The notes under the pieces were generated by a model that worked only from the letters and a program-made list of their open reading frames with translations, ran no database searches and was not told the DNA's origin. 64,000 nucleotides of DNA, taken from an uncultured virus (IMG/VR IMGVR_UViG_3300030102_002633). Its lineage: Duplodnaviria > Heunggongvirae > Uroviricota > Caudoviricetes. Of this stretch, positions 1-64,000 are shown in pieces; within the stretch, counting starts at the first letter, position 1; each line of letters begins with the position of its first letter. The stretch is from IMG/VR virus record IMGVR_UViG_3300030102_002633. The stretch is one strand, 5' to 3'. The translations under genes and the position numbers were made by a program.

Positions 1-402
1 TTACATGGTATAACTAAAGTTCAAGGAAGTCAAAGTCAATTCGGTGTAATTGCTAGTGGTTCTGCTTTTTCGGTTACAGGAGTATTGCCAAGTGGTTCGG
101 TTACAGGTGGAAATGTTTCATATAGAGCAATAAGAGGAACTATTCACATTGATGCAGGGTTAACAAGTAATAACTTTGTAATGACTCAAGACTTTATCGC
201 AAACGCAAGAACTAGTAATGGAGCGTTTGACGTTGTATCATACGGTATGGTCTTTGAAGGACTAACAGACCCTCCATTCCTTGTAGAGTGGGATGAAGTT
301 GGTACAAGTGATATGCCTTTGAAGATAATAAATAACATGGGAACTTCTACAACAAATGCTCTTAGATGTTGGTGGGATTTGACTTTATTCCCCGAAGTCT
401 GA
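1..402 (+). CDS. Partial virion/tail-associated protein (5' truncated)
   Basis: Frame is open from base 1 to TGA at 402; Gly/Ser/Thr-rich, beta-strand-like; directly upstream of the tail fibre. Confidence 0.6.
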   Translation, partial: LHGITKVQGSQSQFGVIASGSAFSVTGVLPSGSVTGGNVSYRAIRGTIHIDAGLTSNNFVMTQDFIANARTSNGAFDVVSYGMVFEGLTDPPFLVEWDEVGTSDMPLKIINNMGTSTTNALRCWWDLTLFPEV

Positions 403-463
403 TAAACTAATATGATATGCGAGATATAGGACATAATGGACAGTGAAATTATGGTGATGGTAA

Positions 464-2941
464 ATGGCAGATGCTAATTTTGTAGTGAAGAAAGGACTTA
501 ACGTTCAAGATGGAGATATCTCCATAAAAGGAAGTAACAAAGAACTCAGATTTTATGAGGGTTCTAACTATGTAGGGTTTGAAGCCCCTGCTCTTTCTGC
601 CGATAAGATATGGGTTTTACCTGCCGCCGATGGTTCAACTGGTCAACTGTTGAAGACTGATGGTAGTGGTAATCTTGGTTGGGTTAATGGAGGTGCTTCT
701 GTCATTGGTGGATTAACCGATGTAACAATGGATATTACTAATTATACAGATGGTATTCTAATCCAAACAAATAGTGATGGTTCAGCACCAACCACAGGGA
801 CGCTAAATGCAGCAGATGGTAACGTAGGAATAGGAAAAGACGTTTTGAGTGCAATAACAAGTGCTGATGCTAACGTGGTTATTGGAAAAAATGCAGGGCC
901 AGCCATTACATCAGGTGGGTTTAATGTTTTATTGGGTGAAAACGCAGGTTCTCAAATCAGCACAGGCTATTCTAATATCGCAATAGGTAGAGGAGCAAAC
1001 AGATACGGTAATGGAAACGAAAACATAGCACTTGGTACTTCCTCAATGATGAACGCTGATTTAACTGGTATTCAGAATATTTGCATAGGTTATAGTGCCG
1101 GAAACAATATCACCACTGGTGATTATAACGTAGTTCTTGGGAACGCAGATGTTGCTAGTGCTACGGGAAATCATCAATTATCTATATCTTCTAATGACGC
1201 TAGTTCTCCTGTAACTTGGATAACAGGCGACTCATCAGGAGTGGTAAATATTCCGGGTTCTTTGACTGTTGCAGGTTCAGCAGTTGGCGGTGCATCATTA
1301 TCTAACGATGCTAATAATAGAATAGTTACCGCAGATGGTTCAGGTGGTATAAATGGTGAAGCCAACTTAACATTTGATGGTAGCACCTTAGCATTAGCAG
1401 GTAAGCAGACTATTACAGTAGCAGATACAGTATCAGAAGCATTCAAGGTTACTATAACAGATACAGATAGCACTGATGACTCTACACCATTCGTTGTTGA
1501 TGGTGATGGTAGAGTTGGAATCGGCACTGCATCTCCTGTAAGTGGTTTCGCCTTGACCCTCAACGGTGATGGCTCTTCTTACGAAGGACTAGCCTTCCAA
1601 GTCGGCGGTTCTACCAAGTTCAAACAAACAACTGATAGCACTGCTATGTATTTCGACAGTGCCATAAACTCAGGCAATATAAACTTCAGAGTAAAGGACT
1701 CAGGTAGTAATCTAAGACCTGCATTGGGTATAGAGGGTTCTAATTATAGTGTAGCAGTAGGATATAACGGAACAAGTGGTTCTAGCCTCAATCCTAAGAA
1801 TACATTCCAAGTTAACGTAGGAACGGAGAATGGTGTTCAGGATAACGATGATGGTATTCTTCTTCTCAATAGCGACCTATCAATAGCAGATGGAGATAAG
1901 ATAGGTGGTATTGGTTTTGCTACTAGGGATGGAAACATACCAAGTGTTACTACTGAAGCAGCAGCAGCGATTGTTGCTTATGCGGCAGAAGACCACAGTA
2001 CAGGAGACAAGGGAGGAAATCTTGCTTTTCTAACATCTGCAATAGATGACGATGATGATACTGCATCTAATGAGAGAATGAGAATAACATCTGAGGGCAA
2101 GGTCATTATCGGTGATACTCCAAACTTTACTACACAACATGATAGCATATCAAAATTCACAATTCAAGGAACAGATGCAGGGATGCTCATAGAGAAACAT
2201 GATGATGGTGCAAGCGGTGGCCCTACTCTTGCACTTTACAGATACTCTGCATCTGTTGCTGATAGTGATTTGATTGGTCAAGTAAACTTTAGAGGTGAAG
2301 GTTCTACTGGTAATCCATCAACCTATATGTCTTTGAGAACAGAGATAGAGGATACCACAGAAGGGTCAAAAGATGGTAAGTTAATTGTTAGAGGATTGAA
2401 AGCAAACAGTCAAACTGATTTCATGTCAGTTGGTTCGACTGGTGTAGAGTTTGAAGGTGGTGCAAAGGTAGGCGTTGTTACTGATGTAACCATAGGCTCA
2501 GGCACAAGTGGAACAACAACAGGTTTCAGACTCGGTGCTAATCAAGAAGCAGGTATGGTTGCGGGAGAAGTTAGTAGTCAATCCACCGCTAATGATGGAT
2601 ATATCGAATTGATGAACATGGATTTAGATTCTTTAACTGGTTCAAGTGGTTTACAGACAATAGAACTAACAGTTCAGATAGAGGATGAAACTAATGAAGA
2701 GGTAGAATCCTTCAAAGCATTAGTTCAAGCATCAGAAAAAACAGTATTGGGAACTACTGCAAGAGCAGTTAACTTTACTGAGTGGGCTATATTGTTTGAT
2801 GGTGCTGCAAGAATAGGAACACTGGCAGCAGATTATGATTCAAGTGATGATACTATTAGAATAAGATATCAAAACAAACAAGGTTCAACTGCAACCTTAA
2901 CTGCAACCTTCTACGCAATTACAATGCAGAATAACACATGA
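464..2941 (+). CDS. Tail fibre / receptor-binding protein
   Basis: 825 aa, G/S/T/N-rich; LPAADGSTGQLLKTDGSGNLGW motif, NxxIGxxAG beta-helix repeats, GRVGIGTASP and ERMRITSEG motifs typical of marine viral fibres. Confidence 0.8.
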   Translation: MADANFVVKKGLNVQDGDISIKGSNKELRFYEGSNYVGFEAPALSADKIWVLPAADGSTGQLLKTDGSGNLGWVNGGASVIGGLTDVTMDITNYTDGILIQTNSDGSAPTTGTLNAADGNVGIGKDVLSAITSADANVVIGKNAGPAITSGGFNVLLGENAGSQISTGYSNIAIGRGANRYGNGNENIALGTSSMMNADLTGIQNICIGYSAGNNITTGDYNVVLGNADVASATGNHQLSISSNDASSPVTWITGDSSGVVNIPGSLTVAGSAVGGASLSNDANNRIVTADGSGGINGEANLTFDGSTLALAGKQTITVADTVSEAFKVTITDTDSTDDSTPFVVDGDGRVGIGTASPVSGFALTLNGDGSSYEGLAFQVGGSTKFKQTTDSTAMYFDSAINSGNINFRVKDSGSNLRPALGIEGSNYSVAVGYNGTSGSSLNPKNTFQVNVGTENGVQDNDDGILLLNSDLSIADGDKIGGIGFATRDGNIPSVTTEAAAAIVAYAAEDHSTGDKGGNLAFLTSAIDDDDDTASNERMRITSEGKVIIGDTPNFTTQHDSISKFTIQGTDAGMLIEKHDDGASGGPTLALYRYSASVADSDLIGQVNFRGEGSTGNPSTYMSLRTEIEDTTEGSKDGKLIVRGLKANSQTDFMSVGSTGVEFEGGAKVGVVTDVTIGSGTSGTTTGFRLGANQEAGMVAGEVSSQSTANDGYIELMNMDLDSLTGSSGLQTIELTVQIEDETNEEVESFKALVQASEKTVLGTTARAVNFTEWAILFDGAARIGTLAADYDSSDDTIRIRYQNKQGSTATLTATFYAITMQNNT

Positions 2942-2950
2942 GGTGATTAA

Positions 2951-3640
2951 ATGGCAAGACAACCCTTTAGACGAACAAAAAGTGATGGAACAATTGATGA
3001 CGGAACAGGTGGAGGGGGCGTACCCGGATATAAGACAATAGATTTGGATGCAACCCATAATAACTCATTTCACAAATCCTTTGGGGCTTTTGGTGTTGAT
3101 GGACAATCAACAGGTTATACCATGAACTTTTTTACAGGCAACAACTCATGGCATGGCTATCCCTTTGTTATGCCTAAAGATGGAACATTGGATTCTATTG
3201 TTGTCCAAATCTCAACGGCTGCATCAGACTCAGGAGATGAGATAGCCGTAGCAGTTTACCCAAGTGATGCTAATGGTAATCCTGAAGGTGAAAGTGCTAT
3301 TGTCCTAAAGACAGACGTAGATGTGACGACTACTGGATATAAGACAATAGATGCCGTAGCAAACGCTACTGTTACCGGAGGAGATATTTACTGGTGGGCT
3401 TGTTGTCCAAAATTAACTACTTGGCCGGGAACTTTGAAGATGAAAACTTCAATAGGAGGAATACCTAATTTATCAGGTAAAATAACAGGAGGTAGCAGTA
3501 CCACAACTCCTTTTTCTGGTGTTTCAAGATGGGGGTCATTCAGTGGCGACCCACCCTCAACATTCGCAGCAAATGGACTACAATACAAAGTGGGTTCTCC
3601 AACTGGTAGATACATATTGTTTAATTTGACTTACACATGA
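2951..3640 (+). CDS. Putative tail-associated beta-sandwich protein
   Basis: 229 aa, GAGGTG RBS, lies between the fibre and its chaperone. Confidence 0.55.
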   Translation: MARQPFRRTKSDGTIDDGTGGGGVPGYKTIDLDATHNNSFHKSFGAFGVDGQSTGYTMNFFTGNNSWHGYPFVMPKDGTLDSIVVQISTAASDSGDEIAVAVYPSDANGNPEGESAIVLKTDVDVTTTGYKTIDAVANATVTGGDIYWWACCPKLTTWPGTLKMKTSIGGIPNLSGKITGGSSTTTPFSGVSRWGSFSGDPPSTFAANGLQYKVGSPTGRYILFNLTYT

Positions 3641-3641
3641 G

Positions 3642-3938
3642 GTGATGAACATGGTAGAGATAAGAAATGAAAGATACAAAACAGACGGAACAGTAGAAGT
3701 AGAAATTTTAGAGATAACTATAACATGGGAAGAGATATTTATTGAAAGAGAAATGATGATGAAGAATACTGATTCATTTGTTCTTCCCGATAGAGGACTT
3801 ACAGAATCTCAGTTATCAGATATCCAAACTTACAGACAGGCATGGAGAGATATCACTGATTATGATACTGCTGATGAGGCATATGAGAACTTACCAGTTC
3901 TACCCGATTGGGTATTGGAAAATGCGTTGGTAGGCTAA
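3642..3938 (+). CDS. Tail fibre assembly chaperone-like protein
   Basis: W..I..ER..M...TD...LPD..LT...Y RQAWRDIT pattern of phage tail assembly chaperones; follows the fibre genes. Confidence 0.7.
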   Translation: MMNMVEIRNERYKTDGTVEVEILEITITWEEIFIEREMMMKNTDSFVLPDRGLTESQLSDIQTYRQAWRDITDYDTADEAYENLPVLPDWVLENALVG

Positions 3939-4390
3939 TCACCAATCATCTAAGTCTTCAAACATCTCAGTCAAACACCTAATGAACATTGCACAGGTAG
4001 AAAATGGTCTATTGTCTATGTTTACCCCCCCTTATTAGTCTATATTTTATGTTGTAAAATGGACTCACAGACGAATTTTGCTCCACGCCCAAATTCCTCT
4101 GATTAGAGAGATTAACAACCAAATCCCTCCAATTGTGCATCCCAATAGTCCCAATCCCAATCAGGATTGTTACATCTGAGATTATCTAATTCGCTATTAT
4201 CCCTACCGTTTTTAACACCCAATACCAAGCCCTCGTAAGTTCTACGCTAATACCGTCATCTTCCATCCCGCATCAACTGGTGTAGAAAATACACCGGAGG
4301 TTAATTTACTTTTTGCACTGAATAGTCAGTTGTTGCTATTAATCGCATAATAGGGAGTATGCGAATCTTGAGGGGTCGAAATTTTTGCAT

Positions 4391-4438
4391 AAAAAAAAGT
4401 TGGCCCTATGGCCGGATTCAATTATCCGACCATAAGGC
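4391..4438 (-). terminator. Hairpin plus T8 tract at the end of the leftward replication module
   Basis: Minus strand reads GCCTTATGGTCGGAT-aattga-ATCCGGCCATAGGGC (15 bp with G:U pairs), then TTTTTTTT; overlaps the last stop codon. Confidence 0.6.
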
Positions 4439-4555
4439 TTTACATTCCCTACATTGCCATATCTTGATTTGCTCAAGACTACCAACATAAGTTCCTTTGA
4501 TGCGTTTTGCAATAGTTGGTTGATTGCAGAATCTACAAGTTTCTCTGAGAGCCAT
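4418..4555 (-). CDS. Small Zn-ribbon protein (45 aa, not in ORF track)
   Basis: MALRETCRFCNQ...WQCRECKALWSDN, two CxxC pairs. Confidence 0.65.
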   Translation of the reverse strand: MALRETCRFCNQPTIAKRIKGTYVGSLEQIKIWQCRECKALWSDN

Positions 4556-4700
4556 CTCTCTGCCTCTCTTCTTCAATCAACTTCTCCATATACTCTTCAA
4601 TACTTTCTTCGGAATATTTACTGTTTCCAAATGCAGCAAAGAAAAGAAGAGAAATTACCAACACAAATACAAACCATGCTAACCATTCAAACGGGGTCAT
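4533..4700 (-). CDS. Small membrane protein (55 aa, not in ORF track)
   Basis: MTPFEWLAWFVFVLVISLLFFAAFG...; TAATG coupling to the upstream gene. Confidence 0.6.
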   Translation of the reverse strand: MTPFEWLAWFVFVLVISLLFFAAFGNSKYSEESIEEYMEKLIEEERQRDGSQRNL

Positions 4701-5296
4701 TACCATTCCACCTCCAATGTCTTTACGGTTTCTTCGTCAAGGGAGAATCCTTTAACCATTTTGTTAGAAACCCCATGTTTCCATAGGTCATAGACCAATT
4801 CGCAGTCTTTTAGACAATATTCTGCTACTTCTGAATACCCACCTGCTTTCCAAACTATTGGAGCATCTGCACTATCCATTATCTTATCACTACCCAATGT
4901 ATGTTGAACTAAGTTAGAAAGAGAATATCTCTCGCCATACTCCTTAGAAAGTATTGCACTGGTATCAATGTATGACTCATTATCCAAATACTTCTTGATA
5001 CAATAGATATCCATAGCATTCTTCAAAACAGGTAGGTCAAAGTTACGAATATTGTGACCCAAAAGAACTCCTCCTTTTTGGAAGTGTTCATCTAAATCAA
5101 ACTTCAAATCAGATAATGGTTTAATCTGAACATTGCTTTTGGCTAATTCATCTACCGCTTTATCAATGTATATTGTTCCCTTGTCGCCATCCCATGTGCA
5201 AACAGTTGATACAAGAAACATATGGGTATTGTCCCATCCTCCAATCTCATAGGAGAAGTTCTTTGTTTCTAAGTCAATTGCTAAAACAGACATCAT
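4700..5296 (-). CDS. DnaQ/RNase H-like 3'-5' exonuclease
   Basis: AIDLET (Exo I), GHNIRNFDLP (Exo II), YCLKDCEL (Exo III). Confidence 0.85.
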   Translation of the reverse strand: MMSVLAIDLETKNFSYEIGGWDNTHMFLVSTVCTWDGDKGTIYIDKAVDELAKSNVQIKPLSDLKFDLDEHFQKGGVLLGHNIRNFDLPVLKNAMDIYCIKKYLDNESYIDTSAILSKEYGERYSLSNLVQHTLGSDKIMDSADAPIVWKAGGYSEVAEYCLKDCELVYDLWKHGVSNKMVKGFSLDEETVKTLEVEW

Positions 5297-5541
5297 TCAT
5301 CATCCTTGTTTGATGCAGTCCATATAGATGCAATTTTATCTGCTTCTGATTGTTTAGGGTCAGGGGCATCCTTTCGGTTTTCTTTTGTTAAGAATCCTAC
5401 TAATTGTGTTTCTCCGACATTCAACATTGCCGCCAATCTCCAACCTTCTGCTCCAAATGCGTTCAGTTGTTCGATTATTACTTTTGGGCCTTCTCTTACA
5501 TCAAATACTAAGTATTGATTTTCTACCGTTATTTTACTCAT
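5293..5541 (-). CDS. Hypothetical protein (LNxxGxEGWRL motif)
   Basis: ATGA-coupled to both neighbours. Confidence 0.6.
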   Translation of the reverse strand: MSKITVENQYLVFDVREGPKVIIEQLNAFGAEGWRLAAMLNVGETQLVGFLTKENRKDAPDPKQSEADKIASIWTASNKDDE

Positions 5542-7112
5542 TGGTTTTCACTCCTTTTTAGTTTAACATATCCGTATCTTCCAACCCTCTTCTCATCAAA
5601 ATGTTCTGATACTTCCTTGTAATTTCTATACACTTGGGCTTGTCCTCTTCTTGTTAAAGTCATAATATGCTGAAATAGTGTGGTTTTATTTATCCATCGT
5701 TCCCCATCAATTGTTCTTGCTTCGGGTGTTTGCGATAATTTAACAAACGCCTTCTTAAACTCTCCTAGCATGGCTCTCTCTTGAAGTGACTTCCTTTCAG
5801 CCTTTAGTGCTAAGTCAAGCCACGACACAAGCGACTTATAGCATTGTCGAGTAAGATATGCGCCCTGCCTAACGTGTTTTTCAGTTACGATAAAACGCTT
5901 ATCCTTGTTTTTGATAACAGTTCCCGATTCAGCAATACAAGAAATAACGGCTAATTTAACCATCATTCCCTGCATACGGGTAATGAAGTTGTTTGCAACC
6001 TCCATAACTGCGGGTCTACTATTCTGCACAAACTGTTGAAACTTGAAGGTTTCATTCTTTATTGCTTGATTGAATCCTTTTGCAAAAGTTACAGTTTTTA
6101 ACGGGTCTTCACCGTTTTCTATGTAGTGTTCTCTTAGAGTTTCATAGATTTGCACAAAAGCATCAGCATATTGTTGGATGGGTTTAGCGTCATCAATAAT
6201 AACACCATAATCATCAGCAATAGTTTCTCTAATCATGTTCTGTTCTTCAATAGGAACTTCCCTAATGTAGATAATAGAGCGTTGCATAGCCCCTGTTTCT
6301 GAAATAGCAGTGGTTAGGGTCTTTGGTATGTATGTAGTAGCCCATGAAGATAGTCTTGCATTGCAAGTAAACTCTCCACCTTCCAACTTCTTCTTTCTAA
6401 TCCTCCAATTCTGACCCCAAAGAGTGTTCATTAGAGTATTTAGATAGTAGATGATGTTGTTTCTATGTTGTGTCTTACTAAAAACACCTGAATCATGAAA
6501 CTCATCGAAGATTAGAAGACCTTCACCTTCAAGTTGACCATAATTTTGGACTGGAACGGTTACTGTTCTTGTTTGTCCTGTATCATCGTCAACAACAGTT
6601 TCCTCTTCATCTCCCATACTTCCGACCATACCTGCATCTGTTGATTCTCCAACCTCAATTACCTGATAACCTGCTCCTTGTCGGTTATGTTCACCAATAG
6701 TCTTGAATGCTTTTTCAAAATCATTGATATCCGAACCATATTTACTATTCAATTCGTCAAAAACCAATTTTGATACTGGCCCAAAGAAATTATACATCTC
6801 AGTCTTACCTGTTCCTGATGTTTGCATCCAAATAACCTGAACTCTTGTGTCAATTCTTCTTTTTCCGGCAGGGATACATACCATATCCTTAGAAATCTGC
6901 CCTAAAAGCAAATAAAATGACAACATAGCGGGAACTTCGTTATTTATTGAAACTTCTACTGCATTTTTTACGTATTTTTCTACAACAGATGGTATTCTAC
7001 TTGCTTTTGAGTATTCTCTTCCTTCTTGAAGCGACTCAAAGTATAATCTATCTATTTCTGCTTCGTATTCATCGTCTTGTCCTAATTTTAATTCATTATC
7101 ATTATCACTCAT
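5538..7112 (-). CDS. mcm: MCM-like AAA+ replicative helicase
   Basis: Walker A QTSGTGKT, STDAGMVG, Walker B LLIFDEF, putative Arg finger MQRS; start reassigned to MSDNDN at 7112. Confidence 0.7.
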   Translation of the reverse strand: MSDNDNELKLGQDDEYEAEIDRLYFESLQEGREYSKASRIPSVVEKYVKNAVEVSINNEVPAMLSFYLLLGQISKDMVCIPAGKRRIDTRVQVIWMQTSGTGKTEMYNFFGPVSKLVFDELNSKYGSDINDFEKAFKTIGEHNRQGAGYQVIEVGESTDAGMVGSMGDEEETVVDDDTGQTRTVTVPVQNYGQLEGEGLLIFDEFHDSGVFSKTQHRNNIIYYLNTLMNTLWGQNWRIRKKKLEGGEFTCNARLSSWATTYIPKTLTTAISETGAMQRSIIYIREVPIEEQNMIRETIADDYGVIIDDAKPIQQYADAFVQIYETLREHYIENGEDPLKTVTFAKGFNQAIKNETFKFQQFVQNSRPAVMEVANNFITRMQGMMVKLAVISCIAESGTVIKNKDKRFIVTEKHVRQGAYLTRQCYKSLVSWLDLALKAERKSLQERAMLGEFKKAFVKLSQTPEARTIDGERWINKTTLFQHIMTLTRRGQAQVYRNYKEVSEHFDEKRVGRYGYVKLKRSENQ

Positions 7113-7114
7113 GT

Positions 7115-7813
7115 TTATATCTCCATTTTTTCTTCTGAATTTAGTGTGTCGTGTATTCTTTTTGCTAATACACCGCCAATTCCATCTAACGCACACAATT
7201 CATTAGATGAGGCTTCTCCAATTTCCATTATTGAACCAAATGTATCAATGAGAGCCTTTGCTTTCTTCTCACTGACACCTTTTATCGTTGTTAGCACATC
7301 AATTCTCAAATCGGTTGTGCTAATCTTACGTTTCTTTACTATTCGGGGAGTGTAAACTTCCCTATCATGTGGTTGCATCTTACAAACTACACAAATCAAT
7401 TGTGCCGCAACTTTTTCATTCTTAACCCACAATAAAGTGCAATCTGTATCCAAAATTATCTTACCCATTGCACCATAGAACTTTTTTGTTAGTAAAACGC
7501 TCTGTGTTGCTTTAGGCATAGTAGACTTAGAATGAGATAGATGGGTTTGTATTGCTTCCTCCATTGTTCCATACAAAATAACTATGTTGTTATCAAATGC
7601 TCTGTCCATGTTATCCATTTGATTCCAAAGTCTATTATTAACAATAGATTGTAAGAAATCAAAGGAAGACTTTGCTTCAAAGCAAACATCGTTGAAAACA
7701 TAATCCCCAATATCTAACCATTCCTTCTCAGTTTGAATATTGAGTTCAGATGCCTTTTCTAAGACTTGTTTAGTCAACTCAGAGTTTTCTCTACTGTCTA
7801 TTTTTAGTTTCAT
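7115..7813 (-). CDS. ERCC4/XPF-family nuclease with C-terminal HhH motifs
   Basis: IDSRE, GDY, FEAKSxxDFLQSI; IKGVSEKKA and LDGIGGVLA HhH motifs. Confidence 0.9.
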   Translation of the reverse strand: MKLKIDSRENSELTKQVLEKASELNIQTEKEWLDIGDYVFNDVCFEAKSSFDFLQSIVNNRLWNQMDNMDRAFDNNIVILYGTMEEAIQTHLSHSKSTMPKATQSVLLTKKFYGAMGKIILDTDCTLLWVKNEKVAAQLICVVCKMQPHDREVYTPRIVKKRKISTTDLRIDVLTTIKGVSEKKAKALIDTFGSIMEIGEASSNELCALDGIGGVLAKRIHDTLNSEEKMEI

Positions 7814-7925
7814 CTAAAATTCTCCTTCAAATACATCCACTGTTCAAGTGTTAGTGGCTTCATACATTCAGCACATTTTCCATAGTGCCAGTCTGTTTGA
7901 TTCCACTTTCTTCCGCAAGAACATT

Positions 7926-8924
7926 TCAATCTACATACCTCCAACATTTTCCTACACAATACCCCTGTGCAATTAGTTTATTACAACTCGGAGTATGATA
8001 TCCTTTAGAAACTATACCACTAACATACATCTTAGTAACATCATAGTTCCAATCCAACCAAACTTCATCGAGAGAAGCAATCTTTTGTAACTCAACCATG
8101 ATAGTGTCAATCACCTTTTCTTGTTGTTCAAGCGAGATGTTTCTTTCTCTTCCTGTAAGTAAATCCCTCCACCAATGTATGAGATACACTCTTGCGTTGT
8201 GGCTTGGATTTTCAACCATAATAGAATTGTGTAGGCATGGTAGTATCGGTAAACTACCGACAGACTTTGGCATTTCAACTTCAATATCAGAAGCCTCAAT
8301 TGGTTCTACTGTTGGAAACTTAATTCTCTTTGAACCGTATTTGATATCTAATGGAACAATGTTTTTGGCTGATTGCAGTATGAAATCTAAATCTTCTAAC
8401 TTGTAGTTGATTGGAATACAGAAGTAGGATTTGTCTTTATCATAGGTAGTGCTGAGATTCATTGAGTTTGGTATTCTTCTCAAGCGATTTATCTGAATCC
8501 CACTACTATCCAAAGTAGGATGGTCTTTAGCCAACTCGGTATAATACTGCTGAATGCACCGGATATCATTTACTCGCTCTCCTAATGCAATTATGTGGAA
8601 GCCTTTACCACTGAAATAACTTCTGAACATAATGTCTTGTGATTCTAACTTCTTAGCCACTTCGACAAAATCATTGTGAGCAAGTTGAAGTGGTTTACCG
8701 TGTGCATCAAAATCTAAAAACATCCTATCTAATATGACAGAAGAATCAATTTGAGTATTGTCATTAATTTCCTCAAAGTCATAGACTGTCGTATAACAAT
8801 TCATCTTTCCATTGAATTGGTTGAACCAATCAAGGAACTCACTTTTTGTTTTTACTACTTTTCTTCTCATTTGTGGAGCGTGTCTTAGATGACTCCCCGC
8901 CCACACTACTCTCGGAAACTTCAT
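7926..8924 (-). CDS. priS: Archaeo-eukaryotic primase with PriL-like C-terminal domain
   Basis: FLDFD, SGKGFH, RLRRIPNSMN; C-terminal LPCL..., PSCNKL and CVGKC Cys cluster. Confidence 0.85.
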   Translation of the reverse strand: MKFPRVVWAGSHLRHAPQMRRKVVKTKSEFLDWFNQFNGKMNCYTTVYDFEEINDNTQIDSSVILDRMFLDFDAHGKPLQLAHNDFVEVAKKLESQDIMFRSYFSGKGFHIIALGERVNDIRCIQQYYTELAKDHPTLDSSGIQINRLRRIPNSMNLSTTYDKDKSYFCIPINYKLEDLDFILQSAKNIVPLDIKYGSKRIKFPTVEPIEASDIEVEMPKSVGSLPILPCLHNSIMVENPSHNARVYLIHWWRDLLTGRERNISLEQQEKVIDTIMVELQKIASLDEVWLDWNYDVTKMYVSGIVSKGYHTPSCNKLIAQGYCVGKCWRYVD

Positions 8925-9210
8925 TTGTATTATCCTCCTTCTTATTAAAATTAATTTTAGCAGTTGTTAACTCTGCTCTTACTGCGTTTGCTACGGATTC
9001 TTTCAATTTAGTTGAGGCAATAGAATAGAACTCCTGTCCAATGTCCTCCCATACTAAATCTAACTTTTCTTTAGCAGATAGTTCTGCGTAGATAGCCTCT
9101 GCGAAACCTTCTACAACACTAGTCATATTCTGCAATTCGGCAAAAGTCCAGTCTTTATTCTTCAACATTATTTTTACTCTATCATCAATTGTTATTGTAT
9201 CATTATTCAT
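8839..9210 (-). CDS. Hypothetical protein
   Basis: 123 aa with GGAGG RBS in the leftward operon. Confidence 0.6.
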   Translation of the reverse strand: MNNDTITIDDRVKIMLKNKDWTFAELQNMTSVVEGFAEAIYAELSAKEKLDLVWEDIGQEFYSIASTKLKESVANAVRAELTTAKINFNKKEDNTNEVSESSVGGESSKTRSTNEKKSSKNKK

Positions 9211-9268
9211 TTCTTCTTCCTCCTTTCCTTGTATGCCTTCTTTCTTCTAAAGTATTCTTTCCATTTCA

Positions 9269-10159
9269 TTATAGCCACCCCGATGATTGGGCTTCGTCAC
9301 AAATCGAGTAGTACGAACAGTTGGGGCAACTACGTGGTTTGTAATCTGTTGGGAATACTCCTCTCTCATATGCGTGAACTAAGTTTGCTAGTCTTTTCAA
9401 TAGAGCAGTAGTGCTTGCCTTCTTTACTTCTTCAAGGTGCATAACGTTGTTCTTAGGAAAGAACCAAGCCCAATGTGTTATCTGCTTATCTCTTGTTAAT
9501 CCTAATGCTTCAATATCTTCATCTGTTGCATAATCGAATAATAACTTGTAGAAAGCCATCTCTAATCTCATATCAGATGCTTTACTGCTATGGTTATACT
9601 TTCCTGTTTTTAATTCCATAGGGATATATCCTTCTTCGACTTCAAACATTCTATCTATAATACCTTGAAGGTGAACAACATAATCTCTTTCTAATCTAAT
9701 TGTAGGAAAGTCCTCACGTCTTATCTCAAACTTAGCATTTAGAGTTGCTTCATTGATTACAGGTAAGAAAGAATCTAATGTTCCCTCTTCTTTAGCATCT
9801 AAGAATCTATTTGCCTCAAAAGAAGCAATAGTTTCATACATATAACTCATCTCATCTAAAGGAAAAAGAGTGTAACAATAGTTTAACAATTCCTCAGATG
9901 AAAGGTTTTCAGCCTTAGCAATGTCGAACTCATTAAAGAAATCCTCTCTTGCATTGTGAACTAAAGTTCCTTGATACATTGCTTCTGTTGTGTCTTGTGG
10001 TTTTTGTTCAATATAGTTGAACTCATATTTCTTAGGACACCATTTGAATCCCATGAACGATGATTTAGTTATCTTAAGTATAGGTAAACTATCATCACCA
10101 TATGTTTCGGGATTCCATTGATATGTGTATTCATTTGTATTACTACTTGGTCTGCTCAT
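9269..10159 (-). CDS. Cas4-like PD-(D/E)XK exonuclease
   Basis: N-terminal CP, GTLVH, GIIDR, ELKTG, C-terminal CxxCxxxxxC. Confidence 0.85.
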   Translation of the reverse strand: MSRPSSNTNEYTYQWNPETYGDDSLPILKITKSSFMGFKWCPKKYEFNYIEQKPQDTTEAMYQGTLVHNAREDFFNEFDIAKAENLSSEELLNYCYTLFPLDEMSYMYETIASFEANRFLDAKEEGTLDSFLPVINEATLNAKFEIRREDFPTIRLERDYVVHLQGIIDRMFEVEEGYIPMELKTGKYNHSSKASDMRLEMAFYKLLFDYATDEDIEALGLTRDKQITHWAWFFPKNNVMHLEEVKKASTTALLKRLANLVHAYERGVFPTDYKPRSCPNCSYYSICDEAQSSGWL

Positions 10160-10568
10160 TTCTTATTCTCTCCATATATTTATTTCTTCTTTCTATTGCG
10201 TTCAATTTATCAACGGTTGAACTACTACCTCTACGAATCTTCTGTCGTTCTTGTATTACCTTATCTACTTCTTCTAAGTTATTGACAATACATTTGTTAC
10301 ACTTACAACCTTCTTCACATTCAGGTATAGTAGGTGCATCAATCAAACCCATTTTAGGCATTCCCTTTTCTACATACACTTGATACCCTATTACATATTT
10401 AGGTTCATCAAACATGATAGTTTGGGCTACAAAGTCTTTCTTCAATTCAACTGCTTCTCTTGCAGAAGTTGCTTTTGTTGGTCTAAACTTTCGATAGAGT
10501 TTGATTAACTTATCAACTCTTTTTTGGTTAGACCATGATAGAGATTTGTATATTCTTCTCAAAACCAT
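10143..10568 (-). CDS. Hypothetical Cys-cluster protein
   Basis: 141 aa, CxxxCxCxxC, overlaps its neighbours. Confidence 0.55.
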   Translation of the reverse strand: MVLRRIYKSLSWSNQKRVDKLIKLYRKFRPTKATSAREAVELKKDFVAQTIMFDEPKYVIGYQVYVEKGMPKMGLIDAPTIPECEEGCKCNKCIVNNLEEVDKVIQERQKIRRGSSSTVDKLNAIERRNKYMERIRNEQTK

Positions 10569-11479
10569 TCATCCAACTCCGTTTGGTTATTGTCTTTCAT
10601 TATCTTTGCTACATCCCAACCCATTGCTTCATAGATGGGTTCTGCCTTGCTTACGATAGAAGAAGCATAATGTCTGTAATCAGGGGTATACTCTTCTAGT
10701 TCAGCATAAGTATTCTTTGAAATATATCTTGGGCTAACATAGGTTTTATTCATAGGATGATAATATGTGTCTTTTACGTCAACTATTTTTAGATACAAGT
10801 ATGAATCCTCTATTAGATTATCAGGGTTCATGTAGTTGTGATAGATTACTCCTTCTACACCTGAACCGATAATCGCTCTCTTACCTTCTAATGTTACATA
10901 TGTAGGATTATTGCAACACACCTTCATTGGGTCATTGACTAAATCCATCAGTGATATCTTAGGATTCTTTCTTTTAGAATAAAACCCTTCTTTGGTGCAA
11001 TTGCTACATTTAACACTGAATCTTTCTTCACGGTATCTGCTTCGTTGTGCAAGTTTAGATACCTCAATGTCTCCATTCAGAACCTTTTGATACTCAGACT
11101 GTAAGAAAGAAGTTATCTCTTCTTCTGATTGTTCCTTAACCCATCTGTCTAAGACTTCTAACTGAATCTCCTTAGCAAGAGGAGTAATTGCTACTCTCTT
11201 TGCCGTGAATCCTGTCATCGTGAATTGTAACTCATCGAGAAACTCTCCATCTTTCCATGATATTAGACCTGCATTTCTGTTTTTCTTACATCCTACACCT
11301 AAAGTCTTGAAGAACTTCTCAAACTCTAAGGTTACAGGATGTTCCTCTAACCCTAACAAGTTTGGAAACTTCTTCCTAACATGAGTGTTAAGAATCTGTA
11401 AAACATCTTCTGCTTTACTGATATCATCATCTTCCATCTCTACATAGATGGAATCTGTATGTCCATAAACTACTTTCAT
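10559..11479 (-). CDS. polB: Family B DNA polymerase, C-terminal part (motif C, thumb)
   Basis: Starts MKVVYGHTDSIYV (YGDTDS variant); LEFEK, KKNRNAG; Zn-ribbon-like insert. Confidence 0.9.
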   Translation of the reverse strand: MKVVYGHTDSIYVEMEDDDISKAEDVLQILNTHVRKKFPNLLGLEEHPVTLEFEKFFKTLGVGCKKNRNAGLISWKDGEFLDELQFTMTGFTAKRVAITPLAKEIQLEVLDRWVKEQSEEEITSFLQSEYQKVLNGDIEVSKLAQRSRYREERFSVKCSNCTKEGFYSKRKNPKISLMDLVNDPMKVCCNNPTYVTLEGKRAIIGSGVEGVIYHNYMNPDNLIEDSYLYLKIVDVKDTYYHPMNKTYVSPRYISKNTYAELEEYTPDYRHYASSIVSKAEPIYEAMGWDVAKIMKDNNQTELDEWF

Positions 11480-11839
11480 TTACATCACTATCCTATACAA
11501 ATACGTACTTTTTCTCTTTAGGTTGCTTTCAGGTATTAACAAATCGTTCCTATCTAAATTGTGGTGAGCAACAATTCTACTAACTATGTAGTATGTGTTT
11601 TTCTTTGGTGTGGGTAATCCGAAAACCTTACCTCTCCACCCAACTGAATTATACCAATCACTTTTTTCAAATATGGGTATTTTCAACCCATCCATTTCTA
11701 CAAGTTCTACCTTCTCCGTAGATTGATTATTCATTCTAGCCCACATTTTACTAGGTTCTATTACAACTTTCTTTTCTTCACCATCAACAGTCTGATGTAT
11801 TACAACATCATGGTTAGTTAGATTGATTAACTTCACCAT
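11480..11839 (-). CDS. Conserved viral hypothetical protein between the polB halves
   Basis: NLTxH...GLPxP...YIVS..VA...DLLIP pattern seen in many phage proteins. Confidence 0.7.
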   Translation of the reverse strand: MVKLINLTNHDVVIHQTVDGEEKKVVIEPSKMWARMNNQSTEKVELVEMDGLKIPIFEKSDWYNSVGWRGKVFGLPTPKKNTYYIVSRIVAHHNLDRNDLLIPESNLKRKSTYLYRIVM

Positions 11840-13542
11840 TATAACTCCCTCACTTTGAACGCTGCTTCTCTAATAGCCTCTCTTGCACTTGCAGTGATAC
11901 TTGCGGCTAAATCAACATTAGCCCAACCGAATCCCTGATAGGCAATAATACCGTAAAAAGAAGCCATCAATCTTTTCACTGCTAACTGGTTATTATTCCA
12001 CTTGTTAAACTCAGACTTTCCTTTAGCCATCTTCATGTTTTTCTTGTATTCATTACGTAGTTCTTTGAGTTCTAATACTGCTTTTGGTAAAAGACCCAAC
12101 TTATCTGTTTTGAAATACATCATGTTTTTCTGCTTGACATCGGAGAAATCTCTTGGTGTAGCAAGATTAACTGCAAACTCCGTTGGCTCAAGTGAAATTG
12201 TTTCCCATGATATATTCCTTGACACAATCATACTTGGGTATAGACCTGCAAAATCAAATGCGGCAACATTGTTGTGAATACCATTTGTGCCTTCTGTGAG
12301 GGGATTGTATATCATAGCCCCGTCATAGTCCTTGCGTTCTCCTTTCCTCCCCGTAGGGGCTTTCCAAGAGGCATTACGCATGAAATATATTCCACCCATG
12401 TTACTCGCATAGAAACAAGCATCGAATGGAGCAATCAAAAGTTTCTGCAACGCCAAAACTGCATCAATACAATGGTTGTTCTCATCAATCTTGACTAACA
12501 ACTCAACGTCTTTCTCAGCATATTCCAAGTAAGTGTCTGCATCTTCTGTCCATGCTTTCTTGAAGAAGTCATTCTTATCAGGGAACTTTTCACTGACTAA
12601 TTTTTTCTCGCCTAAGATAGTTTCTGAAACATAGTCCAATGCAAGAGAAGGTAATGTTCCCTTCTGTGCATCATTCCATTGACGCTCAAAAACCAAATCT
12701 AAGGCTACTGTGATAACACCCTTGATTGGTTGATTGATAGGTGAGAACCTTTCTACTCTTGACTTCCAAATAGTAGGTGAATTGTTCTTCCAACCAATAC
12801 CTGTAATCTCACCAAATGGCGACATCACTCTTGGGTCTAATTCATGGTGAACCATACGTATCAATAACTTAGGCAAATCGAACTTCCACCCGAACCATGA
12901 AACAAGCATATCAGGCTCTTTATCAACAAACATAGCCATGAATCTTGAAAGCATATGTCTTTCACTTCTACACTCAATCAGTACACTATCTACCAAAGAT
13001 GACTCGTTATCATCAAACCTATCTCCTTTGAAATCCACTACATAGGGATACCAAACAAACGTGTAATACTTCTCATCAAAGTTATCATAGACTACGATAC
13101 AAGTAATCTGCTCATCGTAATCACCGCCTTGCATCCACTCCATATCCCAATACCATTTTCTTGGTCTTTGTTCAGGAATAGCATCAAGTTCATCAACTGC
13201 ATATCTGTAATAATGAGCAACATCTGCTTCGTATGTATCAATACCCATCTTATCTAAAGCAACTCTAATGTCCTTAGCATATCTTGGATGGTTAGGAGTC
13301 CATGTAACTTTGTCTAAAGGTTCACCGTAGAGATTGTTTTCTTCTGTTCTCTCAGAACTAAGTTCTAATCTAAAACTACCATGATTGTCTTTACAGGGTA
13401 TAGATAAACTTCTATCAACAGTCCCTCTATCAACATAGAAGTATGGTCTAAACTCTGAATGGGATACAACCTTAGATTGAATCTCTCCATCGGTGTTTCT
13501 CCACCTTACTCCTATTCCTTCTTCTAAATTACATATTATCAT
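11839..13542 (-). CDS. polB: Family B DNA polymerase, N-terminal part (exonuclease, motifs A and B)
   Basis: WDMEW, FDLPKL, YAEKD exonuclease motifs; DFAGLYPSMI (A); KRLMASFYG (B). Confidence 0.92.
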   Translation of the reverse strand: MIICNLEEGIGVRWRNTDGEIQSKVVSHSEFRPYFYVDRGTVDRSLSIPCKDNHGSFRLELSSERTEENNLYGEPLDKVTWTPNHPRYAKDIRVALDKMGIDTYEADVAHYYRYAVDELDAIPEQRPRKWYWDMEWMQGGDYDEQITCIVVYDNFDEKYYTFVWYPYVVDFKGDRFDDNESSLVDSVLIECRSERHMLSRFMAMFVDKEPDMLVSWFGWKFDLPKLLIRMVHHELDPRVMSPFGEITGIGWKNNSPTIWKSRVERFSPINQPIKGVITVALDLVFERQWNDAQKGTLPSLALDYVSETILGEKKLVSEKFPDKNDFFKKAWTEDADTYLEYAEKDVELLVKIDENNHCIDAVLALQKLLIAPFDACFYASNMGGIYFMRNASWKAPTGRKGERKDYDGAMIYNPLTEGTNGIHNNVAAFDFAGLYPSMIVSRNISWETISLEPTEFAVNLATPRDFSDVKQKNMMYFKTDKLGLLPKAVLELKELRNEYKKNMKMAKGKSEFNKWNNNQLAVKRLMASFYGIIAYQGFGWANVDLAASITASAREAIREAAFKVREL

Positions 13543-13641
13543 TATTATTCCTCTTCTATATTAAAACCGGATATATCAACGGCTGACTGTCCTGTTCCGC
13601 AAGTTTCTAACCAAATCAACTTTATTCTTTCATCCATACAC

Positions 13642-14421
13642 TCACCTATTACCTATGTATGGTGCTTTCAATAGCATTCTTGTTGGTGTTACAAACAATA
13701 TTGGTGCATCGTCATTGATGTAAAGACGAACTGTTCCCTTGAGGAACTTAGTTACTTGACCATTGAACTCAACAGTAGCGTCTGCACCTTCTGACATTGT
13801 AGTTTCAATAACTACATCAAACTTATCGGTTATACTTTTCCTACTTGACATGATTAGACTTTCTTCATCTTCATTATAATCAAACTTGTAACGTGCAAGT
13901 CCAACAACATCACAACTCTTACTTGCTGAAAGTATCTCATCTTCTGAGATAACTACTTCTGTCTTATATTCTGTTTTACCGAAAGTAGGCATACCTTCAC
14001 CCATACTGCGTAGTGTCTTGTGGAAGACTTCTCCTCTACTAATCATATTGGGTGTTGGGTGTTCTTCTACCAACGGTACTCTTGCGATTGAACTGTCATT
14101 CTTTATGGTAAGATAATCTCTAAATTCTAAAGTAACTATTCCAGTAAATCCCTTGAGATACTTTACAGTCTTCTCAATGTCAATTACAGTCCTACCACTT
14201 CTGAACAACTGTCCTTCTTCAAGTCTCAAGCGTATAACTGCAATGTTGATGTTATCTGCATTATATGCTACAAGGTAATCTCCTTCTACTTTCAACACTG
14301 CATAGTTACTAACCTGACCATTCTTGCAGGTATCTCCACTATTGTATTTACCTTTAACGGCAATCTCTTCAATTAATTCTCTAAATGTATTTACTTCTAA
14401 TTCTATTTGCATTTTAATCAT
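13642..14421 (-). CDS. pcn: PCNA-like sliding clamp
   Basis: About 260 aa, clamp-like secondary pattern, C-terminal APILF...LLKAP; adjacent to polB, near RFC. Confidence 0.65.
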   Translation of the reverse strand: MIKMQIELEVNTFRELIEEIAVKGKYNSGDTCKNGQVSNYAVLKVEGDYLVAYNADNINIAVIRLRLEEGQLFRSGRTVIDIEKTVKYLKGFTGIVTLEFRDYLTIKNDSSIARVPLVEEHPTPNMISRGEVFHKTLRSMGEGMPTFGKTEYKTEVVISEDEILSASKSCDVVGLARYKFDYNEDEESLIMSSRKSITDKFDVVIETTMSEGADATVEFNGQVTKFLKGTVRLYINDDAPILFVTPTRMLLKAPYIGNR

Positions 14422-14431
14422 CTCTTTTGGT

Positions 14432-14470
14432 GAAGATATCCCTACCCCTTTCGGAGTAGGAGATACCTTC
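14432..14470 (-). other. Intergenic stem-loop with GAAA tetraloop upstream of the clamp gene
   Basis: Minus strand GAAGGTATCTCCTACTCC-GAAA-GGGTAGGGATATCTTC. Confidence 0.55.
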
Positions 14471-14477
14471 TTTGTGT

Positions 14478-14771
14478 TCATCCCCAAATGAACTTCTGTT
14501 CTTTTCTCATGCTCAATACTTTATCTGAACATGAAGGGCAGAAAAACTGGTTCTTACCCAATGTTTTCAAGAAACGCCAACCCGCTACCTTTGCTACTTG
14601 CTTTATTTCAGTAGAGTTACGTGCATCAATAACTTTCAATGCAACGTTTCTATTACAACTTATTCTCTGTCCTTTTGTTATGGAAGGATGACCAACACAC
14701 TCCAAATGTAGCATTGTTGTGTATTGCCTAATCCTTTCAACGTTCATCCAATCTTCTTTCTCGTCCATCAT
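14478..14771 (-). CDS. Small Cys-rich hypothetical protein
   Basis: GW...FCPSC C-terminus; coupled to the upstream ATPase. Confidence 0.6.
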   Translation of the reverse strand: MMDEKEDWMNVERIRQYTTMLHLECVGHPSITKGQRISCNRNVALKVIDARNSTEIKQVAKVAGWRFLKTLGKNQFFCPSCSDKVLSMRKEQKFIWG

Positions 14772-15604
14772 ATTTCACCTGCCTTTATTTCCTCAATACC
14801 AGTCCAATCAATTACACCATCTTTGATAGATAAAACCAATCTTCGTGAACCAATCAACTGAGGATTTCTCGCACTTGCCTCAAAGAGAGCATGGTATTCA
14901 GCACCGTTCTTCCTGATGTCTCGGTTCATTCGTATTGTAGAAGTAAAGATGTCTTCTGTTGAAGAATGCCAATTAGCCTCTACACCAACAGGATTCGGAT
15001 TACCCGAATACTTGTCTTTAGAATGTGCAATAACTATTCGATGGCAAGGCATCTCTAATATCTGCTTATGTAAGAAGTTCTTGTAAGGAGTGTTTCTATC
15101 ACCCCAAACATAAGGAGGTTGCTTGATAACTGCATCAGCATCCATCTTGTGCTTTTCACGCATCTTAGTTTCGCAGACATCTGTAAGTAGTTTATCTGCT
15201 CCATCTACAATAACGGCTTTTAGTTTGCCTTCATTCAAACACTCCATAGCCATCTCATAGAAAGTTCTTGCATTTTCCATAGTAGCATCAAAGTCAACTA
15301 GACTGTCTTCCTTACGCTCTATTGGATTATCAACAACAATATTATCTATGTTCTTATAGTGATTTCTTTTTACATCAATAGCACGATTATCGAAATCAAA
15401 AACATATACCTTCATGTCATTTGCAATATCTTCTTCTGTTAAGATGTCTAATGCAATAGCAGTCTTAGCGGTTTTGGGTTCTCCCCAAATTCCAAGACAC
15501 ATGAAAGATATAGCAACTTGTGCCTTATGCTTTATCTTCTCTAATCTTTCTTTCTTTCTTTCTTCAAACGTTTTTGTTGTTTTAGTATTTGTGTTCCAAC
15601 TCAT
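14768..15604 (-). CDS. RecA-fold (Sak4/AAA_24-like) recombination ATPase
   Basis: GEPKTAKT Walker A, VFDFD, AVIVDG Walker B, IVIAHSK. Confidence 0.75.
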   Translation of the reverse strand: MSWNTNTKTTKTFEERKKERLEKIKHKAQVAISFMCLGIWGEPKTAKTAIALDILTEEDIANDMKVYVFDFDNRAIDVKRNHYKNIDNIVVDNPIERKEDSLVDFDATMENARTFYEMAMECLNEGKLKAVIVDGADKLLTDVCETKMREKHKMDADAVIKQPPYVWGDRNTPYKNFLHKQILEMPCHRIVIAHSKDKYSGNPNPVGVEANWHSSTEDIFTSTIRMNRDIRKNGAEYHALFEASARNPQLIGSRRLVLSIKDGVIDWTGIEEIKAGEI

Positions 15605-15869
15605 TGTAATCCCTATTCCTATATTCTACTAACGGATTTCCTACTGCTTCCAGTATCTCATTCAATCCCTTGTAGTCTACTTTTATTCTGATTTCTTTAC
15701 CTGATATAGTATGTAACTTAAGCCAATACTCATCAGTCTTGTTTTGGTTTTGTTTCCACGTAGTAAAATCTACGTTGCTCGCTCTAATCGCATAACTCTG
15801 ACCATGTATAACACTGTCATCATCAGCATAAGAGGTTATTTTGTATTCATCATAATATCCTTTGTTCAT
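15582..15869 (-). CDS. Hypothetical protein
   Basis: 95 aa, GGAG RBS. Confidence 0.6.
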   Translation of the reverse strand: MNKGYYDEYKITSYADDDSVIHGQSYAIRASNVDFTTWKQNQNKTDEYWLKLHTISGKEIRIKVDYKGLNEILEAVGNPLVEYRNRDYNELEHKY

Positions 15870-15948
15870 GTTTATTTCTCCTTTTTATTAAGAAGGGGCA
15901 TTGCACCCCTAAGACCAACAATAAGTGTATGGTTACACGGTTACGTAA

Positions 15949-17202
15949 TCAGACTGGCATCCAGTCATCATCGAAGTCATCATCATTCTCATCAATGTGA
16001 GTGATTTCTTCGGGGCTTCCGCCTCTTGCCTTTGTTACAAGAATGCCTGTAACGTTGATGGAAATGGGTCTTAGGTTTCCATCTTCATCAGTTCCTTGTG
16101 ATGTCCTTCCCACAACAACCACATTAGAACCTGTACCGAAATCAATTTCGATGTGTGGTGGTGTCCAACAGGTGATGGAGTCATCCCATGAAAAGTCGGC
16201 AACGTTCTCCAAGTTGTAATCCGACATATGGAATAACCTGTTTCCATTCTTTGTTGGGTTCATGTTAACAGTTGTTACCTGACCATCAGTAAAGATGTAT
16301 CTATCGTTGTAGTTAGTTTTGTTCTGTAACTCGTTGTGAGCCAGTTCCAAGTCAACTACTGCGAAGAAATTATCTCCACTATACTCCATGAGAGATTCTC
16401 TCATGTCTACTGTTGACATATCCTTCTTACGGGAATCATCATCAGCAAGGTCACTGTTGTATGCAAGACTTCCAAGAGTGTGAGCCTTACCTCCATGTAT
16501 TTTACTACCGTCACTTGAGTTTATGATACACTCAAAGTGAACCCACTCAAACGTCTTAGGATTGAACTCCTTAGATGCTGGCCCTTTGTAGTTGAAGTAG
16601 TATTTACCCATGTTGCCTTCGACTTCACCGATAAACACTGCTGACCTTCTCCACTCGGAAGCAGCCAGTGGCTTACCATAGCGAGCCTTGTTCCATTCAG
16701 CATCGTTAGTATCAAGAGGAACTACAAAAGTTCCGTCTTCCATATCTACGTTGTTTGCAGGTAGGCTTACCATTACCTTCATCACTTCTTCGCCTTCTCT
16801 TACCATTCTTGCTTCGTACTTACCATCATCAGTTGGAGTGAATACTGCAACTTGTCCTAAGTTGTATGTTCCATCTCTATCCCTACGATAGTCTGCAACT
16901 ATTCTCTCGTTCTGCATAGCAAGCATATCTCTTGCGTCATCCACACTTACGAAATAACCGAATGCCGTCTTATACCATCCACCGGATGAACCCGATGTGT
17001 TAGCAGTGGTAGTGTTCTTCTGCGCTCTTAACGCATTGTTATAGAACTCCTTCCACAAGTTTAGAGCCAACATTGGCTCCTCACTCACATTGACGTTGTT
17101 CTTGGAACATATGTCCTCAAACCTCGCCAACGCTTCTGCTTCGGTATAACCGATAGCATCAGCAGTTTTCGCTATTGCTTGTCTTACTTCATTTTCATTC
17201 AT
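15949..17202 (-). CDS. Putative OB-fold ssDNA-binding protein (RPA-like)
   Basis: C-terminal OB-like DFGTGSNVVVVGR...INVTGI and acidic tail DDDFDDDWMPV; replication context. Confidence 0.6.
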   Translation of the reverse strand: MNENEVRQAIAKTADAIGYTEAEALARFEDICSKNNVNVSEEPMLALNLWKEFYNNALRAQKNTTTANTSGSSGGWYKTAFGYFVSVDDARDMLAMQNERIVADYRRDRDGTYNLGQVAVFTPTDDGKYEARMVREGEEVMKVMVSLPANNVDMEDGTFVVPLDTNDAEWNKARYGKPLAASEWRRSAVFIGEVEGNMGKYYFNYKGPASKEFNPKTFEWVHFECIINSSDGSKIHGGKAHTLGSLAYNSDLADDDSRKKDMSTVDMRESLMEYSGDNFFAVVDLELAHNELQNKTNYNDRYIFTDGQVTTVNMNPTKNGNRLFHMSDYNLENVADFSWDDSITCWTPPHIEIDFGTGSNVVVVGRTSQGTDEDGNLRPISINVTGILVTKARGGSPEEITHIDENDDDFDDDWMPV

Positions 17203-17458
17203 TTTTCTTTTCCTCCATTTGTTGCTTTCGCTTTCTTTCATATTTTATTTCCACTAATCCTTCTGTAAGCATGACTAAGCCACACATTATCCAAAAGAAA
17301 TTGGAATCTACGCTGATGTAATTTAGCGTGTTTAGTATAGGTAGCACTATCAGCAACGCACCACCTAACGCTATTATCTCATATCGAAGTAGTAGGTGTT
17401 CTACATCTTGTAGGTCTACTACCCCGTCTTCATTAAAGTCTAATCTTGACATTACCAT
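17195..17458 (-). CDS. Small membrane protein with EF-hand/dockerin-like loop
   Basis: DFNEDGVVDLQD followed by two hydrophobic segments. Confidence 0.65.
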   Translation of the reverse strand: MVMSRLDFNEDGVVDLQDVEHLLLRYEIIALGGALLIVLPILNTLNYISVDSNFFWIMCGLVMLTEGLVEIKYERKRKQQMEEKKNE

Positions 17459-17537
17459 CTTCTCCTTCTTCTTCCTGTAAACTCTACTCTCAATACAAAT
17501 CTCAATAAAATATACGCAAGTAAAACTACTTCAATCA

Positions 17538-18467
17538 TTATACCATCTGTCCTATCATCCAAGATGCCAATACTTTGGGAGTCATATTACTACTTCTCCA
17601 TTCGGCTTCCCCAACTACACGGAGTAACTTGAACTTAGACTGTCGCCCTAAATCAGTCTTCAAAATAATATCGTGTAGATTTACACAGATAGTTTTCATA
17701 TCAGTAGACGTATGTATCAATTTATGCACCTTCTCCAAAGCATTAGTATGGTTATTCTCGATTATCATGTTTATTATTTCAGAGTATGGCTCAAGGCTCT
17801 TGTCTATCTGACTTTGTAGGCTTCGGTTTGATGAGGATGAAGCCTGTAATTCGTTAATCCCTCGCCTCAAGTCTCCCTGTAAATAGGTAATGAAGGTTTC
17901 TAAATCCTCATCTGAATGCCTATTAATGTTCTCAGAATCCAAAATATTTCTCAGAATACCGAACATATTCTCAGAAGAAACTCTCTTGAATCCATAATTA
18001 GCACACCTTGAAAGCAAGGGTGAGATGATTTTGTGTCTATCGTTACAAGTAATGATAAATCTACAATTATCTGAATATCTCTCCATCACTCTCTTGAGTG
18101 CATTCTGAGCATCCTTAGTCATACCATCCATCTCATCGAGAAGTATAATCTTGAATGGGGCTTCACCCAATCTCTTAGTCGTTGCAATATCCTTAATCTT
18201 GGTTCTGACAGTTTCTAACTTTCTATCATCAGAGGCATTAATCTCAAAGAAATTACCTTCCTTATCTTCTCCTAAGATATCGTTCACTAATGAGATAGAT
18301 GCGGCGGTTTTACCTGTTCCCGCCAAACCATACAAAATCACATTAGGCATATTCTTGTTTAGCACCCAATGTTCAGCATCGTGAACAAAGTTGCTCTGTC
18401 CTACTATTCCACTCAAAGTGGTTGGTCTATATTTTTCTACCCATAATTCATTTTTCATTTTCATCAT
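17538..18467 (-). CDS. rfcS: Replication factor C small subunit (clamp loader)
   Basis: WVEKYRP, GLAGTGKT, EINASD, IILLDEMD, AQNALKR, SRC, GDLRRGIN. Confidence 0.95.
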   Translation of the reverse strand: MMKMKNELWVEKYRPTTLSGIVGQSNFVHDAEHWVLNKNMPNVILYGLAGTGKTAASISLVNDILGEDKEGNFFEINASDDRKLETVRTKIKDIATTKRLGEAPFKIILLDEMDGMTKDAQNALKRVMERYSDNCRFIITCNDRHKIISPLLSRCANYGFKRVSSENMFGILRNILDSENINRHSDEDLETFITYLQGDLRRGINELQASSSSNRSLQSQIDKSLEPYSEIINMIIENNHTNALEKVHKLIHTSTDMKTICVNLHDIILKTDLGRQSKFKLLRVVGEAEWRSSNMTPKVLASWMIGQMV

Positions 18468-19068
18468 CTTCCATTATCATTAATTCATCTAACCAATTGT
18501 CATCTTCTTCATTGTCATCTTCTTCATCTATTACGGTTTCTGTATTTGTTGAAAAAAGTAATCTTTTTTGGGGAACTCTGCCGCAATAAATCTCGTAACA
18601 CCTTTGACAATTGAATGTCCTATTGAAATATCTTACATCACCGCTTTTGTTTTGAAACTTTACTTCTATTCTAATAGGAATACCACAATCAAAACAAACT
18701 GATTCGCCAGTAACACTTTCCAACTTAACATACGCTCTTTTACTCTCTGTACTATCCTTATCACTATCTAATTTCCAACGACCCCTTACAACAAGTGAAT
18801 CATTTTCTACATTGTATTGTCGAAGTGCTAAGTGTAGTATTTGTGAAAAGAAGTTAGTGTCCCCATACCTATTTTGTTTGAGTCTTCCTACCTTCTTACT
18901 TTTTGAAGGTTGCACATCCTTTAGCATATGACCCGGCAATGGGATGATATAATCCATCACATCATCCATGATAAACGGGACGTTATATGGAAACTCCTCC
19001 AAGAAAGTAAGTAATACTGCTCTACATTTATCATGGTTATAACGAGTGGTTGCTCCATATGTTCCCAT
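18448..19068 (-). CDS. Hypothetical protein with Zn ribbon
   Basis: CFDC...CQRC; TAATG coupling. Confidence 0.6.
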   Translation of the reverse strand: MGTYGATTRYNHDKCRAVLLTFLEEFPYNVPFIMDDVMDYIIPLPGHMLKDVQPSKSKKVGRLKQNRYGDTNFFSQILHLALRQYNVENDSLVVRGRWKLDSDKDSTESKRAYVKLESVTGESVCFDCGIPIRIEVKFQNKSGDVRYFNRTFNCQRCYEIYCGRVPQKRLLFSTNTETVIDEEDDNEEDDNWLDELMIMEDDENEK

Positions 19069-19919
19069 TAGAACCACGCTCCCAACCCCTGTTGTGGGAC
19101 AATTCTATCTGTTTTCTTTCTCCTTTTCTTCTCACCTAAGTTCAGAAGTCTACATTCTGCATTATTGTATTTGGTTTTAGCAAATTGCTTGAAACTTTCA
19201 TCTTTTAATAAATCCATTAACAGATAAGACTCTTTAGGCTTTAATCCGACTCTTCTTGATAGACTTGGTAACTTAGAATAAGAACCACGCTTAGGCATCT
19301 GCATCTTCCTAGCCATTCTACCATCGTGTGAATACGCTAAAAGTTCGTAGAAATAATCAGTATTCCATCTTCTCTTAACTGAGAAATCAACGAATGATAA
19401 TTTGTTTGGATGTAAGTTAGGTGCAAGCCAAGACAATAAATGAATGTCTGACGGAGTAGATAACTTCAACATAGTTGCAACTTCATCCCTATCAGGATTC
19501 TTTAGATATTCTCTAACCATAGGGTAGATATCAATATCAAACTCCTTTGGTTCATCTGCTCTTGATGTTTCAACATCATGCTCTATCTTCTTGTTTGCTC
19601 TTTTCAGTTGGCACAATGAAAACAAATCTTTTGGGACTGACTTCTGATTATCAGAAATCAATACCACTTGTCCTCGATATTCTAACAGAGTTTTCTTAAT
19701 CAATTCTGTATTAGGTTTGTAGTGAACCTCATCAATTATTATTCCTCTTTCTTTTGGAATGCTAAAGTTATCTTCTATGTTATACTCATTAGCATACATT
19801 ACTATTGCATCTTCTGATACAAATGACTTGGCTCTCTTCATCTTATTCAATGAAGCATTACCTACTACAATCATAGGTTTAGTTTTCTTGTGTTCCATTG
19901 CCGTTTTTATTAGACTCAT
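19068..19919 (-). CDS. Degenerate RFC large-subunit-like protein
   Basis: PMIVVGN..NK (decayed Walker A), GIIIDEVH Walker B, basic C-terminus; near rfcS. Confidence 0.55.
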   Translation of the reverse strand: MSLIKTAMEHKKTKPMIVVGNASLNKMKRAKSFVSEDAIVMYANEYNIEDNFSIPKERGIIIDEVHYKPNTELIKKTLLEYRGQVVLISDNQKSVPKDLFSLCQLKRANKKIEHDVETSRADEPKEFDIDIYPMVREYLKNPDRDEVATMLKLSTPSDIHLLSWLAPNLHPNKLSFVDFSVKRRWNTDYFYELLAYSHDGRMARKMQMPKRGSYSKLPSLSRRVGLKPKESYLLMDLLKDESFKQFAKTKYNNAECRLLNLGEKKRRKKTDRIVPQQGLGAWF

Positions 19920-20220
19920 TTATTCTCACTTCCAATATTTCTTTGTAATTATTATTGCAGTCTTTGCAACTTATCATGGCTACATACCATAACAATTCAT
20001 TTTCTTCTTGAATACCTATTTCATATCCAAATGTTTTACTTCCACATTCTCTACAACCTTCAAGTTGTAATCTCACCATATGGTGAGTTGCTATTTCTTC
20101 TTCGTTCATATGCTCTGTTTCAGCACCTTCTAATTTCTGCTTTAGAACTTGAGTTCTACAAATAGTGCATAATGCAAAGTTAAGCACTGTCTCGTTCTTA
20201 TTACAACGAGAACAAATCAT
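19879..20220 (-). CDS. Double Zn-finger protein
   Basis: Four CxxC motifs. Confidence 0.65.
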   Translation of the reverse strand: MICSRCNKNETVLNFALCTICRTQVLKQKLEGAETEHMNEEEIATHHMVRLQLEGCRECGSKTFGYEIGIQEENELLWYVAMISCKDCNNNYKEILEVRINESNKNGNGTQEN

Positions 20221-20699
20221 TCAATCAACCCCTTAAGCCTGAATACTTCATCTAAGCCTTTAGCAGTCAAGTGTTTTTTAGTTTCTACATTGATTAGAAT
20301 AAGTAGAAAGGTCAACCACGTTTCTTTACTATCTTCTTTACCTGCATAGATAATATTAGTTTCATCTAAAGCATCTTGCAAGTAAACTTCTTGAAAATTA
20401 CGTATTTGGTCTATTCTTCCTATTCTAAGTATAGGTCTTGGTCTTGCTTTTGACTCAGACTCCTTTAATGTAGAATAAATACCATTTTGAGTGAAAACTC
20501 TCTGTAATTTACTAAGAAGAAACATATCTCCTCTAAAATCAATAGAGAGTTTGACTTTGTATCCTAAATCATGACGGCTATCCTTGTTTATCCTGACTAT
20601 TGGCTTTGCTAACACTGCACATATACCTGATACTGCGTCTTTGTTCAGTCCTTCAACTGATATCAAGTTCCACATGACACTTCGTAAGCAATTTAGCAC
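20217..20699 (-). CDS. LAGLIDADG-like protein, probably catalytically inactive
   Basis: GYKVKLSI..., KKHLTAKGLDEV C-terminus typical of single-motif LAGLIDADG proteins; catalytic helix reads VSGICAVLA. Confidence 0.55.
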   Translation of the reverse strand: MLNCLRSVMWNLISVEGLNKDAVSGICAVLAKPIVRINKDSRHDLGYKVKLSIDFRGDMFLLSKLQRVFTQNGIYSTLKESESKARPRPILRIGRIDQIRNFQEVYLQDALDETNIIYAGKEDSKETWLTFLLILINVETKKHLTAKGLDEVFRLKGLIE

Positions 20700-20712
20700 A
20701 TAATAATTTGCC

Positions 20713-22269
20713 CTAAGACATCATTTGTATGTCTAAAATCGAGTTACAGTCTTTCGGGAACTTGTCGTTGCGTATCTTCACAACTCTTGGAAACCGTAGA
20801 CCATATTCACCTTCGCTATCTTGAGTAATAACATCACAAGTAACCTCAAGAACAATTCTCGGTAAGATATAGAATGTATCTCCTGAATACTTCTCTACAA
20901 CTTTCTTCAATTCAGTTGTAAGGTATGCTAAATCTCCATCGGAAAGTCCTGTTCCTACTGAACCAACAGATTTGTAGCCACTCGATGAAGATGAATCCAA
21001 TACAGATATACCAAACGTGCCAAAGACATTTCTTCTCTTACCATCACCATATTGTGCAGATGTAATCACAACATCCAAATCAATTCGTGGTGGTTTATGT
21101 TTCAACATTGCCTCAGTTCTTTTCCCTGCTTGATAACTAGCATTCAAATCTTTAATCATTATACCTTCAAAACCATCATTGATAGCATTGTTGTATGCTA
21201 TTTCAATATCTCCATCAGTATATGCCCTTACCCTATTCCATGATGGGAAATCAGGTAGATGAATTAACCTCTCACGATATCGTTGCTCAATCAATGAGAC
21301 ATTCATATAATGTAGAATGTCGAATATCACCATATGAACTGGACAATCTTCAACTGCTTTCTCTATATCTTTGGAATGCACTCTCGTTGCTAACTTCTTA
21401 TGTTCAGCCGGAATATCAGAACCCTGACTCACAACCGGATAAATCTCAGTATCTAAAATGAAATTATGAGCATTGAATGTTTTAACCAAATCCACAACAT
21501 CGGGATATTGGTATGTTACAATCTTACCTTTACGATTGAAGATTATCACACTATCTCTATCTCTATGAATCTGATATCTATTACCATCATACTTCACATC
21601 TATTAGGTAGTCATTAGGTAACTTGTATGGTGCTTGATGTTTCTTTGCTAATGAACAAGGAATGAACTTACCAACACCTGTCATACAAGGTGGTTCATTT
21701 CCATTTGATAGATACCTGTATATTTCAATAGGACTATGAAACTTGGCATACTTATCAATATCAGAATTAGGAAACCTCCTTTTCAATAGTCTTGCTACTG
21801 CTTTCCCACCTATACCGTTTCTTGGATTCCTTAACCAGTATCTTAGAAACCACTTTAGTTCAAGTGCAGACATATCATTTGTTCTTTCGTTGAAAACAGT
21901 GTAGGCATCACTATTGATAGAAGAACAATCAGTAACTAACAAACTATGAAACTCTTTCAATGATATATTAGAATCAACAGTAAACTCATCAGATAGGAAT
22001 TGCATCATTCCTTCTGATAAATCACCCCAAATATCCGCTTGTGTTTTTACTTCATCTTCAAACATACCAAAAGAATTAGCAATCCACGTTATTGCTCTTT
22101 TCTGACCAATGTTGTTCACATCATATTCTAAAGATAATATCTCAAGAAGAATATGAGGGTCTTTGAAGGCATTCAATGATTCGTCAATAATACGAATCTT
22201 GTCTACTGTTCTATCTTGTTGTTCTATTGCTTCACTCATTCTTGCAAATCTAATCAGACTCATTCTCAT
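20713..22269 (-). CDS. lig: ATP-dependent DNA ligase (replicative, archaeal type)
   Basis: KYDGNR, ILDTEI, IFDIL, EGIMIK, VGTGLSD, LRFPR. Confidence 0.95.
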   Translation of the reverse strand: MRMSLIRFARMSEAIEQQDRTVDKIRIIDESLNAFKDPHILLEILSLEYDVNNIGQKRAITWIANSFGMFEDEVKTQADIWGDLSEGMMQFLSDEFTVDSNISLKEFHSLLVTDCSSINSDAYTVFNERTNDMSALELKWFLRYWLRNPRNGIGGKAVARLLKRRFPNSDIDKYAKFHSPIEIYRYLSNGNEPPCMTGVGKFIPCSLAKKHQAPYKLPNDYLIDVKYDGNRYQIHRDRDSVIIFNRKGKIVTYQYPDVVDLVKTFNAHNFILDTEIYPVVSQGSDIPAEHKKLATRVHSKDIEKAVEDCPVHMVIFDILHYMNVSLIEQRYRERLIHLPDFPSWNRVRAYTDGDIEIAYNNAINDGFEGIMIKDLNASYQAGKRTEAMLKHKPPRIDLDVVITSAQYGDGKRRNVFGTFGISVLDSSSSSGYKSVGSVGTGLSDGDLAYLTTELKKVVEKYSGDTFYILPRIVLEVTCDVITQDSEGEYGLRFPRVVKIRNDKFPKDCNSILDIQMMS

Positions 22270-22474
22270 TCACCTTATTTTTTATTTTTATTAACGCTTT
22301 CAACAATGTATCTAATTCACCCATGTTGATTCTAATGCCCTTTTTGGTGGGCTTACCATCACTATACCATCTAACATCTACAACTTCTGTCTTCCAGTAA
22401 TTACCCTTTTTAATTTGTAATTCCATCGTAGCGTTTCTTGGTATTCTCGCTATTGTTTCAAATTTATCACTCAT
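22250..22474 (-). CDS. PC4-like ssDNA-binding/coactivator protein
   Basis: VVDVRWY..GKPTKKGI. Confidence 0.8.
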   Translation of the reverse strand: MSDKFETIARIPRNATMELQIKKGNYWKTEVVDVRWYSDGKPTKKGIRINMGELDTLLKALIKIKNKVNENESD

Positions 22475-22872
22475 TCATACCATCCTTCCTTAAATCTATT
22501 CAAATCCTTTAGACTAGTAAATGTTCTAATTCCCTCTACATCATCTATCCTTGTAGCAATATAGACAACACCCCCAATACTACTTATCTTAATAATCTCA
22601 TAAGTTCTATTTTCAGGATGTTCAAACACTTCCATTGTCTCAATCTCAGGAACTAACCCATAGTTCTTAGATAACTCAGAACTAATTGAACTTAGGTTGT
22701 TAGCAACATACTTCACAATCAATGCTTTTTGGATTGGAACTTTGGCATCAACAACCAGTTTAATCTTACCTTGCATCTCGCAGACCTTGCATTTGTTTCC
22801 TTCACAGATAGGACACTGTATCTCCGCAGGTAGCGGAGCAGGGAACTGAACAGTCACCGCAGGTTTACTCAT
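22471..22872 (-). CDS. Hypothetical protein with CxxCxGxxCxxC motif
   Basis: CPICEGNKCKVC. Confidence 0.6.
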   Translation of the reverse strand: MSKPAVTVQFPAPLPAEIQCPICEGNKCKVCEMQGKIKLVVDAKVPIQKALIVKYVANNLSSISSELSKNYGLVPEIETMEVFEHPENRTYEIIKISSIGGVVYIATRIDDVEGIRTFTSLKDLNRFKEGWYE

Positions 22873-23342
22873 TCTCTACCATTCCATACACGATATGTTG
22901 CACTGTAATCAACAGTAACATCAAACGGATAAGATGGGAATACCAAAGAGACATTCCCAAAACCGTATGCGAAACCGCTATTCCAAGTGTAACTTAGATT
23001 GTCTATGGTTTGGTGGTAGTATCCTGAAATGTCGTATGAGTAATTGTTGAACCTAACAGTATTGTTCACTATATCAAAACTGAGATGGCTCATGTTGTAT
23101 GTGAAATCTCCGCATTCAATGAACCCATATGTAACGTTAGTATCCAACCAAACTGTTTCGTATGTTGTATTATTCATATCCTCATGCAAGTATGTGAAAG
23201 AACCTGTTACTGTAACCCAATCAGGTTCAGTAGATACTACTTCTTCCTCAAATACTTCATCAGGGTCAGGTATTGTGCAACCTGCAAGTAAAACAGATAT
23301 CATCAGTAAAGCCATTGCTTTCTTCATTAGAATCACTCCCAA
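22869..23342 (-). CDS. Putative lipoprotein
   Basis: MKK + hydrophobic stretch + LAGC lipobox. Confidence 0.7.
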   Translation of the reverse strand: MGVILMKKAMALLMISVLLAGCTIPDPDEVFEEEVVSTEPDWVTVTGSFTYLHEDMNNTTYETVWLDTNVTYGFIECGDFTYNMSHLSFDIVNNTVRFNNYSYDISGYYHQTIDNLSYTWNSGFAYGFGNVSLVFPSYPFDVTVDYSATYRVWNGRE

Positions 23343-24101
23343 TTGTTCTGTTCTTCGTGTGGGTTGTGTGATACGTGTGGCTCAACAAATGTTGGGTCAA
23401 CTGTTTCTGTTTGAGGGTCAGCATACAATGCTGCCTCTAACAGATGCGTAATAACATCCTTCACTGTTTTTCCTTCATCCAATGACATTTGGACTATTTC
23501 TTCAAACATTTCATTTCTTTCCAGTTCAATCTTAAACATCTTCATATTTCTTCATCTCCGTAAAACTCGTCTATTGATGGCTCAGACTCGTTGCCAAAGG
23601 CAATCTCGCCCTGCACATGAAGGTTATCATTCTTTTTCTCTTTCAATAAATCCTTCTCATGTTGTATTTCCATCATAATGACGAATGCTCTTTCCAGTTT
23701 TTTGTCGCTAAAATCAATGGGTTCGCCATTGTTACGCATACAATCTTCAAGTAATCCACGCATATGGAATACTAATCCGGCTAATTCTTTATTCTCCTTG
23801 ACTAAGGTTTTAACTCCCTTAGCAAGACTTGTTGCATTTTCTATCATTGTTTGTCCTTCTGTTTTCATAATATCCTCTTCCTATCAATCGTGAAGTCTGC
23901 TACATCTAACAGTGCTACTCCTTCTTTGTCTGCTATATACTGACCAGTATCTCTAATCATTGCATACAACTTACTCAAGTTAGCACCAATACGGTAGATT
24001 TCTTCGTTGTCGCCTATTATCTCTTCAATTTTCTTTTCTAATTCTGCTACTTTTAATTCTAAGTCTTCTATTCTTTTGTTATACATATCTTCATCCTCCA
24101 T
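23333..24101 (-). CDS. Three small coupled hypothetical genes (23333-23545, 23542-23868, 23865-24101)
   Basis: ATGA overlaps; acidic or coiled-coil composition. Confidence 0.55.
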
Positions 24102-24103
24102 TC

Positions 24104-24607
24104 TTACTCTTCCTCCTGATGTTTCTCAGGGTCTTGTTCCAACAATCCATAGTATACTTTCTTTGCACGAATTGTTTCAGGCTCGTATGCTAAATACTGA
24201 TTGTCTCCAATGACAATTGCAGACTTTAGTATAGGCTTCCATGTCTTGATTGTTTTCCAATCTGTTCCACTGAAATAAGCACTACCGAATGGATGTGTGT
24301 GAATCCAACACTTAATCGGTATTCTCATTGGTTTTCCATTGACCAATTCATCTTCATGTCCCTCAAAGGATACGAATGCTGCTGAACCACTGCTGATATA
24401 CAAATCGTCTTTGTCATCAACAATAACTTGCACTTCTTTATCTCCAAGCATCTCAGTTGACATCTTCCATATAGCCCAAATGAACGCCTCTGTTTCGTTG
24501 TTTGGATATAGGAACTCTATCTTATCTTTGAAGTCCTCAAAGACTTCTCTGATATGTCCCTTCCAATCAAACTCTTCTTGTTCTGTTACTTCTATTTCTT
24601 CTTCCAT
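24104..24607 (-). CDS. JAB/MPN+ (JAMM) metalloprotease
   Basis: KEVQV...WIHTHPFGSAYFSGTD = E...HxH-x7-S-x2-D JAMM motif. Confidence 0.88.
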   Translation of the reverse strand: MEEEIEVTEQEEFDWKGHIREVFEDFKDKIEFLYPNNETEAFIWAIWKMSTEMLGDKEVQVIVDDKDDLYISSGSAAFVSFEGHEDELVNGKPMRIPIKCWIHTHPFGSAYFSGTDWKTIKTWKPILKSAIVIGDNQYLAYEPETIRAKKVYYGLLEQDPEKHQEEE

Positions 24608-24759
24608 GTTTATTCCTCTTCTATTTTTTTCATTTTTGCTGACGCTTTCTCCAATTGAATCCAATCAGAAAACGTTAGACTTTTATTTATTGTACCATCA
24701 AGTAATGCTTGTTCGTAAGAATCTCGCATTTCCTGAAACTTTCTCCCCATCTTTCCCAT

Positions 24760-25922
24760 TCAAGCACCACCCATTTCTTCGGCTATCAAGTCTTGAGCAT
24801 TCTCAAACTCATGGTATGCCTTGTGACCTGCAATGAAACCACCTGCATGACGTTTAGTTCCTAAGAACTCTTCACCACAAACAGGACAAGTAACCTTGAC
24901 TATCTCTGCTTGCTCATAAAATCCATCAGTGGATATTGCAGTTATCATTTCGCCTATCATATCTTCATCTAAGTTTTCTATTTCTTCGCTCATGCTTTCA
25001 CCTTCAAATAGTGTCTCAGTGGTTTTATTGCTTTAGGTGTCGAGACAACTTCTTTCACCTTCTCCTGTTTTGGTATGGAGATACCGGAAAGGACTCTCCT
25101 TCTATACTGTTCCTTCCACATAACTTGAACACAATCATTGCAGAACCTTCTGCTATCTGCCAAATGTTCGGGAACAGGTTCATCCTCTTTACCACAAAGA
25201 GTCTTTCCTAATATTGAGAAACAGATGTACTTCATTCCTCTTCACCTATGTAATGGTCTATTCTTCTTAGCACCATCTCAAGAACTTCAATCCAAGTATC
25301 AACATCATAATCCCAATCATCGTATCTTGACCTTTCTATCTCCGTGTCTAGTGTTGCTTGCATTTCTTCTCTTAGATTCTTCATTGTCATTCTTCTTTCT
25401 CCTTATATGCGGGATGTTTCTTTGGTAGACGATGTAATCTACTTGTGATTAGTTTCTGCATTTGTCGTGCTATTTCTCCACTTCCATCTTCCCAACGCTT
25501 TACTAATCTATCATACTTATCGTCACCTTTGTATTGATGAACCATCTTCTCTTCTAACTCAGACAAGTCAATCTTATCCATTAGATGTTTAAGCACTTCA
25601 TACTCAACGTGTATCTTTGAACCTGCTCTCATTCCTCTTCACCTAGTCCTGATTGCAAAGCCTCCATAATCATCTCAGGAGTAACTACTTCATTTTCTTC
25701 AATTAACTTGGATTTAATTTGACGTTCTCTAAGTAAAAATCTACCGAAACCAACTGCTTGTTCTGTATCGAATCCCAATCTTGTAGGGATAACAACGAGA
25801 CAGTCGCAAACATCACAACATCTACCTTCATATGGTGCGGCGTTGTTTCCTTCGCTCCAATACACTCTTCCAGTGTGGTCTTTCCTTTGTTCAATTTCCT
25901 TATTGCACAAACTACATTTCAT
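24760..25922 (-). CDS. Cluster of small hypothetical genes (24760-24993, 24990-25235, 25387-25632, 25629-25922), several Zn-finger-like
   Basis: Coupled ORFs with CPVC..H...H, CxxC and CCxxC motifs. Confidence 0.55.
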
Positions 25923-26509
25923 ACATTCAACACCATCTTATCTGCAACGTTCTCGCTATCAACGAACCATCTTTGAATCCATTGGGAAGCAACACCTGCA
26001 ATTGCAATCTGCATACAGTTCACTTGTTCAGGGCTACCATCCCAATCTCCTCCTTGACAGGAGAATGAACCTTCTGCACCTGCTAACAAATCATCAACAA
26101 GATTCTCATTAACCTTGTAAGAGATTAGTGCGGCGTTTCTGCCTTGCGCTCTCAAATCTAACCACTTGAGTTTAGCGTCATCACCGTATCCTTGACGGTA
26201 TAACATTCTTCTCACGGCTAAGTTATCTGCACAACAGATTACCAAATCATATCCTTTCAGTTGCTTTTCTACTAAAACCAAATATGGTTGAGCGTTTACT
26301 GTTTTCAGCCCATTAACCTTCAATTTATTGTTGAGGGCATTCACTTTAGTATGCCCTACCATATCAGCCATGAAGTTCTGATATGTTAGATTCTTCTCTT
26401 CTAACTTATCATCATCAAACACTGTTATGTCGTATATTCCTATTCGGGAAAGGAAGTCAACCAAATAACTACCAATTCCACCTGTTCCTATTATCATTAC
26501 CTTTCTCAT
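25919..26509 (-). CDS. ThiF/UBA E1-like adenylyltransferase
   Basis: IIGTGGIGS, DDDKLEEKNLTYQ, CCADNLAVRR, WLDLR; candidate catalytic Cys in FSCQ. Confidence 0.9.
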   Translation of the reverse strand: MRKVMIIGTGGIGSYLVDFLSRIGIYDITVFDDDKLEEKNLTYQNFMADMVGHTKVNALNNKLKVNGLKTVNAQPYLVLVEKQLKGYDLVICCADNLAVRRMLYRQGYGDDAKLKWLDLRAQGRNAALISYKVNENLVDDLLAGAEGSFSCQGGDWDGSPEQVNCMQIAIAGVASQWIQRWFVDSENVADKMVLNV

Positions 26510-27447
26510 TATACATTCCTCATTACTATTACATTTTGCATTACTTCATCTAACCCATATAGATGGATATTCTTTCTTTCTATTCCTAACATCTCACAAA
26601 TGGTATCAGTGTGAATACGTAGTGTTACTTCTGATACACTGAAATGTTGTTTTACGTCTATCTGTCTTATTGGTGTGCCTGTTAGTTTACCTGCTATCCA
26701 AATTGTTGTTGCTAATTGACTATCAGCAAACCTCAAATCTCTTTCATTGTATTTGTTCTGAATGAACTCTACAAAGTTGAAAAAATCTCTTCTATCGTGA
26801 ACACGTTCAGAGTTCGTTTCAAACCAATCTAAGAATCCTGTTACCATGTTGGGTATGTTTCTCTCGGCAAAGATGTGGGACTTCCTGTAAAACTTAGCAA
26901 TCTTCTTCGCAGTTCTTACAACTCTCTTCATCTCTACCCCACTAGTTTTAACAAAATCCTTCAACGAAACATTCCCATTGTCGTTCAAGATAAAGTATGC
27001 TAAACCTGCTGACCTATCTTCTATTGAGTGTCCCCGAAGTATTTGATGTTGCATCAGTCGTTGATACAGATACACCACATGGTCAGTGTCTATCGCATCA
27101 CCACTTTTGTATGGTGACATGAACATAACACACATACGATGTCCTTGAGCATCAGTTGTGCTATGATATCTCTTATCAGAAGTAACTCTCCTATTCAGCA
27201 AACCCAACCTATGCTTTCTCGTATGGTTAGTTTGGTCTTCCCAACCACCTACAAAAGAACCCAACGTTCTATTGTTATCTTTACTATGACTCCAATGTTG
27301 TTGTTGCCCTTTGTCTTTACCGGATGTAAGACTAACTCTTTCCTCAAAGATATCGCAGTTCAATACCAAACCACAATCAGAGCAAACAGTGTAGCCTAAT
27401 CGCTCATCGAACTCAGTTGAGAATGAACCACATTCAGAACACTTCAT
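26509..27447 (-). CDS. tfb: Transcription initiation factor IIB (TFB)-like protein
   Basis: N-terminal CSECGS...FDERLGYTVCSDCGLV Zn ribbon, LRGHSIED, C-terminal HTH Q...VSEVTLR. Confidence 0.85.
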   Translation of the reverse strand: MKCSECGSFSTEFDERLGYTVCSDCGLVLNCDIFEERVSLTSGKDKGQQQHWSHSKDNNRTLGSFVGGWEDQTNHTRKHRLGLLNRRVTSDKRYHSTTDAQGHRMCVMFMSPYKSGDAIDTDHVVYLYQRLMQHQILRGHSIEDRSAGLAYFILNDNGNVSLKDFVKTSGVEMKRVVRTAKKIAKFYRKSHIFAERNIPNMVTGFLDWFETNSERVHDRRDFFNFVEFIQNKYNERDLRFADSQLATTIWIAGKLTGTPIRQIDVKQHFSVSEVTLRIHTDTICEMLGIERKNIHLYGLDEVMQNVIVMRNV

Positions 27448-28754
27448 TGTGAAGCCCCCTTCTTACGGGCAATGTATAGGTTTTCCTTTTCTTTAGTCCA
27501 TGAGTTGAGTTTTGTCCTATCTAAGCGATAGTCAGGGTCTTCTCCACGTTTAACTGCATCTTGCACTTTGTCTCTGATAGTGTATATTTGATTAGCACTT
27601 GATACATCATTCATCAAAGCCAATGCTCTTGCAGTTAGTTGGTCGCCTATGCTTGAGTTCCTATGGATGTTATCAATACATATTGGGCCAAAAATCTGAT
27701 GACCCTTCCAAGTGGACGAATTTGTTGCTTCTGTTTTAGCCCCAATCATGTATGTATTCACATTCTGATGTCCTTGTTTCATACCCTTTCTTTCGTCAGT
27801 GATAACCCAATCAGCAACTTTACCTCTAACAAAGAGGGCTTTGTTCAACGGGTTTTTGAACTGAACTAAACTAATCTGAGGATATTCAGCATCCATTTCA
27901 TGTAGTAGTTGGGTTGCTCTATCTTCAACCATGTTCTGCTTTCTGTTTTGCATTAACCATGCTACACATAGTTTCCTTTGGATATCTGTTGGTTCTTGAC
28001 CCATGAGCAATGCCCATAACTTGTCGGGTGTTGCTCTATACCAAACCTTAGACTTAGATTGATTGTGTCTAAATGTATTCAAGAACACATTCAAGTCCTT
28101 TAGAGTAATAGCACCCCAAACACCTTCTGATATTTCCAATGCACATTCATCGTTACTAATCAATCTTGTATTGATTAACACTTCTTGTTTCATTCCTTCA
28201 TTGTAAAAATGATATGGAGAACGATTCTCGATGGCGTGGAGAACATTAGGAGGGAAGTGAATGACCTTCTCTATGTAGTCATCCATTGTGTCTACATTAC
28301 GAACAAATGCTCCTCTCATTACTATCTTAGCAAGTGTAACTGCTAAATCCTTCTTTGGTATTCTCTTACCGTCTATGTGATGTTGAGTTCCCTTTCTACC
28401 ATATACAATGAAACACTCTCCATCTTTGTATTTGAATCCCATAGTACACATATAATTCTCATTATTAGTTTTAGGGATGAAGTTCATTGCAATACTATCT
28501 GCAAGTAACTTCTGAACAGGATTATCGTATTTACCATGTTGTAAAGATGGTCTTGATGATTGAAGCGAAAACTCACCAAACTGATTTAGATTGCTTGGTT
28601 TCCATCCTATACTTCTTTTACCATCATCAGAAGTCTTCACAAAACTTCTATACAAAGATGTGAAGTATTTCTTCTGTCCTGTTCTGAACAAGAAACTACT
28701 CGTTACCCAACCCTGTTGGTCGCCCACTGATGGGATTCTGTATTTTATTTTCAT
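27444..28754 (-). CDS. Hypothetical protein (436 aa) with a Cys-containing C-terminal domain
   Basis: Start reassigned to MKIKYR; LFVRG...HQNV...GPICID...GDQL.ARALALMND. Confidence 0.7.
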   Translation of the reverse strand: MKIKYRIPSVGDQQGWVTSSFLFRTGQKKYFTSLYRSFVKTSDDGKRSIGWKPSNLNQFGEFSLQSSRPSLQHGKYDNPVQKLLADSIAMNFIPKTNNENYMCTMGFKYKDGECFIVYGRKGTQHHIDGKRIPKKDLAVTLAKIVMRGAFVRNVDTMDDYIEKVIHFPPNVLHAIENRSPYHFYNEGMKQEVLINTRLISNDECALEISEGVWGAITLKDLNVFLNTFRHNQSKSKVWYRATPDKLWALLMGQEPTDIQRKLCVAWLMQNRKQNMVEDRATQLLHEMDAEYPQISLVQFKNPLNKALFVRGKVADWVITDERKGMKQGHQNVNTYMIGAKTEATNSSTWKGHQIFGPICIDNIHRNSSIGDQLTARALALMNDVSSANQIYTIRDKVQDAVKRGEDPDYRLDRTKLNSWTKEKENLYIARKKGASQ

Positions 28755-28986
28755 TATTATTTTCCTCCTTTTTCCAATAATCAGTATCACCATAATTGTG
28801 ATGATACCAACAGTCTCTTTCGACTGCTTCTGCAAGTTCTTCCATTGATTTGAAAGTTGAATGTCCCCCAACTACAATACGTTTCATTCCTCTGTAAAGA
28901 TAACTGTAAGTGCAGTTACCCTCTTTGAAGAGAGAAAACTTGTAATGTAGTTGTGAAACTTGCGGGACATTACAACTTTGTTTCAT
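28696..28986 (-). CDS. Hypothetical protein
   Basis: ATG at 28986 fills the gap after RNR. Confidence 0.45.
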   Translation of the reverse strand: MKQSCNVPQVSQLHYKFSLFKEGNCTYSYLYRGMKRIVVGGHSTFKSMEELAEAVERDCWYHHNYGDTDYWKKEENNNENKIQNPISGRPTGLGNE

Positions 28987-29029
28987 CTTGTTTTCGTAAA
29001 ATAAGAAATCTTTCTGTTTAATCAGAATC

Positions 29030-30922
29030 TCAGATTTCACAAACTCCACCCGCACAGGCGAGTTCGCCTTGTAGGTTGGTGGAGTCCTCATACTCTTTAA
29101 CCTCACTCAAGTCAATTGGGTGAAGTGAGTTAACGAGATTATTGTATACGTCTTCCGATATTTCTTCCATCGGTGCTTGTTCATATGTTCCTCCGTCATA
29201 GGGTAGGAAAGCCATACCGTTGTAGTATTCCCTGTTTTCCCAAAGCCACTTGGTTACTACTTTCCACTCTGCTTCATGAACATATACTGTTGCTGATACA
29301 TTGTGAGAATTATTTCCACGAACATGACCATTCTTTACCCATTCTTTTGAAACTACTTTGATTCTCTCAAGCATACCAATAGCACTTTCATCACTGCGTA
29401 TGATTGCAGTTTCATCAGGTATCTTTTGTGGGATGGTTAGAACTGCATCCCCATATGACATTCTATCATCTTCGATAAGGTCAGGTAGTTTTTCAACAAG
29501 ATAAGGATATATTGCTTCTCCTTTACCTATACGGATTCTTCTTGCGAAGTATTCTCCATACCATGCGTGAATACCACTTGATGTACCTAACACACAACTT
29601 GTTGTTCCGGCAGGTTTGACACAAGTAGTTCTTGCCGCAGTTTTGATTCCTAATAGTGTAGAATAGGTTTTGTTAGTTGCTTTAACCATCTCTGCACCTA
29701 AAGATAGCCATTGGTCTTCTACCTTTTGACTAGCAATACCAGTCATTGATACACCGATTAGAGCATCCTTCTCTGTTGTTCTTTGCCATATGCCTCTAAG
29801 ATAGTGAAAGTCAGTGTATGTTGCTTGTAATGTTCCCAAGAAAGATGCAGCCTCTACTCTTCGGAGGAAATCATCTCTTGATTCTACACTTGATACATTT
29901 ACCTCACACAGATTACAGAATTGATATGGTCTAAGAGCAATCTCACAACAAGGGTTAGTTCCCCAATCCTTGTCATTAGAGAGATAAATTCCGGGTTCAC
30001 CGCTACCACTCTTTTCTATCTTCTTCATCAAAGACTTGAACGTTTCTTTATCCAATTTATGACGTAGTAGAACTGCTGAATTATTTGCTCTACCTCTTTG
30101 TGGGTTTAGTTCCCACCAGTTACCTGATTTACACAAAGCCATCTGTTCGTCATCAGCACTGAATAGACTGATTAACGCCGCTCTACGAATACCACCTGCT
30201 AATACAGAATCAGCAATATGGCAAATCATATCATGAACTTGTATAGATGACATCTTGTGACCATTAGGCATATCTCTCAACATACCTTCAATGATTGTAA
30301 GGCATATTCTAAGTGGTTCAGGGCCGGGTGCTTTTCCACCACTTGTTTTCAGTCTTGCACCCTTTGGTCTTATGTCTGAATAATCGAATCTTGGACTTGC
30401 AGTTCTCTTACCAGTATAACTGTTGAAAAGAACCTTGATTGCGTCAGCCCAACCTTCTATTGAATCTTGAATCTTATATCTGTAAGTTCTATCAGATAGT
30501 GGTTGTTGAATATGTGGTAGTTTAGCCACATGATGTTTCTGAACAGAATAACCTACACCTGTTCCACCTAATAGTAGGAACATTGCTTCGCTGAAGGATG
30601 TTAAGTTATCAATCGGCATATAGGCACAATTGTATATTCTGTTTGGTGATAGTTCAACTGGTTTACCTGCGAACTGCATTGAACGCATTGAAGGTAACAC
30701 TTTCTTTGTTATCACAAAGTTATCATAGACATAATTTATCTGTCCTTCAAGAACTGCTTTGTTTTCTTGGGGTATTGAAAGTGTGTTGATATGCTTAATG
30801 TGCATATCTCGATTTCTATTACAAATCTCTTCCCAAGTTTCCTTTCTTTGTTCTTCTTCATTCCATTTTGCGTATTTGGTATTAACCACTATTTCTGATA
30901 AGACTTCATTTCCTAATTTCAT
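29030..30922 (-). CDS. nrdJ: Class II (adenosylcobalamin-dependent) ribonucleotide reductase
   Basis: YNCAY, GTGVG, RRAALI, TNPCCEI, FCNLCE, VKPAGT, C-terminal CAGGVCEI; no R2 gene nearby. Confidence 0.92.
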   Translation of the reverse strand: MKLGNEVLSEIVVNTKYAKWNEEEQRKETWEEICNRNRDMHIKHINTLSIPQENKAVLEGQINYVYDNFVITKKVLPSMRSMQFAGKPVELSPNRIYNCAYMPIDNLTSFSEAMFLLLGGTGVGYSVQKHHVAKLPHIQQPLSDRTYRYKIQDSIEGWADAIKVLFNSYTGKRTASPRFDYSDIRPKGARLKTSGGKAPGPEPLRICLTIIEGMLRDMPNGHKMSSIQVHDMICHIADSVLAGGIRRAALISLFSADDEQMALCKSGNWWELNPQRGRANNSAVLLRHKLDKETFKSLMKKIEKSGSGEPGIYLSNDKDWGTNPCCEIALRPYQFCNLCEVNVSSVESRDDFLRRVEAASFLGTLQATYTDFHYLRGIWQRTTEKDALIGVSMTGIASQKVEDQWLSLGAEMVKATNKTYSTLLGIKTAARTTCVKPAGTTSCVLGTSSGIHAWYGEYFARRIRIGKGEAIYPYLVEKLPDLIEDDRMSYGDAVLTIPQKIPDETAIIRSDESAIGMLERIKVVSKEWVKNGHVRGNNSHNVSATVYVHEAEWKVVTKWLWENREYYNGMAFLPYDGGTYEQAPMEEISEDVYNNLVNSLHPIDLSEVKEYEDSTNLQGELACAGGVCEI

Positions 30923-31087
30923 TTTCTCTCCCTCTCTTGAGTGTGTTGATAAGGGCTTCTCACCCTCTTGGCATCTATCCCGATGCTAGGATTACGTAGG
31001 CTTTACCTGAGCCTAATAATAGTTACCACTTGTGCATATAAATACCCACAAGCGGGTTGCGTGTTTCCGACTATTTACTTGTTAAAT

Positions 31088-31291
31088 CTAACAAGAGCCA
31101 CCGACAATAGCGGGGACAAGGTTAACGGTATCAACGGTTGACCAATCAATGTTTGTCACATTTTCTCGGCTTACCATATCTCCATCAACATACACCCAAT
31201 GAGTTGGGTGGTCTGCTATCTGTTCAATCATCTCAGCACTGGTTACTTCCAGTTCCGTGTGGCCTGTTTCATTCAATATTCTCAGTTTCAT
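31088..31291 (-). CDS. Ubiquitin-like (ThiS/MoaD/SAMP beta-grasp) protein with GG-SC C-terminus
   Basis: 67 aa; WVYVDG, DTVNLVPAIVGG + SC. Confidence 0.8.
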   Translation of the reverse strand: MKLRILNETGHTELEVTSAEMIEQIADHPTHWVYVDGDMVSRENVTNIDWSTVDTVNLVPAIVGGSC

Positions 31292-31321
31292 TTTTATTCC
31301 TCTGTTTTGTTTTTTTTTGTT

Positions 31322-31576
31322 CTACTGTTGTAGTTGTTGTTGAAGAGTCGCAATCGTCTTGTTGAGTTCTTGAACTCTACCCGAAAGGACATTTATTGTT
31401 TGCTCGTAGTGAGCGCACAATGCCATGTACTGTTGCAACTGGCCTATTGCCTGTTGAGCAGTTTGTTGGAGTTGAGCGTTGTTTGCTTGCATTGCCGCAA
31501 GAACCTCACCCGCATCCACCTCTTCTTCTGTTTGCACTTCTTCTTTTTCTTCTTTCTTCTTACTCATTTTTTTCAT
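31322..31576 (-). CDS. Gln-rich coiled-coil protein
   Basis: Heptad-like Q/L-rich sequence. Confidence 0.6.
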   Translation of the reverse strand: MKKMSKKKEEKEEVQTEEEVDAGEVLAAMQANNAQLQQTAQQAIGQLQQYMALCAHYEQTINVLSGRVQELNKTIATLQQQLQQ

Positions 31577-32739
31577 CTCCTATCATTTAACAATGCGTCA
31601 ATAAACTTTGATGCACCCTCTTTTGTTAGCGAGTCTGTTTCTCCTTCGTAGCCAAGTCTCCTTAGATAATTAACTTGCTTCTCAGTGGCAGGTGTCTCCT
31701 CCGTAGTATTGGCAGTATTGTCTGTAAAGAGTATACGCTTTAACCATTCGGATTGTTTTTCTGTTGGTTCTGCCCCACGAATGAATCTTCTCTTCATATC
31801 TCTAAGGAAGTTTCTTTCCCATTGAGTAGAACCATGTTCATGAGCATCGAATACTGGTAGACCAAAGTAAAGACACGCTTCAAGGAACTTACGTTCCCTC
31901 CAATCTTCTTCCATAAGACCACGAATCTTATCCTTAATTTCCAAATCAAGAGTCTCTAAGAACTTCTTCCTGTCCTCAACATACTTATCCTCAAGTTCAA
32001 TCTGCTCCAAATAGTCATCAATTAGTATAGAGAACAAGTCCATATCTCTCAGAAGTTTATCATTGGGATAACCTCTTGTGTTGATTTGAGCCTTCTTGTT
32101 GTCGGGGTGATTCCATCTCCAAACGATAGAAGCCATCTTGTAATCTTCTCTACCATACTTACCTGAACCAGTTTTTCTGATGTAAGTTACAGGGCGATAC
32201 TCCTTCAATTCATTATCATAGTATTGCTTGCCAGTTGTTCTTACGTTCAACCTCAAATCCATATCCTTGATTTCATTGAATAACTCGGTGAAACTATCAC
32301 CGTTCTCATCCCACCATGCTTCTTTGATTAGAGTTTCAACGGCTTGCTTTTTCCATTCCTCAATCTTTTCCTCTGTAATAGCGGATAGTGGTATGTTCAA
32401 AGTTTCAGCCATGTGTCTGAGAACCATCCAATTGTTGATACAGGTAGAACCTACAATCTCCAATGTTCCATTCTCAGTGTTCTCAATCTCAAAGTTGTAA
32501 ACAATATCCTTACCACAAAGACAGTGATGTGGATGGTTACTTGGGTGGTTCTCGATAATACCTCTATGAGTCCCATAGATTGTCTTACGCCAAACCCTAC
32601 CAGTTATCCTCCATTCTTTCTTTGCCTCTTCGTAGTCGTCTGATACCGACAAATCAAGAAGTCTTCTTGTTAGTGCCGGATAGTGATGACTTGTTTCAGC
32701 AGTGTTATCTATCATTCGTATATTACTTAATTCACTCAT
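31573..32739 (-). CDS. Conserved hypothetical protein, Zn-binding N-terminus
   Basis: HCLCG...VGSTCI; C-terminal PATEKQ..YL..LG...LTK..AS..ID repeat. Confidence 0.7.
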   Translation of the reverse strand: MSELSNIRMIDNTAETSHHYPALTRRLLDLSVSDDYEEAKKEWRITGRVWRKTIYGTHRGIIENHPSNHPHHCLCGKDIVYNFEIENTENGTLEIVGSTCINNWMVLRHMAETLNIPLSAITEEKIEEWKKQAVETLIKEAWWDENGDSFTELFNEIKDMDLRLNVRTTGKQYYDNELKEYRPVTYIRKTGSGKYGREDYKMASIVWRWNHPDNKKAQINTRGYPNDKLLRDMDLFSILIDDYLEQIELEDKYVEDRKKFLETLDLEIKDKIRGLMEEDWRERKFLEACLYFGLPVFDAHEHGSTQWERNFLRDMKRRFIRGAEPTEKQSEWLKRILFTDNTANTTEETPATEKQVNYLRRLGYEGETDSLTKEGASKFIDALLNDRR

Positions 32740-33769
32740 TCAAATCAGTCCTTTCATGATGTCTCTGTTCTCTCAGGTAACTATCAAGAAGCATATCTAT
32801 CTTCTGAAATAGTGCTTCGGGTAATCCCCCGATAGTTTTCCTGTTTAGAGATAGCCAAATCAATTGGTTCTGATTTAGAACTACCTTCACATTATCATCT
32901 TCATTCATTGTTATTACTAAGGGTGGCATTTCATCATCGTTTACCAACCTAAATTCTACATTACTTTCTTTTTGCATCATTTTTATTCCTCCTTATTCAT
33001 CGTGTTCAAATCTATCGCCAGTTGTCCATTTTAGTGGGTTGGCTATTCTATACACTGTTCCTAATATTCCTAACATTATATTCTTCCTCCTTCATCTATC
33101 ATTTCTTTTATTATGCCATCCATTGTTACCATGATGACGTGCATTGCGTCTTCCAAAATCTGTTTCCTTACAGGTTTCAGTTCAGGAAGACCTTCGTATC
33201 CTTCTACCATATCATTGAAGCCATTTCTCATTTTATCAATGTTGACTGCAATTTGCTCGTAGATATCCAACTTTCTCGGTTCAGGCATAATCCTCAACCT
33301 CAGTGTGTAACTGCTTGAATCTATATCTCATCTTCTCCATGTTCTTTCTTGTGCAAGCCGTAACAAAGTTCTGACCTCCACGTAGGAAAATAACCAATTT
33401 GAAGTATTTCTGCTCATCTCCATTAGTTACTTGATTCACGAAAAGGTTAGCAAGGCTTTCTGTTTCCTTCAATGAAGACCATGTAAAAGCCTGAACGTCA
33501 TTAAGACTAACTATCCCATTTATGAATCTGATATACTGCTTATCCGGTTGCCCCATACCTTCTTCCTGATAGCCTACGGTAGTAATATTTTCTTCTCCCT
33601 CAATCCCATGTAATCGAAAGAACTCATTTTCTGCGAGGCACAAACAAGGTTCTTGTTCACGTTCACCGAATTGAGTTTGAATTACTTTTATTCCTGTTCC
33701 TGAACAAATACGACACTGGGAATTTGTTGCTGCGGTTTTATTTTCATCAATCTGTTTATTTCTATTCAT
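32732..33769 (-). CDS. Three hypothetical genes (32732-32980, 33076-33297, 33281-33769)
   Basis: GGAGG RBS; CRICSG...PCLC in the third. Confidence 0.55.
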
Positions 33770-33996
33770 TTTATTACCTCCGTTTATTTCTATTACAACA
33801 ATAATTCAAATAAACTACATTTGTGTAAATTACTTCCAGAGTATATCAACTCTGACAGAAAAATAGGCTATTGTCTGAGTTTTTTACAACAAGTTGTTTA
33901 TTTTGGTCGGGGAGTGATATGCGGGAGAGAGCAACGTCTACTTTGGGAGAAATCTCACTCATTACCGTAGCAAACCGACACGAATGTTACATTCAA

Positions 33997-34527
33997 TCAA
34001 TAAACAACCGCCATTTGAGTATACCACTCAGGCGGATAGTGAGGCCACTTCCATGAAGCGAACCACTTCTTGTCATGAATGTAGTAGGCACGATATTTTT
34101 CGACAACTGAAAGGTCATCGAAGTTCTCAACCTTTTGCCTACATAGTTGGTTGTGGGATATAGCAACTGCAAAGGGTGTTAGCCCAATGTCAGGAAGCAA
34201 CTCCTCAACCTTATCGAAAACATCGGAATACTCTTCCAATGTCTTTGAGACTTTGTGTGTGTTACCAGTATACCAGTAACGTTTTGCGTATGTGTCAAGC
34301 AATCCTTCAAGATGGCTTCTCAACCATTGGAAGTTTTGTCTTGACTCTCTAGCCCAAATAGTGCAAGGATGATTTAGCATCACAGGGTCATAAGGACTAT
34401 CCAATCCTAAGTGGTCTGCAATGGTTGACATCATTTGCATACTTTCTAAGGGCATCTTTACGGAATGTTTGTCTATTACCAAACTTGCCGCAACTTTTGG
34501 GTCTTCATCAAGAATGAATATATTCAC
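33997..34527 (-). CDS. Pyrimidine-dimer DNA glycosylase (DenV-like family)
   Basis: MNIFILD..P, DKHxVKMPLE, NHPCTIWARES, YRAYY. Confidence 0.75.
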   Translation of the reverse strand: MNIFILDEDPKVAASLVIDKHSVKMPLESMQMMSTIADHLGLDSPYDPVMLNHPCTIWARESRQNFQWLRSHLEGLLDTYAKRYWYTGNTHKVSKTLEEYSDVFDKVEELLPDIGLTPFAVAISHNQLCRQKVENFDDLSVVEKYRAYYIHDKKWFASWKWPHYPPEWYTQMAVVY

Positions 34528-35376
34528 TCTTCCTCCTCCTTGAAATCACCATACATTTCGTATTCACTATTATCACCATATTTTGTTCCAGTGAATACTA
34601 CCCTAATACCTTCAAACTTACCCGATAGTGTTTCAGGTTTCTTTGACATTCCAACGTATTCATTGTATATCTCAAACACCTCTTCGTGTGTCAATTGTCT
34701 TGGCGACTTGATTTCCCATCTTCTTGTGTCAACCGACCATTCTTCTATTTCATATTCATTCATTCTTCTTCACCTGCCATATCATCAATGTATTTTACGC
34801 GAAGTGCTTCCTCCAAATGTTTTATTCTTGTGTCCATTCTTATTAAGACTGAACGAACTGAGTCAAACTTTGAATCATATTCTGCTATCTTATCATCGTA
34901 GGAATCCATCATCTTTTCCACGAACTTTGACTTCGCTTCAATCCTAGCATCCATTGCCCTTTTGTTTCTTGAAACACCAGTGTCATGTTCTTGACAAAAC
35001 TTGAGATGGCTTGTGTTCGTTCTAACATAGAATGGCTTGTTGCATCTATGTCCATCAGGCATTATTTTTTGACAGTGGTTATACGGCATCAAGCATCACC
35101 TCTTGGGTCATTCGGTTCAGCAATACTTGGCGAATAAACATAGGGTGACATAAACGATTCTTGTTTCCAATGGTAAACAGGGTAGTTATTTTTTCTAGCC
35201 CAATCATATATCTTTGATTTGTTACTTGTAGTAACGTCACGTTCATGGTGTAATATCTGACCACCCAAATTAGGGGAATCAAATACTGACACTTTAATGT
35301 GCGTGTGGTATTTATCTGTTACAACGTGGATAAAGGTATCATTTTCCACGAATCCATATTTGTTTACTTTTTTCAT
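34524..35376 (-). CDS. Three small coupled hypothetical genes (34524-34763, 34760-35092, 35089-35376) at the start of the leftward module
   Basis: ATGA overlaps and RBS motifs. Confidence 0.55.
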
Positions 35377-35399
35377 TTTTATTTCTCTCCATTTTCATT

Positions 35400-36110
35400 T
35401 GTTGGGTTTGAGCAAGAAAGCATAGGATAAAGAAACTGAAAATCCCTTAACCAGTGTGAATTTGTTTCTGCTTTTTTACTTGGTAAACTTGCCCCACAAT
35501 CCCTGCCCAACAGTAAGGGATGTGAATGTAATAGTAAGGTGAAAACTTTGCACCGCAACTGGTTTCGTCTTCATTAAGTTCGTGTTGCCTCGTCAGGACT
35601 TACGCAATTGAACGCCTTACCCCTAACCCATGAGAGAATCCGAATGGCGTAAAGCCCCCATTTTTCGGTATATCCTATGTGGTCGTGAGTATGTTGGGAG
35701 TGCAGTTTTACCTGCACCCCCGTATATCAGGGTTTGAGTCCTGATTATTTTGTGTGATATTTGTGAGTGTGTGTTGTGGGGATGAATAACGTACTGTGCC
35801 GTCTATCTCGGAGAGCATACAAGAAGTCAAGGTAACTTCTCCGATTTATTTACCGCAATGCCGACTACTCCTATTTATAGGCCAAAGTAACCCTATGGTA
35901 TGTTCAAAGGGTTAGGCAACTCATTAACTAGGTCTTCTCCCGCTAGGTCGAAAACTTTCGCTAAAGGCGAACTCCTGTATCTTCTATTCAATTAGTAATA
36001 GAAACCCACAATCCCAACTGTGCTGCTAATCCAATGTTGCAGGTCATCAAAAGACAACCCTTGAAACACTTTCCCGACTAATAACCCGCTAAGGTGTTCA
36101 TCTCGCTTTT
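35400..36110 (-). ncRNA. Candidate structured non-coding RNA(s) or long leader
   Basis: No ORF of 60 aa or more; at least 7 local hairpins plus a long-range CATAGGATA/TATCCTATG pairing; strand inferred. Confidence 0.4.
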
Positions 36111-36134
36111 CACATCCTTCACAAATGTTGAGTG

Positions 36135-36505
36135 TTCATTTATCATCCATTTCTCACGCCGATGATAAATATTAATCTGCGAAAACAATACCGTTTCGCA
36201 GGTTTTTGGCGTTCATTTCTCGTTTCTCACGTTTATCATCACCCCTAGTAATAATAATAGGGGGTATAATATATGAGAGAGAGTGTGTGTAGTAGTAATA
36301 ATATAATGATAATAATGATAAATGATAAATGAATATCAAAAAACATTGATTCTATCCAAGAATCCCAACTTTCTACCCCTCGACCTTTCTCATTTCTATG
36401 ATAATCGGTGAGAATTGAAGGGGAAAGTCAGAACTCATATCAGATAGAATATAACTATACTAAATCTCATACTAATATTAGTATAATATATTATATTATA
36501 TTGTG
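36135..36505. other. Candidate replication origin or bidirectional control region
   Basis: ATGATAAAT repeats in both orientations, several inverted repeats, AT-rich palindromic block at the gene-orientation switch. Confidence 0.45.
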
Positions 36506-36713
36506 ACCCTGTTTGATACCCGATAAAATATAGTGATATTTAGGGAGCAAACCTTTCGTGATGAACAACTAGTGTTCGTTAAGTATTACATTAGGTAGTG
36601 ACTACGCTGAAAGGGTCGGATTCTACAATATGAAATCCACCTCCGAGGGTATATGTACCCTGCACACGCACGTTGACCCCTCTGCCGACTTTATTTCTAA
36701 TGCGTGTCTAACA

Positions 36714-36735
36714 ACCATATGGTAGGCTACTTTGT
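36714..36735. repeat. Dyad motif copy 1 (core + right arm)
   Basis: ACCATATGGT-aggct-ACTTTGT. Confidence 0.85.
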
Positions 36736-37194
36736 AAGGAAACCTCAAACAAGTTGGGGAAGGGTTGGTTCTTACACTTACATCCCACTTGAGTTTGGTC
36801 AAGGCTTACCAACGGCTCGTAATCCAATATTTCAGGTACTTGGAATTGGTTTGGATAACCCCATACGTGTTACCTCGCCTTGTTATGTAATATATGGGGC
36901 ATCGGAACATTGACATTAGCATCATATGAGTTTTCAAGGTCATCTAAGATTCACTGTCCAGTCAGTGTCATGAATAACTGAACTTTTTGCCCGAAGAACT
37001 TACGTTCTCGCATTCCACTTGTGTTTTACTCTTCTCATTAACTCTATTGTTTGTTCGTCAGCCCCATATGGGAATAGGTCGAGGCCGGACTGCGTACTAT
37101 CCCGCAAATGCACTAAGCCGAATCGAGTACACGATTCACTTGCCTCTATACTTAATGCCAAAGATAACCTTCGCTGGTTATACCTCGTTATGTT

Positions 37195-37377
37195 TTATTG
37201 TCTAAGTATTGTGTTGAATACTTTCAGTGCTGAATCTAATTGCTCTAACGCACTGGGTAAGTCATCACTACGAACCTTGAGGCTCTTGATGATTAGAACA
37301 TGGTCTTGTCCTGATTTAGAGTGAGCAACTTCTAACTCATAAGGATATAACTTGCCCTCAACTATCTGTGTCGTCAT
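37195..37377 (-). CDS. Small early-type hypothetical protein
   Basis: 60 aa; ATG about 20 nt after a TATA-like box that follows the dyad arm. Confidence 0.55.
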   Translation of the reverse strand: MTTQIVEGKLYPYELEVAHSKSGQDHVLIIKSLKVRSDDLPSALEQLDSALKVFNTILRQ

Positions 37378-37416
37378 ACCCCTTACCCACTAAACAGGAT
37401 ATATGGGGTATCACCT

Positions 37417-37452
37417 ACAAAGTGTTACTACCATATGGTTGGGATACTTTGT
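37417..37452. repeat. Dyad motif copy 2 (complete)
   Basis: ACAAAGT-gttact-ACCATATGGT-tgggat-ACTTTGT, extended by ATATGGGG/CCCCATAT flanks (37401-37468). Confidence 0.9.
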
Positions 37453-37540
37453 CAGAAAAACCCCATATGGCTAACTTCTGACTAATAGAGTGCTTAGAAG
37501 GGTTTGAGAAAATCCGATTATTTTGAAAAGGTGATAAAAG

Positions 37541-38011
37541 ATGGAATGGAAAGAATTTTCAGGAACAACATTAGCATGGCTAAAGAATGATAAGACTGTT
37601 GATGAAGCAGATGCTTCAACTATCAGCAGAATGATTGAGAAGGGTAACGCAAACCCTACACGACAAGTTCGTATCTCCACTACAATCCGTGAGATTGCAA
37701 GAGATTACGCAACTGCTCCATATGGACAGAGAGGATACACTCTACCCGCAGAAGCACAAAACATCGTTAACGATGTAACTGCAATTGTGAATGAGATGGC
37801 TACTCTCTTTGATAATGGTGGAGATGCTATGAGAGCATTACTTCTACCTAACCAAAGGAGCAAAGTCAAGCACTTCCCTAACGGGTCTGCTTGGGCTTCT
37901 TCAGTTCTAAAGAACGTGAACGGCGTAGCAGTCAAACTATCCAAAGACGGAACTTGGGATGGTTCGATGGAGAGTCTAACCGCTACAATTTCGGAGGTAA
38001 CTTCGGAATAA
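37541..38011 (+). CDS. Hypothetical protein, paralogue of 39777-40286
   Basis: GGTGA RBS; shared W.EF...AW...R...KG...RI..T.R motif. Confidence 0.75.
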   Translation: MEWKEFSGTTLAWLKNDKTVDEADASTISRMIEKGNANPTRQVRISTTIREIARDYATAPYGQRGYTLPAEAQNIVNDVTAIVNEMATLFDNGGDAMRALLLPNQRSKVKHFPNGSAWASSVLKNVNGVAVKLSKDGTWDGSMESLTATISEVTSE

Positions 38012-38064
38012 GCGGGTAACTCTCAGTTACCCTTCTAAGCACCCGTTCTTTGGGGTTTGAGATT

Positions 38065-38100
38065 ACAAAGTATCTCTTACCATATGGTTTTGCACTTTGT
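38065..38100. repeat. Dyad motif copy 3 (complete)
   Basis: ACAAAGT-atctctt-ACCATATGGT-tttgc-ACTTTGT. Confidence 0.9.
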
Positions 38101-38142
38101 CGGTAAGAACCCCACTTATACCTTCCTCAGTAACCAAAAGGT

Positions 38143-39637
38143 ATGAAGTGCAAGATATGCGGAGTAAATCACAAGGAAGAAGACACGGAAAACCTGATTA
38201 TGATAAGGTGTTCATGTGGGGCTACCCTACAAGGGCCAAGATACCCTAAAGTCGGAGGTAAATCTAATCTCTTTACTAAAAGGCATTACAATTGGCTTGT
38301 TGATATGGCGTTAAGTTTAGATTTAACACATGAGCAATGTAGGGAACTTGCTGAAATGTTGGAAGGAACGAATCCTAACTACGATAGGTTGAAGTTCATT
38401 ACAACCATTACGTCATTAAGAAATAAGAGGAGTGGAGGGATATGATGAAACCCAATATCAGTAAAGTGTGTAGGGCTTGCCTATACATCATGGAACACAA
38501 ATGGACAAGGAAAGGGTATGCCTGTAAAAGATGCCTACATATAACAACGGAGAGATACTAATGTATAAGATAATTAGATTTAGATTTGATGGAAATAATA
38601 GAACAATCAAGAGAGGATTAACTCTTGAAGAAGCACAAGCACATTGTAAAGACCCTAAAACAAGTGGTGATGATTGGTTTGATGGATACACGGAGGAATA
38701 AGAATGAGTAAATATAGTGAAGAAGAAGCAATTTCAATAATGAAGCAGGTAATGAGAAATTTGAGAGAATGGTTGAATACGCCTAATGATGATTTAGAAA
38801 ATATGATGGGTATTAGTTGGATGCAATTTTTGGATGTGTACGAGGCAATAGGTGGTGAAGAGGAATGAACGAAATAGTTGGATATTGCGGAGAATGCGGA
38901 ACAGGATATGAGAAAGGATTTACCTACAAGATGCCGGGTGATGGTGGAATTGTTTGGTACATCTGTATCAATGATAATTGTGGAGTGAGTATGCCATGTT
39001 CATAGATTGCATACGATGTAAGAAATGCGGAAGCATAACAATCAAGCCGGAAGATGAAGAGTTCTTCGGTGAATGGAATGAATGTATGTGTAGAGTAAAT
39101 GAAATATTGGAGGAATACAAATTATGAGTATAATAACAAGTTGGAGAATTGAAGTAACGTTAGAGAATGGAGAAACGGTGTATGTATCAGATATGCCTGA
39201 TGACGTTTCTAATGTGGTTGATGAATACCTCACTGAGTTAGAGGCTGATTAAATGATGAAATTAGTCCTTAGAATAGAAACGGAAGAATATGTCTTTGAG
39301 AGGTGGGAAGATGTCAGATGATTACGATTACCAAAAAGACAAGGATGATGAGATGTTAGCCGACTACTATTCTGATTTGGCGACAGAAGAACGGCAAGCA
39401 TTCTGCGAACACAGTAATTCATACGTTCAAGGCATAAGGATTCTGATAGCGGAGGACTCTGAAGTTATGAAACGCCCTTTATTGAGACAAGACGGAAAAC
39501 AGTATTATGAGATTGAAGAACCCGACATTGAAGTTAACTTCTATTGCTCAGATTGTGGAAAGGACAAATGGCAATCAACCGACATTAGTGATTATGTTGA
39601 AGGTCTTGATTGTGATGAGATACTTTCACAGGATTAA
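38143..39637 (+). CDS. Cassette of about 7 microproteins (38143-38445, 38442-38561, 38561-38701, 38704-38868, 38865-39005, 39124-39252, 39290-39637)
   Basis: Coupled starts and stops with RBS; several CxxC; 38561 encodes MYKIIRF...GLTLEEAQAHCKDP...WFDGY, a pattern seen in other viral microproteins. Confidence 0.6.
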
Positions 39638-39669
39638 CGTAAGCCACCCTTCGGGGTGTGCCTGATGCG

Positions 39670-39710
39670 ACAAAGTGCCTCTTCCAACCATATGGTATGA
39701 ACTACTTTGT
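39670..39710. repeat. Dyad motif copy 4 (complete)
   Basis: ACAAAGT-N10-ACCATATGGT-N7-ACTTTGT. Confidence 0.9.
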
Positions 39711-39776
39711 GAATTTGAATACCCTAATACCCTAAATACGGGTAATATACCGTCTAAAACGACAGGAGAAACAAAT

Positions 39777-40286
39777 ATGACCGAAAATAAATGGACTGAG
39801 TTCACTCAGAAGATAACCGCATGGAAAAGAACGAATAAGGGATGGAATGACCCCGAACATGAGTCATATCAAGAGGATTTAGATTCTCTTGACCGAATCA
39901 TGAAGAAGGGTAAGACTGATGAAGGCCGAAGGGCGAGAATCATGTCTACTGTTCGCACTCTCTTTATGGATATACCAACATCACCATTCAGAACAGGCAA
40001 AGCCTCTTCGATTGATGCTGGTATGCTCGCAAAATACAACGAAAGCCGAAATGATGCCCGAAGTGCCTTAATCAAGGCATGGAGCGAATCAGAGTTCCTT
40101 CAAATGTATGAAGTGAAGAGCAAAAGAGGCGGAGGCGGAGTTTTCGCTTCTGCTGATGAGTACGCTGACTATCAATTGAGTTCAACGGACTCAAGGGTTC
40201 ACTCTGCAATGCGTGGAACATCAAAAGACTATCAGTTCGCTGATGGTAAGCCTCTAATCAACCTAATTCCTCAAAAGGAAGATTAG
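39777..40286 (+). CDS. Hypothetical protein, paralogue of 37541-38011
   Basis: AGGAG RBS before MTENKWTEF. Confidence 0.75.
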   Translation: MTENKWTEFTQKITAWKRTNKGWNDPEHESYQEDLDSLDRIMKKGKTDEGRRARIMSTVRTLFMDIPTSPFRTGKASSIDAGMLAKYNESRNDARSALIKAWSESEFLQMYEVKSKRGGGGVFASADEYADYQLSSTDSRVHSAMRGTSKDYQFADGKPLINLIPQKED

Positions 40287-40493
40287 ACGGACTCAAGTAG
40301 GGGGGGAACACCCTAAATTCAAATAGTTCCCCCTCTACACCCCGTTAGAGATTAAATGGATAAGGTAAGTCGTCATCCCCCCGCTCATCACAGCACCTCC
40401 TTCATGTTACCACTTGTAGGATAGTGAAAGGTCTTGCTAATGGCTCTTATTCGGCCCTTCGGGGTTCTCGCAACCCTTCGGGGTCTAATGTTC

Positions 40494-40533
40494 GCAAAGC
40501 AATTTACAACCATATGGTTGGCACGAACTTTGT
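40494..40533. repeat. Dyad motif copy 5 (complete, between convergent genes)
   Basis: GCAAAGC-N8-ACCATATGGT-N8-ACTTTGT. Confidence 0.88.
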
Positions 40534-40571
40534 GACGTTAAACCCTGAGAGGATGCCCGAAGGCAGTCCAA

Positions 40572-40850
40572 TCAGTATCCGTCCTGAACCCTAATCGGCT
40601 CAATGAAATACTGGGGGTTTTTCAGCATTTCACGGATTTCATACATTCTCTCAGCACCCCTTCCACGAATAGCACCATTGAGTCTTGCAATTTCAGCAGT
40701 CAATCTGTCTATCTGTATTGCATTCATTCTTTTCACTTCCCGAATTGCACTTCTCTCATGTTGGTGGTATTCTGTGATTCTAACCGTGTCATCTGCGTAG
40801 TTTCTGCTCTTTATTACGTACATTGTTCTTGCCATGTAGTATATATCCAC
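40572..40850 (-). CDS. Small hypothetical protein (likely start MARTMY at about 40834)
   Basis: Inverted cassette between dyad copies 5 and 6. Confidence 0.6.
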   Translation of the reverse strand: MDIYYMARTMYVIKSRNYADDTVRITEYHQHERSAIREVKRMNAIQIDRLTAEIARLNGAIRGRGAERMYEIREMLKNPQYFIEPIRVQDGY

Positions 40851-40878
40851 CTTTTCAGGTATAATTAGGGTTCTTTCC

Positions 40879-40900
40879 GCAAAGCACTAAACCATATGGT
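40879..40900. repeat. Dyad motif copy 6 (left arm + core)
   Basis: GCAAAGC-actaa-ACCATATGGT. Confidence 0.85.
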
Positions 40901-40996
40901 TGTAAAAAATCGCCCCGGTGAGATTTGTCAAGCACTTTTTATGTCACTAGTGACATCCCTTTTTTCGTCATTTACAAACGTCAGTTTATTTCTATT

Positions 40997-41020
40997 ACCA
41001 TATGGTAGCATATACTTTGT
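40997..41020. repeat. Dyad motif copy 7 (core + right arm)
   Basis: ACCATATGGT-agcatat-ACTTTGT. Confidence 0.85.
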
Positions 41021-41060
41021 TAAGAGGATACCCTAATACCATGTATTTGAGAGTGATACC

Positions 41061-41825
41061 ATGAGCGTAAAGTACGAACAGAAAGCAACATACCAATACA
41101 GCGAAGAGAAGTTTACCGACAAAGCATTTTGCAAAGTCGCTAAGAAGTTAATGGACAATGGGATAACCTTAGTCGGTTATCATTATCATTCTGGGAAGCC
41201 GGAAGTAGTCTATGGGCGAATTGAACAAGAAGTAGTTGATACCCATTACGAAATAAGCGTAGACGGCAAACCTGCCTTCACTACTACATACCGTACAATG
41301 GCAAACGAGATAGTAGACGAAATGAAGACTAATGGTTTTGATGCTGAGTCCTCTGAAGTTAGCACCACTAAGAAGAGTATGGCTTGGCAGAAGCCAAAAG
41401 GTTCTAGGATGTATATAGACTTAGATGGCTTAGAGGGTGATTTATCATACAATAAGGCAGAATTGCGATATGACATCGTACACCCTAGAAATGACGGTAT
41501 GGAAGATGACGTTGCAACAGTTGAATTTGAGCCTAGACTCATTAACTCAACTGACGGCGTTACACTGAAGTTCAAAACCACTCTAAGTTTAGATAGAGTT
41601 CTAAGGTCTGATAGAGTAAAGCCTTCTATGGTGGATGCTACTCTAAAGGACTTCGGTAGAATCAAGCATTTGGTTGAAGATGCGTTGGGTATCACTAATG
41701 CCATAACGACAGATTGTACCTTTGAGGTTATCACTCAATCTGAATCTGAGTGTTCACCCGATATCATTCGTCAAAGGCAAGAAGCGACTAATTCAGCACG
41801 TAATGCCTCACAAGAAGAAGAGTGA
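41061..41825 (+). CDS. Hypothetical protein
   Basis: 254 aa between dyad copies 7 and 8. Confidence 0.75.
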   Translation: MSVKYEQKATYQYSEEKFTDKAFCKVAKKLMDNGITLVGYHYHSGKPEVVYGRIEQEVVDTHYEISVDGKPAFTTTYRTMANEIVDEMKTNGFDAESSEVSTTKKSMAWQKPKGSRMYIDLDGLEGDLSYNKAELRYDIVHPRNDGMEDDVATVEFEPRLINSTDGVTLKFKTTLSLDRVLRSDRVKPSMVDATLKDFGRIKHLVEDALGITNAITTDCTFEVITQSESECSPDIIRQRQEATNSARNASQEEE

Positions 41826-41867
41826 ACGTAAACCCATTGTCCCGAAAGGGGCTTTGTGGTCGTTTAT

Positions 41868-41890
41868 ACAAAGTTATCCAACCATATGCT
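41868..41890. repeat. Dyad motif copy 8 (left arm + 1-mismatch core)
   Basis: ACAAAGT-tatcca-ACCATATGCT. Confidence 0.75.
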
Positions 41891-41965
41891 TTGCATTGCA
41901 AAATTTTTTTGTTTCATTGTTTCTATTACCCAAAGTTAATTTGTATAACCTCTTAGCGACCACCA

Positions 41966-42193
41966 ATGACCGATGAGGCTGTTATTTTAGAACTGGTAAA
42001 AAACGCCAATACAATACTGACCTCAATACGAGAAGAAATTGACAACATAAAGGCTCAAGGGAAGTTAGAACCTTCTTTGGATAAGAAACTGGTTGCAATA
42101 AAAACCGCTACAAAACAACTTGCTAGTGAGATATTAAACAAGGTATTCAGGCAAACACGCTTAACAGATTATGAGGGTTTTGACGCTAAATGA
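41966..42193 (+). CDS. Small helical hypothetical protein
   Basis: 75 aa, TATA-like sequence about 22 nt upstream; C-terminal QTRLTDY resembles a PIP box. Confidence 0.6.
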   Translation: MTDEAVILELVKNANTILTSIREEIDNIKAQGKLEPSLDKKLVAIKTATKQLASEILNKVFRQTRLTDYEGFDAK

Positions 42194-42211
42194 TTTTTAT
42201 TCTGGTTATAG

Positions 42212-43402
42212 GTGAAAAAGATGCGAAAAAATTTTGCTAGTCCCAAAAAAATTCCAGCCCATTTTTTGAAAAAAGACGGGGTAGAATCTTTTGACCTACA
42301 AAAAGCGTATCCCAAACTAGAAGCATTGAGGAGAACTGTTGATGAAGTCATACAAAAAAGGCCGGATTCTGTTAACTTAGGTTTAGATGAGTTTATTGAG
42401 TTGATGAAAGAACCATTTGTCAGAATATATAGCACAACTTTAGCGATGGATAAACAAAACATTGCTACTTATGATAAAGAAAATCGTAAAGCAAGAAGAT
42501 TGACTTTTGATGAGTATGGAGAAAAAGGCTATAATCGTAGAAGACGGTTTACGAGTATGGCAGAGAGGGAAGCGAGTAAGTTACACAATAACAGAACAAC
42601 GGTGGCTAACATACTACGAAACTTAGGAGTAAGAAAAAGTTGGTTTGACGTACTTCACAAGATGGATGAGTCCGATAGTTGGCTTGACATTCTAANNNNN
42701 NNNNNCAAAAAAATTCCAGCCCATTTTTTGAAAAAAGACGGGGTAGAATCTTTTGACCTATGGTTTGACGTACTTCACAAGATGGATGAGTCCGATAGTT
42801 GGCTTGACATTCTAAAACTATCAAGTTCAGATGGTTCTGTTGCAGGTATGCCTAACTTCATTAGATTCTCAAACAAAATATTTCAAGATGACAAAGAAGG
42901 TACATCTGCACCTAACGGGGCTATGTTTCAAACTAACAATGGAACAGTCGTTATTGTCCGACCACATTTTGACGCACAACAGAAGTTTAGTAGAGTTGGC
43001 AATCATAGGGATTACCCGTTGAAAGATGTTATTTTAGGAATAGACAATAATGTTCAAGGTCTTGGTAATTACACTTCCTTCGTTTCAGCAGGTAAGAAAA
43101 ACCAAGCAGGTGAAGGAAATGTTGACGCTACTCTGAATTATACAATTCAAGGAATAACAAGACCGATGACAGGTTCTAACTTGTTGAATAGAAGTGTTGC
43201 TCAGTTTATGATTGAAGTTTATCCTAAAGAAGATTTGAGTGCTTTTTCGACTGCTAGAAAAGTCATAATATTAAATTCAGTTCATGGATTCAAAGAATAC
43301 AAAAAACAAGGTAATGTTAATTTTAGAAACATATGGCCTGAAACTTGGCAAGATAATGAACAACTACAAGATAGGCAAAAGCGTTTAGGTGATAAGAAAT
43401 GA
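42212..43402 (+). CDS. Hypothetical protein spanning an assembly gap
   Basis: N10 at 42696-42705 with duplicated 55-mers; internal WFDVLHK and WLDILK motifs. Confidence 0.5.
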   Translation: MKKMRKNFASPKKIPAHFLKKDGVESFDLQKAYPKLEALRRTVDEVIQKRPDSVNLGLDEFIELMKEPFVRIYSTTLAMDKQNIATYDKENRKARRLTFDEYGEKGYNRRRRFTSMAEREASKLHNNRTTVANILRNLGVRKSWFDVLHKMDESDSWLDILXXXXKKIPAHFLKKDGVESFDLWFDVLHKMDESDSWLDILKLSSSDGSVAGMPNFIRFSNKIFQDDKEGTSAPNGAMFQTNNGTVVIVRPHFDAQQKFSRVGNHRDYPLKDVILGIDNNVQGLGNYTSFVSAGKKNQAGEGNVDATLNYTIQGITRPMTGSNLLNRSVAQFMIEVYPKEDLSAFSTARKVIILNSVHGFKEYKKQGNVNFRNIWPETWQDNEQLQDRQKRLGDKK

Positions 43403-43928
43403 AACAGTGGCTAATTAGAAAGATGATTGCATTAATGGGTAACACGTATGTTTGGTTAGATAAACAACTTGTTCATCCTACTGGCCCTGTTCTCGGTTTA
43501 GAGATTGATGATGACTTTGCACAGATGAGCAGGTATGAGTTATGTTGTCACATTGAGGATAAGTTCGGGTTAGAGAGAGATTCTTTTTGGAAGTTGGAGT
43601 CAACACAGAAGATTAGGTTCTGTTGTCAGACTGCTAGGAACATACTTACGCCAAAGAAGAGGAAGAAGAAATGAGTAACTTAAGCAAGTTTGATAGTCTT
43701 CATCATAGTGCGACTATGCAGGGTTCACTAAGCACCGATGATGATTCTTGGTTTAACATACTAAGAATGGGAGGAGCGGTAACGTCAACCTCAAGCGGTA
43801 CATCGGCATTATTCAACAATAAAACGGGAGGGGGAAAAAGACGTGGTAAAAAGAAAAAGAGTCTCAAAAGACAAAGGTATCAAGACGAAACTACCAGACG
43901 GGACAGACGCTACAATCAACGTAAGTAA
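43399..43928 (+). CDS. Two small hypothetical genes (43399-43674, 43671-43928)
   Basis: ATGA coupling; the second has SWFNILR and a basic tail. Confidence 0.6.
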
Positions 43929-44955
43929 GAGGTCTTTCGGACAGGCTTTCCAAGAGTGGGAAAGAAAGGCCAGTGGACTTGCAGGTGATTCAATCGGGAT
44001 GATTAGTCCTGAAGCCAGTAACATGAGTTTACTCGATGTAGTGAAAGAACAAGGTGTAACTGGAAGAATCAAGGGAAAGACTGGAAGTAAGATAAAGGGC
44101 AAAGGTGGAGTTGCTATCTTCAAGGCGTTGAAGACTATCTTCAATAAACCTGATATGTCCAAAGCACAGTTACCTGCTTTGAAAGCATTAGACAAACTAA
44201 TGGATGGAATTCAGGGAACTTCTGTTGACCCTCGTAATATTGTATTCTCTAATCCAGTGGATTGGTCAGAAGACACTGGGAGAGTATTAGATACTGAACC
44301 TGTTTATGGTCATTATAGAACAGATGAATATGAAACTGTTAGAGATTTGAAAGACGAGGATGTTCCCGCAGTTTCATCTGAATGGTATAATGATTCTAAG
44401 AATGCTGCCACACCACCATTTTGGCAAGCACTTTATGGTAAAGGAACTAATGCTCCTTTCAATTCTCCAAGTCTACATATGATAATTAAACAGGCTATCA
44501 AAGATATTGAAGATGCCCCAATAATTATCAACAAGGATAACCCTGTTCCCATTGAGGGTAAGAAGGCTGCAACTACTGCCCTCACAATTTCTGTATTGAG
44601 AGCCATAGTGGAAACAGAGTTGAATAGCGGAACAGAGGGTAAGTCATTTCCTGATAGTAAAGTTAGAAGATTAATTGTAGGACAGGCTCAAGACATAAAG
44701 AATGAGAAAGAGTCAGATGCGGTTGAGAGTCTTAAGAGAATAAATGTTCCAAATGATATTGAGGAATGTTGGTTCAAGTTATCAAGAAGACAAGTTAAGT
44801 TGATGGCGTTTGAACTTGCTAAGAGGAAGGGCATAAAGATGCACTTCAAACAAGCAAGTGGAGATGTTGCGAGAAGCCCATTGGTTTTCGGAGAAAGACC
44901 TGACCCTGATACAGAAAAGAAATCTCTTGATTGGAAAGAGATGTTAGCGAGGTGA
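43843..44955 (+). CDS. Hypothetical protein
   Basis: 370 aa; C-terminal LDWKEML. Confidence 0.7.
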   Translation: MVKRKRVSKDKGIKTKLPDGTDATINVSKRSFGQAFQEWERKASGLAGDSIGMISPEASNMSLLDVVKEQGVTGRIKGKTGSKIKGKGGVAIFKALKTIFNKPDMSKAQLPALKALDKLMDGIQGTSVDPRNIVFSNPVDWSEDTGRVLDTEPVYGHYRTDEYETVRDLKDEDVPAVSSEWYNDSKNAATPPFWQALYGKGTNAPFNSPSLHMIIKQAIKDIEDAPIIINKDNPVPIEGKKAATTALTISVLRAIVETELNSGTEGKSFPDSKVRRLIVGQAQDIKNEKESDAVESLKRINVPNDIEECWFKLSRRQVKLMAFELAKRKGIKMHFKQASGDVARSPLVFGERPDPDTEKKSLDWKEMLAR

Positions 44956-45156
44956 TTAGTGTTGAAGTGTTGTAAGATGGAAATTTCATTTGATAATTGT
45001 TCTAATACAATGTGTCCTTATTGTGGGAATTACATAGAGAGGTGAGAGTTTGTTTTTGGGAGTCTGTTGTTTTTGTTTGGCGGTAACTCCCTTTGAGTCA
45101 TCAACGTCTTCCGGTGATTTTTGCGTTAGATGTGGAACATACGAGGGGGCGTTATC

Positions 45157-45816
45157 TTGACTGTAACAAGAAAGAGATGTCGTCTTTGTATGCACGAAGA
45201 CAGAGAAATCTTTGAGAGGGATTTGGAGAGTATGCACATTCACCCTGATGACTTGGATAGTAGGATGAACTGGCCTAGTGGGACATCTGCCAAACATCAG
45301 AGAAATCATATGGGCGGTTATGCTGATGCTTCTAATCCCAAGTGTGCATTATGTGTTTATGAGAATCGTTCAGAAATTGAACAGGAATTGTATTCGGGAG
45401 ATATGACTCCTGAACTTGCCGCCAAGATAGTTGGTTGTTCAAAGGAACAAGTAGTTAGACACATCAAGAAACATACACAACCATTGGTGCAAAAAGCGGC
45501 GGCACAAATATTGGCGACAAAGGAAGTCAATGAGATTGATACTCTAAGTGGTAACATCACTAACCTTGAGAGAAAGTTAGAGGCATTGTTTGAGATAGAG
45601 GATTTAGACCACAAATCAATTGATTCACTGACAAAGTTAGCAAAGGAAGTGAGAGAGTCGCTAAAGTATCTAATGGAGTTCAAGGGTAAACTCGTTCACA
45701 GAAGGCAAGACACAATCATCGTTCATCAGATGCAGATTATCAAAGAAGTGTTAGCACAGAATCATCCCGAAGTTTGGTTAGATGTTAGAAAGCAAATGGA
45801 GGATAAGTTACAATGA
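45157..45816 (+). CDS. Tandem CxxC...HxxxH Zn/HTH protein with coiled coil; candidate terminase small subunit
   Basis: CRLC...HQRNH and CALC...HIKKH; TTG start after GAGGGG; upstream of the terminase. Confidence 0.5.
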   Translation: MTVTRKRCRLCMHEDREIFERDLESMHIHPDDLDSRMNWPSGTSAKHQRNHMGGYADASNPKCALCVYENRSEIEQELYSGDMTPELAAKIVGCSKEQVVRHIKKHTQPLVQKAAAQILATKEVNEIDTLSGNITNLERKLEALFEIEDLDHKSIDSLTKLAKEVRESLKYLMEFKGKLVHRRQDTIIVHQMQIIKEVLAQNHPEVWLDVRKQMEDKLQ

Positions 45817-45962
45817 CTTGGTTTGATATCATTAAAAGAACTGGTAAATCAAAAGGAACTGGTTTACGAGGTAGAGGATACAAGCCTCCTAAAGATTCAA
45901 CTTCAAGAAGAAAAGAAGATGAGAAGGAGATTTTAGACCCTGAATTGGAGGAGTTACAATGA
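45813..45962 (+). CDS. 49 aa W-tag protein (MTWFDIIK; not in ORF track)
   Basis: ATGA-coupled at both ends. Confidence 0.65.
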   Translation: MTWFDIIKRTGKSKGTGLRGRGYKPPKDSTSRRKEDEKEILDPELEELQ

Positions 45963-46282
45963 GTTGGAAAAATCAGTTGAAAAAAACAATAGCAACTGCT
46001 ACTCGCTCAGCAGAACTTTGGGTTATGAATGAAGAACCTGTTTATCGAGAAGTATTGGCTAAAATAAAATCATTGGTTAAAAGCGGGTATGATAAAGAAG
46101 AGACTATTGAGCAACTAGCAAATTGGCTTCCTAGTATAATGATTCACATGGAAGGTTTCATGGAAGAATTAGAAAGAGAAGATTGGGATGGTTCAGTTGA
46201 TTCTCTTAATGATGTAGATTGGGAAGAAGTGGCTAGTAATTACGATGAGGATATTGATACTATCCTTGAAGACTATGCTTAA
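45959..46282 (+). CDS. W-tag hypothetical protein (MSWKNQLK)
   Basis: Acidic, 107 aa. Confidence 0.7.
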   Translation: MSWKNQLKKTIATATRSAELWVMNEEPVYREVLAKIKSLVKSGYDKEETIEQLANWLPSIMIHMEGFMEELEREDWDGSVDSLNDVDWEEVASNYDEDIDTILEDYA

Positions 46283-46295
46283 GGGAGAGATTAAA

Positions 46296-46586
46296 ATGAG
46301 TTGGAAAAACGTAGTGAAACAACTTGATGAGAAAATAAAGGTAGGTGATATTGTGAAGACCAAGAAGGGAGGACTTCTAGGTAGCAACGTAACGTTGAGA
46401 GAAGGAAAAATCACCAGTATATCAATCGCTATGGAGAAGAATGACAGAGCGGGTGAGTATGATTCTGCTGTTGATGTTCAAGAGTATGACCTTTCTTTGG
46501 GGTATCAAGGAACTATATCATACACATCTGAAACTGAAGGAGATGTATGGGCATACCTTGACCAAATATATGAGGTGGTCAAATGA
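46296..46586 (+). CDS. W-tag hypothetical protein (MSWKNVVK), SH3/KOW-like
   Basis: IKVGDIV motif; GGGAG RBS. Confidence 0.7.
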   Translation: MSWKNVVKQLDEKIKVGDIVKTKKGGLLGSNVTLREGKITSISIAMEKNDRAGEYDSAVDVQEYDLSLGYQGTISYTSETEGDVWAYLDQIYEVVK

Positions 46587-48385
46587 GTTGGTCAAAGGTT
46601 CTAAAGAAAAAGAAGACTCTTCGGCAGAAGGTTCACGAAGCCTCCAAGCGTGGTAACTTCGATGAACTTCTTGAAAACCATAAACCCGCACAATTGCGTA
46701 GAGCGGTAAACACATTAGTAGACGATGGTATGAAGGAAGAAAGGTTTCAGCCTTTGTTGGATAAACTTGGAAAACCGTTTAAGGTGGATGGTAAAAGAAA
46801 CCCTGAATATGAAGACCCTAATACTAAGGAAATAGAAATGTATGAATCTTTCATGAAGGGTAATCACGAAGAATTAGTTGAGTTCTTGAATGATGGAACT
46901 GATGGAAATAAAAGAGTTAAGATTTCACGCTTGATAAAATGGAACTCTGAGAACGGAGATGCACTTCTGAAATACGTCAAGGATAAACCCGAACTCTATG
47001 GCTACATCACTAAGGACATAACACTCACACTACCAAATAACTTTGATAGAGATATCTTGGATGATTACCAATTTGTAATGGAGAGAGATATCAAGGTAAC
47101 TTTACCTGATTTCCTAACAATAGAACAAGGAAAGGCACTTGCAGGTGGTCAGCCATCACAACCAATTGAGAGAACTGCTTTTGCTAGAATCTTCAAAGCC
47201 CCTAAATACAAGGATAAGATTGTAGCAACTTCTGTTAAGTTAGAGGCAAGCACAATTGATGGTGAGTTTGCAGCAGATTATCTGAACATGGTTGTAACAA
47301 ATCTACGTGGTAATACAAGAGAACCATTCATGCCTACATTTTCAGTATCAGAAGCCCCTTCTTCGGGACAAATCAGAGAAGCACAAAAGTTGTTCTTCGG
47401 TGCTAAAACTGGTGGAGGCACAAGTAGGATGTATCCCGCAATGGAGTATATTCTAAGAAATGAGAAGTTGGACTTGGATGTTGGTTTTGTTAGAACTCAA
47501 ACTAAGGAAACGCTACAAGAAGTGGAGTTGGCTAATAAGTTTCAAAGGGCAGAGATAGACGATAAGGAATTGAATAAGTTATACAATAAGTTCGTTAAGA
47601 CCAAGACTGATGAGGATGGTAATGTAACAAATGTTACAGGTTATTCTAAGTTCAAACAGGCGGTTATTGATGCAGGGCTTGAAGACGACTATAACAAGTT
47701 CTTGAAAGAAACCCAAGTCAGACGCTATACTCTACCTGTTGAAGTTAGAGATGCTTTAGTTGCTATGATTGATAATGAAGCAGATGAAAAACAAGTTAGA
47801 TTGGTGAAGTCTAAGTTAGGACATCTATTCTCAAAGGTTGGATTCAAGCGTTCAGTTAGAGAAATGCGTAAGAAGAAGGTAAATTACGGCGACCCTGATA
47901 AAATAAAAGAGGCTCTACTTTCTATGGAAGAGAAAGCAGAAGGAACTGTTTCTATAACAGACAAACTATTTCTTGAGAGAGTTAACTTCCTATTCGATGA
48001 TGTAGACCAAGACCCATTGGGTAATTTCCTTTCAGGAATGGATAGTAGTGGTAAGTTTAGATTGAAGGATATGCAACTTTCTTCTAAGCAGGTTCTACAA
48101 TTCTCAGACTTATTGGTTATGGTTCTACAACTATCGAGAAAAATGTTGAGAGATTCTAAGTTGCAAATGTCCTTGAAGAAATTACTTAGGGAAACAGATG
48201 CTAAGAAAAAGAAAGAAGCAGAAGACGAGTTTAAGACAAAACTATCAGATTCATATTCTAAAATACATAAAGGTGTATTAGACGCAATAAGAAGAAAGAT
48301 GGTGCAAGTGATGGAAGAACCACTACTACATAATAAGTCAGGAGCAATTCAACCATACGATTGGATTAACGAGAACAGGAGTTGA
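46583..48385 (+). CDS. Large W-tag hypothetical protein (MSWSKVLK)
   Basis: 600 aa, charged and helical. Confidence 0.75.
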   Translation: MSWSKVLKKKKTLRQKVHEASKRGNFDELLENHKPAQLRRAVNTLVDDGMKEERFQPLLDKLGKPFKVDGKRNPEYEDPNTKEIEMYESFMKGNHEELVEFLNDGTDGNKRVKISRLIKWNSENGDALLKYVKDKPELYGYITKDITLTLPNNFDRDILDDYQFVMERDIKVTLPDFLTIEQGKALAGGQPSQPIERTAFARIFKAPKYKDKIVATSVKLEASTIDGEFAADYLNMVVTNLRGNTREPFMPTFSVSEAPSSGQIREAQKLFFGAKTGGGTSRMYPAMEYILRNEKLDLDVGFVRTQTKETLQEVELANKFQRAEIDDKELNKLYNKFVKTKTDEDGNVTNVTGYSKFKQAVIDAGLEDDYNKFLKETQVRRYTLPVEVRDALVAMIDNEADEKQVRLVKSKLGHLFSKVGFKRSVREMRKKKVNYGDPDKIKEALLSMEEKAEGTVSITDKLFLERVNFLFDDVDQDPLGNFLSGMDSSGKFRLKDMQLSSKQVLQFSDLLVMVLQLSRKMLRDSKLQMSLKKLLRETDAKKKKEAEDEFKTKLSDSYSKIHKGVLDAIRRKMVQVMEEPLLHNKSGAIQPYDWINENRS

Positions 48386-48389
48386 GCAA

Positions 48390-51095
48390 ATGATATCAGA
48401 TGAAGAACTATACAACGCATTTAGGATTTTGATGCTTGAGCCTGATGAGTTCGATGAGTTTACTGAAAGAATGGTTGCTGAACAGTATAAGGATGAAGAC
48501 CCTAAAGCAATAGCAGATAAGGTTGAATTAGAAACCGATGATAGAGCAGAAGAGTATCTTAGGTCTTTCAAGCCTGAGTTCCTATACAACTTGATTAAAG
48601 ATGATGCAGACTTCATGGAGAATGGAAAGTTATCTTCTAAGTATCAGAAGTCAGGCAAACAATTGGGAGAACTAACTCAATTGTTGATAGAGGACATTTC
48701 TTCCAAACACGAAGAGTTTGAAGAAATACCCGATGCTATCAGAAATAGCATGATTAAGAAATTATTAGAATTAGGTGGAGTATCAGGTAGAGTTCTGACC
48801 ACTGACTTGGAAGAAGCAACAACTGACCCTAGTAGGTCTATTGCGGTTGATGTTAAGAGGTTAGACAAAGTTTTGAGGGCTTTCTTAGATGACACTGGTA
48901 AACAGTTAACGTATAAGAATACAATAGAACAAGAAAAGGACTTGAGCAGAGTTTCGTTGAAGAATAGAAACATAAGGAAGAAAGAAGTAGAACAGATGAA
49001 GTATATTCTTGAGAATCAAAAGCCTTCTGTCAGAGACAGACTTTCACCGTTAATGGTTGTATTGAGACAATTCGATAAGGTAGAAGAGAGAATAATTCAA
49101 TTAGACGCTGACCAAATAATTGGTGAGTTGGATTTGAAGATGTTGAATAGAAGAAACAGAATCTATTCGTTTTGGAAAGAACATCAAGGTAAATATGATG
49201 ATTTCAAAGAAGCGTATAACAATTGTAACACTGCATTCTCTAAGATACTACTACCTTTGATTCAAGAGAACAAGGAAGACAAGGAAATCCAAGAGTTCAG
49301 AAAAATATTGGATGAGTTCTTGAAGTTTGAATCGTCAATAAACAATGATGAATTGAATTATGTTGTTAAGTTCAAACCAAAGGACATGGAAGTTTACTTT
49401 AGGAATCACAAGGGACTTGCTCTATATGAGAAGTTCATGGAAGATAGCGGTTTAATTCGTGGCGATACAAGGGAAGACGAAGATAGGAAAGCGAGAAGTG
49501 AAGGATATTACGATGAGGAAACTGGTGACTTCAAGGAAACTATTACCGTAGAAGGTGTTCAAACTCTTGACTCTGAAGAAGAGGTAATGGAAGCAGAAAG
49601 GAAAAAGGAAATGGAAGAACTTTCACTTTTCGGTGCAAAACTAAAGAGACTTGAAAGTAAGAAAGTAGACCCACTATACTATCACGCATTCACTAAAGAA
49701 ACAGGAGCGTTCAAGGATACTGTTGCTTTCACTCAAGATATTCAAGCAATTCGTGAAGCCATGTTAGGTGCGGGAGCAGTTAGAGAAATGGCTACTGGTA
49801 TTGATATGGATGACGAGATAAATGATTACGTCAACCAATTAGAAAGAACATTAGCAAGAGGAGGAAATGGCCCGTATTATCTACCATTATCTGAATCTGT
49901 TAGTAAGTTTGCAATCGAAGAGAACTGGAATGCTGACCCTCTTAGCCTGAATACAGCAAGAGGAATCAACAATCGTCTTAGACAGATTGGAGACTTCTTG
50001 GATAATCTCAGCCAAATCTTAGATGCAGGGGATGATTTGGATAGAGCGTCAGCACCCAGTTCTGCAATTGCAGATAAACAAGGAGAAGGAGTACCAAGTC
50101 AGAAGATGCCTCATCTTGGAACAAAGAACAGAAAAGACCATCTCGATAAAATCGAAGAGGCAAGAGAAGAGTTTGATGATTTGATAGAAGCAGTGTTAGA
50201 TTACTTCGTAGTTCCTATGAGCGGTTCAAACAAACCATTCGATGACCCTCTACCTTTCGACACAAAGACAAATAAAACCCGTAGAATTTTCAGAGCATTA
50301 GCAACAGGAAAAACCGATACTGCCTTGTTCAAGGTATTAGCATTGGAAGGCAGAGCAGGTTATACAATGGTCAAAGCCGAAGAGTTAGAGAGCCTAACGA
50401 GAATGTTGGAGTTCTTACAAGATATAGAAGGTAGGAAAGACTTGCCTACTTTGGTCAATCAATTGGAAAAGGGAATCAAAACTGTTAATTTCATAATGCT
50501 AAACAAAAGAGGTTCTGCGTTAGCAGAGGAAACTATGGTAGAGTTTGGTCATTATCTACATGAAGTCTTAGAGGCTAATGATATTTCTTGGCCTTCTGAT
50601 ATGAAGTTCCCTGATAACAGTAGAGGAAAAACTCCCGAAGAGTGGAGTAAGATGTATGATGTTGGTAAGGTATATCCATTTGAAGCGATAGAAACTCACA
50701 TCAAGAGAAACATTGGAGGATACTCAGACAGTATGAGAACAATGGTTAGAGGTAGTGATAGGAGAGGAAAAGGTTCTAACACTATCGTTCAAAGATTCAT
50801 CAATGCAATAGATGGAATGAAGATTCTGAGAAGTGAAAAAGAAAACACAATCCTATCCGTTCATGACGAGATTCGTAAGATGATGGGTAAACCCGTATAC
50901 TACAACAATGCTAAGTTGGACAACTATGACCATGTGAATAGTGCAATTGATTTAATGAAATCAAGATTCAAAGTTGATGTGACTGCACATGAAGTAGAGT
51001 CCATTGTAGGTGAATTGAACTCAATGGAAGAATTGAGCAAAAAGCATGGTGTTCCAAAGGAAGGTGTATATTTCTTGAAGGCTAATTTCAGGTGA
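48390..51095 (+). CDS. Large acidic hypothetical protein, possible internal virion protein
   Basis: 901 aa in the head module. Confidence 0.7.
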   Translation: MISDEELYNAFRILMLEPDEFDEFTERMVAEQYKDEDPKAIADKVELETDDRAEEYLRSFKPEFLYNLIKDDADFMENGKLSSKYQKSGKQLGELTQLLIEDISSKHEEFEEIPDAIRNSMIKKLLELGGVSGRVLTTDLEEATTDPSRSIAVDVKRLDKVLRAFLDDTGKQLTYKNTIEQEKDLSRVSLKNRNIRKKEVEQMKYILENQKPSVRDRLSPLMVVLRQFDKVEERIIQLDADQIIGELDLKMLNRRNRIYSFWKEHQGKYDDFKEAYNNCNTAFSKILLPLIQENKEDKEIQEFRKILDEFLKFESSINNDELNYVVKFKPKDMEVYFRNHKGLALYEKFMEDSGLIRGDTREDEDRKARSEGYYDEETGDFKETITVEGVQTLDSEEEVMEAERKKEMEELSLFGAKLKRLESKKVDPLYYHAFTKETGAFKDTVAFTQDIQAIREAMLGAGAVREMATGIDMDDEINDYVNQLERTLARGGNGPYYLPLSESVSKFAIEENWNADPLSLNTARGINNRLRQIGDFLDNLSQILDAGDDLDRASAPSSAIADKQGEGVPSQKMPHLGTKNRKDHLDKIEEAREEFDDLIEAVLDYFVVPMSGSNKPFDDPLPFDTKTNKTRRIFRALATGKTDTALFKVLALEGRAGYTMVKAEELESLTRMLEFLQDIEGRKDLPTLVNQLEKGIKTVNFIMLNKRGSALAEETMVEFGHYLHEVLEANDISWPSDMKFPDNSRGKTPEEWSKMYDVGKVYPFEAIETHIKRNIGGYSDSMRTMVRGSDRRGKGSNTIVQRFINAIDGMKILRSEKENTILSVHDEIRKMMGKPVYYNNAKLDNYDHVNSAIDLMKSRFKVDVTAHEVESIVGELNSMEELSKKHGVPKEGVYFLKANFR

Positions 51096-51601
51096 TAAAA
51101 ATGTTAGAGTTTCAAGAGATGTCTGAAGATGATGCCGTTAGAGTATTCTTAGATGACGGGTATTATGAGTACAAAAAAAGAAGAGAGCGTTATCAAAGGA
51201 TATCTCCTAATTCATCTTGGGCTACTGCACCTGCAAGAATGTTTGTGGGTTTTTTAGAAGATAAACCAGTAGGAGTTATTGGTTTTGCTCCATACAAAGG
51301 AGTTCTTTTGGGAGCAGGTATTCACGTTAGAAGAGGATTTAGAGGTAGAGGATTAGCACAATTACTAGTTCAAAAACTCATAGAGGAGAAAGGAGGCCAA
51401 ACTCTTTTTGCTAATATTGCTAATCCAAGAATTGCTAACACATACAGAAGATATGGGTTCAAAGATATGAATGAAGAAGAGTTACCCGATGACTCAAGAA
51501 ATGCTATTCGGGGATTAGAGTTCGCAGACCAAGTTCAGAAATGGGTTTGGGGAGTTCATCGAGATGTTTGGTTTGACGTGGTGAAAAATGGAATTAGATG
51601 A
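51092..51601 (+). CDS. GNAT acetyltransferase
   Basis: KPVGVIG, IHVRRGFRGRGLAQLL (motif A), YRRYGF. Confidence 0.85.
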   Translation: MIKMLEFQEMSEDDAVRVFLDDGYYEYKKRRERYQRISPNSSWATAPARMFVGFLEDKPVGVIGFAPYKGVLLGAGIHVRRGFRGRGLAQLLVQKLIEEKGGQTLFANIANPRIANTYRRYGFKDMNEEELPDDSRNAIRGLEFADQVQKWVWGVHRDVWFDVVKNGIR

Positions 51602-53021
51602 TTTAGATTTTGTTTCAGCAATGGATATGGAACTATCTAAAACTTCATTTCCATATTTTTTTCAGAACGTTCTTGGAATGATGTTTCCTCCGTATATGCA
51701 AGAATGGTTAGATTCAATGGAAAAAACAGATAGAACCGTTATTGTTTGTAGTCGTGACCACGGAAAATCTGTTTTTATGCACAGTTGGGTAGTATGGAAT
51801 CTTGTGTTTCAAGAACCACCATATCAAATGCTTTACATTTCTTCTAACCAAAAGCAGACTCTTGTTCACATGAGAGAAATTGACAGATACTTCAACCACC
51901 CTGCTCTTAAAAAATACAAGCCCAGTAGGGGTTGGGCTATTGGTAATATTCAGTTAACAAACGGTAACGCTATCTTGGAGCGTTCCGTTGGTTCTCAGAT
52001 TCGTGGTCTTCACCCACAGGAGATTATCATTGATGACCCTTTGAAGGAGTTTAGTCTTGCAGGTATTCAACGAGTTACAGATTGGTTCTTCGGAGATATG
52101 ATACCAACTCTCCATCATACCTCTAAGTTGAGAATGATTGGAACTCCGTTTACCTACACAGATATTTTTGCTCAGTTAGAGGAGAATGAAGCATATTCTG
52201 TTCAGAAGTATCCATGTCTAAATTCTTTGAATGAACCACTTTGGCCTGAACGTTGGGACTATGACGCATTGATGAAAAGAAAAGCAGAGATAGGTTCTCT
52301 CAAGTTTACAAGAGAATATCTCTGTGTCCCTATTTCTACTGGAACTGCTTTATTTAATCCTGAGTTCATAGAGAAGTGCAAGAACAAAGATTACGTTTTG
52401 AAACTTGGACATCGTAAAGAAAAGGGATACAAGTATTATGTTGGAGTTGACCCTGCTATCTCAACCGATGGTGACTACAACGTAATCACGGTTTTAGAGG
52501 TTGATGAAAATAAAAACAAAACCATAGTCCATGTAGACAGGGCTAAGAATGTAGATTTTAGAGAGAACATAGAGAAGATTAGATTGATTGGTAAAATCTT
52601 TGAACCCGAAGAAGTTCTCTATGAAACTAACACTTTCGCAAAAGCATTCACACAGGAACTACGAAACATATCTGACTTGAATGTTAGAGATTTTACAACT
52701 ACAAGAAAAAAGAAACAGGAAATAATTCTGAGTCTTCAAATGAATATAGAAAACGGGAAAATAAATTTTCCATATGGTGATAATGCGAGTAGAAGACTGA
52801 CTAATGCTTTGATAGAAGAACTGTCTATGTTCTCTATTACCACTGCCGGAAAGTTTGAGGGTGTAGGAGCGCATGACGACTTAGTTATGAGTTTAGCATT
52901 AGCAGTGGCTTGTGCTACAAAGACATCAGATGTGTTCATGTTGTTGGATGATATGGGAATATTTGATGAACCTAAGCCAATGAACAGGTCTTTAGGCGGA
53001 ATGATGGGGCTGAACTTTTAG
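51588..53021 (+). CDS. terL: Terminase large subunit
   Basis: SRDHGKS, IRG.HP, IIIDD, IGTP, LWPERW, VGVDPA, HDDLVMSLALA. Confidence 0.95.
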   Translation: MELDDLDFVSAMDMELSKTSFPYFFQNVLGMMFPPYMQEWLDSMEKTDRTVIVCSRDHGKSVFMHSWVVWNLVFQEPPYQMLYISSNQKQTLVHMREIDRYFNHPALKKYKPSRGWAIGNIQLTNGNAILERSVGSQIRGLHPQEIIIDDPLKEFSLAGIQRVTDWFFGDMIPTLHHTSKLRMIGTPFTYTDIFAQLEENEAYSVQKYPCLNSLNEPLWPERWDYDALMKRKAEIGSLKFTREYLCVPISTGTALFNPEFIEKCKNKDYVLKLGHRKEKGYKYYVGVDPAISTDGDYNVITVLEVDENKNKTIVHVDRAKNVDFRENIEKIRLIGKIFEPEEVLYETNTFAKAFTQELRNISDLNVRDFTTTRKKKQEIILSLQMNIENGKINFPYGDNASRRLTNALIEELSMFSITTAGKFEGVGAHDDLVMSLALAVACATKTSDVFMLLDDMGIFDEPKPMNRSLGGMMGLNF

Positions 53022-53033
53022 GGGGGTAGGTGC

Positions 53034-54362
53034 GTGGCGGAGAAAGATAGCGAAATCTTAGAAGAAGTTCTTGAGCAAACAAAGCGAAAAGAGACTTTAG
53101 AAGAAGAAATCGAACAACGCACTAAAGATTTGAAACTCGCTTGGCTATCGAATGTTCCAATAGAAGACCACAGTATTTTGGAAAAGAAATACGCAGAAGA
53201 TTTCAGAATGAGTTTATCTGATGCAAGAAAGGAATTGAAGTATACTTTGACTAAGTATGAGATTGAAGGTTCTGACATTCCTAGAACAGTAAAGCAATTG
53301 AAAAAATACCGAAGGACTCTCAAAGGAGAGGACAAGGTGAAGATTACAAACTCGATTGAAAATCTAATCAAGGCATACTCTGACCATTTGGATAAGAGCA
53401 TGGATGACATTTACTGGATTGCTAAGTACAAACCAGTTCTCAAAGACATGACTTGCTCAGAAGATAATTTAATCAAACTATCATATGTTGACGATGCAAA
53501 AACAAGGCGAGAACTAATTGATACTCTCTGTAAATATTGGGAAGCAAAAATAGAGAAGGAGGATATGCCCTTCAATTCTGATTACTCAAGATTGACAAAG
53601 GAGATGACTAACACAAAGAGACAATTCAAAAGATTGTTGAAGAAGCATATGAAAACCACTTCTCCAAAGGATAAAATCAAACATCATATTCTAAAATCTA
53701 TATGTGAAGAACCCGGAATATCTGCAAGGCAGATACATGAGAGACTACCAAAGAATCTCTTTACAAAAACGACTCCAAACGTAATTGCAAAAATGGCTAA
53801 ACAAGAAAATATCACCACTGTTAACGGTGCTTTCTACAAGTTTAGTGATGAGATAAAGAAAGATATCTATGCTTATACTGCTGCATTCATTGACTCAGAT
53901 GGCTACATTACAATGGATAAGAATTACAATCCAAGAGTCGGTTTAGTTGCAACAGGAGAAAGAGGTAAGGCTTTCATGATGGAGATGCACAAGTCATTAG
54001 GGTGCGGTAGATTACATCTCGACCAAAAATCCCCACAGGATACAAGACCAGTAAACAGGTTGAACTTTTACTCAGGTGATGATGTTGTTGAACTACTTAC
54101 AAAATGTAGGCCACATTTCAGAATGAAAGGTAAGAATGCTGATATTCTGTTAGAGTTAATCAGGATGAAGAAATCACATAAGAAGGCTGATTGGTATAAT
54201 GAAAGGAGAGAAGAACTCTTCAAGTTGATGAAATATGAGAATCATAAAGACCATGTAGGTTATGATTTCACACGATATGATATTGACATTGATACTGTTG
54301 CCAAGTTACATGACAATTGTAAGATGGGTGCAATGGATGTTATTGAAGGGGTGATTGCATGA
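53034..54362 (+). CDS. Helical/wHTH protein fused to a C-terminal LAGLIDADG domain
   Basis: PGISARQI HTH; YTAAFIDSDGYI; LGCGR; PHFRMK. Confidence 0.8.
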   Translation: MAEKDSEILEEVLEQTKRKETLEEEIEQRTKDLKLAWLSNVPIEDHSILEKKYAEDFRMSLSDARKELKYTLTKYEIEGSDIPRTVKQLKKYRRTLKGEDKVKITNSIENLIKAYSDHLDKSMDDIYWIAKYKPVLKDMTCSEDNLIKLSYVDDAKTRRELIDTLCKYWEAKIEKEDMPFNSDYSRLTKEMTNTKRQFKRLLKKHMKTTSPKDKIKHHILKSICEEPGISARQIHERLPKNLFTKTTPNVIAKMAKQENITTVNGAFYKFSDEIKKDIYAYTAAFIDSDGYITMDKNYNPRVGLVATGERGKAFMMEMHKSLGCGRLHLDQKSPQDTRPVNRLNFYSGDDVVELLTKCRPHFRMKGKNADILLELIRMKKSHKKADWYNERREELFKLMKYENHKDHVGYDFTRYDIDIDTVAKLHDNCKMGAMDVIEGVIA

Positions 54363-54619
54363 ATTGGTTTAAAATATTAAAAGCCAAATCAAAGAGGCAA
54401 AAAGCACTCTCTGAATGGACAAAAGAAGATTGGGGATACATATCACCCAAATCAAAAAAGAAAGGGAGATATGCTCCAAAAGCAGTTCGGGATTCTTTGA
54501 CACCTTCTGAAAAAGCATATGAGAATCGTAAGAAAAGAAAAGGAACAAAGCAAGGAAAGCAACACGTTCCAAGAGGTAAATCTGCTAAGAAAAAATACAG
54601 GAGGGTTGAGGGATTATGA
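54359..54619 (+). CDS. Basic W-tag protein (DUF5872 C-half-like)
   Basis: QKALSEWTKEDW...GRYAPK...KKRKG.KQGKQHVP. Confidence 0.7.
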   Translation: MNWFKILKAKSKRQKALSEWTKEDWGYISPKSKKKGRYAPKAVRDSLTPSEKAYENRKKRKGTKQGKQHVPRGKSAKKKYRRVEGL

Positions 54620-54819
54620 GTTGGCAAGACATTTTGAAAAAGAAAAAGAAATCAACAGTCAACCAAGCGGGTAATTATACTAAACCCGGAATGAGAAAGA
54701 AAATATTCCAACGAATCAAAGCCGGAAGTAAAGGTGGTAGAGCAGGTCAATGGTCTGCAAGAAAAGCACAGATGTTAGCGGCTGCATACAAGAAAGCAGG
54801 TGGTGGATATCGTGACTGA
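54616..54819 (+). CDS. Basic W-tag protein (DUF5872 N-half-like)
   Basis: YTKP.MR...IKAGSKGG..GQWSARKAQMLA..YKKAGGGY. Confidence 0.75.
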   Translation: MSWQDILKKKKKSTVNQAGNYTKPGMRKKIFQRIKAGSKGGRAGQWSARKAQMLAAAYKKAGGGYRD

Positions 54820-55120
54820 TTGGTTTGGGATTCTAAAGAAAAAAGGCAAACACCCTGCACTAAAGAGAGCGGGTGTTAGTGGTTTCAGCAAACCAAAGAG
54901 AACCCCTAAACATAAATCAAAATCTCATGTTGTTGTTGTCAGAGATGGTAAGAAGGTCAAGACTATTCGGTTTGGAGAACAAGGTGCTGATACAGTAACC
55001 GAGAAAAACCCAAAGGGAAAGAGAAAAAAGAAACAAGCATCATTCAAGGCTCGCCATGCTAAGAATATTAAGCGGGGGAAAATGTCTGCGGCGTATTGGG
55101 CTAACAAAGTAAAGTGGTAA
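54812..55120 (+). CDS. Basic W-tag protein of a common marine-viral family
   Basis: GTG start (MTDWFGILK); KTIRFG, SFKARH, SAAYWA..W. Confidence 0.7.
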   Translation: MTDWFGILKKKGKHPALKRAGVSGFSKPKRTPKHKSKSHVVVVRDGKKVKTIRFGEQGADTVTEKNPKGKRKKKQASFKARHAKNIKRGKMSAAYWANKVKW

Positions 55121-55122
55121 GT

Positions 55123-56781
55123 ATGGTAGAAGAAAAAAGAAGATTTAGTTTAACGAGTTTGTTTAGGCAAACTACGCCCAAACCCGCAGATAGAACGGTG
55201 TTCAATCCGGGTATTCAAGAGAGAGATAATTCATATCTTTTGACTAGCCCAATCATCTACCACATAGTATCTCAATCAACTATTGTTAGAACTTGTATCA
55301 CTCAGTTGAAACAGGAAATATTCAGAAGAGGATACCATTGGGATTCTAAGTTCGCTCTAAAATGTAGAAGTTGTGGTAAAGAACATGAAAGCACAGTAAA
55401 GGAATGTGTTGATTGTGGAAGCACTGATTTGGTAAAGCCTGATGTTGAGCAATTAAAATATGCTAAAGAGTTCTTAGATGGATATGTAAATTGTTCAGAG
55501 CAACTATTCATTGACGTTCTCAAGGAACTTGAAGATGACTTGAACATCATGGATGACGCATATTTGGTAATGGTGAAGGAATACTATGCTGATAACAATT
55601 CTAAAGTTAGAATGCACAGAATCAAGGAAGTATACAGAGGCGACCCAGTTACTATGCACATTTATGCAAATGACTTGGGAGAAAGAGGCAAAGCCGGATA
55701 TACTTGTTTAAGGCATAGAAAAAGAGTCCACCAAAGCCCAACTGAACTTTGTGAAACTTGTAACTCTGAACTTTATCCCGTTCATTATGTTAACAGGGTA
55801 AACGGTGAAGAACAGTATTTCGTGAAGGGAGAAGTTCTACACTTTAGCAAATACTCACCAAGTAGGTTGTATGGTCTTTCACCAATAATTACTCTATGGA
55901 ATAATGTTACAACACTAATTGCTATGGAGAATTATGTCAACTCATCATACACTAAAGCAAGAATGCCGAAGGGACTTCTTGCGGTGCAAACAAGAAACAT
56001 GGATTCAATGAAATCGTTTTGGCGTGGTGTCAAAGAAAAGATGGAGCAAGACCCACACTTCATACCTGTAATGGGAATAGAATCTGAGGGAGGAAAAGGT
56101 TCTGTTGAGTGGGTCAAGTTCATGGACAGTCTAAAGGAAATGGACTACATACAAGTTAAGGATGATTTGAGAGATAGGATTTCAGCATTCTATGGTGTGA
56201 GTAAAATCTTCATGGCGGATAACTCTGCAAGTGGCGGTTTGAACAATGAGGGTATGCAAGTGTTAGTTACTAACAGAGCGGTAGAAATGGCTCAAACAAT
56301 TTGGAATAACTATGTGTTCCCATTTATGTCAGAAGAGTTTGGAATAACTGATTGGTGTTTGAAACTACCACCATCCGAAGAAGAGGATGAAATTGCAGTT
56401 CTACGTAAAAGAGAGATAGAAGTGAATGTCGCTGCTGCGATTAAGAACTTAGGGTTTGAAGTAGACATGGATGATGAAGGCGGGTTCATTTACACAAAAC
56501 CTGAACCTAAAGAACCAACAGAAGGAGAAGGTGAGGAAGGTAGTGAAGAAGTTGAATTAGACCCATATGCCGGAACTGATATTGATGCCTCTCAAATGGG
56601 ACAAATGCAAGAACAAATGATGATGGGAGGAAATAAGTCTGAGAGCAAACCTCAAGAAAACCCCCCCGCTACGAGGAACAAACCATCTATGGCTACTGGC
56701 CCGGATAAAAGATTTACAGGATTACCAAGAGAAGCCGGAAATGAAAATGTTGACGAAAGAACAGAGAGGCGAGTAGGATGA
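55123..56781 (+). CDS. Portal protein with Zn-ribbon insertions
   Basis: EVLHF...LYGLSPI, PKGLL, MDYIQ...ISAFYGVS; follows terL. Confidence 0.88.
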   Translation: MVEEKRRFSLTSLFRQTTPKPADRTVFNPGIQERDNSYLLTSPIIYHIVSQSTIVRTCITQLKQEIFRRGYHWDSKFALKCRSCGKEHESTVKECVDCGSTDLVKPDVEQLKYAKEFLDGYVNCSEQLFIDVLKELEDDLNIMDDAYLVMVKEYYADNNSKVRMHRIKEVYRGDPVTMHIYANDLGERGKAGYTCLRHRKRVHQSPTELCETCNSELYPVHYVNRVNGEEQYFVKGEVLHFSKYSPSRLYGLSPIITLWNNVTTLIAMENYVNSSYTKARMPKGLLAVQTRNMDSMKSFWRGVKEKMEQDPHFIPVMGIESEGGKGSVEWVKFMDSLKEMDYIQVKDDLRDRISAFYGVSKIFMADNSASGGLNNEGMQVLVTNRAVEMAQTIWNNYVFPFMSEEFGITDWCLKLPPSEEEDEIAVLRKREIEVNVAAAIKNLGFEVDMDDEGGFIYTKPEPKEPTEGEGEEGSEEVELDPYAGTDIDASQMGQMQEQMMMGGNKSESKPQENPPATRNKPSMATGPDKRFTGLPREAGNENVDERTERRVG

Positions 56782-57691
56782 GTTGGAAAGATATATTGAA
56801 AGGAGAAATAGAACACTTTGATGAATTACCAAAGGGTATGCCTGATGCAGTTCGTGAAGAAGTTTATGCTGGAACAGGAGATGGAAAACAACAATTATCC
56901 TTGATTAAATCTATGTTAGATAATCCAAATGCACCTAATTTTGTACCATCGGGAGAAACATTGAAGGATTACAAAGGAAACGAGATTAACAATAAAACAC
57001 ATAAAATAATAAGTTATAATGATGATGACGGCCAAATGTTTTACAGGATTGTTGAAAAGTAGGTGATTAAGATGAGTTGGGAAGATACGATAAAAAAGAA
57101 TGTGTTTGATAAAGACCCTAATGATATGACTGACTTTATGAATGTCAGTCCTAGAATGGAAAGGGAAGCAGAAAAGAGAACACAGGGGAAAGATAAATAC
57201 AAGATAGAGAGAATGTTACTGGATGCTTCTGTTGCTTTAGGTAATGCAAAAGAGTTGTTAACTGATTTAAATAGAGAACATAAAGATGAATTAAACTCTA
57301 CTGAATATATGAGATTAAAGAATAGTATGTCTAAACTCATAAGAAGAAGCGTAAAGGAAATCTCAGTTGTTGAAAAGGAATTGTTTAGGTGATTGAAATG
57401 AGTTGGCAAGACGTACTAAAAAATGAGATGAATGTAGAAACATTGGAAGAAATAGCGAATGAGTTAGATAATGCGGTTAAGATGCACGCATCTCAAGCGA
57501 AAAGGATTAGAGAGATAATTGCTCAATACAAAAAAGGCACTCCAACAAAAATGCCTTCACCACAATACATAACTAATACGCCAAGAGTCCCGACACTTCC
57601 ACAACCAAGAGATTACACTGCGGGAGATAGAGCATTGATGAGGAGAGCAAAAGGAAATCTTGATGAAGAAAAAAGGAGGAAAAATCAATGA
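56778..57691 (+). CDS. Three W-tag small proteins (56778-57062 MSWKDILK; 57072-57392 MSWEDTIK; 57398-57691 MSWQDVLK)
   Basis: Shared N-terminus with unrelated bodies. Confidence 0.7.
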
Positions 57692-57912
57692 GTGAAAAAA
57701 CCGTAAGAGAACTTGAAAGAGAACTAAAGGCAGCAAGAGTTAGAGAAAGAAAAGAGCATACTGATAAGGTAACTGTTAGTAGAGACTATTCTATTGGTGG
57801 TATTGATAGAGATACCACAGTAGAAAAGAAAAATCCTGACTCTGCTGATATTCCTGATGCTATTCTGTTACCTAAGAATAAGAGAAACCGAAGAGAAAAC
57901 ATACCTTTCTGA
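57688..57912 (+). CDS. Hypothetical protein
   Basis: 74 aa, GGAGG RBS. Confidence 0.65.
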   Translation: MSEKTVRELERELKAARVRERKEHTDKVTVSRDYSIGGIDRDTTVEKKNPDSADIPDAILLPKNKRNRRENIPF

Positions 57913-57921
57913 GTTGATTGC

Positions 57922-59730
57922 ATGACATGGACTAGTATTCTCAAGAGAAGCGAAATCCATGCTGATGTTATGTGGGCTTACAATCAAGCACAAAAAAAAG
58001 ACTCGACAAAGTTTCCTATTACAGATTTGCGTGAGGCGCATCGTGCATTAGATGATGCCGCAGAAAAAGATGCAGAGGAAAGGGATAAGTCAGAGGCTAA
58101 GGTTACAAATATTCTGAGTAGAGGTTTCTTTTCTAACTCACGCGATAAGTTAACCCCTGTTGAGTTTGAGAAGGATAAAAGAAAGTTCATCAATAGAATA
58201 AATGGTTTGGAAAGATTGCTAAACAAAAGAAGTAAAGAATCCATGAAACTTCCCGAAGGGCAGACATTGAACATAAGAGATTTAGATGCTCTAAGAGAAG
58301 AAAACTCTCTGTTGGAATTATTATTTGAAGGAGAGAAAAAAGTTCTAGTTAAACTAAAAATAGGTTTAGGTGAAAGAAAAGATGCTGCGATTGATTTCGC
58401 AGAAAAACTCTCTGATGCAATGAAATCATGGGATAGGTATGGAGATAATACTCGTAGTAGAAATCTTGTTGACGACCTAAGACCACGACTAGCATCAGGA
58501 GCAAAGAACCTACAAGCATATTTGTTAGAAGGAAAAGGTAGAATTAGAACTGAGGTTTCTTCCTTATTCCATGAAAAGAATGCCGAGTTTGATGACGAAA
58601 GTAAAACTTGGAGTCCTCTTGTAATATACCCAAAAGGAAACACTTCCTTAGAATTACTTGAACAAATATACTCTTATCTTAGAATACCAATAAAAATATC
58701 AGGAGAAGATGAAGCCGGAGAAAAGGCAATACGAAGTTATTTTTCATTAGATGTAGATGAGTTTGTAGAAGAAATTCACGACATGATAGGTAGTGATGAC
58801 CCAAAGATTCATGCTAAACTGTTTTTCAATAAGGATGATGTCTTGAGGAAGATATACAGAATAGTTCCTGAAATCATACAGATTGCAGAAGAAAAAATGG
58901 ATGACAAAGAAAAAGCAGAGTTGTTGACTAAACACTTTGACGTGTTAGAATATTTGATTAGGATTAATTCTTTGACTGGTGATTACAGTAGACTCAAAGA
59001 AAACAGGTTGGACAAAGTAAAACGATTTGCTCATATGCGAAAGGGCAAGAGAAATCTAAGTATGAACAGAAACTTCCCAATGTTAGAAGATGCCTATGAG
59101 GAATATGAGGCAAACCCAAGTGAATATCATACAAGTGGCAGAAAGAAACAACGCACATCTCCTAAACTTGAGAATAAAAGAATGGTTTTGAGAAACCCAT
59201 CTCTACCATCACAGTATCAAGGGCCACGAACTAAGGAGGAAATAGAGAGAGATGTCAGTAACTTTACCACATTTTCAAGAAAAATACAGGAGATAAAACC
59301 TAAACTAACTTCAGGTGAATTAGAACGTAAGACTTTAGTTGGTATGAAAAGAACATTAGATTCATTCAAGGCAAAGATGGAGAAGCATGATTTACTTTTA
59401 GAAGACACAATTGATGTTATGGGTATAGAGGGCATTGAGAATGAAGATGACTTGGATGAAGCCATAAACAAATACAAGGAAATGCTACAACGAATAAAAT
59501 CGGAAAGAACAGATGATGGTAAAATCATCGGCGAAGATGGAGAAGAATATGACGCTGATGAATTGATTGAAGAATATGAAGATTATTTGGAATACCTAAA
59601 GGTTCTAAGTGCAATACCACGTTTGAAAGAAGTAATTCCTCGATTAGAAACTATTTTACAAAACGTAAAACTTGAGGAACAATCATTAGACGAACCCTCA
59701 TCTGATGATGCGGAGGTGGAGTCTGCATGA
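57922..59730 (+). CDS. Large W-tag hypothetical protein (MTWTSILK)
   Basis: 602 aa, charged and helical. Confidence 0.75.
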   Translation: MTWTSILKRSEIHADVMWAYNQAQKKDSTKFPITDLREAHRALDDAAEKDAEERDKSEAKVTNILSRGFFSNSRDKLTPVEFEKDKRKFINRINGLERLLNKRSKESMKLPEGQTLNIRDLDALREENSLLELLFEGEKKVLVKLKIGLGERKDAAIDFAEKLSDAMKSWDRYGDNTRSRNLVDDLRPRLASGAKNLQAYLLEGKGRIRTEVSSLFHEKNAEFDDESKTWSPLVIYPKGNTSLELLEQIYSYLRIPIKISGEDEAGEKAIRSYFSLDVDEFVEEIHDMIGSDDPKIHAKLFFNKDDVLRKIYRIVPEIIQIAEEKMDDKEKAELLTKHFDVLEYLIRINSLTGDYSRLKENRLDKVKRFAHMRKGKRNLSMNRNFPMLEDAYEEYEANPSEYHTSGRKKQRTSPKLENKRMVLRNPSLPSQYQGPRTKEEIERDVSNFTTFSRKIQEIKPKLTSGELERKTLVGMKRTLDSFKAKMEKHDLLLEDTIDVMGIEGIENEDDLDEAINKYKEMLQRIKSERTDDGKIIGEDGEEYDADELIEEYEDYLEYLKVLSAIPRLKEVIPRLETILQNVKLEEQSLDEPSSDDAEVESA

Positions 59731-60409
59731 GTTGGCGAGAGGTACTAAAAGAAGAAAGTGCTAGGGATTATGTTCTAAATAGGGCTAGTTCAGGAAAATC
59801 AATGGGTGATGCTCTTAGAGAGTTTGCACAGAAATTTCCTGATAAAACCCCACCACCGGAGATAGTAGAGCAAAGTGTCAAGAATATGGAAAAGATAGAA
59901 CAAATCCTTCAAAATTTAGATGCTCAAAGAAAAAGAATGGAAGAAGCAAAAATTCGACATGAACAAAGAGGAAAAGAGTTGGCGGCTAGAGCAAATATGA
60001 GTGAAGATGAAAGATTCAAGAATTTGTTTGGTAGAACCAAGTCTGAGTTAATGGGGGGAAGTCAATGAGTTGGCAAGATGTGCTAAAAGATGAAGGATTC
60101 TACTTCTCTCCCGTCTTCATTGAGAAACTTGATGGTAAGCAGAAAAAGAAGTTGAAGAAACTTATACAGAAGGCTCAACCAACAAACATGATGGGTCAGG
60201 ATATGACTCAACTTTCAGATATAATCGAAGAACTGAAAGACATAGATTTAGTAAAGTCTGATAAAAAACTAAGTAAAACCGTAGAAGGTTTTGATGAGAA
60301 AAACTTGGAGATTCTCGCCTCTGCCTCTGAGTTGAGAAAAGACTACGAAACACTATTCACACAACTAAGAAAAATGGTTTATCCACCATCAAAGAAAGGT
60401 AAGCAGTGA
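59727..60409 (+). CDS. Two W-tag proteins (59727-60068 MSWREVLK; 60065-60409 MSWQDVLK)
   Basis: ATGA-coupled. Confidence 0.7.
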
Positions 60410-60486
60410 TACAATGAATTGGAAAAATGAACTAAGAGTGCGGATTAAAGAAAGTTTATCTAAAATGTATGAGGAGGAAGCAAGCA

Positions 60487-60932
60487 ATGAGTGACGAGAT
60501 GTTGATGTTGATGAAAGAATTGGTGGACAAAGTAAAAGCCTTAGAGCAAGCAGTTTACCACAAGGACAACCTATTGATGAAATCAGGGTTTGTTGTTTAC
60601 GATTCACCTACACCTACAATGAACAGTAAAGATGTTGTAGGTAGTAGTACAATAAAGAAGAGTATGGATTGGGAAGACATACATGAATTGGTCAAACAAA
60701 TGGAGTGAATGATATGCCGGAGAGAGTAACAAAGGAAGAGAAAGTAGTGGAGTTGGCTATTGCCAAAGCAAAAGAAGTTCTACAAGAAGCAAAACATCTT
60801 GGACAGTTAGAGTTGGATGAGCCTCTTACTGGTGAAGAAGTCAAAGTAAAAAGACCAAAGAAGAATCCTTCGGAAGAACCTTTACCAAAAACAAGTAATG
60901 TTGAAGGAAAAGAAGATAAGTTAAATGACTGA
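60487..60932 (+). CDS. Two small hypothetical genes (60487-60708, 60705-60932)
   Basis: RBS and coupling; the first ends KSMDWEDIHELVK. Confidence 0.6.
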
Positions 60933-60959
60933 ATCCCTACGAAAGACGTGAGGGGTCAG

Positions 60960-63548
60960 ATGCCGCAAACAGGATTAGAGTTTGAAAAAGAAACAAGTGG
61001 CCTAACAAAACAGGTCTTAGATTTCTTTGAAAAGGTTCGTTACTCCTATCTTTCAGCAAGAGAAAATCCCGATGATTATGGGGATGCTTGGAAGAAAACA
61101 GTAAAGGATATCAGAGAACAATTAGATTCTCTTGATGATTTCAGCAATGAATTGAAAACTTATGTCAAAGAAGACGTGGCTCAATCTGATGAGGCATACA
61201 ACCCAAAATCAAGACAAGCAAAAGAATTGTATGAATCGGTAAAGGAACTCAGGTTCAAATCCGAAAAGGTCAGTGACCCGTTTTCAAAACAACTTGGTGA
61301 TAATGTAATACCTAAGTTGTTGAAGAATGAAGCACTGTTTGCTTATTTTATTCATTATGCTTTACGCTCTCATGCAAATGCTTTACCTGAAAAGGCATGG
61401 AAAGCGGTAGAACTCAAACCCGATAAGATAACTCAAAATGTAATGGGTTTGGATTTAGAACCAAAGGACATTCCATTATACATCATAGAACATTATGGTG
61501 GAGAAGAGGAAGACACAAGAAGAGTAGAAAGTAAGTTCAAGGGGGCTTACAAATTATTGGAAAAGGTGTATGCTTCTCAGTATGATGAGGATAAGTGGGA
61601 TAATCTCGTTGAGTTAGATATTGCAAAGAGTGAGCAAAAACAAGAAATTGATTTTATCGTTCCCAACAAACCAATGTATAGAATCTTTGAGATAGATGAT
61701 ATGAAAGAAATCAAAGGTCTTACTGGTGAATACATTGTTCAAGAAAAATATGATGGTATGAGAATACAACTTCACAAGTTCAATGGTAAAGTCAGAATAT
61801 ACTCTTTCAATGAAAAGGACATTACAGATAAGTGTCCAAAACAAGTAAAACACTTGGAAAAGAAAATGTTCAATGATTGTATATTAGATGGGGAACTCAT
61901 GTTGTTTGATGGTGATGAACCATTACATAGAGCAGATACAATAGCCCATGTTTTCAAGAATAAAAAAGGTGGTGAACTAAAAGCACACGTCTTTGATATT
62001 ATGGTTCATGAAGGAAAGAACATTGCTGATGAAACTCTACGAGAAAGAAATAATATTCTTTTGTATCAGTATGCTCAACATTCGTCTGAGGACTTAGCAT
62101 TCCCATCTAAGAAGGATACAAGAATCGCTGATTCCATAAAAGAAGTAGAATCCTATGCTAAAGAAATAATGCAGTTACCTGCATCAGAAGGTGTGGTAAT
62201 CAAAGATATAGAATCAACTTACTATATTGGGGTTAAGAAAAATCCTAAGTGGATTAAGTGGAAAAAGTTCGTGGACTTGGATGTTATAGTGTTGGATGAT
62301 AAGAAGACAAAGAGCAATCTACATTCCTACACAATGGGAGTTGGGCCAGTTAATGCTGAAACTGTTAGAAATTACAAGACTGTTGAGTTTGAGGAAAAGG
62401 ACTACTTAGAGGTGGGTAAGGCTCTCAACACAAAACAATCAGTAAAAATTGGTAGTATTGTTAGAGTAAAGGTTGATGAAGTTAAGAAAGGTAAAGATGG
62501 GTTCAAACTATTTTCTGCTAAAGTTATAGAGATACCCGAAGTAACTCAATCAGATACGGTTGAAACATTAGAGCAATTAGCAAGTAAAACAAAGAAATCT
62601 CTTAATGCAATTGGATATACATTTGGAGATAAGGTAGGTGGGTTGTTTGAAGTTACATCAGGATTACAGAACCCAAAACTGAAAAGGAAAGATGTCAAGA
62701 AAGGATATTACATTACAGACCACATACATGGAACTGCTGAGATTATTCTAAAAGAGGATATGAATGGTTTCACAATCTATGGTTTTGAAGGAGATTCTCT
62801 TATGCAGAAGAATGCTCTATACAACATAGATGTGTGGAAAGAACAAGTAGTTAGTATAATGAAAGGGAAACGTTCTACTTTTAGATTGGCTATTCGTAAT
62901 GAAATATTAGAGAGTGGTAGAGATAATCTAAGGTTTGAACAGATATTAGATTATGTTAAGGACAAACATCAAGGAACTTTTCAAGACTTATTCGACTCTG
63001 ATGAAGGAAGGTTAATGTCTTGGATGAAACAACAAGAAGATTTAGTTTATCTTCATCCTAACAAGTTTACTGCAAGAGAAGATATACTGGAAAAAGATGT
63101 TGAAGAATTACAAAAGGAAGAAACAGGCAAGTATACAATTAATCTTAGAGAAGATGGTAATGTAGATTTAATCATAGAATACAAAGACGAGCGTATGGGT
63201 TGGACTATTGATATCGAAGAGTCAGAAGACATATACGAATTATTTGGTAAGTCAGGTAAGTATCCGGCTATTGTAATGAAAAATGCAGGTGAGTCTAAGA
63301 AAGTCTTAGATAAAGGCAGTATAGAATTAGGTATTCAAAAAGATGGATATCACGAATATAAGTTAGATGGAGATAAGTTCCAAACGAGAATGCACTTTAG
63401 AGTAGTTCCGTTAGATGAACAAAAGAGTTGGATAGCATGGACAGGAAAGAAACAAGAAATGTTAGACGATAAAGAGAACCCAAATAAATGGAATCTGAAT
63501 GAAGATTCTTATGCTCAATTACCCTTCCCTTCGGATAAAAAAGAGTAA
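60960..63548 (+). CDS. Second ATP-dependent DNA ligase, multidomain, in the head module
   Basis: EKYDGMR, LDGEL, VFDIM, EGVVIK, WIKWKK; long N- and C-terminal extensions. Confidence 0.88.
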   Translation: MPQTGLEFEKETSGLTKQVLDFFEKVRYSYLSARENPDDYGDAWKKTVKDIREQLDSLDDFSNELKTYVKEDVAQSDEAYNPKSRQAKELYESVKELRFKSEKVSDPFSKQLGDNVIPKLLKNEALFAYFIHYALRSHANALPEKAWKAVELKPDKITQNVMGLDLEPKDIPLYIIEHYGGEEEDTRRVESKFKGAYKLLEKVYASQYDEDKWDNLVELDIAKSEQKQEIDFIVPNKPMYRIFEIDDMKEIKGLTGEYIVQEKYDGMRIQLHKFNGKVRIYSFNEKDITDKCPKQVKHLEKKMFNDCILDGELMLFDGDEPLHRADTIAHVFKNKKGGELKAHVFDIMVHEGKNIADETLRERNNILLYQYAQHSSEDLAFPSKKDTRIADSIKEVESYAKEIMQLPASEGVVIKDIESTYYIGVKKNPKWIKWKKFVDLDVIVLDDKKTKSNLHSYTMGVGPVNAETVRNYKTVEFEEKDYLEVGKALNTKQSVKIGSIVRVKVDEVKKGKDGFKLFSAKVIEIPEVTQSDTVETLEQLASKTKKSLNAIGYTFGDKVGGLFEVTSGLQNPKLKRKDVKKGYYITDHIHGTAEIILKEDMNGFTIYGFEGDSLMQKNALYNIDVWKEQVVSIMKGKRSTFRLAIRNEILESGRDNLRFEQILDYVKDKHQGTFQDLFDSDEGRLMSWMKQQEDLVYLHPNKFTAREDILEKDVEELQKEETGKYTINLREDGNVDLIIEYKDERMGWTIDIEESEDIYELFGKSGKYPAIVMKNAGESKKVLDKGSIELGIQKDGYHEYKLDGDKFQTRMHFRVVPLDEQKSWIAWTGKKQEMLDDKENPNKWNLNEDSYAQLPFPSDKKE

Positions 63549-63593
63549 TTATTACTATTACTTCATATAGTAAGAGTGTAAAACCTACCGATA

Positions 63594-64000
63594 ATGCTAA
63601 TGATGGATACTCCTCTGCTTAAGGCTGAGAGTAGTCATGAGTTTACTATTTTGAAGTCTGACAACCTAATCATTGGTGGTTATGCTTCAATCGAAATAGT
63701 AGACAAGCAGAATGATTTAATCACAATTGAAGCACTACAAGATGCAGTAAAGAAATACATGGCTGATGAGAAATACAGAAATGTAATGTCTAACCATTCT
63801 AATGTGCAAGTTGGAGAAGTTGTGGAACAATATAGAGATGCTAACGGAGTTTTGCACAAGACTGCCGTAGATGATGTAGGATTCTATGTTGTAATTAAAC
63901 TGCGAGATGATATTGAGAAAGCAAAAGAAATCTCAAGAGGAATTAGAAAGGGAACTCTACGTTCCTTTAGTATTGGAGGACAAGCCATTTCAAAGAAGCA
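63594..64000 (+). CDS. Prohead maturation protease (3' truncated; not in ORF track)
   Basis: IIGGYASIEIVDKQND, catalytic-type NH, GTLRSFSIGG (HK97/XkdF-like serine protease). Confidence 0.85.
   Translation, partial: MLMMDTPLLKAESSHEFTILKSDNLIIGGYASIEIVDKQNDLITIEALQDAVKKYMADEKYRNVMSNHSNVQVGEVVEQYRDANGVLHKTAVDDVGFYVVIKLRDDIEKAKEISRGIRKGTLRSFSIGGQAISKK

Follow-up and report, generated by a model that had tools for sequence, protein, structure and literature searches.

A nested palindrome repeated at gene joints in a magrovirus-like virus of marine archaea

A palindrome between the genes of one block

The window, i.e., the whole 64,000-nt stretch of DNA analyzed here, comes from a magrovirus-like tailed archaeal virus encoding a split PolB and a TFIIB-ribbon protein. 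The host group is Marine Group II (Poseidoniales), which are abundant ocean archaea. At the strand switch of the virus genome lies a block of genes that are probably accessory and organized as self-contained expression cassettes. From left to right, the block contains a cluster 1 gene (37198–37377, minus strand; 60 aa), cluster 0 paralogue a (37541–38011, plus strand; 156 aa), a multi-gene cassette of small, mostly Cys-rich ORFs (38143–39637, plus strand, from 38143–38445 through 39290–39637), cluster 0 paralogue b (39777–40286, plus strand; 169 aa) with a Shine-Dalgarno AGGAG leader, a cluster 17 gene (40572–40835, minus strand; 87 aa from ATG 40835), and a cluster 2 gene (41061–41825, plus strand; 254 aa) that is near-universal in the blocks of relatives. 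Structural models are all-helical for cluster 0 paralogue a (pLDDT 84) and beta-beta-alpha for cluster 1 (pLDDT 83); fold searches matched the latter to nothing (best VIA Z 3.9). The cluster 2 protein has no family or PDB match; indeed, clusters 0, 1, 2, and 17 gave no family or fold match, and no DNA-binding protein was identified.

The joints between these genes carry a nested palindrome: GGGGT, N, ACAAAGT, N5–10, ACCATATGGT, N5–8, ACTTTGT, N, ACCCC. The exact core, ACCATATGGT, occurs eight times in 64 kb; dinucleotide shuffles have a mean of 0.06, and none of 100 reaches eight. Seven of the eight copies lie within 4.3 kb, all of them intergenic, at 36714, 37430, 38079, 39687, 40509, 40891, and 40997. 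A first-pass annotation had reported these seven positions, and our recount bears this out, as well as the observation that two copies bound each block of genes between 37.2 and 41.8 kb. The eighth copy, at 20075, lies within a minus-strand ORF and lacks arms. Allowing up to one mismatch gives 15 matches in the window (2.06 expected), including ACCATATGCT at 41881. Requiring an RCTTTGY arm at N4–9 gives 10 half-sites (0.00 expected), all in 36714–41020; an 11th is the left arm of site 4, which has a 10-nt spacer. Most block cores carry CAAAG/CTTTG arms and outer GGGGT/ACCC(C) flanks separated by unconserved spacers, as had been described. The inverted arms had also been ascribed to all copies; both are indeed present at sites 2–5, but sites 1 and 7 have only a right arm and site 6 only a left arm.

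Site 1 (36714–36746) consists of the core (36714–36723), a right arm ACTTTGT (36729–36735), and ACCTC (36742–36746). Site 2 (37405–37464), between divergent genes, is a full five-part palindrome: GGGGT (37405–37409), ACAAAGT (37417–37423), core (37430–37439), ACTTTGT (37446–37452), and ACCCC (37460–37464); on the minus strand, ACCCC is followed by ATATAT. Site 3 (38052–38122) comprises GGGGT (38052–38056), ACAAAGT (38065–38071), core (38079–38088), ACTTTGT (38094–38100), ACCCC (38109–38113), and a TATA-like CTTATAC (38116–38122). Site 4 (39653–39739) has GGGGT (39653–39657) within a hairpin, ACAAAGT (39670–39676), core (39687–39696), ACTTTGT (39704–39710), and ACCC (39721–39724), then TAATACCCTAAATAC (39725–39739). 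Site 5 (40480–40545) is a full palindrome with GGGGT (40480–40484), GCAAAGC (40494–40500), core (40509–40518), ACTTTGT (40527–40533), and ACCC (40542–40545); it lies between convergent genes, as previously noted, and neither of its sides has a TATA-like box. Site 6 (40860–40900) is a half-site heading the minus-strand cluster 17 gene and reads, on that strand, core (40900–40891), GCTTTGC (40885–40879), ACCC (40871–40868), and TAATTATA (40867–40860). Site 7 (40997–41039) is a plus-strand half-site heading the gene at 41061, with core (40997–41006), ACTTTGT (41014–41020), ACCC (41030–41033), and TAATAC (41034–41039); a degenerate ACAAACG lies 16 nt to its left. The segment between cores 6 and 7 (40901–40996) contains another palindrome, ATGTCACTAGTGACAT (40941–40956). 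Site 8 (41868–41910), described earlier as a one-mismatch copy, is indeed present at 41881–41890, but its “mismatch” is an arm, GCTTTGC (41888–41894), overlapping the end of the core. This block-edge variant has a left arm, ACAAAGT (41868–41874), and is followed by a T7 run, with AAAATTTTTTT ending at 41910; the same composite recurs beside T-runs in other lineages.

The block sits at a GC-skew turning point and adjoins an origin-like region (36090–36570), where GTTCATTT repeats of either orientation surround an AT-rich stretch. Together with the symmetry of the element whatever the gene direction, and with the sites that lack promoters, this is what one might expect of replication-initiator or genome-maintenance sites by an origin, possibly doubling as sites for a transcription regulator. 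Papillomavirus E2 (ACCN6GGT) and EBNA1 (core GCATATGC) bind arrays of palindromic sites, and the likeness is one of layout: several ACC...GGT or CATATG-centered palindromes cluster next to an origin and promoters and serve a viral dimer. The host domain differs, and no E2/EBNA1-like fold was found in the two cassette proteins modelled. However, the repeats of the origin-like region are different ones, and no core lies in it; the sites extend over 3–5 kb, with one at each gene joint and a favored spacing to start codons; and the window showed no recognizable initiator gene, Orc/Cdc6-like or otherwise. We consider an initiator role unlikely, as is the earlier suggestion of origin or entry sites, given the separate repeat and AT-rich region.

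Placement relative to gene starts and transcripts

A gene start lies within 250 nt at 122 of 149 classed sites, with 25 sites divergent and 11 convergent. The distance from core center to ATG is 51–60 nt in 59 of the 182 arm-bearing halves that have an ORF; in the window it is 57.5 nt at site 2 (ATG 37377), 59.5 nt at sites 3 (ATG 38143) and 7 (ATG 41061), and 60.5 nt at site 6 (ATG 40835). A logo anchored on the ATG (82 halves) has CC(C/T) at −30 to −28, T/A-A-T/A-A at −26 to −23, and a pyrimidine at −1. Spacing from CCY to ATG (mode 30, sd 2.6) is tighter than that from core to ATG. This arrangement, with the outer ACCC abutting a TATA-like box ~26 nt before the ATG, fits a predicted leaderless archaeal promoter. 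A second class of genes has a Shine-Dalgarno leader: words resembling the Shine-Dalgarno sequence precede 46 of 70 starts in the 80–115 nt class, versus 14 of 82 in the 50–61 nt class. Each gene-start side would run from ACCC straight into a TATA-like box. In leaderless genes the start codon comes ~24–30 nt beyond it; in the others, a leader adds another 25–55 nt.

Given this geometry, the palindrome would lie at about −40 to −75 of a BRE/TATA promoter, as an upstream operator, in the region where upstream activator sites lie. The archaeal regulators Ptr2 (Lrp family) and TFB-RF1 act from upstream activating sites. Similarly to those sites, the element is palindromic and directly upstream of the putative BRE/TATA, a position suited to TBP or TFB recruitment; it differs in its unrelated sequence, five-part symmetry, flexible spacers, virus specificity, and multiple copies. 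Of the readings in the first-pass annotation, operators for an early regulator are the best supported, both by the preferred start-codon distance and by the CC(C/T), TATA-like box, and pyrimidine. Counting against an operator, the spacer length between core and arm varies between 4 and 9 nt, which would be uncommon for a dimer that binds rigidly. Of start-facing halves, 31% have a TATA-like box after the CCY flank, versus 13% of end-facing halves. Arms and CCY flanks are just as common on end-facing sides as on start-facing ones (arms, 81% versus 77%; CCY flanks, 71% versus 64%), which also counts against an operator. Because 11 of the 149 classed sites, including site 5, lie end-to-end with no promoter on either side, the palindrome is more than a promoter part.

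Contigs from RNA libraries (four runs, three studies) are cassette-sized pieces, although contigs cannot show RNA ends. In three of the four runs, no contig enters a palindrome, and none begins upstream of a predicted transcription start site. Over cluster 0 paralogue a they extend from 37492, 37514, or 37515 to 38017 or 38043, with the 37514/37515 boundary common to two studies; over paralogue b they start at 39758 and 39765. Run X16 is the exception: its contigs span sites 3 and 4, begin at 37461, and extend as far as 37396, upstream of predicted start sites; these may represent DNA carry-over or read-through.

The element could instead act in RNA, as transcribed hairpins that terminate, stabilize, or process cassette mRNAs. 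In favor of this, transcripts of either strand would fold at the palindrome, the sites separate transcription units, and the outer GGGG/CCCC is often merged with CCC-TTCG-GGG hairpins at gene ends. That reading is very hard to credit: contigs stay out of the palindromes in most runs, arms do not covary, no Rfam family matches at E ≤ 1, half-sites cannot fold, and gene ends already carry separate GC-rich hairpins and T-runs (e.g., hairpins at 38014–38032 behind cluster 0 paralogue a, ~39643–39660 behind the multi-gene cassette, and 40551–40569 behind the cluster 17 gene).

Distribution and shuffling among related viruses

The composite is family-wide, with core plus arm in at least 194 IMG/VR stretches. 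In five relatives that are 94–100% complete, all 31 exact cores lie inside one 3.3–3.8 kb block per genome, and a reversed-core control gave none. When loci were fetched by the cluster 1 protein alone, at protein identities down to 32%, 42 of 43 contained an exact core and 41 of 43 at least four, amounting to 237 cores in 210 kb. The element is virus-specific. A search of 596 Gb of genomes gave 92 core matches, single and scattered, and the only locus with more than one core is a misbinned viral contig. The first-pass annotation had proposed looking for the motif in the host; in 41 Poseidoniales genomes the core is not enriched (39 cores versus 49 for the reversed control). Since genomes of the host order show no enrichment, the binding factor is probably virus-encoded.

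Alignments show that cassettes have been swapped, flipped, gained, and lost at the palindrome in related viruses. Comparison with the closest relative gives six junctions, four of which touch a site. Homology with that relative stops at 36738, inside site 1; at site 4, the two sequences are identical to the right of the core and different to its left, with the switch exactly at the core and a spacer of 10 nt versus 4 nt in the relative. A homology block with the relative also stops at 38123, by site 3. Segment 40901–40996 is absent from the closest relative, which has one full site in place of sites 6 and 7; in L066, blocks 40473–40904 and 40997–42298 abut at a single core, and L131 has a 106-bp interval homologous to the segment. 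In L020 and L040, the cluster 17 cassette is found inverted at a different joint, where two cores flank it as well. The core is enriched in breakpoints, as the proposed comparison of relatives had anticipated: of 109 HSP ends, which are not phylogenetically independent, 12.8% are no more than 10 nt away from a core center, ~4-fold more than the null of 3.1% (200 draws, maximum 8.3%). The other 87% of homology breaks are not at a core. Gene indels away from the core include 38708–39001, absent from relatives, and a skip from 39123 to 39253; relatives also carry a replacement of 39308–39682. Of 250 unique inter-core intervals, 39 are <200 bp, which we read as empty cassettes.

Integron attC arrays likewise have small, mostly single-gene units between imperfect palindromes with unconserved spacers, and their content varies between relatives. 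An integron-like system, in which a dedicated recombinase excises, inserts, and inverts cassettes at bulged ssDNA hairpins, would account for junctions exactly at the core, the moved and inverted cluster 17 cassette, sites without a promoter, and the short intervals. Moreover, full sites 2, 3, and 5 can fold as bulged hairpins (−8 to −12 kcal/mol, z −2.0 to −2.8; site 2, −11 kcal/mol, z −2.25; site 5, −12.3 kcal/mol, z −2.84). However, left and right arms are no more complementary within sites than between sites, and left and right spacer lengths are uncorrelated (r = −0.04, 177 sites). Half-sites 6 and 7 head genes at the normal distance although neither folds. A hairpin is thus not required; it is sequence that is read, not structure. 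In addition, the center is invariant and the flanks variable, the reverse of attC, in which the ends are conserved; cassettes of mixed orientation have their own predicted promoters; and most homology breaks lie away from the core. Lastly, neither tyrosine (PF00589) nor serine (PF00239) recombinases were found in any of the five near-complete relatives (positive controls: PF00589 in 14/14 genomes, PF00239 in 12/14), nor any recombinase among 88 window ORFs scanned, where the first-pass annotation had also recognized none. Given the lack of recombinases in the relatives, we conclude that this is not an integron, and rate an attC-like mechanism as quite unlikely. The earlier reading of the repeats as recombination sites therefore stands for its outcome, with cassette content, order, and orientation differing among relatives, but not for its integron mechanism.

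Another way to explain junctions at the core is a pure recombination scar or selfish target, cut by a small virus-encoded nuclease (e.g., a dimer of a cassette protein) with no role in expression. The core is a perfect palindrome, like the targets of dimeric nucleases, is invariant although proteins have diverged to 32% identity, and is accompanied by the beta-beta-alpha model of cluster 1. We regard this as very unlikely: no cassette protein gave a match to a nuclease family or fold, the cluster 1 hairpin His is not invariant, and the start-codon distance and linked TATA-like box are left unexplained.

A probable co-regulating operator that may double as a joint

We favor, as the probable explanation, a co-regulating operator, likely read by a virus-encoded factor, whose copies double as recombination joints. 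A sequence-specific dimeric factor would read the invariant core and CAAAG arms and switch the whole block on or off together. Because the palindrome is perfect and recurs 5–12 times within a few kilobases, any pair of copies forms direct as well as inverted repeats, and recombination within the core could delete, duplicate, invert, or exchange whole cassettes. A recombined cassette would keep a working promoter, and general homologous recombination could suffice, with no need of a dedicated enzyme.

The closest analogue is the PeSL (promoter-early stem-loop) cassettes of the T4-type phages RB49 and phi1 (Arbiol et al. 2010; PMC2839356). There, small regulatory cassettes of promoter plus stem-loop recur through a region rich in non-essential small ORFs; insertions, deletions, and replacements among close relatives are explained by recombination between the copies, and mini-circles are shown (PMC2839356). 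The two systems belong to different host domains. Compared with PeSLs, which have sigma-70 promoters, the predicted promoters here are archaeal BRE/TATA and often leaderless, and the invariant 10-bp perfect palindrome with CAAAG arms is a separate, symmetric element upstream of the promoter. The palindrome here also occurs without a promoter, and would allow inversion as well.

A conserved palindromic element in the accessory-gene block

The 10-bp perfect palindrome ACCATATGGT, referred to here as the "core", occurs eight times in the 64-kb window, compared with a mean of 0.06 in shuffled sequences; none of 100 shuffles reached eight copies. Seven of these exact copies lie within 36714–40997, confirming the count in the first-pass annotation, and the eighth, at 20075, is inside a minus-strand ORF and lacks arms. 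With one mismatch allowed, the core has 15 matches where 2.06 are expected. Half-sites, i.e., a core with an RCTTTGY arm at a distance of 4–9 nt, number ten (0.00 expected), all of them in the block of accessory genes. The full element reads GGGGT, N, ACAAAGT, N5–10, ACCATATGGT, N5–8, ACTTTGT, N, ACCC(C). It is complete, with both halves, at sites 2–5 (cores starting at 37430, 38079, 39687 and 40509); sites 1 and 7 (36714 and 40997) have the right half only, and site 6 (40891) has the left half only. The copy at 41881 (site 8), previously described as carrying one mismatch, is indeed a variant copy, but the difference is not a true mismatch: an arm, GCTTTGC, overlaps the end of the core and is followed by a run of seven Ts. 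The same variant is found again in several lineages.

The element is widespread among related viruses. Scanning IMG/VR for the core with an arm returned at least 194 stretches, and many of the matches listed are contigs of 70–100 kb with 5–10 clustered sites. In five relatives estimated to be 94–100% complete, all 31 exact cores (6, 6, 7, 5 and 7) fall within a single block of 3.3–3.8 kb per genome, whereas the reversed control has no match in the same genomes. Loci were also gathered independently of the motif, using as the query the cargo protein of cluster 1 (37198–37377, minus strand) and accepting matches down to 32% identity. An exact core is present in 42 of the resulting 43 loci, and at least four cores are present in 41 of them, with 237 cores in total across 210 kb; contig ends cut off both of the exceptional loci. 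Blocks carry 5–12 copies each. The palindrome is a real and conserved feature.

By contrast, 596 Gb of cellular genomes yielded 92 scattered single matches to the composite motif, and only one locus with more than one core. That locus belongs to a MAG titled Altibacter sp., in which two contigs, C18 and C29, have five and six clustered cores; both are most likely misbinned magrovirus DNA. A search of the host order, a check suggested by the first-pass annotation, was negative: 41 genomes from the order of a Poseidoniales MAG contain 39 cores, versus 49 in the reversed control, and these are never clustered. Because the element is family-wide in the viruses and scattered or unclustered in cellular and Poseidoniales genomes, it is virus-specific rather than a borrowed host regulon.

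Several smaller repeats accompany the main sites. Extra copies of CCCCATATGG / ATATGGGG, which look like the core and its ACCCC+TATA flank, lie at 36890–36909, 37052–37072 and 37460–37470, and include an 18-nt inverted pair (36892–36909 / 37052–37069) on either side of a possibly coding stretch. Between cores 6 and 7, the "empty" interval (40901–40996) contains another palindrome, ATGTCACTAGTGACAT, at 40941–40956; the homologous interval of a close relative (L131, ~315–420) has TGTCAAAATTGACA in its place. This palindrome may be a second small operator or a hairpin. Intervals of <200 bp between cores make up 39 of 250 unique intervals and are heterogeneous.

The element could be recognized as a folded structure or as a sequence. 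The arms are a constant CAAAG/CTTTG, and no arm covariation was found around the core, with complementarity within sites being no better than between sites. Inverted repeats of at least 5 nt were lacking in 29% of within-site comparisons and in 35.5% of comparisons pairing left and right flanks from different sites; repeats of at least 7 nt were present in 24% and 25%, respectively. Spacer length on the left does not correlate with that on the right (r = −0.04, 177 sites). In single-stranded form, the full sites have weak folds (−8 to −12 kcal/mol, z-scores of −2.0 to −2.8; site 4, −0.47). Half-sites 6 and 7 show no fold, although they sit at the usual distance in front of genes. Rfam gave no match. 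The lack of arm covariation, the uncorrelated spacers, the non-folding half-sites that head genes and the lack of an Rfam match together favor sequence-specific reading by a protein over recognition of a structure.

Predicted promoters and RNA-library contigs

The distance from core to gene start is consistent with an operator, another role suggested by the first-pass annotation. We analyzed 286 unique, arm-bearing half-sites, 182 of which have a downstream ORF of at least 40 aa. The core centre lies 51–60 nt from the ATG in 59 of the 182, with a second, broad mode at 85–110 nt. In the window, distances of 59.5 nt (38143, plus strand), 59.5 nt (41061, plus), 60.5 nt (40835, minus) and 57.5 nt (37377, minus) were observed. 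Aligning 82 halves of the 50–61 nt class on the ATG produced a logo with CC(C/T) at −30 to −28, T/A-A-T/A-A at −26 to −23, an A/T-rich stretch at −6 to −3, and a pyrimidine at −1. Archaeal promoters have a TATA box centred at ~−26, a purine-rich BRE upstream of it, and a Py(−1)/Pu(+1) start. Taking the ATG as the transcription start site (TSS), the logo matches the canonical archaeal BRE/TATA/Inr layout predicted for leaderless mRNAs. The distance from CCY to ATG (mode of 30, standard deviation of 2.6) is tighter than that from core to ATG (standard deviation of 3.0), meaning that the predicted promoter, not the palindrome, sets the start. Words resembling Shine-Dalgarno sequences are found before 14 of the 82 short-class starts, versus 46 of 70 in the 80–115 nt class, suggesting that leaderless and leadered genes share one predicted promoter position. 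The palindrome would then lie at about −40 to −75, which is where upstream activator sites of archaeal promoters, e.g., those of Ptr2 and TFB-RF1, are found.

Two other geometries were considered and ruled out. The core cannot be the TATA box with the arms as BRE, given the arm spacing of 4–9 nt and the tighter placement of CCY than of the core relative to the ATG. Compensating spacers are contradicted by the positive correlation between spacers 1 and 2 (+0.57). Sigma-70-like sites are scarce in the block (5 versus 14.7 expected), GC-rich hairpins occur at gene ends in the block, and a CC[CT]-TATA regular expression picked out no comparable promoter class in the rest of the window.

The element itself is symmetric irrespective of the genes around it, and the TATA-like box alone is directional. 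Of the halves that face a gene end, 81% have an arm, 71% the CCY flank and 13% the TATA-like box; the corresponding values for halves that face a gene start are 77%, 64% and 31%. The 149 classed sites comprise 73 in tandem, 25 divergent, 11 convergent and 40 with a distant neighbor; the excess of divergent over convergent sites indicates that the core goes with gene starts. Sites lacking a predicted promoter exist, e.g., site 5.

Metatranscriptome contigs from four runs in three studies, 90–99% alike, cover parts of the block; such contigs cannot define RNA ends, and DNA can contaminate RNA libraries. They fall into pieces the size of a cassette: 36889–37396; 37492, 37514 or 37515 to 38017 or 38043; 39758 or 39765 to 40235; and 40562–40814. 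Contigs from three of the four runs stay out of every palindrome and start at or downstream of the predicted TSS. The exception is run X16, with contigs that run over sites 3 and 4, start at 37461, and reach 37396. In two studies, contigs end at 37514/37515 without loose ends. The starts at 37492, 37514/37515, 39758 and 39765 are weak hints at transcription start. Coverage is absent at 36211–36843 and 40853–42300, which is no sign of silence.

Cassette rearrangement and comparison with known systems

The first-pass annotation proposed that cassettes are swapped or inverted at the motif, and comparison of relatives bears this out in part. Relative to its closest relative (80–92% identity), the window has seven homology blocks, and four of the six junctions between them touch a site. 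At site 4, the two sequences are identical rightwards from the core and unrelated leftwards, save for the arm motif. Sites 6 and 7 correspond to one complete site in this relative, the window having an added segment between two cores that is homologous to a 106-bp interval in another close relative. A gene-cluster map of 25 regions showed that clusters 0 (two paralogues, 37541–38011 and 39777–40286, both plus strand), 1 and 2 (41061–41825, plus) are near-universal, with varying order and orientation. In the window, cluster 17 (40572–40835, minus) stands between 0b, the second of these paralogues, and 2; two other contigs carry it reversed, between 1 and 0a. It is flanked by two cores each time. 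More generally, 12.8% of 109 HSP ends fall within 10 nt of a core centre, compared with 3.1% for the null (maximum of 8.3% in 200 draws), a ~4-fold enrichment, although most breaks are elsewhere and HSP ends are not independent. Indels away from cores include one at 38708–39001 and one that removes exactly a 42-aa ORF (39124–39252, window 39123–39253), which RNA-library contigs of relatives jump in one run. In two studies, such contigs also jump ~118–120 nt at 37077–37194/37196 (window 37076–37197), so small indels also arise away from palindromes.

Being perfectly palindromic, the core makes every pair of copies at once a direct and an inverted repeat, and general recombination within the core could yield every rearrangement seen. 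On balance, the block is probably a set of operator-tagged promoter cassettes, with palindromes that also act as joints for recombination.

The possibility of attC-like recombination sites, as in integrons, was also raised by the first-pass annotation, and the cassette rearrangements resemble what such sites would produce. Integrons have an adjacent tyrosine recombinase, IntI, and promoterless, co-oriented cassettes that are read from a platform promoter; attC sites have conserved outer R''/R' boxes, a variable centre, and covarying pairing with extrahelical bases. Here, the centre is invariant, the spacers and flanks vary, and the arms lack covariation; cassettes are of mixed orientation, with a TATA-like box at −26 before their starts. 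The integrase family PF00589 is absent from all five near-complete relatives (positive control, 14 of 14 genomes), and Pfam searches found no tyrosine or serine recombinase in these relatives or among 88 ORFs scanned in the window, i.e., in 64 kb of a ~92-kb genome. Together, the missing recombinase, reversed attC anatomy, mixed orientation and predicted cassette promoters speak against an integron.

The closest known system is the PeSL cassettes of T4-type phages, in which, according to PMC2839356, repeated promoter/stem-loop modules drive modular shuffling and excised mini-circles occur. The same logic applies here: a predicted promoter and stem-loop module is repeated among small accessory ORFs, and indel or replacement ends of close relatives fall in the repeated module, as seen in the core enrichment. 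Unlike PeSL, which uses a sigma-70-like early promoter, the block has archaeal BRE/TATA signals, a host from a different domain, and a separate invariant palindromic operator that would also permit inversion. It would be an archaeal equivalent of the PeSL mechanism in T4-type phages, and a concrete case of archaeal viruses shuffling ORFan genes yet keeping their expression.

We think it improbable that a single virus-encoded dimer both activates the cassette promoters and cuts or pairs cores for capture, flipping and exchange between co-infecting viruses. If true, this would be an integron-like system by which archaeal viruses capture genes independently of any recombinase family, and it might also be linked to the neighboring origin.

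The virus and candidate binding factors

Magroviruses, which are uncultured, infect an archaeal group that ranks among the most abundant in the surface ocean. The invariant, virus-specific operator offers a sequence tag by which these viruses and their accessory-gene block can be found, and the palindrome is a defined probe with which to isolate a first magrovirus transcription regulator. Among the matches listed, literature searches with the core returned unrelated papers only. The main texts of PMC10160649 and PMC11706807 contain nothing on promoters, palindromes, intergenic regions or cassettes, and the available text of PMC5434244 contains nothing on promoters, palindromes, repeats or TFIIB; none of the three texts deals with how magrovirus genes are regulated. 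We found no earlier description of the element in the literature.

No DNA-binding family (HTH, RHH or other) was found in the block, and neither Pfam nor PHROGs has a family for the cassette proteins. PDB profile searches with clusters 0, 1 and 2 gave nothing below an E-value of 0.03, Foldseek matched nothing at E ≤ 0.001 to the AlphaFold models of clusters 0 and 1 (pLDDT of 84 and 83), and the ESM Atlas had no usable match for clusters 17 and 2. In a wide VIA comparison, the best Z-scores for the cluster 0 and 1 models were 6.9 (generic helices) and 3.9. Two weak VIA matches, 3f42_B (an uncharacterized Helicobacter pylori protein, Z of 3.2) and 5yrx_A (a hypothetical Mycobacterium tuberculosis protein, Z of 2.8), are to proteins that we take to be YbaB/EbfC-like, a lead only. 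Outside the block, a 312-aa protein with a TFIIB zinc ribbon (26512–27447, minus strand; Pfam E-value of 1.9e-08) is conserved in all five near-complete relatives at 28–80% identity. It has no cyclin-fold match and no TFB match among PDB sequences; it could be a virus-encoded initiation factor, but nothing ties it to the palindrome sites.

The window comes from a tailed archaeal virus resembling magroviruses. A family-B DNA polymerase is split into two minus-strand ORFs (Pfam; 11842–13542, 567 aa, and 10562–11479, 306 aa) with a 119-aa ORF between them, matching the split polymerase described for group B magroviruses in PMC5434244. Its best GenBank matches are haloarchaeal tailed viruses only, at ~26% identity. 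Pfam also identified an ATP-dependent DNA ligase domain in two window proteins, the second of which (866 aa, 60948–63545, plus) lies in the structural arm, as well as a class II ribonucleotide reductase, an RFC-like AAA+ protein, terminase and portal, and a PC4-like, ssDNA-binding coactivator protein (74 aa, 22253–22474, minus) in the replication arm. A tRNA scan found nothing, and GenBank phages gave no match to the block by blastn or to the cluster 0 protein by tblastn. The runs containing window DNA are marine metagenomes.

Adjacent to the block, at a turning point in GC skew, is an origin-like non-coding region (36090–36570). It has GTTCAT(T/C)T-type repeats, direct at ~36094, 36133 and 36210 and inverted at ~36322 and 36560, enclosing AT-rich micro-repeats at 36240–36520. 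The region is 68–90% conserved in relatives, without the palindrome core.

Follow-up and report, generated by a model that had tools for sequence, protein, structure and literature searches.

Why would a tailed virus open many unrelated proteins with one and the same eight-residue motif? The question is raised by the window, i.e. the whole stretch of 64,000 nucleotides analysed here, which belongs to a marine, magrovirus-like tailed archaeal virus. The peptide M-[STN]-W-x-x-[IVT]-[LIV]-K opens 14 plus-strand genes between 45.8 and 60.5 kb, beside the head-building genes, and the protein bodies behind it are otherwise unrelated. No published description of this tag was found in the literature.

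Tagged genes in the window

All 14 N-termini listed in a preliminary description are present on the plus strand when checked against the sequence (Table 1). The tagged start is the first ATG of the ORF in 12 of the 14 genes; the gene at 46296 starts at an ATG inside a longer ORF (opening at 46245), and the one at 54812 starts with GTG, overlapping the upstream stop, so that its first residue reads M only as an initiator. The strict protein pattern W..[ILVMT][ILVM][KR], directly after M-x or M-x-x, fits 12 of the 14, the two deviants departing from it at position 6 (MSWKNQLK at 45959 and MNWKNELR at 60414). The DNA pattern ATGNNNTGGNNNNNNRTNYTNAAR has eight matches in the window, all on the plus strand at 46.5–60.1 kb, compared with a mean of 0.08 in shuffled sequences, none of the 100 reaching eight. 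A six-frame scan of the window gives 28 matches in total, among which the seven on the minus strand (three of them running across stop codons) and scattered others are internal. The reported absence of the tag from replication genes is borne out: none of the genes of the replication module (4.7–35.4 kb) begins with it, and the position-weight scan finds a single internal match there, in 24104–24607. Tagged genes amount to approximately 10–15% of the genes (one in seven to ten); two of their products are 600-aa proteins.

Related copies that had been described inside proteins or at their C-termini are present in the 85-aa protein and at the ends of the 318-aa protein, the GNAT acetyltransferase and the 79-aa core protein. 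The two copies near 42641 and 42680 are likewise present; their repeats at 42761 and 42800 are a duplication around a gap of 10 N (42696–42705), and the two exact 55-nt duplications on either side of this gap have the look of a linearised assembly bubble, which leaves a single real set. The C-terminal W-motif of the GNAT is kept in all three distinct full-length orthologue tails seen, and further C-terminal copies occur in relatives on 420-aa and 385-aa proteins. The C-terminal copies sit 3–8 residues from the protein end. The 862-aa protein upstream of the protease contains a conserved WKKTVK (residues 43–50), which is probably a piece of a folded helix.

Table 1. Tagged genes, tag-like copies and landmark genes in the window.
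Feature	Coordinates	Strand	Remarks
ORF with internal copies	42221..43402	+	SWFDVLHK, SWLDILK; duplicated around the N gap by assembly artefact
85-aa protein	43671..43928	+	Internal copy DDDSWFNILR, 43746-43766; PSSM 18.6; identical in the relative G001
318-aa protein	43999..44955	+	Ends SLDWKEMLAR, C-terminal tag-like copy
Tagged gene	45813..45962	+	49 aa, MTWFDIIK; body basic, disordered-looking; PSSM 20.7; ATGA overlap with upstream stop
Tagged gene	45959..46282	+	107 aa, MSWKNQLK, deviant; PSSM 12.6
Tagged gene	46296..46586	+	96 aa from the internal ATG, MSWKNVVK; SD-like gggagag upstream
Tagged gene	46583..48385	+	600 aa, MSWSKVLK; family of 23 members in 23 loci; no relative in Pfam, PHROG or PDB
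GNAT acetyltransferase	51101..51601	+	C-terminal tag-like copy VWFDVVKNGIR, motif 51569-51586
Large terminase	51588..53021	+	Untagged landmark
Tagged gene	54359..54619	+	86 aa, MNWFKILK; body phrog_14910, match from residue 9
Tagged gene	54616..54819	+	67 aa, MSWQDILK; body phrog_17747, match from residue 8
Tagged gene	54812..55120	+	102 aa, GTG start, (M)TDWFGILK
Portal protein	55123..56781	+	Untagged landmark
Tagged gene	56778..57062	+	94 aa, MSWKDILK; whole-gene cassette
Tagged gene	57072..57392	+	106 aa, MSWEDTIK; largest tagged family, 50 members in 31 loci
Tagged gene	57398..57691	+	97 aa, MSWQDVLK
Tagged gene	57922..59730	+	602 aa, MTWTSILK; charged body; no known relative
Tagged gene	59727..60068	+	113 aa, MSWREVLK; whole-gene cassette
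Tagged gene	60065..60409	+	114 aa, MSWQDVLK; 38 members in 38 loci
26-codon ORF	60414..60494	+	MNWKNELR, deviant tag; doubtful gene; 26-29 aa family in 7 ORFs of relatives
79-aa core protein	60469..60708	+	C-terminus 60664-60705, MDWEDIHELVKQME, carries the scaffold-type motif
862-aa protein	60960..63548	+	ATP-dependent DNA ligase core, residues about 190-541; directly upstream of the protease
S78-type prohead protease	63594..64000	+	Truncated at the window end

Distribution and modularity in related viruses

A survey of N-termini across related genomes, as proposed in the preliminary description, places the tag almost entirely on the head-gene strand. Across 80 related contigs, 351 of the 3401 plus-strand ORFs carry it, compared with none of the 4221 ORFs on the minus strand. 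Five whole relatives have 42 strict matches, 41 of them on the head-gene strand, compared with 0 for a reversed-pattern control. In three whole relatives, the position-weight scan yields 51 matches where 3.45 are expected; a single one falls on the strand of the replication module, and the region downstream of the capsid gene has none. The halovirus HVTV-1 is without the tag. The starts of tagged genes overlap the stop codons of adjoining genes, those for HNH and portal included (ATGA in 251 of 281 cases), and a Shine–Dalgarno-like site precedes 224 of the 281 tagged starts, so that co-expression of the tagged genes with the head genes appears likely.

The tagged bodies of the relatives fall into 118 unrelated families, 72 of them singletons, and only 2 of 114 family representatives reach the Pfam cut-off. 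A membrane-like hydrophobic segment is found in a single family of the 118, and the cargo looks soluble. The PHROG matches of two cargo bodies begin at residue 8–9. A Pelagibacter phage homologue of the 54616..54819 body starts without the tag, and so does a Celeribacter phage homologue of a 110-aa tagged protein of the relative G004; this 110-aa protein matches phrog_7595, and its N-terminal region matches that of the window gene 54812..55120. Within one orthologous family, the tag is kept and the linker behind it varies in both length and sequence. The AF2 model of the 60065..60409 product has a helix over the tag (residues 3–9, pLDDT 49), a low-confidence, variable linker and then a confident helical bundle; as modelled, the tag forms a helix of its own, set apart from the fold by a flexible linker.

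Likeness of the tag to the scaffold tail

In the relatives, the protease is a protease–scaffold fusion of roughly 400 aa that ends ...E-M-S-W-x-D-I-H-x-L..., with this tail motif at 68 loci among 75 protease matches. W396 and H400 of the tail are invariant in 30 of 30 aligned sequences (53–92% identity), and under a strict test the motif is found in 20 of the best 150 representatives of more distant protease relatives. Long helices (pLDDT 75–84) make up the model of the scaffold half, with a short helix over the motif at the very end. The 79-aa core protein, with 76 matches among the ORFs of the 80 loci, has the motif in every C-terminus listed. The tag and both C-termini thus have the core M-[ST]-W-x-[DE]-[IV] in common. 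Searched as M[STDN]W.[DE][IVL], the core is observed 6–9 times per genome, compared with 0.05–0.09 expected, and its sites are only tagged starts and the fusion and 79-aa tails, counting one tagged start that was classed as internal where the caller picked an upstream ATG. The N-terminus of the capsid protein, M-S-G-Y-I-K-T-M-K, resembles the tag weakly, and this likeness is lost in some clades.

In known phages, a C-terminal end holds the scaffold or the protease in the procapsid, and the core common to the tag, the fusion tail and the tail of the 79-aa protein is the main new support for putative capsid targeting. Along with the 118 families, the untagged phage homologues and the linker outside the fold, it lends indirect support to the earlier notion that the peptide is modular and portable and belongs to the head-gene operon alone. 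We give about an even chance to the possibility that the tag is a capsid-targeting peptide that mimics the scaffold tail and is perhaps clipped after Lys8. On this reading, M-[STN]-W-x-[DEN]-[IVT]-[LIV]-K would be a portable terminal address that copies the conserved tail of the protease–scaffold protein and docks any carrier onto the site of that tail within the procapsid during assembly; the likeliest sites would be the interior surface of the HK97-type capsid protein and the core formed by the scaffold. The encapsidated set would comprise many small, soluble, fast-changing proteins, a few large ones and some enzymes, e.g. the GNAT. The scaffold tail has M-S-W-x-D-I without L-K, so that tag and tail need not bind the same site, and no covariation is seen between the tail variant (MDW versus MSW) and residue 2 of the tag.

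Docking on a hub other than the capsid interior is conceivable but unlikely: a host factor, e.g. a chaperone (a thermosome gene is present in some magroviruses; PMC5434244), or else the terminase or portal could bind the scaffold for folding or assembly and, by the same motif, carriers that act unpackaged in the cytoplasm, e.g. in host takeover. The motif does behave like a short linear motif, borne on flexible linkers and independent of position, and its carriers are diverse ORFans, resembling host-takeover genes. Many of them, moreover, precede the terminase and stand right where the operon begins, a place that often houses early host-takeover genes in phages. Yet the genes of the carriers alternate with those for terminase, portal and protease and are translationally coupled to them, the tail that the tag resembles is the capsid-holding end of scaffolds and proteases in known phages, and a scan of 185,579 prokaryotic genomes finds the DNA pattern about as often as expected by chance (36 matches, no Poseidoniales record among them), the last being a weak test because the scan is bound to specific codons.

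Is the tag cleaved?

The tag ends abruptly at Lys8, with no conservation beyond. Position 8 is Lys in 266 cases and Arg in 7, under a regex that permitted both, and Pro, seen 20 times at position 10, occurs at position 9 in 1 of 300 cases (12.6 expected). The near-invariance of Lys8 and the exclusion of Pro9 weakly suggest clipping after Lys8; because the C-terminal copies are not removable by a cut after Lys, such cleavage cannot be general.

These same features, the abrupt end included, are compatible with a tag that serves the prohead protease mainly as a signal for recognition and cleavage, or as a timed degron, by which carriers would be activated or destroyed late and which would have no role in encapsidation. 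This seems quite improbable: the prohead proteases of tailed phages work inside the procapsid, so that their substrates must enter it first, cutting a C-terminal copy so close to the end achieves nothing, and the scaffold and 79-aa tails have the W-x-D-I half without L-K. Nor do the ILK-type strings of the protease itself speak for it. The preliminary description had taken the LLKAE...ILKSD start of the protease as evidence for the tag; ILKSD turns out to lie in the first conserved strand of the protease domain, and the similar FDILK, with which that domain closes, occurs in 75 of the best 150 distant family relatives, so that both look like fold features rather than tag copies.

Cassettes and constraint on the first codons

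The first three codons of the tag, ATGAGTTGG, are almost fixed: AGT encodes Ser2 in all 165 cases, which, together with the very common ATGA, indicates constraint at the nucleotide level. Untagged genes show a milder form of the ATGA/AGT bias (AGT 43, AGC 8, TCN 17). Compared with the window, public contigs have gained or lost whole tagged genes, joined exactly at the tag codons. Contigs of two metatranscriptome runs lack the 56778..57062 gene (joint 56776 to 57071), and the 59727..60068 gene is absent from the relative G001 and from the contig of run X4 (joint 59726 to 60065). The joints run from start to start, with 9–10 nt of common sequence, and ATGAGTTGG doubles as the joint for gain and loss of whole tagged genes between strains.

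Codons 4–8 vary synonymously (ATA/ATT/ATC, six Leu codons, AAA/AAG), and selection thus acts on the peptide. An element working mainly in DNA or RNA, as a translation-start context or a recombination joint for swapping small genes, comparable in function to a cassette boundary, with the peptide as a by-product, would fit the fixed first codons, the cassette differences between the public contigs and G001 and the many singleton families, but is very improbable given that codons 4–8 are conserved as amino acids, that the same peptide core recurs at C-termini and inside proteins without the start context, that a dedicated recombination site would be expected to have more homology than nine nucleotides, and that the ATGA/AGT bias extends to untagged genes.

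Comparison with known packaging systems

The protease of T4 is gp21, of a family other than S78. The capsid targeting sequence (CTS) of T4 (IPI–III, Alt and the polymorphic internal-protein loci of T-even phages) is, like the tag, a short N-terminal peptide on unrelated, fast-evolving proteins encoded near head genes. The T4 internal proteins are a diverse set with only the CTS in common, which is enough to bring foreign proteins into the prohead core and is cut off by the prohead protease (PMC3012670, PMC7411985). T4 has only a handful of tagged proteins, compared with >100 families and approximately 10–15% of the genes here; the host here is archaeal, the protease is of the S78 family, the motif also occurs at C-termini and resembles the scaffold's own tail, and loading and cleavage are predicted from sequence.

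The scaffold of 80alpha and SaPI1 CpmB reportedly have a common C-terminal capsid-binding end, so that CpmB is a second small protein with the C-terminal motif of a scaffold, like the 79-aa and tagged proteins here. CpmB, however, is a satellite hijacker, whereas the proteins here are the virus's own, belong to many families and carry the motif mostly at the N-terminus, with binding only putative. The C-terminal tail of the HK97 maturation protease gp4 is said to be its encapsidation signal (Duda, Oh and Hendrix, 2013). As gp4 is held in the procapsid by its C-terminal end, so the protease–scaffold fusion here has a strongly conserved C-terminal motif; the HK97 scaffold is a delta-domain of the capsid protein, whereas here it is fused to the protease. 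In the case of 80alpha and SaPI1, capsid size is set by competing scaffolding proteins, according to a 2017 eLife study (PMC5644958). In P1, the 30 N-terminal residues of DarB suffice for packaging and bring cargo and a reporter into the capsid for delivery to the host (PMC9024508). This N-terminal signal of the Dar anti-restriction system, comparable to the one proposed here, is a 30-residue stretch on one protein with a stepwise loading order, as opposed to an 8-residue motif on many.

Encapsulin cargo-loading peptides are short and terminal, bind the inner face of an HK97-fold shell and are portable to foreign cargo. Encapsulins are cellular compartments without portal, DNA or protease, and their motif is different and usually C-terminal; the likeness would be an analogy of mechanism, not membership.

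If the tag does target the capsid, the S78 prohead protease may remove N-terminal copies after Lys8, as gp21 does with the CTS of T4, although this step is the weaker part of the proposal. Given its resemblance to the virus's own scaffold tail, the tag would most likely be a label that loads fast-changing proteins into the head, and the tagged proteins may then be delivered into the host.

The tag in the window and in related viruses

All 14 of the N-termini that the preliminary description had listed as copies of a common 8-residue tag, M-[STN]-W-x-x-[IVT]-[LIV]-K, on plus-strand genes between 45.8 and 60.5 kb are present in the sequence. The tagged gene at 54812 has a GTG start, the tag at 46296 is read from an ATG that lies within a longer ORF, and position 6 is deviant in the tags at 45959 and 60414, the latter heading an ORF of only 26 codons. 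The strict DNA pattern has 8 matches in the window, all on the plus strand, against 0.08 expected, a number reached in none of the 100 shuffles of the window. A six-frame peptide scan of the window yields 28 matches, 12 of which are the listed gene starts; the 7 minus-strand matches are all internal, and three of these span stop codons. The 26-codon ORF (60414–60494) extends, in a different frame, over the beginning of a 79-aa gene with a scaffold-type C-terminal motif, and a similar family of 26–29 aa ORFs is represented by 7 instances in relatives.

Internal copies at about 42641 and 42680 had been described as well; they exist, but their doubling at 42.6–42.8 kb is an assembly artefact. Around a gap of 10 Ns (42696–42705) lie exact 55-nt repeats in two pairs (42244–42298 and 42706–42760; 42641–42695 and 42761–42815), which look like an assembly bubble written in line, with strain variants that either carry or lack a 342-bp insert, so that the 393-aa ORF at 42221–43402 is partly artificial. 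The related whole genome G001 has the short form of this indel.

The suggested restriction of the tag to the head module largely holds across relatives, both in the 80 best portal-bearing related contigs (hereafter, loci) and in whole genomes. Among ORFs of at least 25 aa in these loci, the tag starts 351 of the 3401 on the plus strand vs none of the 4221 on the minus strand. The carriers stand among the genes for terminase, portal and protease. Of 42 strict DNA matches in five whole relatives, 41 are on the strand of the head genes, with zero matches to the reversed-pattern control. When three whole genomes are scanned with a weight matrix derived from the tags, 51 sites emerge, compared with 3.45 in shuffled proteins; all but one of these sites belong to the late operon, and the tail module, which follows the capsid gene, has none. 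In a second lineage, with a protease of only ~45% identity, there are 12 and 8 strict tag starts, likewise on a single strand and upstream of the terminase. Beyond these viruses, the codon-bound DNA pattern has 36 matches in 596 Gb of prokaryotic genomes, always single and scattered over taxa, against ~26 estimated to arise by chance; no Poseidoniales record is among the 36 matches to this DNA pattern. The much smaller viral collection contains at least 135 stretches with the pattern, and in four of the five further pattern-bearing contigs checked, the portal is 68–73% identical to that of the window. Among 16 head-region proteins of the halovirus HVTV-1, there is no shared N-terminus.

The virus and its relatives

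By base composition and ORFs, the window is divided into three blocks (see the table). Its gene set matches, in gene content, the magroviruses of Marine Group II archaea as presented in parts of a published account (PMC5434244). The portal has 372 confirmed IMG/VR relatives, in contigs of up to 92–103 kb, and among cultured viruses the protease has its closest relatives in haloarchaeal siphoviruses of 102 kb; the query P0041 found no relative among viral contigs.

Features of the window
Feature	Position	Strand	Remarks
First plus-strand block	1–4 kb	+	
Replication block	4.7–35.4 kb	−	split family-B DNA polymerase, RFC-like AAA protein, ATP-dependent DNA ligase, ERCC4 nuclease; also TFIIB zinc ribbon, ThiF, ribonucleotide reductase
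Replication-module ligase	20713–22269		
ThiF/E1-like protein	25919–26509		
TFIIB-zinc-ribbon protein	26509–27447		
Second plus-strand block	37.5 kb–end	+	
GNAT	second plus-strand block	+	C-terminal tag copy
318-aa protein	43999–44955		
600-aa tagged pair	46583–48385; 57922–59730	+	
Large terminase	51588–53021	+	
384-aa protein	53208–54362		C-terminal part HNH-endonuclease-like (phrog_5046)
Portal	55123–56781	+	
94-aa tagged gene	56778–57062	+	
113-aa tagged gene	59727–60068	+	
114-aa tagged gene	60065–60409	+	
79-aa protein	60469–60708		
Second ligase-core protein	60960–63548	+	862 aa; core residues ~190–541, E 3e-16 to archaeal ligases
S78 prohead protease	second plus-strand block	+	cut by window end; matches Peptidase_S78 and S78_2

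Several other features of this genome deserve mention. The 862-aa ligase-core protein, which is additional to the ligase of the replication module, is encoded directly upstream of the prohead protease, a position kept in relatives, and this raises the question of a virion-associated ligase. The 384-aa HNH-like protein lies between terminase and portal, and in HVTV-1 HNH genes likewise flank the terminase. In the replication module, the ThiF/E1-like protein adjoins the TFIIB-zinc-ribbon protein. The related record G010 (locus L159; 184,733 bp) contains two portal genes ~91 kb apart, each 73% identical to the portal of the window; this ‘complete’ record of 185 kb has the look of a composite of two related genomes.

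A short peptide on unrelated proteins

Among 275 dereplicated tags, the consensus is M-S-W-[FQEK]-D-I-L-K, and conservation ends at Lys8. Codons 4–8 vary synonymously. As in T4-type capsid targeting, the short N-terminal peptide stands on unrelated proteins, namely the 14 in the window and the 351 carriers in the 80 loci, whose bodies (the parts after the tag) fall, by BLAST, into 118 families, 72 of these being singletons and 12 having at least five members. Also as in the T4 type, the carriers, found in the company of head genes, are hypervariable from strain to strain, as is apparent from the 72 singletons and from indels that are cassette-precise. Only 2 of the 114 body representatives reach the Pfam cut-off (DUF5754 and PAP2); 61 carrier families are acidic and 41 basic. 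The tag does not have the form of a secretion signal or membrane anchor, with its hydrophobic core of about 10–20 residues behind the N-terminus, but has three hydrophobic residues followed by charged ones, and a membrane-like segment (19-residue Kyte–Doolittle window, at least 1.6) is present in one of the 118 families.

The boundary between tag and body can be gleaned from homologues. Two carriers in the window match PHROG families from residue 8–9 onward, and a tagged 110-aa protein of the related genome G004 does so from residue 10, its N-terminal region resembling that of the window gene at 54812; homologues in Pelagibacter phage HTVC115P and Celeribacter phage P12053L begin directly at the body, without the tag. 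The segment 54359–55120 encodes three small, very basic tagged proteins with close homologues, at up to ~80% body identity, in pelagiphages, roseophages and cyanophages, which points to an exchange of genes between archaeal and bacterial viruses of the sea.

In the family of the 114-aa tagged protein, the tag is fixed and the next 10–40 residues differ in both length and sequence; the AF2 model (pLDDT 79) has a low-confidence helix at residues 3–9, a linker and a confident helical bundle, for which Foldseek against the PDB gave nothing at E ≤0.001. For the two 600-aa tagged proteins, a sequence search of the PDB produced nothing significant, and the ESM Atlas had no usable match for a 600-aa tagged protein. 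In the second magrovirus lineage (L272:3898–6387; also L276, L280 and L281), the 114-aa body is the C-terminal domain of a protein of 830–1062 aa, the gene for which lies between portal and ligase; this is an example of the fusion or fission of a putative cargo body. The 830-aa protein has no tag at the body junction.

Likeness to the scaffold tail

In relatives, the protease is a fusion of ~400 aa that consists of the S78 domain, an acidic low-complexity stretch and a helical C-terminal half, the scaffold, modelled by AF2 as two long helices (pLDDT 75–84) within an otherwise poor model (mean pLDDT 47). About eight residues from its end, this fusion carries the motif ...E-M-S-W-x-D-I-H-x-L..., which is present in 68 loci, among 75 protease matches, most of the others being seemingly shortened by the end of the locus. 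None of the 30 aligned sequences, at identities down to 53%, departs from W396 or H400. In the manner of a scaffold-type signal, the motif is conserved and occupies the extreme C-terminus of a helical scaffold. It recurs on other proteins: the 79-aa protein encoded two genes upstream of the ligase has the same tail, with 76 matches among the ORFs of the 80 loci, and the core M[STDN]W.[DE][IVL], expected 0.05–0.09 times per genome, is seen 6–9 times, only at tagged starts and in these two tails. Of the 150 best relatives retrieved by a profile search among 1.84 billion representatives, 20, some of which align over the protease domain alone, have a strict form of the tail; given its retention in distant relatives, the tail looks older than the magrovirus lineage of the window.

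The simplest reading of these sequences would be that the N-terminal tags are copies of the scaffold tail. The tag is also found at the C-termini of the GNAT, of the 318-aa protein and of proteins of relatives, suggesting that the motif acts from either end, which fits a docking peptide and does not fit a translation signal or a pure cleavage signal. The complex prediction for the capsid protein (A1, 50 rows) with residues 1–40 of the 114-aa family (A2), run without controls, scored 0.00, which counts neither for nor against docking. Covariation of tag residue 2 with the variant of the scaffold tail was considered as well and discarded, the matching shift being absent.

Possible trimming of the tag

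Position 8 is Lys in 266 tags vs Arg in 7, with a search pattern open to both, and Pro occurs at position 9 in one of 300 cases, against 12.6 expected, and at position 10 in 20. The excess of Lys8 and the scarcity of Pro9 are modest hints of a cut after Lys8, and it is possible that the prohead protease trims the tag at this point. The ILK string at the N-terminus of the protease, to which attention had been drawn beforehand, lies in the protease domain, in its first conserved strand (F-x-I-L-K-S-D). The string FDILK at the protease–scaffold junction, invariant at the end of the protease domain and tag-like in appearance, was rejected as evidence of a tag-type autocleavage site: 75 of the 150 best distant relatives have it, which makes it a feature of the fold. 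The N-terminus of the capsid protein, M-S-G-Y-I-K-T-M-K, bears a loose likeness to the tag, with the Lys lost in some clades.

Exchange of tagged genes

Among the tagged genes, 251 of 281 start with ATGA, and every one of the 165 Ser2 codons is AGT; a milder form of this bias is seen in untagged genes. The 94-aa tagged gene is skipped exactly, with a joint from 56776 to 57071, in contigs of two metatranscriptome runs from one study, and the 113-aa tagged gene, which is missing from G001 too, is skipped equally exactly in a contig of another run (joint 59726 to 60065). At each joint, ten letters are compatible with either side, the shared run in the window being ATGAGTTGG(C) of the neighbouring gene starts. 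The joints fall in this run, and the difference between strains thus consists in start-to-start exchanges of whole tagged genes. These contigs, placed at 90% likeness and derived from mixed communities, show that such forms exist and say nothing on their frequency or on the presence, level or timing of transcripts; the metatranscriptome data are assembled contigs that cover 23, 10 and 14 of 30 bins, the uncovered parts carrying no meaning.

Mechanism, known systems and implications

Of the mechanisms considered, capsid targeting through a mimic of the scaffold tail has the most support, and we would credit and doubt it in about equal measure. The broader scheme of programmable protein delivery, which we regard as rather unlikely in its entirety, would have the 8-residue mimic of the scaffold tail load the head with any of more than 100 ORFan effectors, interchangeable with one another, and with some enzymes; the prohead protease would trim the tag, the cargo would enter the archaeal host alongside the DNA and blunt its defences, and the first codons of the tag would serve as splice points for swaps of effector cassettes between strains. 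The delivery of cargo into the host is speculative.

Among the known systems, the 80alpha scaffold and SaPI1 CpmB reportedly have a common C-terminal end, the HK97 protease tail is comparable to the scaffold-tail signal, and encapsulin cargo peptides are comparable loading peptides. All of these, together with the P1 DarB signal, are the next-closest likenesses of the magrovirus tag after the T4 capsid targeting sequence, its closest analogue. The T4 sequence is described on a diverse set of internal proteins in passages of PMC3012670 and PMC7411985, and that of DarB as a packaging signal in part of PMC9024508. The magrovirus side differs in that the virus is archaeal, the S78 protease is fused to the scaffold, the putative cargo families number over 100, the tag is used from either terminus, and its apparent origin is in the scaffold tail. 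No description of the magrovirus tag was found in print, within titles, abstracts and some main texts.

Magroviruses, which infect uncultured archaea of the ocean (Poseidoniales), are abundant, and for most of their genes no function is known. If the above reading is true, the tag would place about one-tenth of the magrovirus genes inside the head at once, would point to a set of proteins that may be injected to counter host defences, in an archaeal system from which no such protein is known, and would offer a minimal 8-residue handle, testable by heterologous capsid assembly without culture of the host. It would also imply that capsid-targeting peptides can arise as copies of the scaffold's own tail and, if confirmed, would carry the principle of T4 capsid targeting sequences over to the archaeal branch among tailed viruses.
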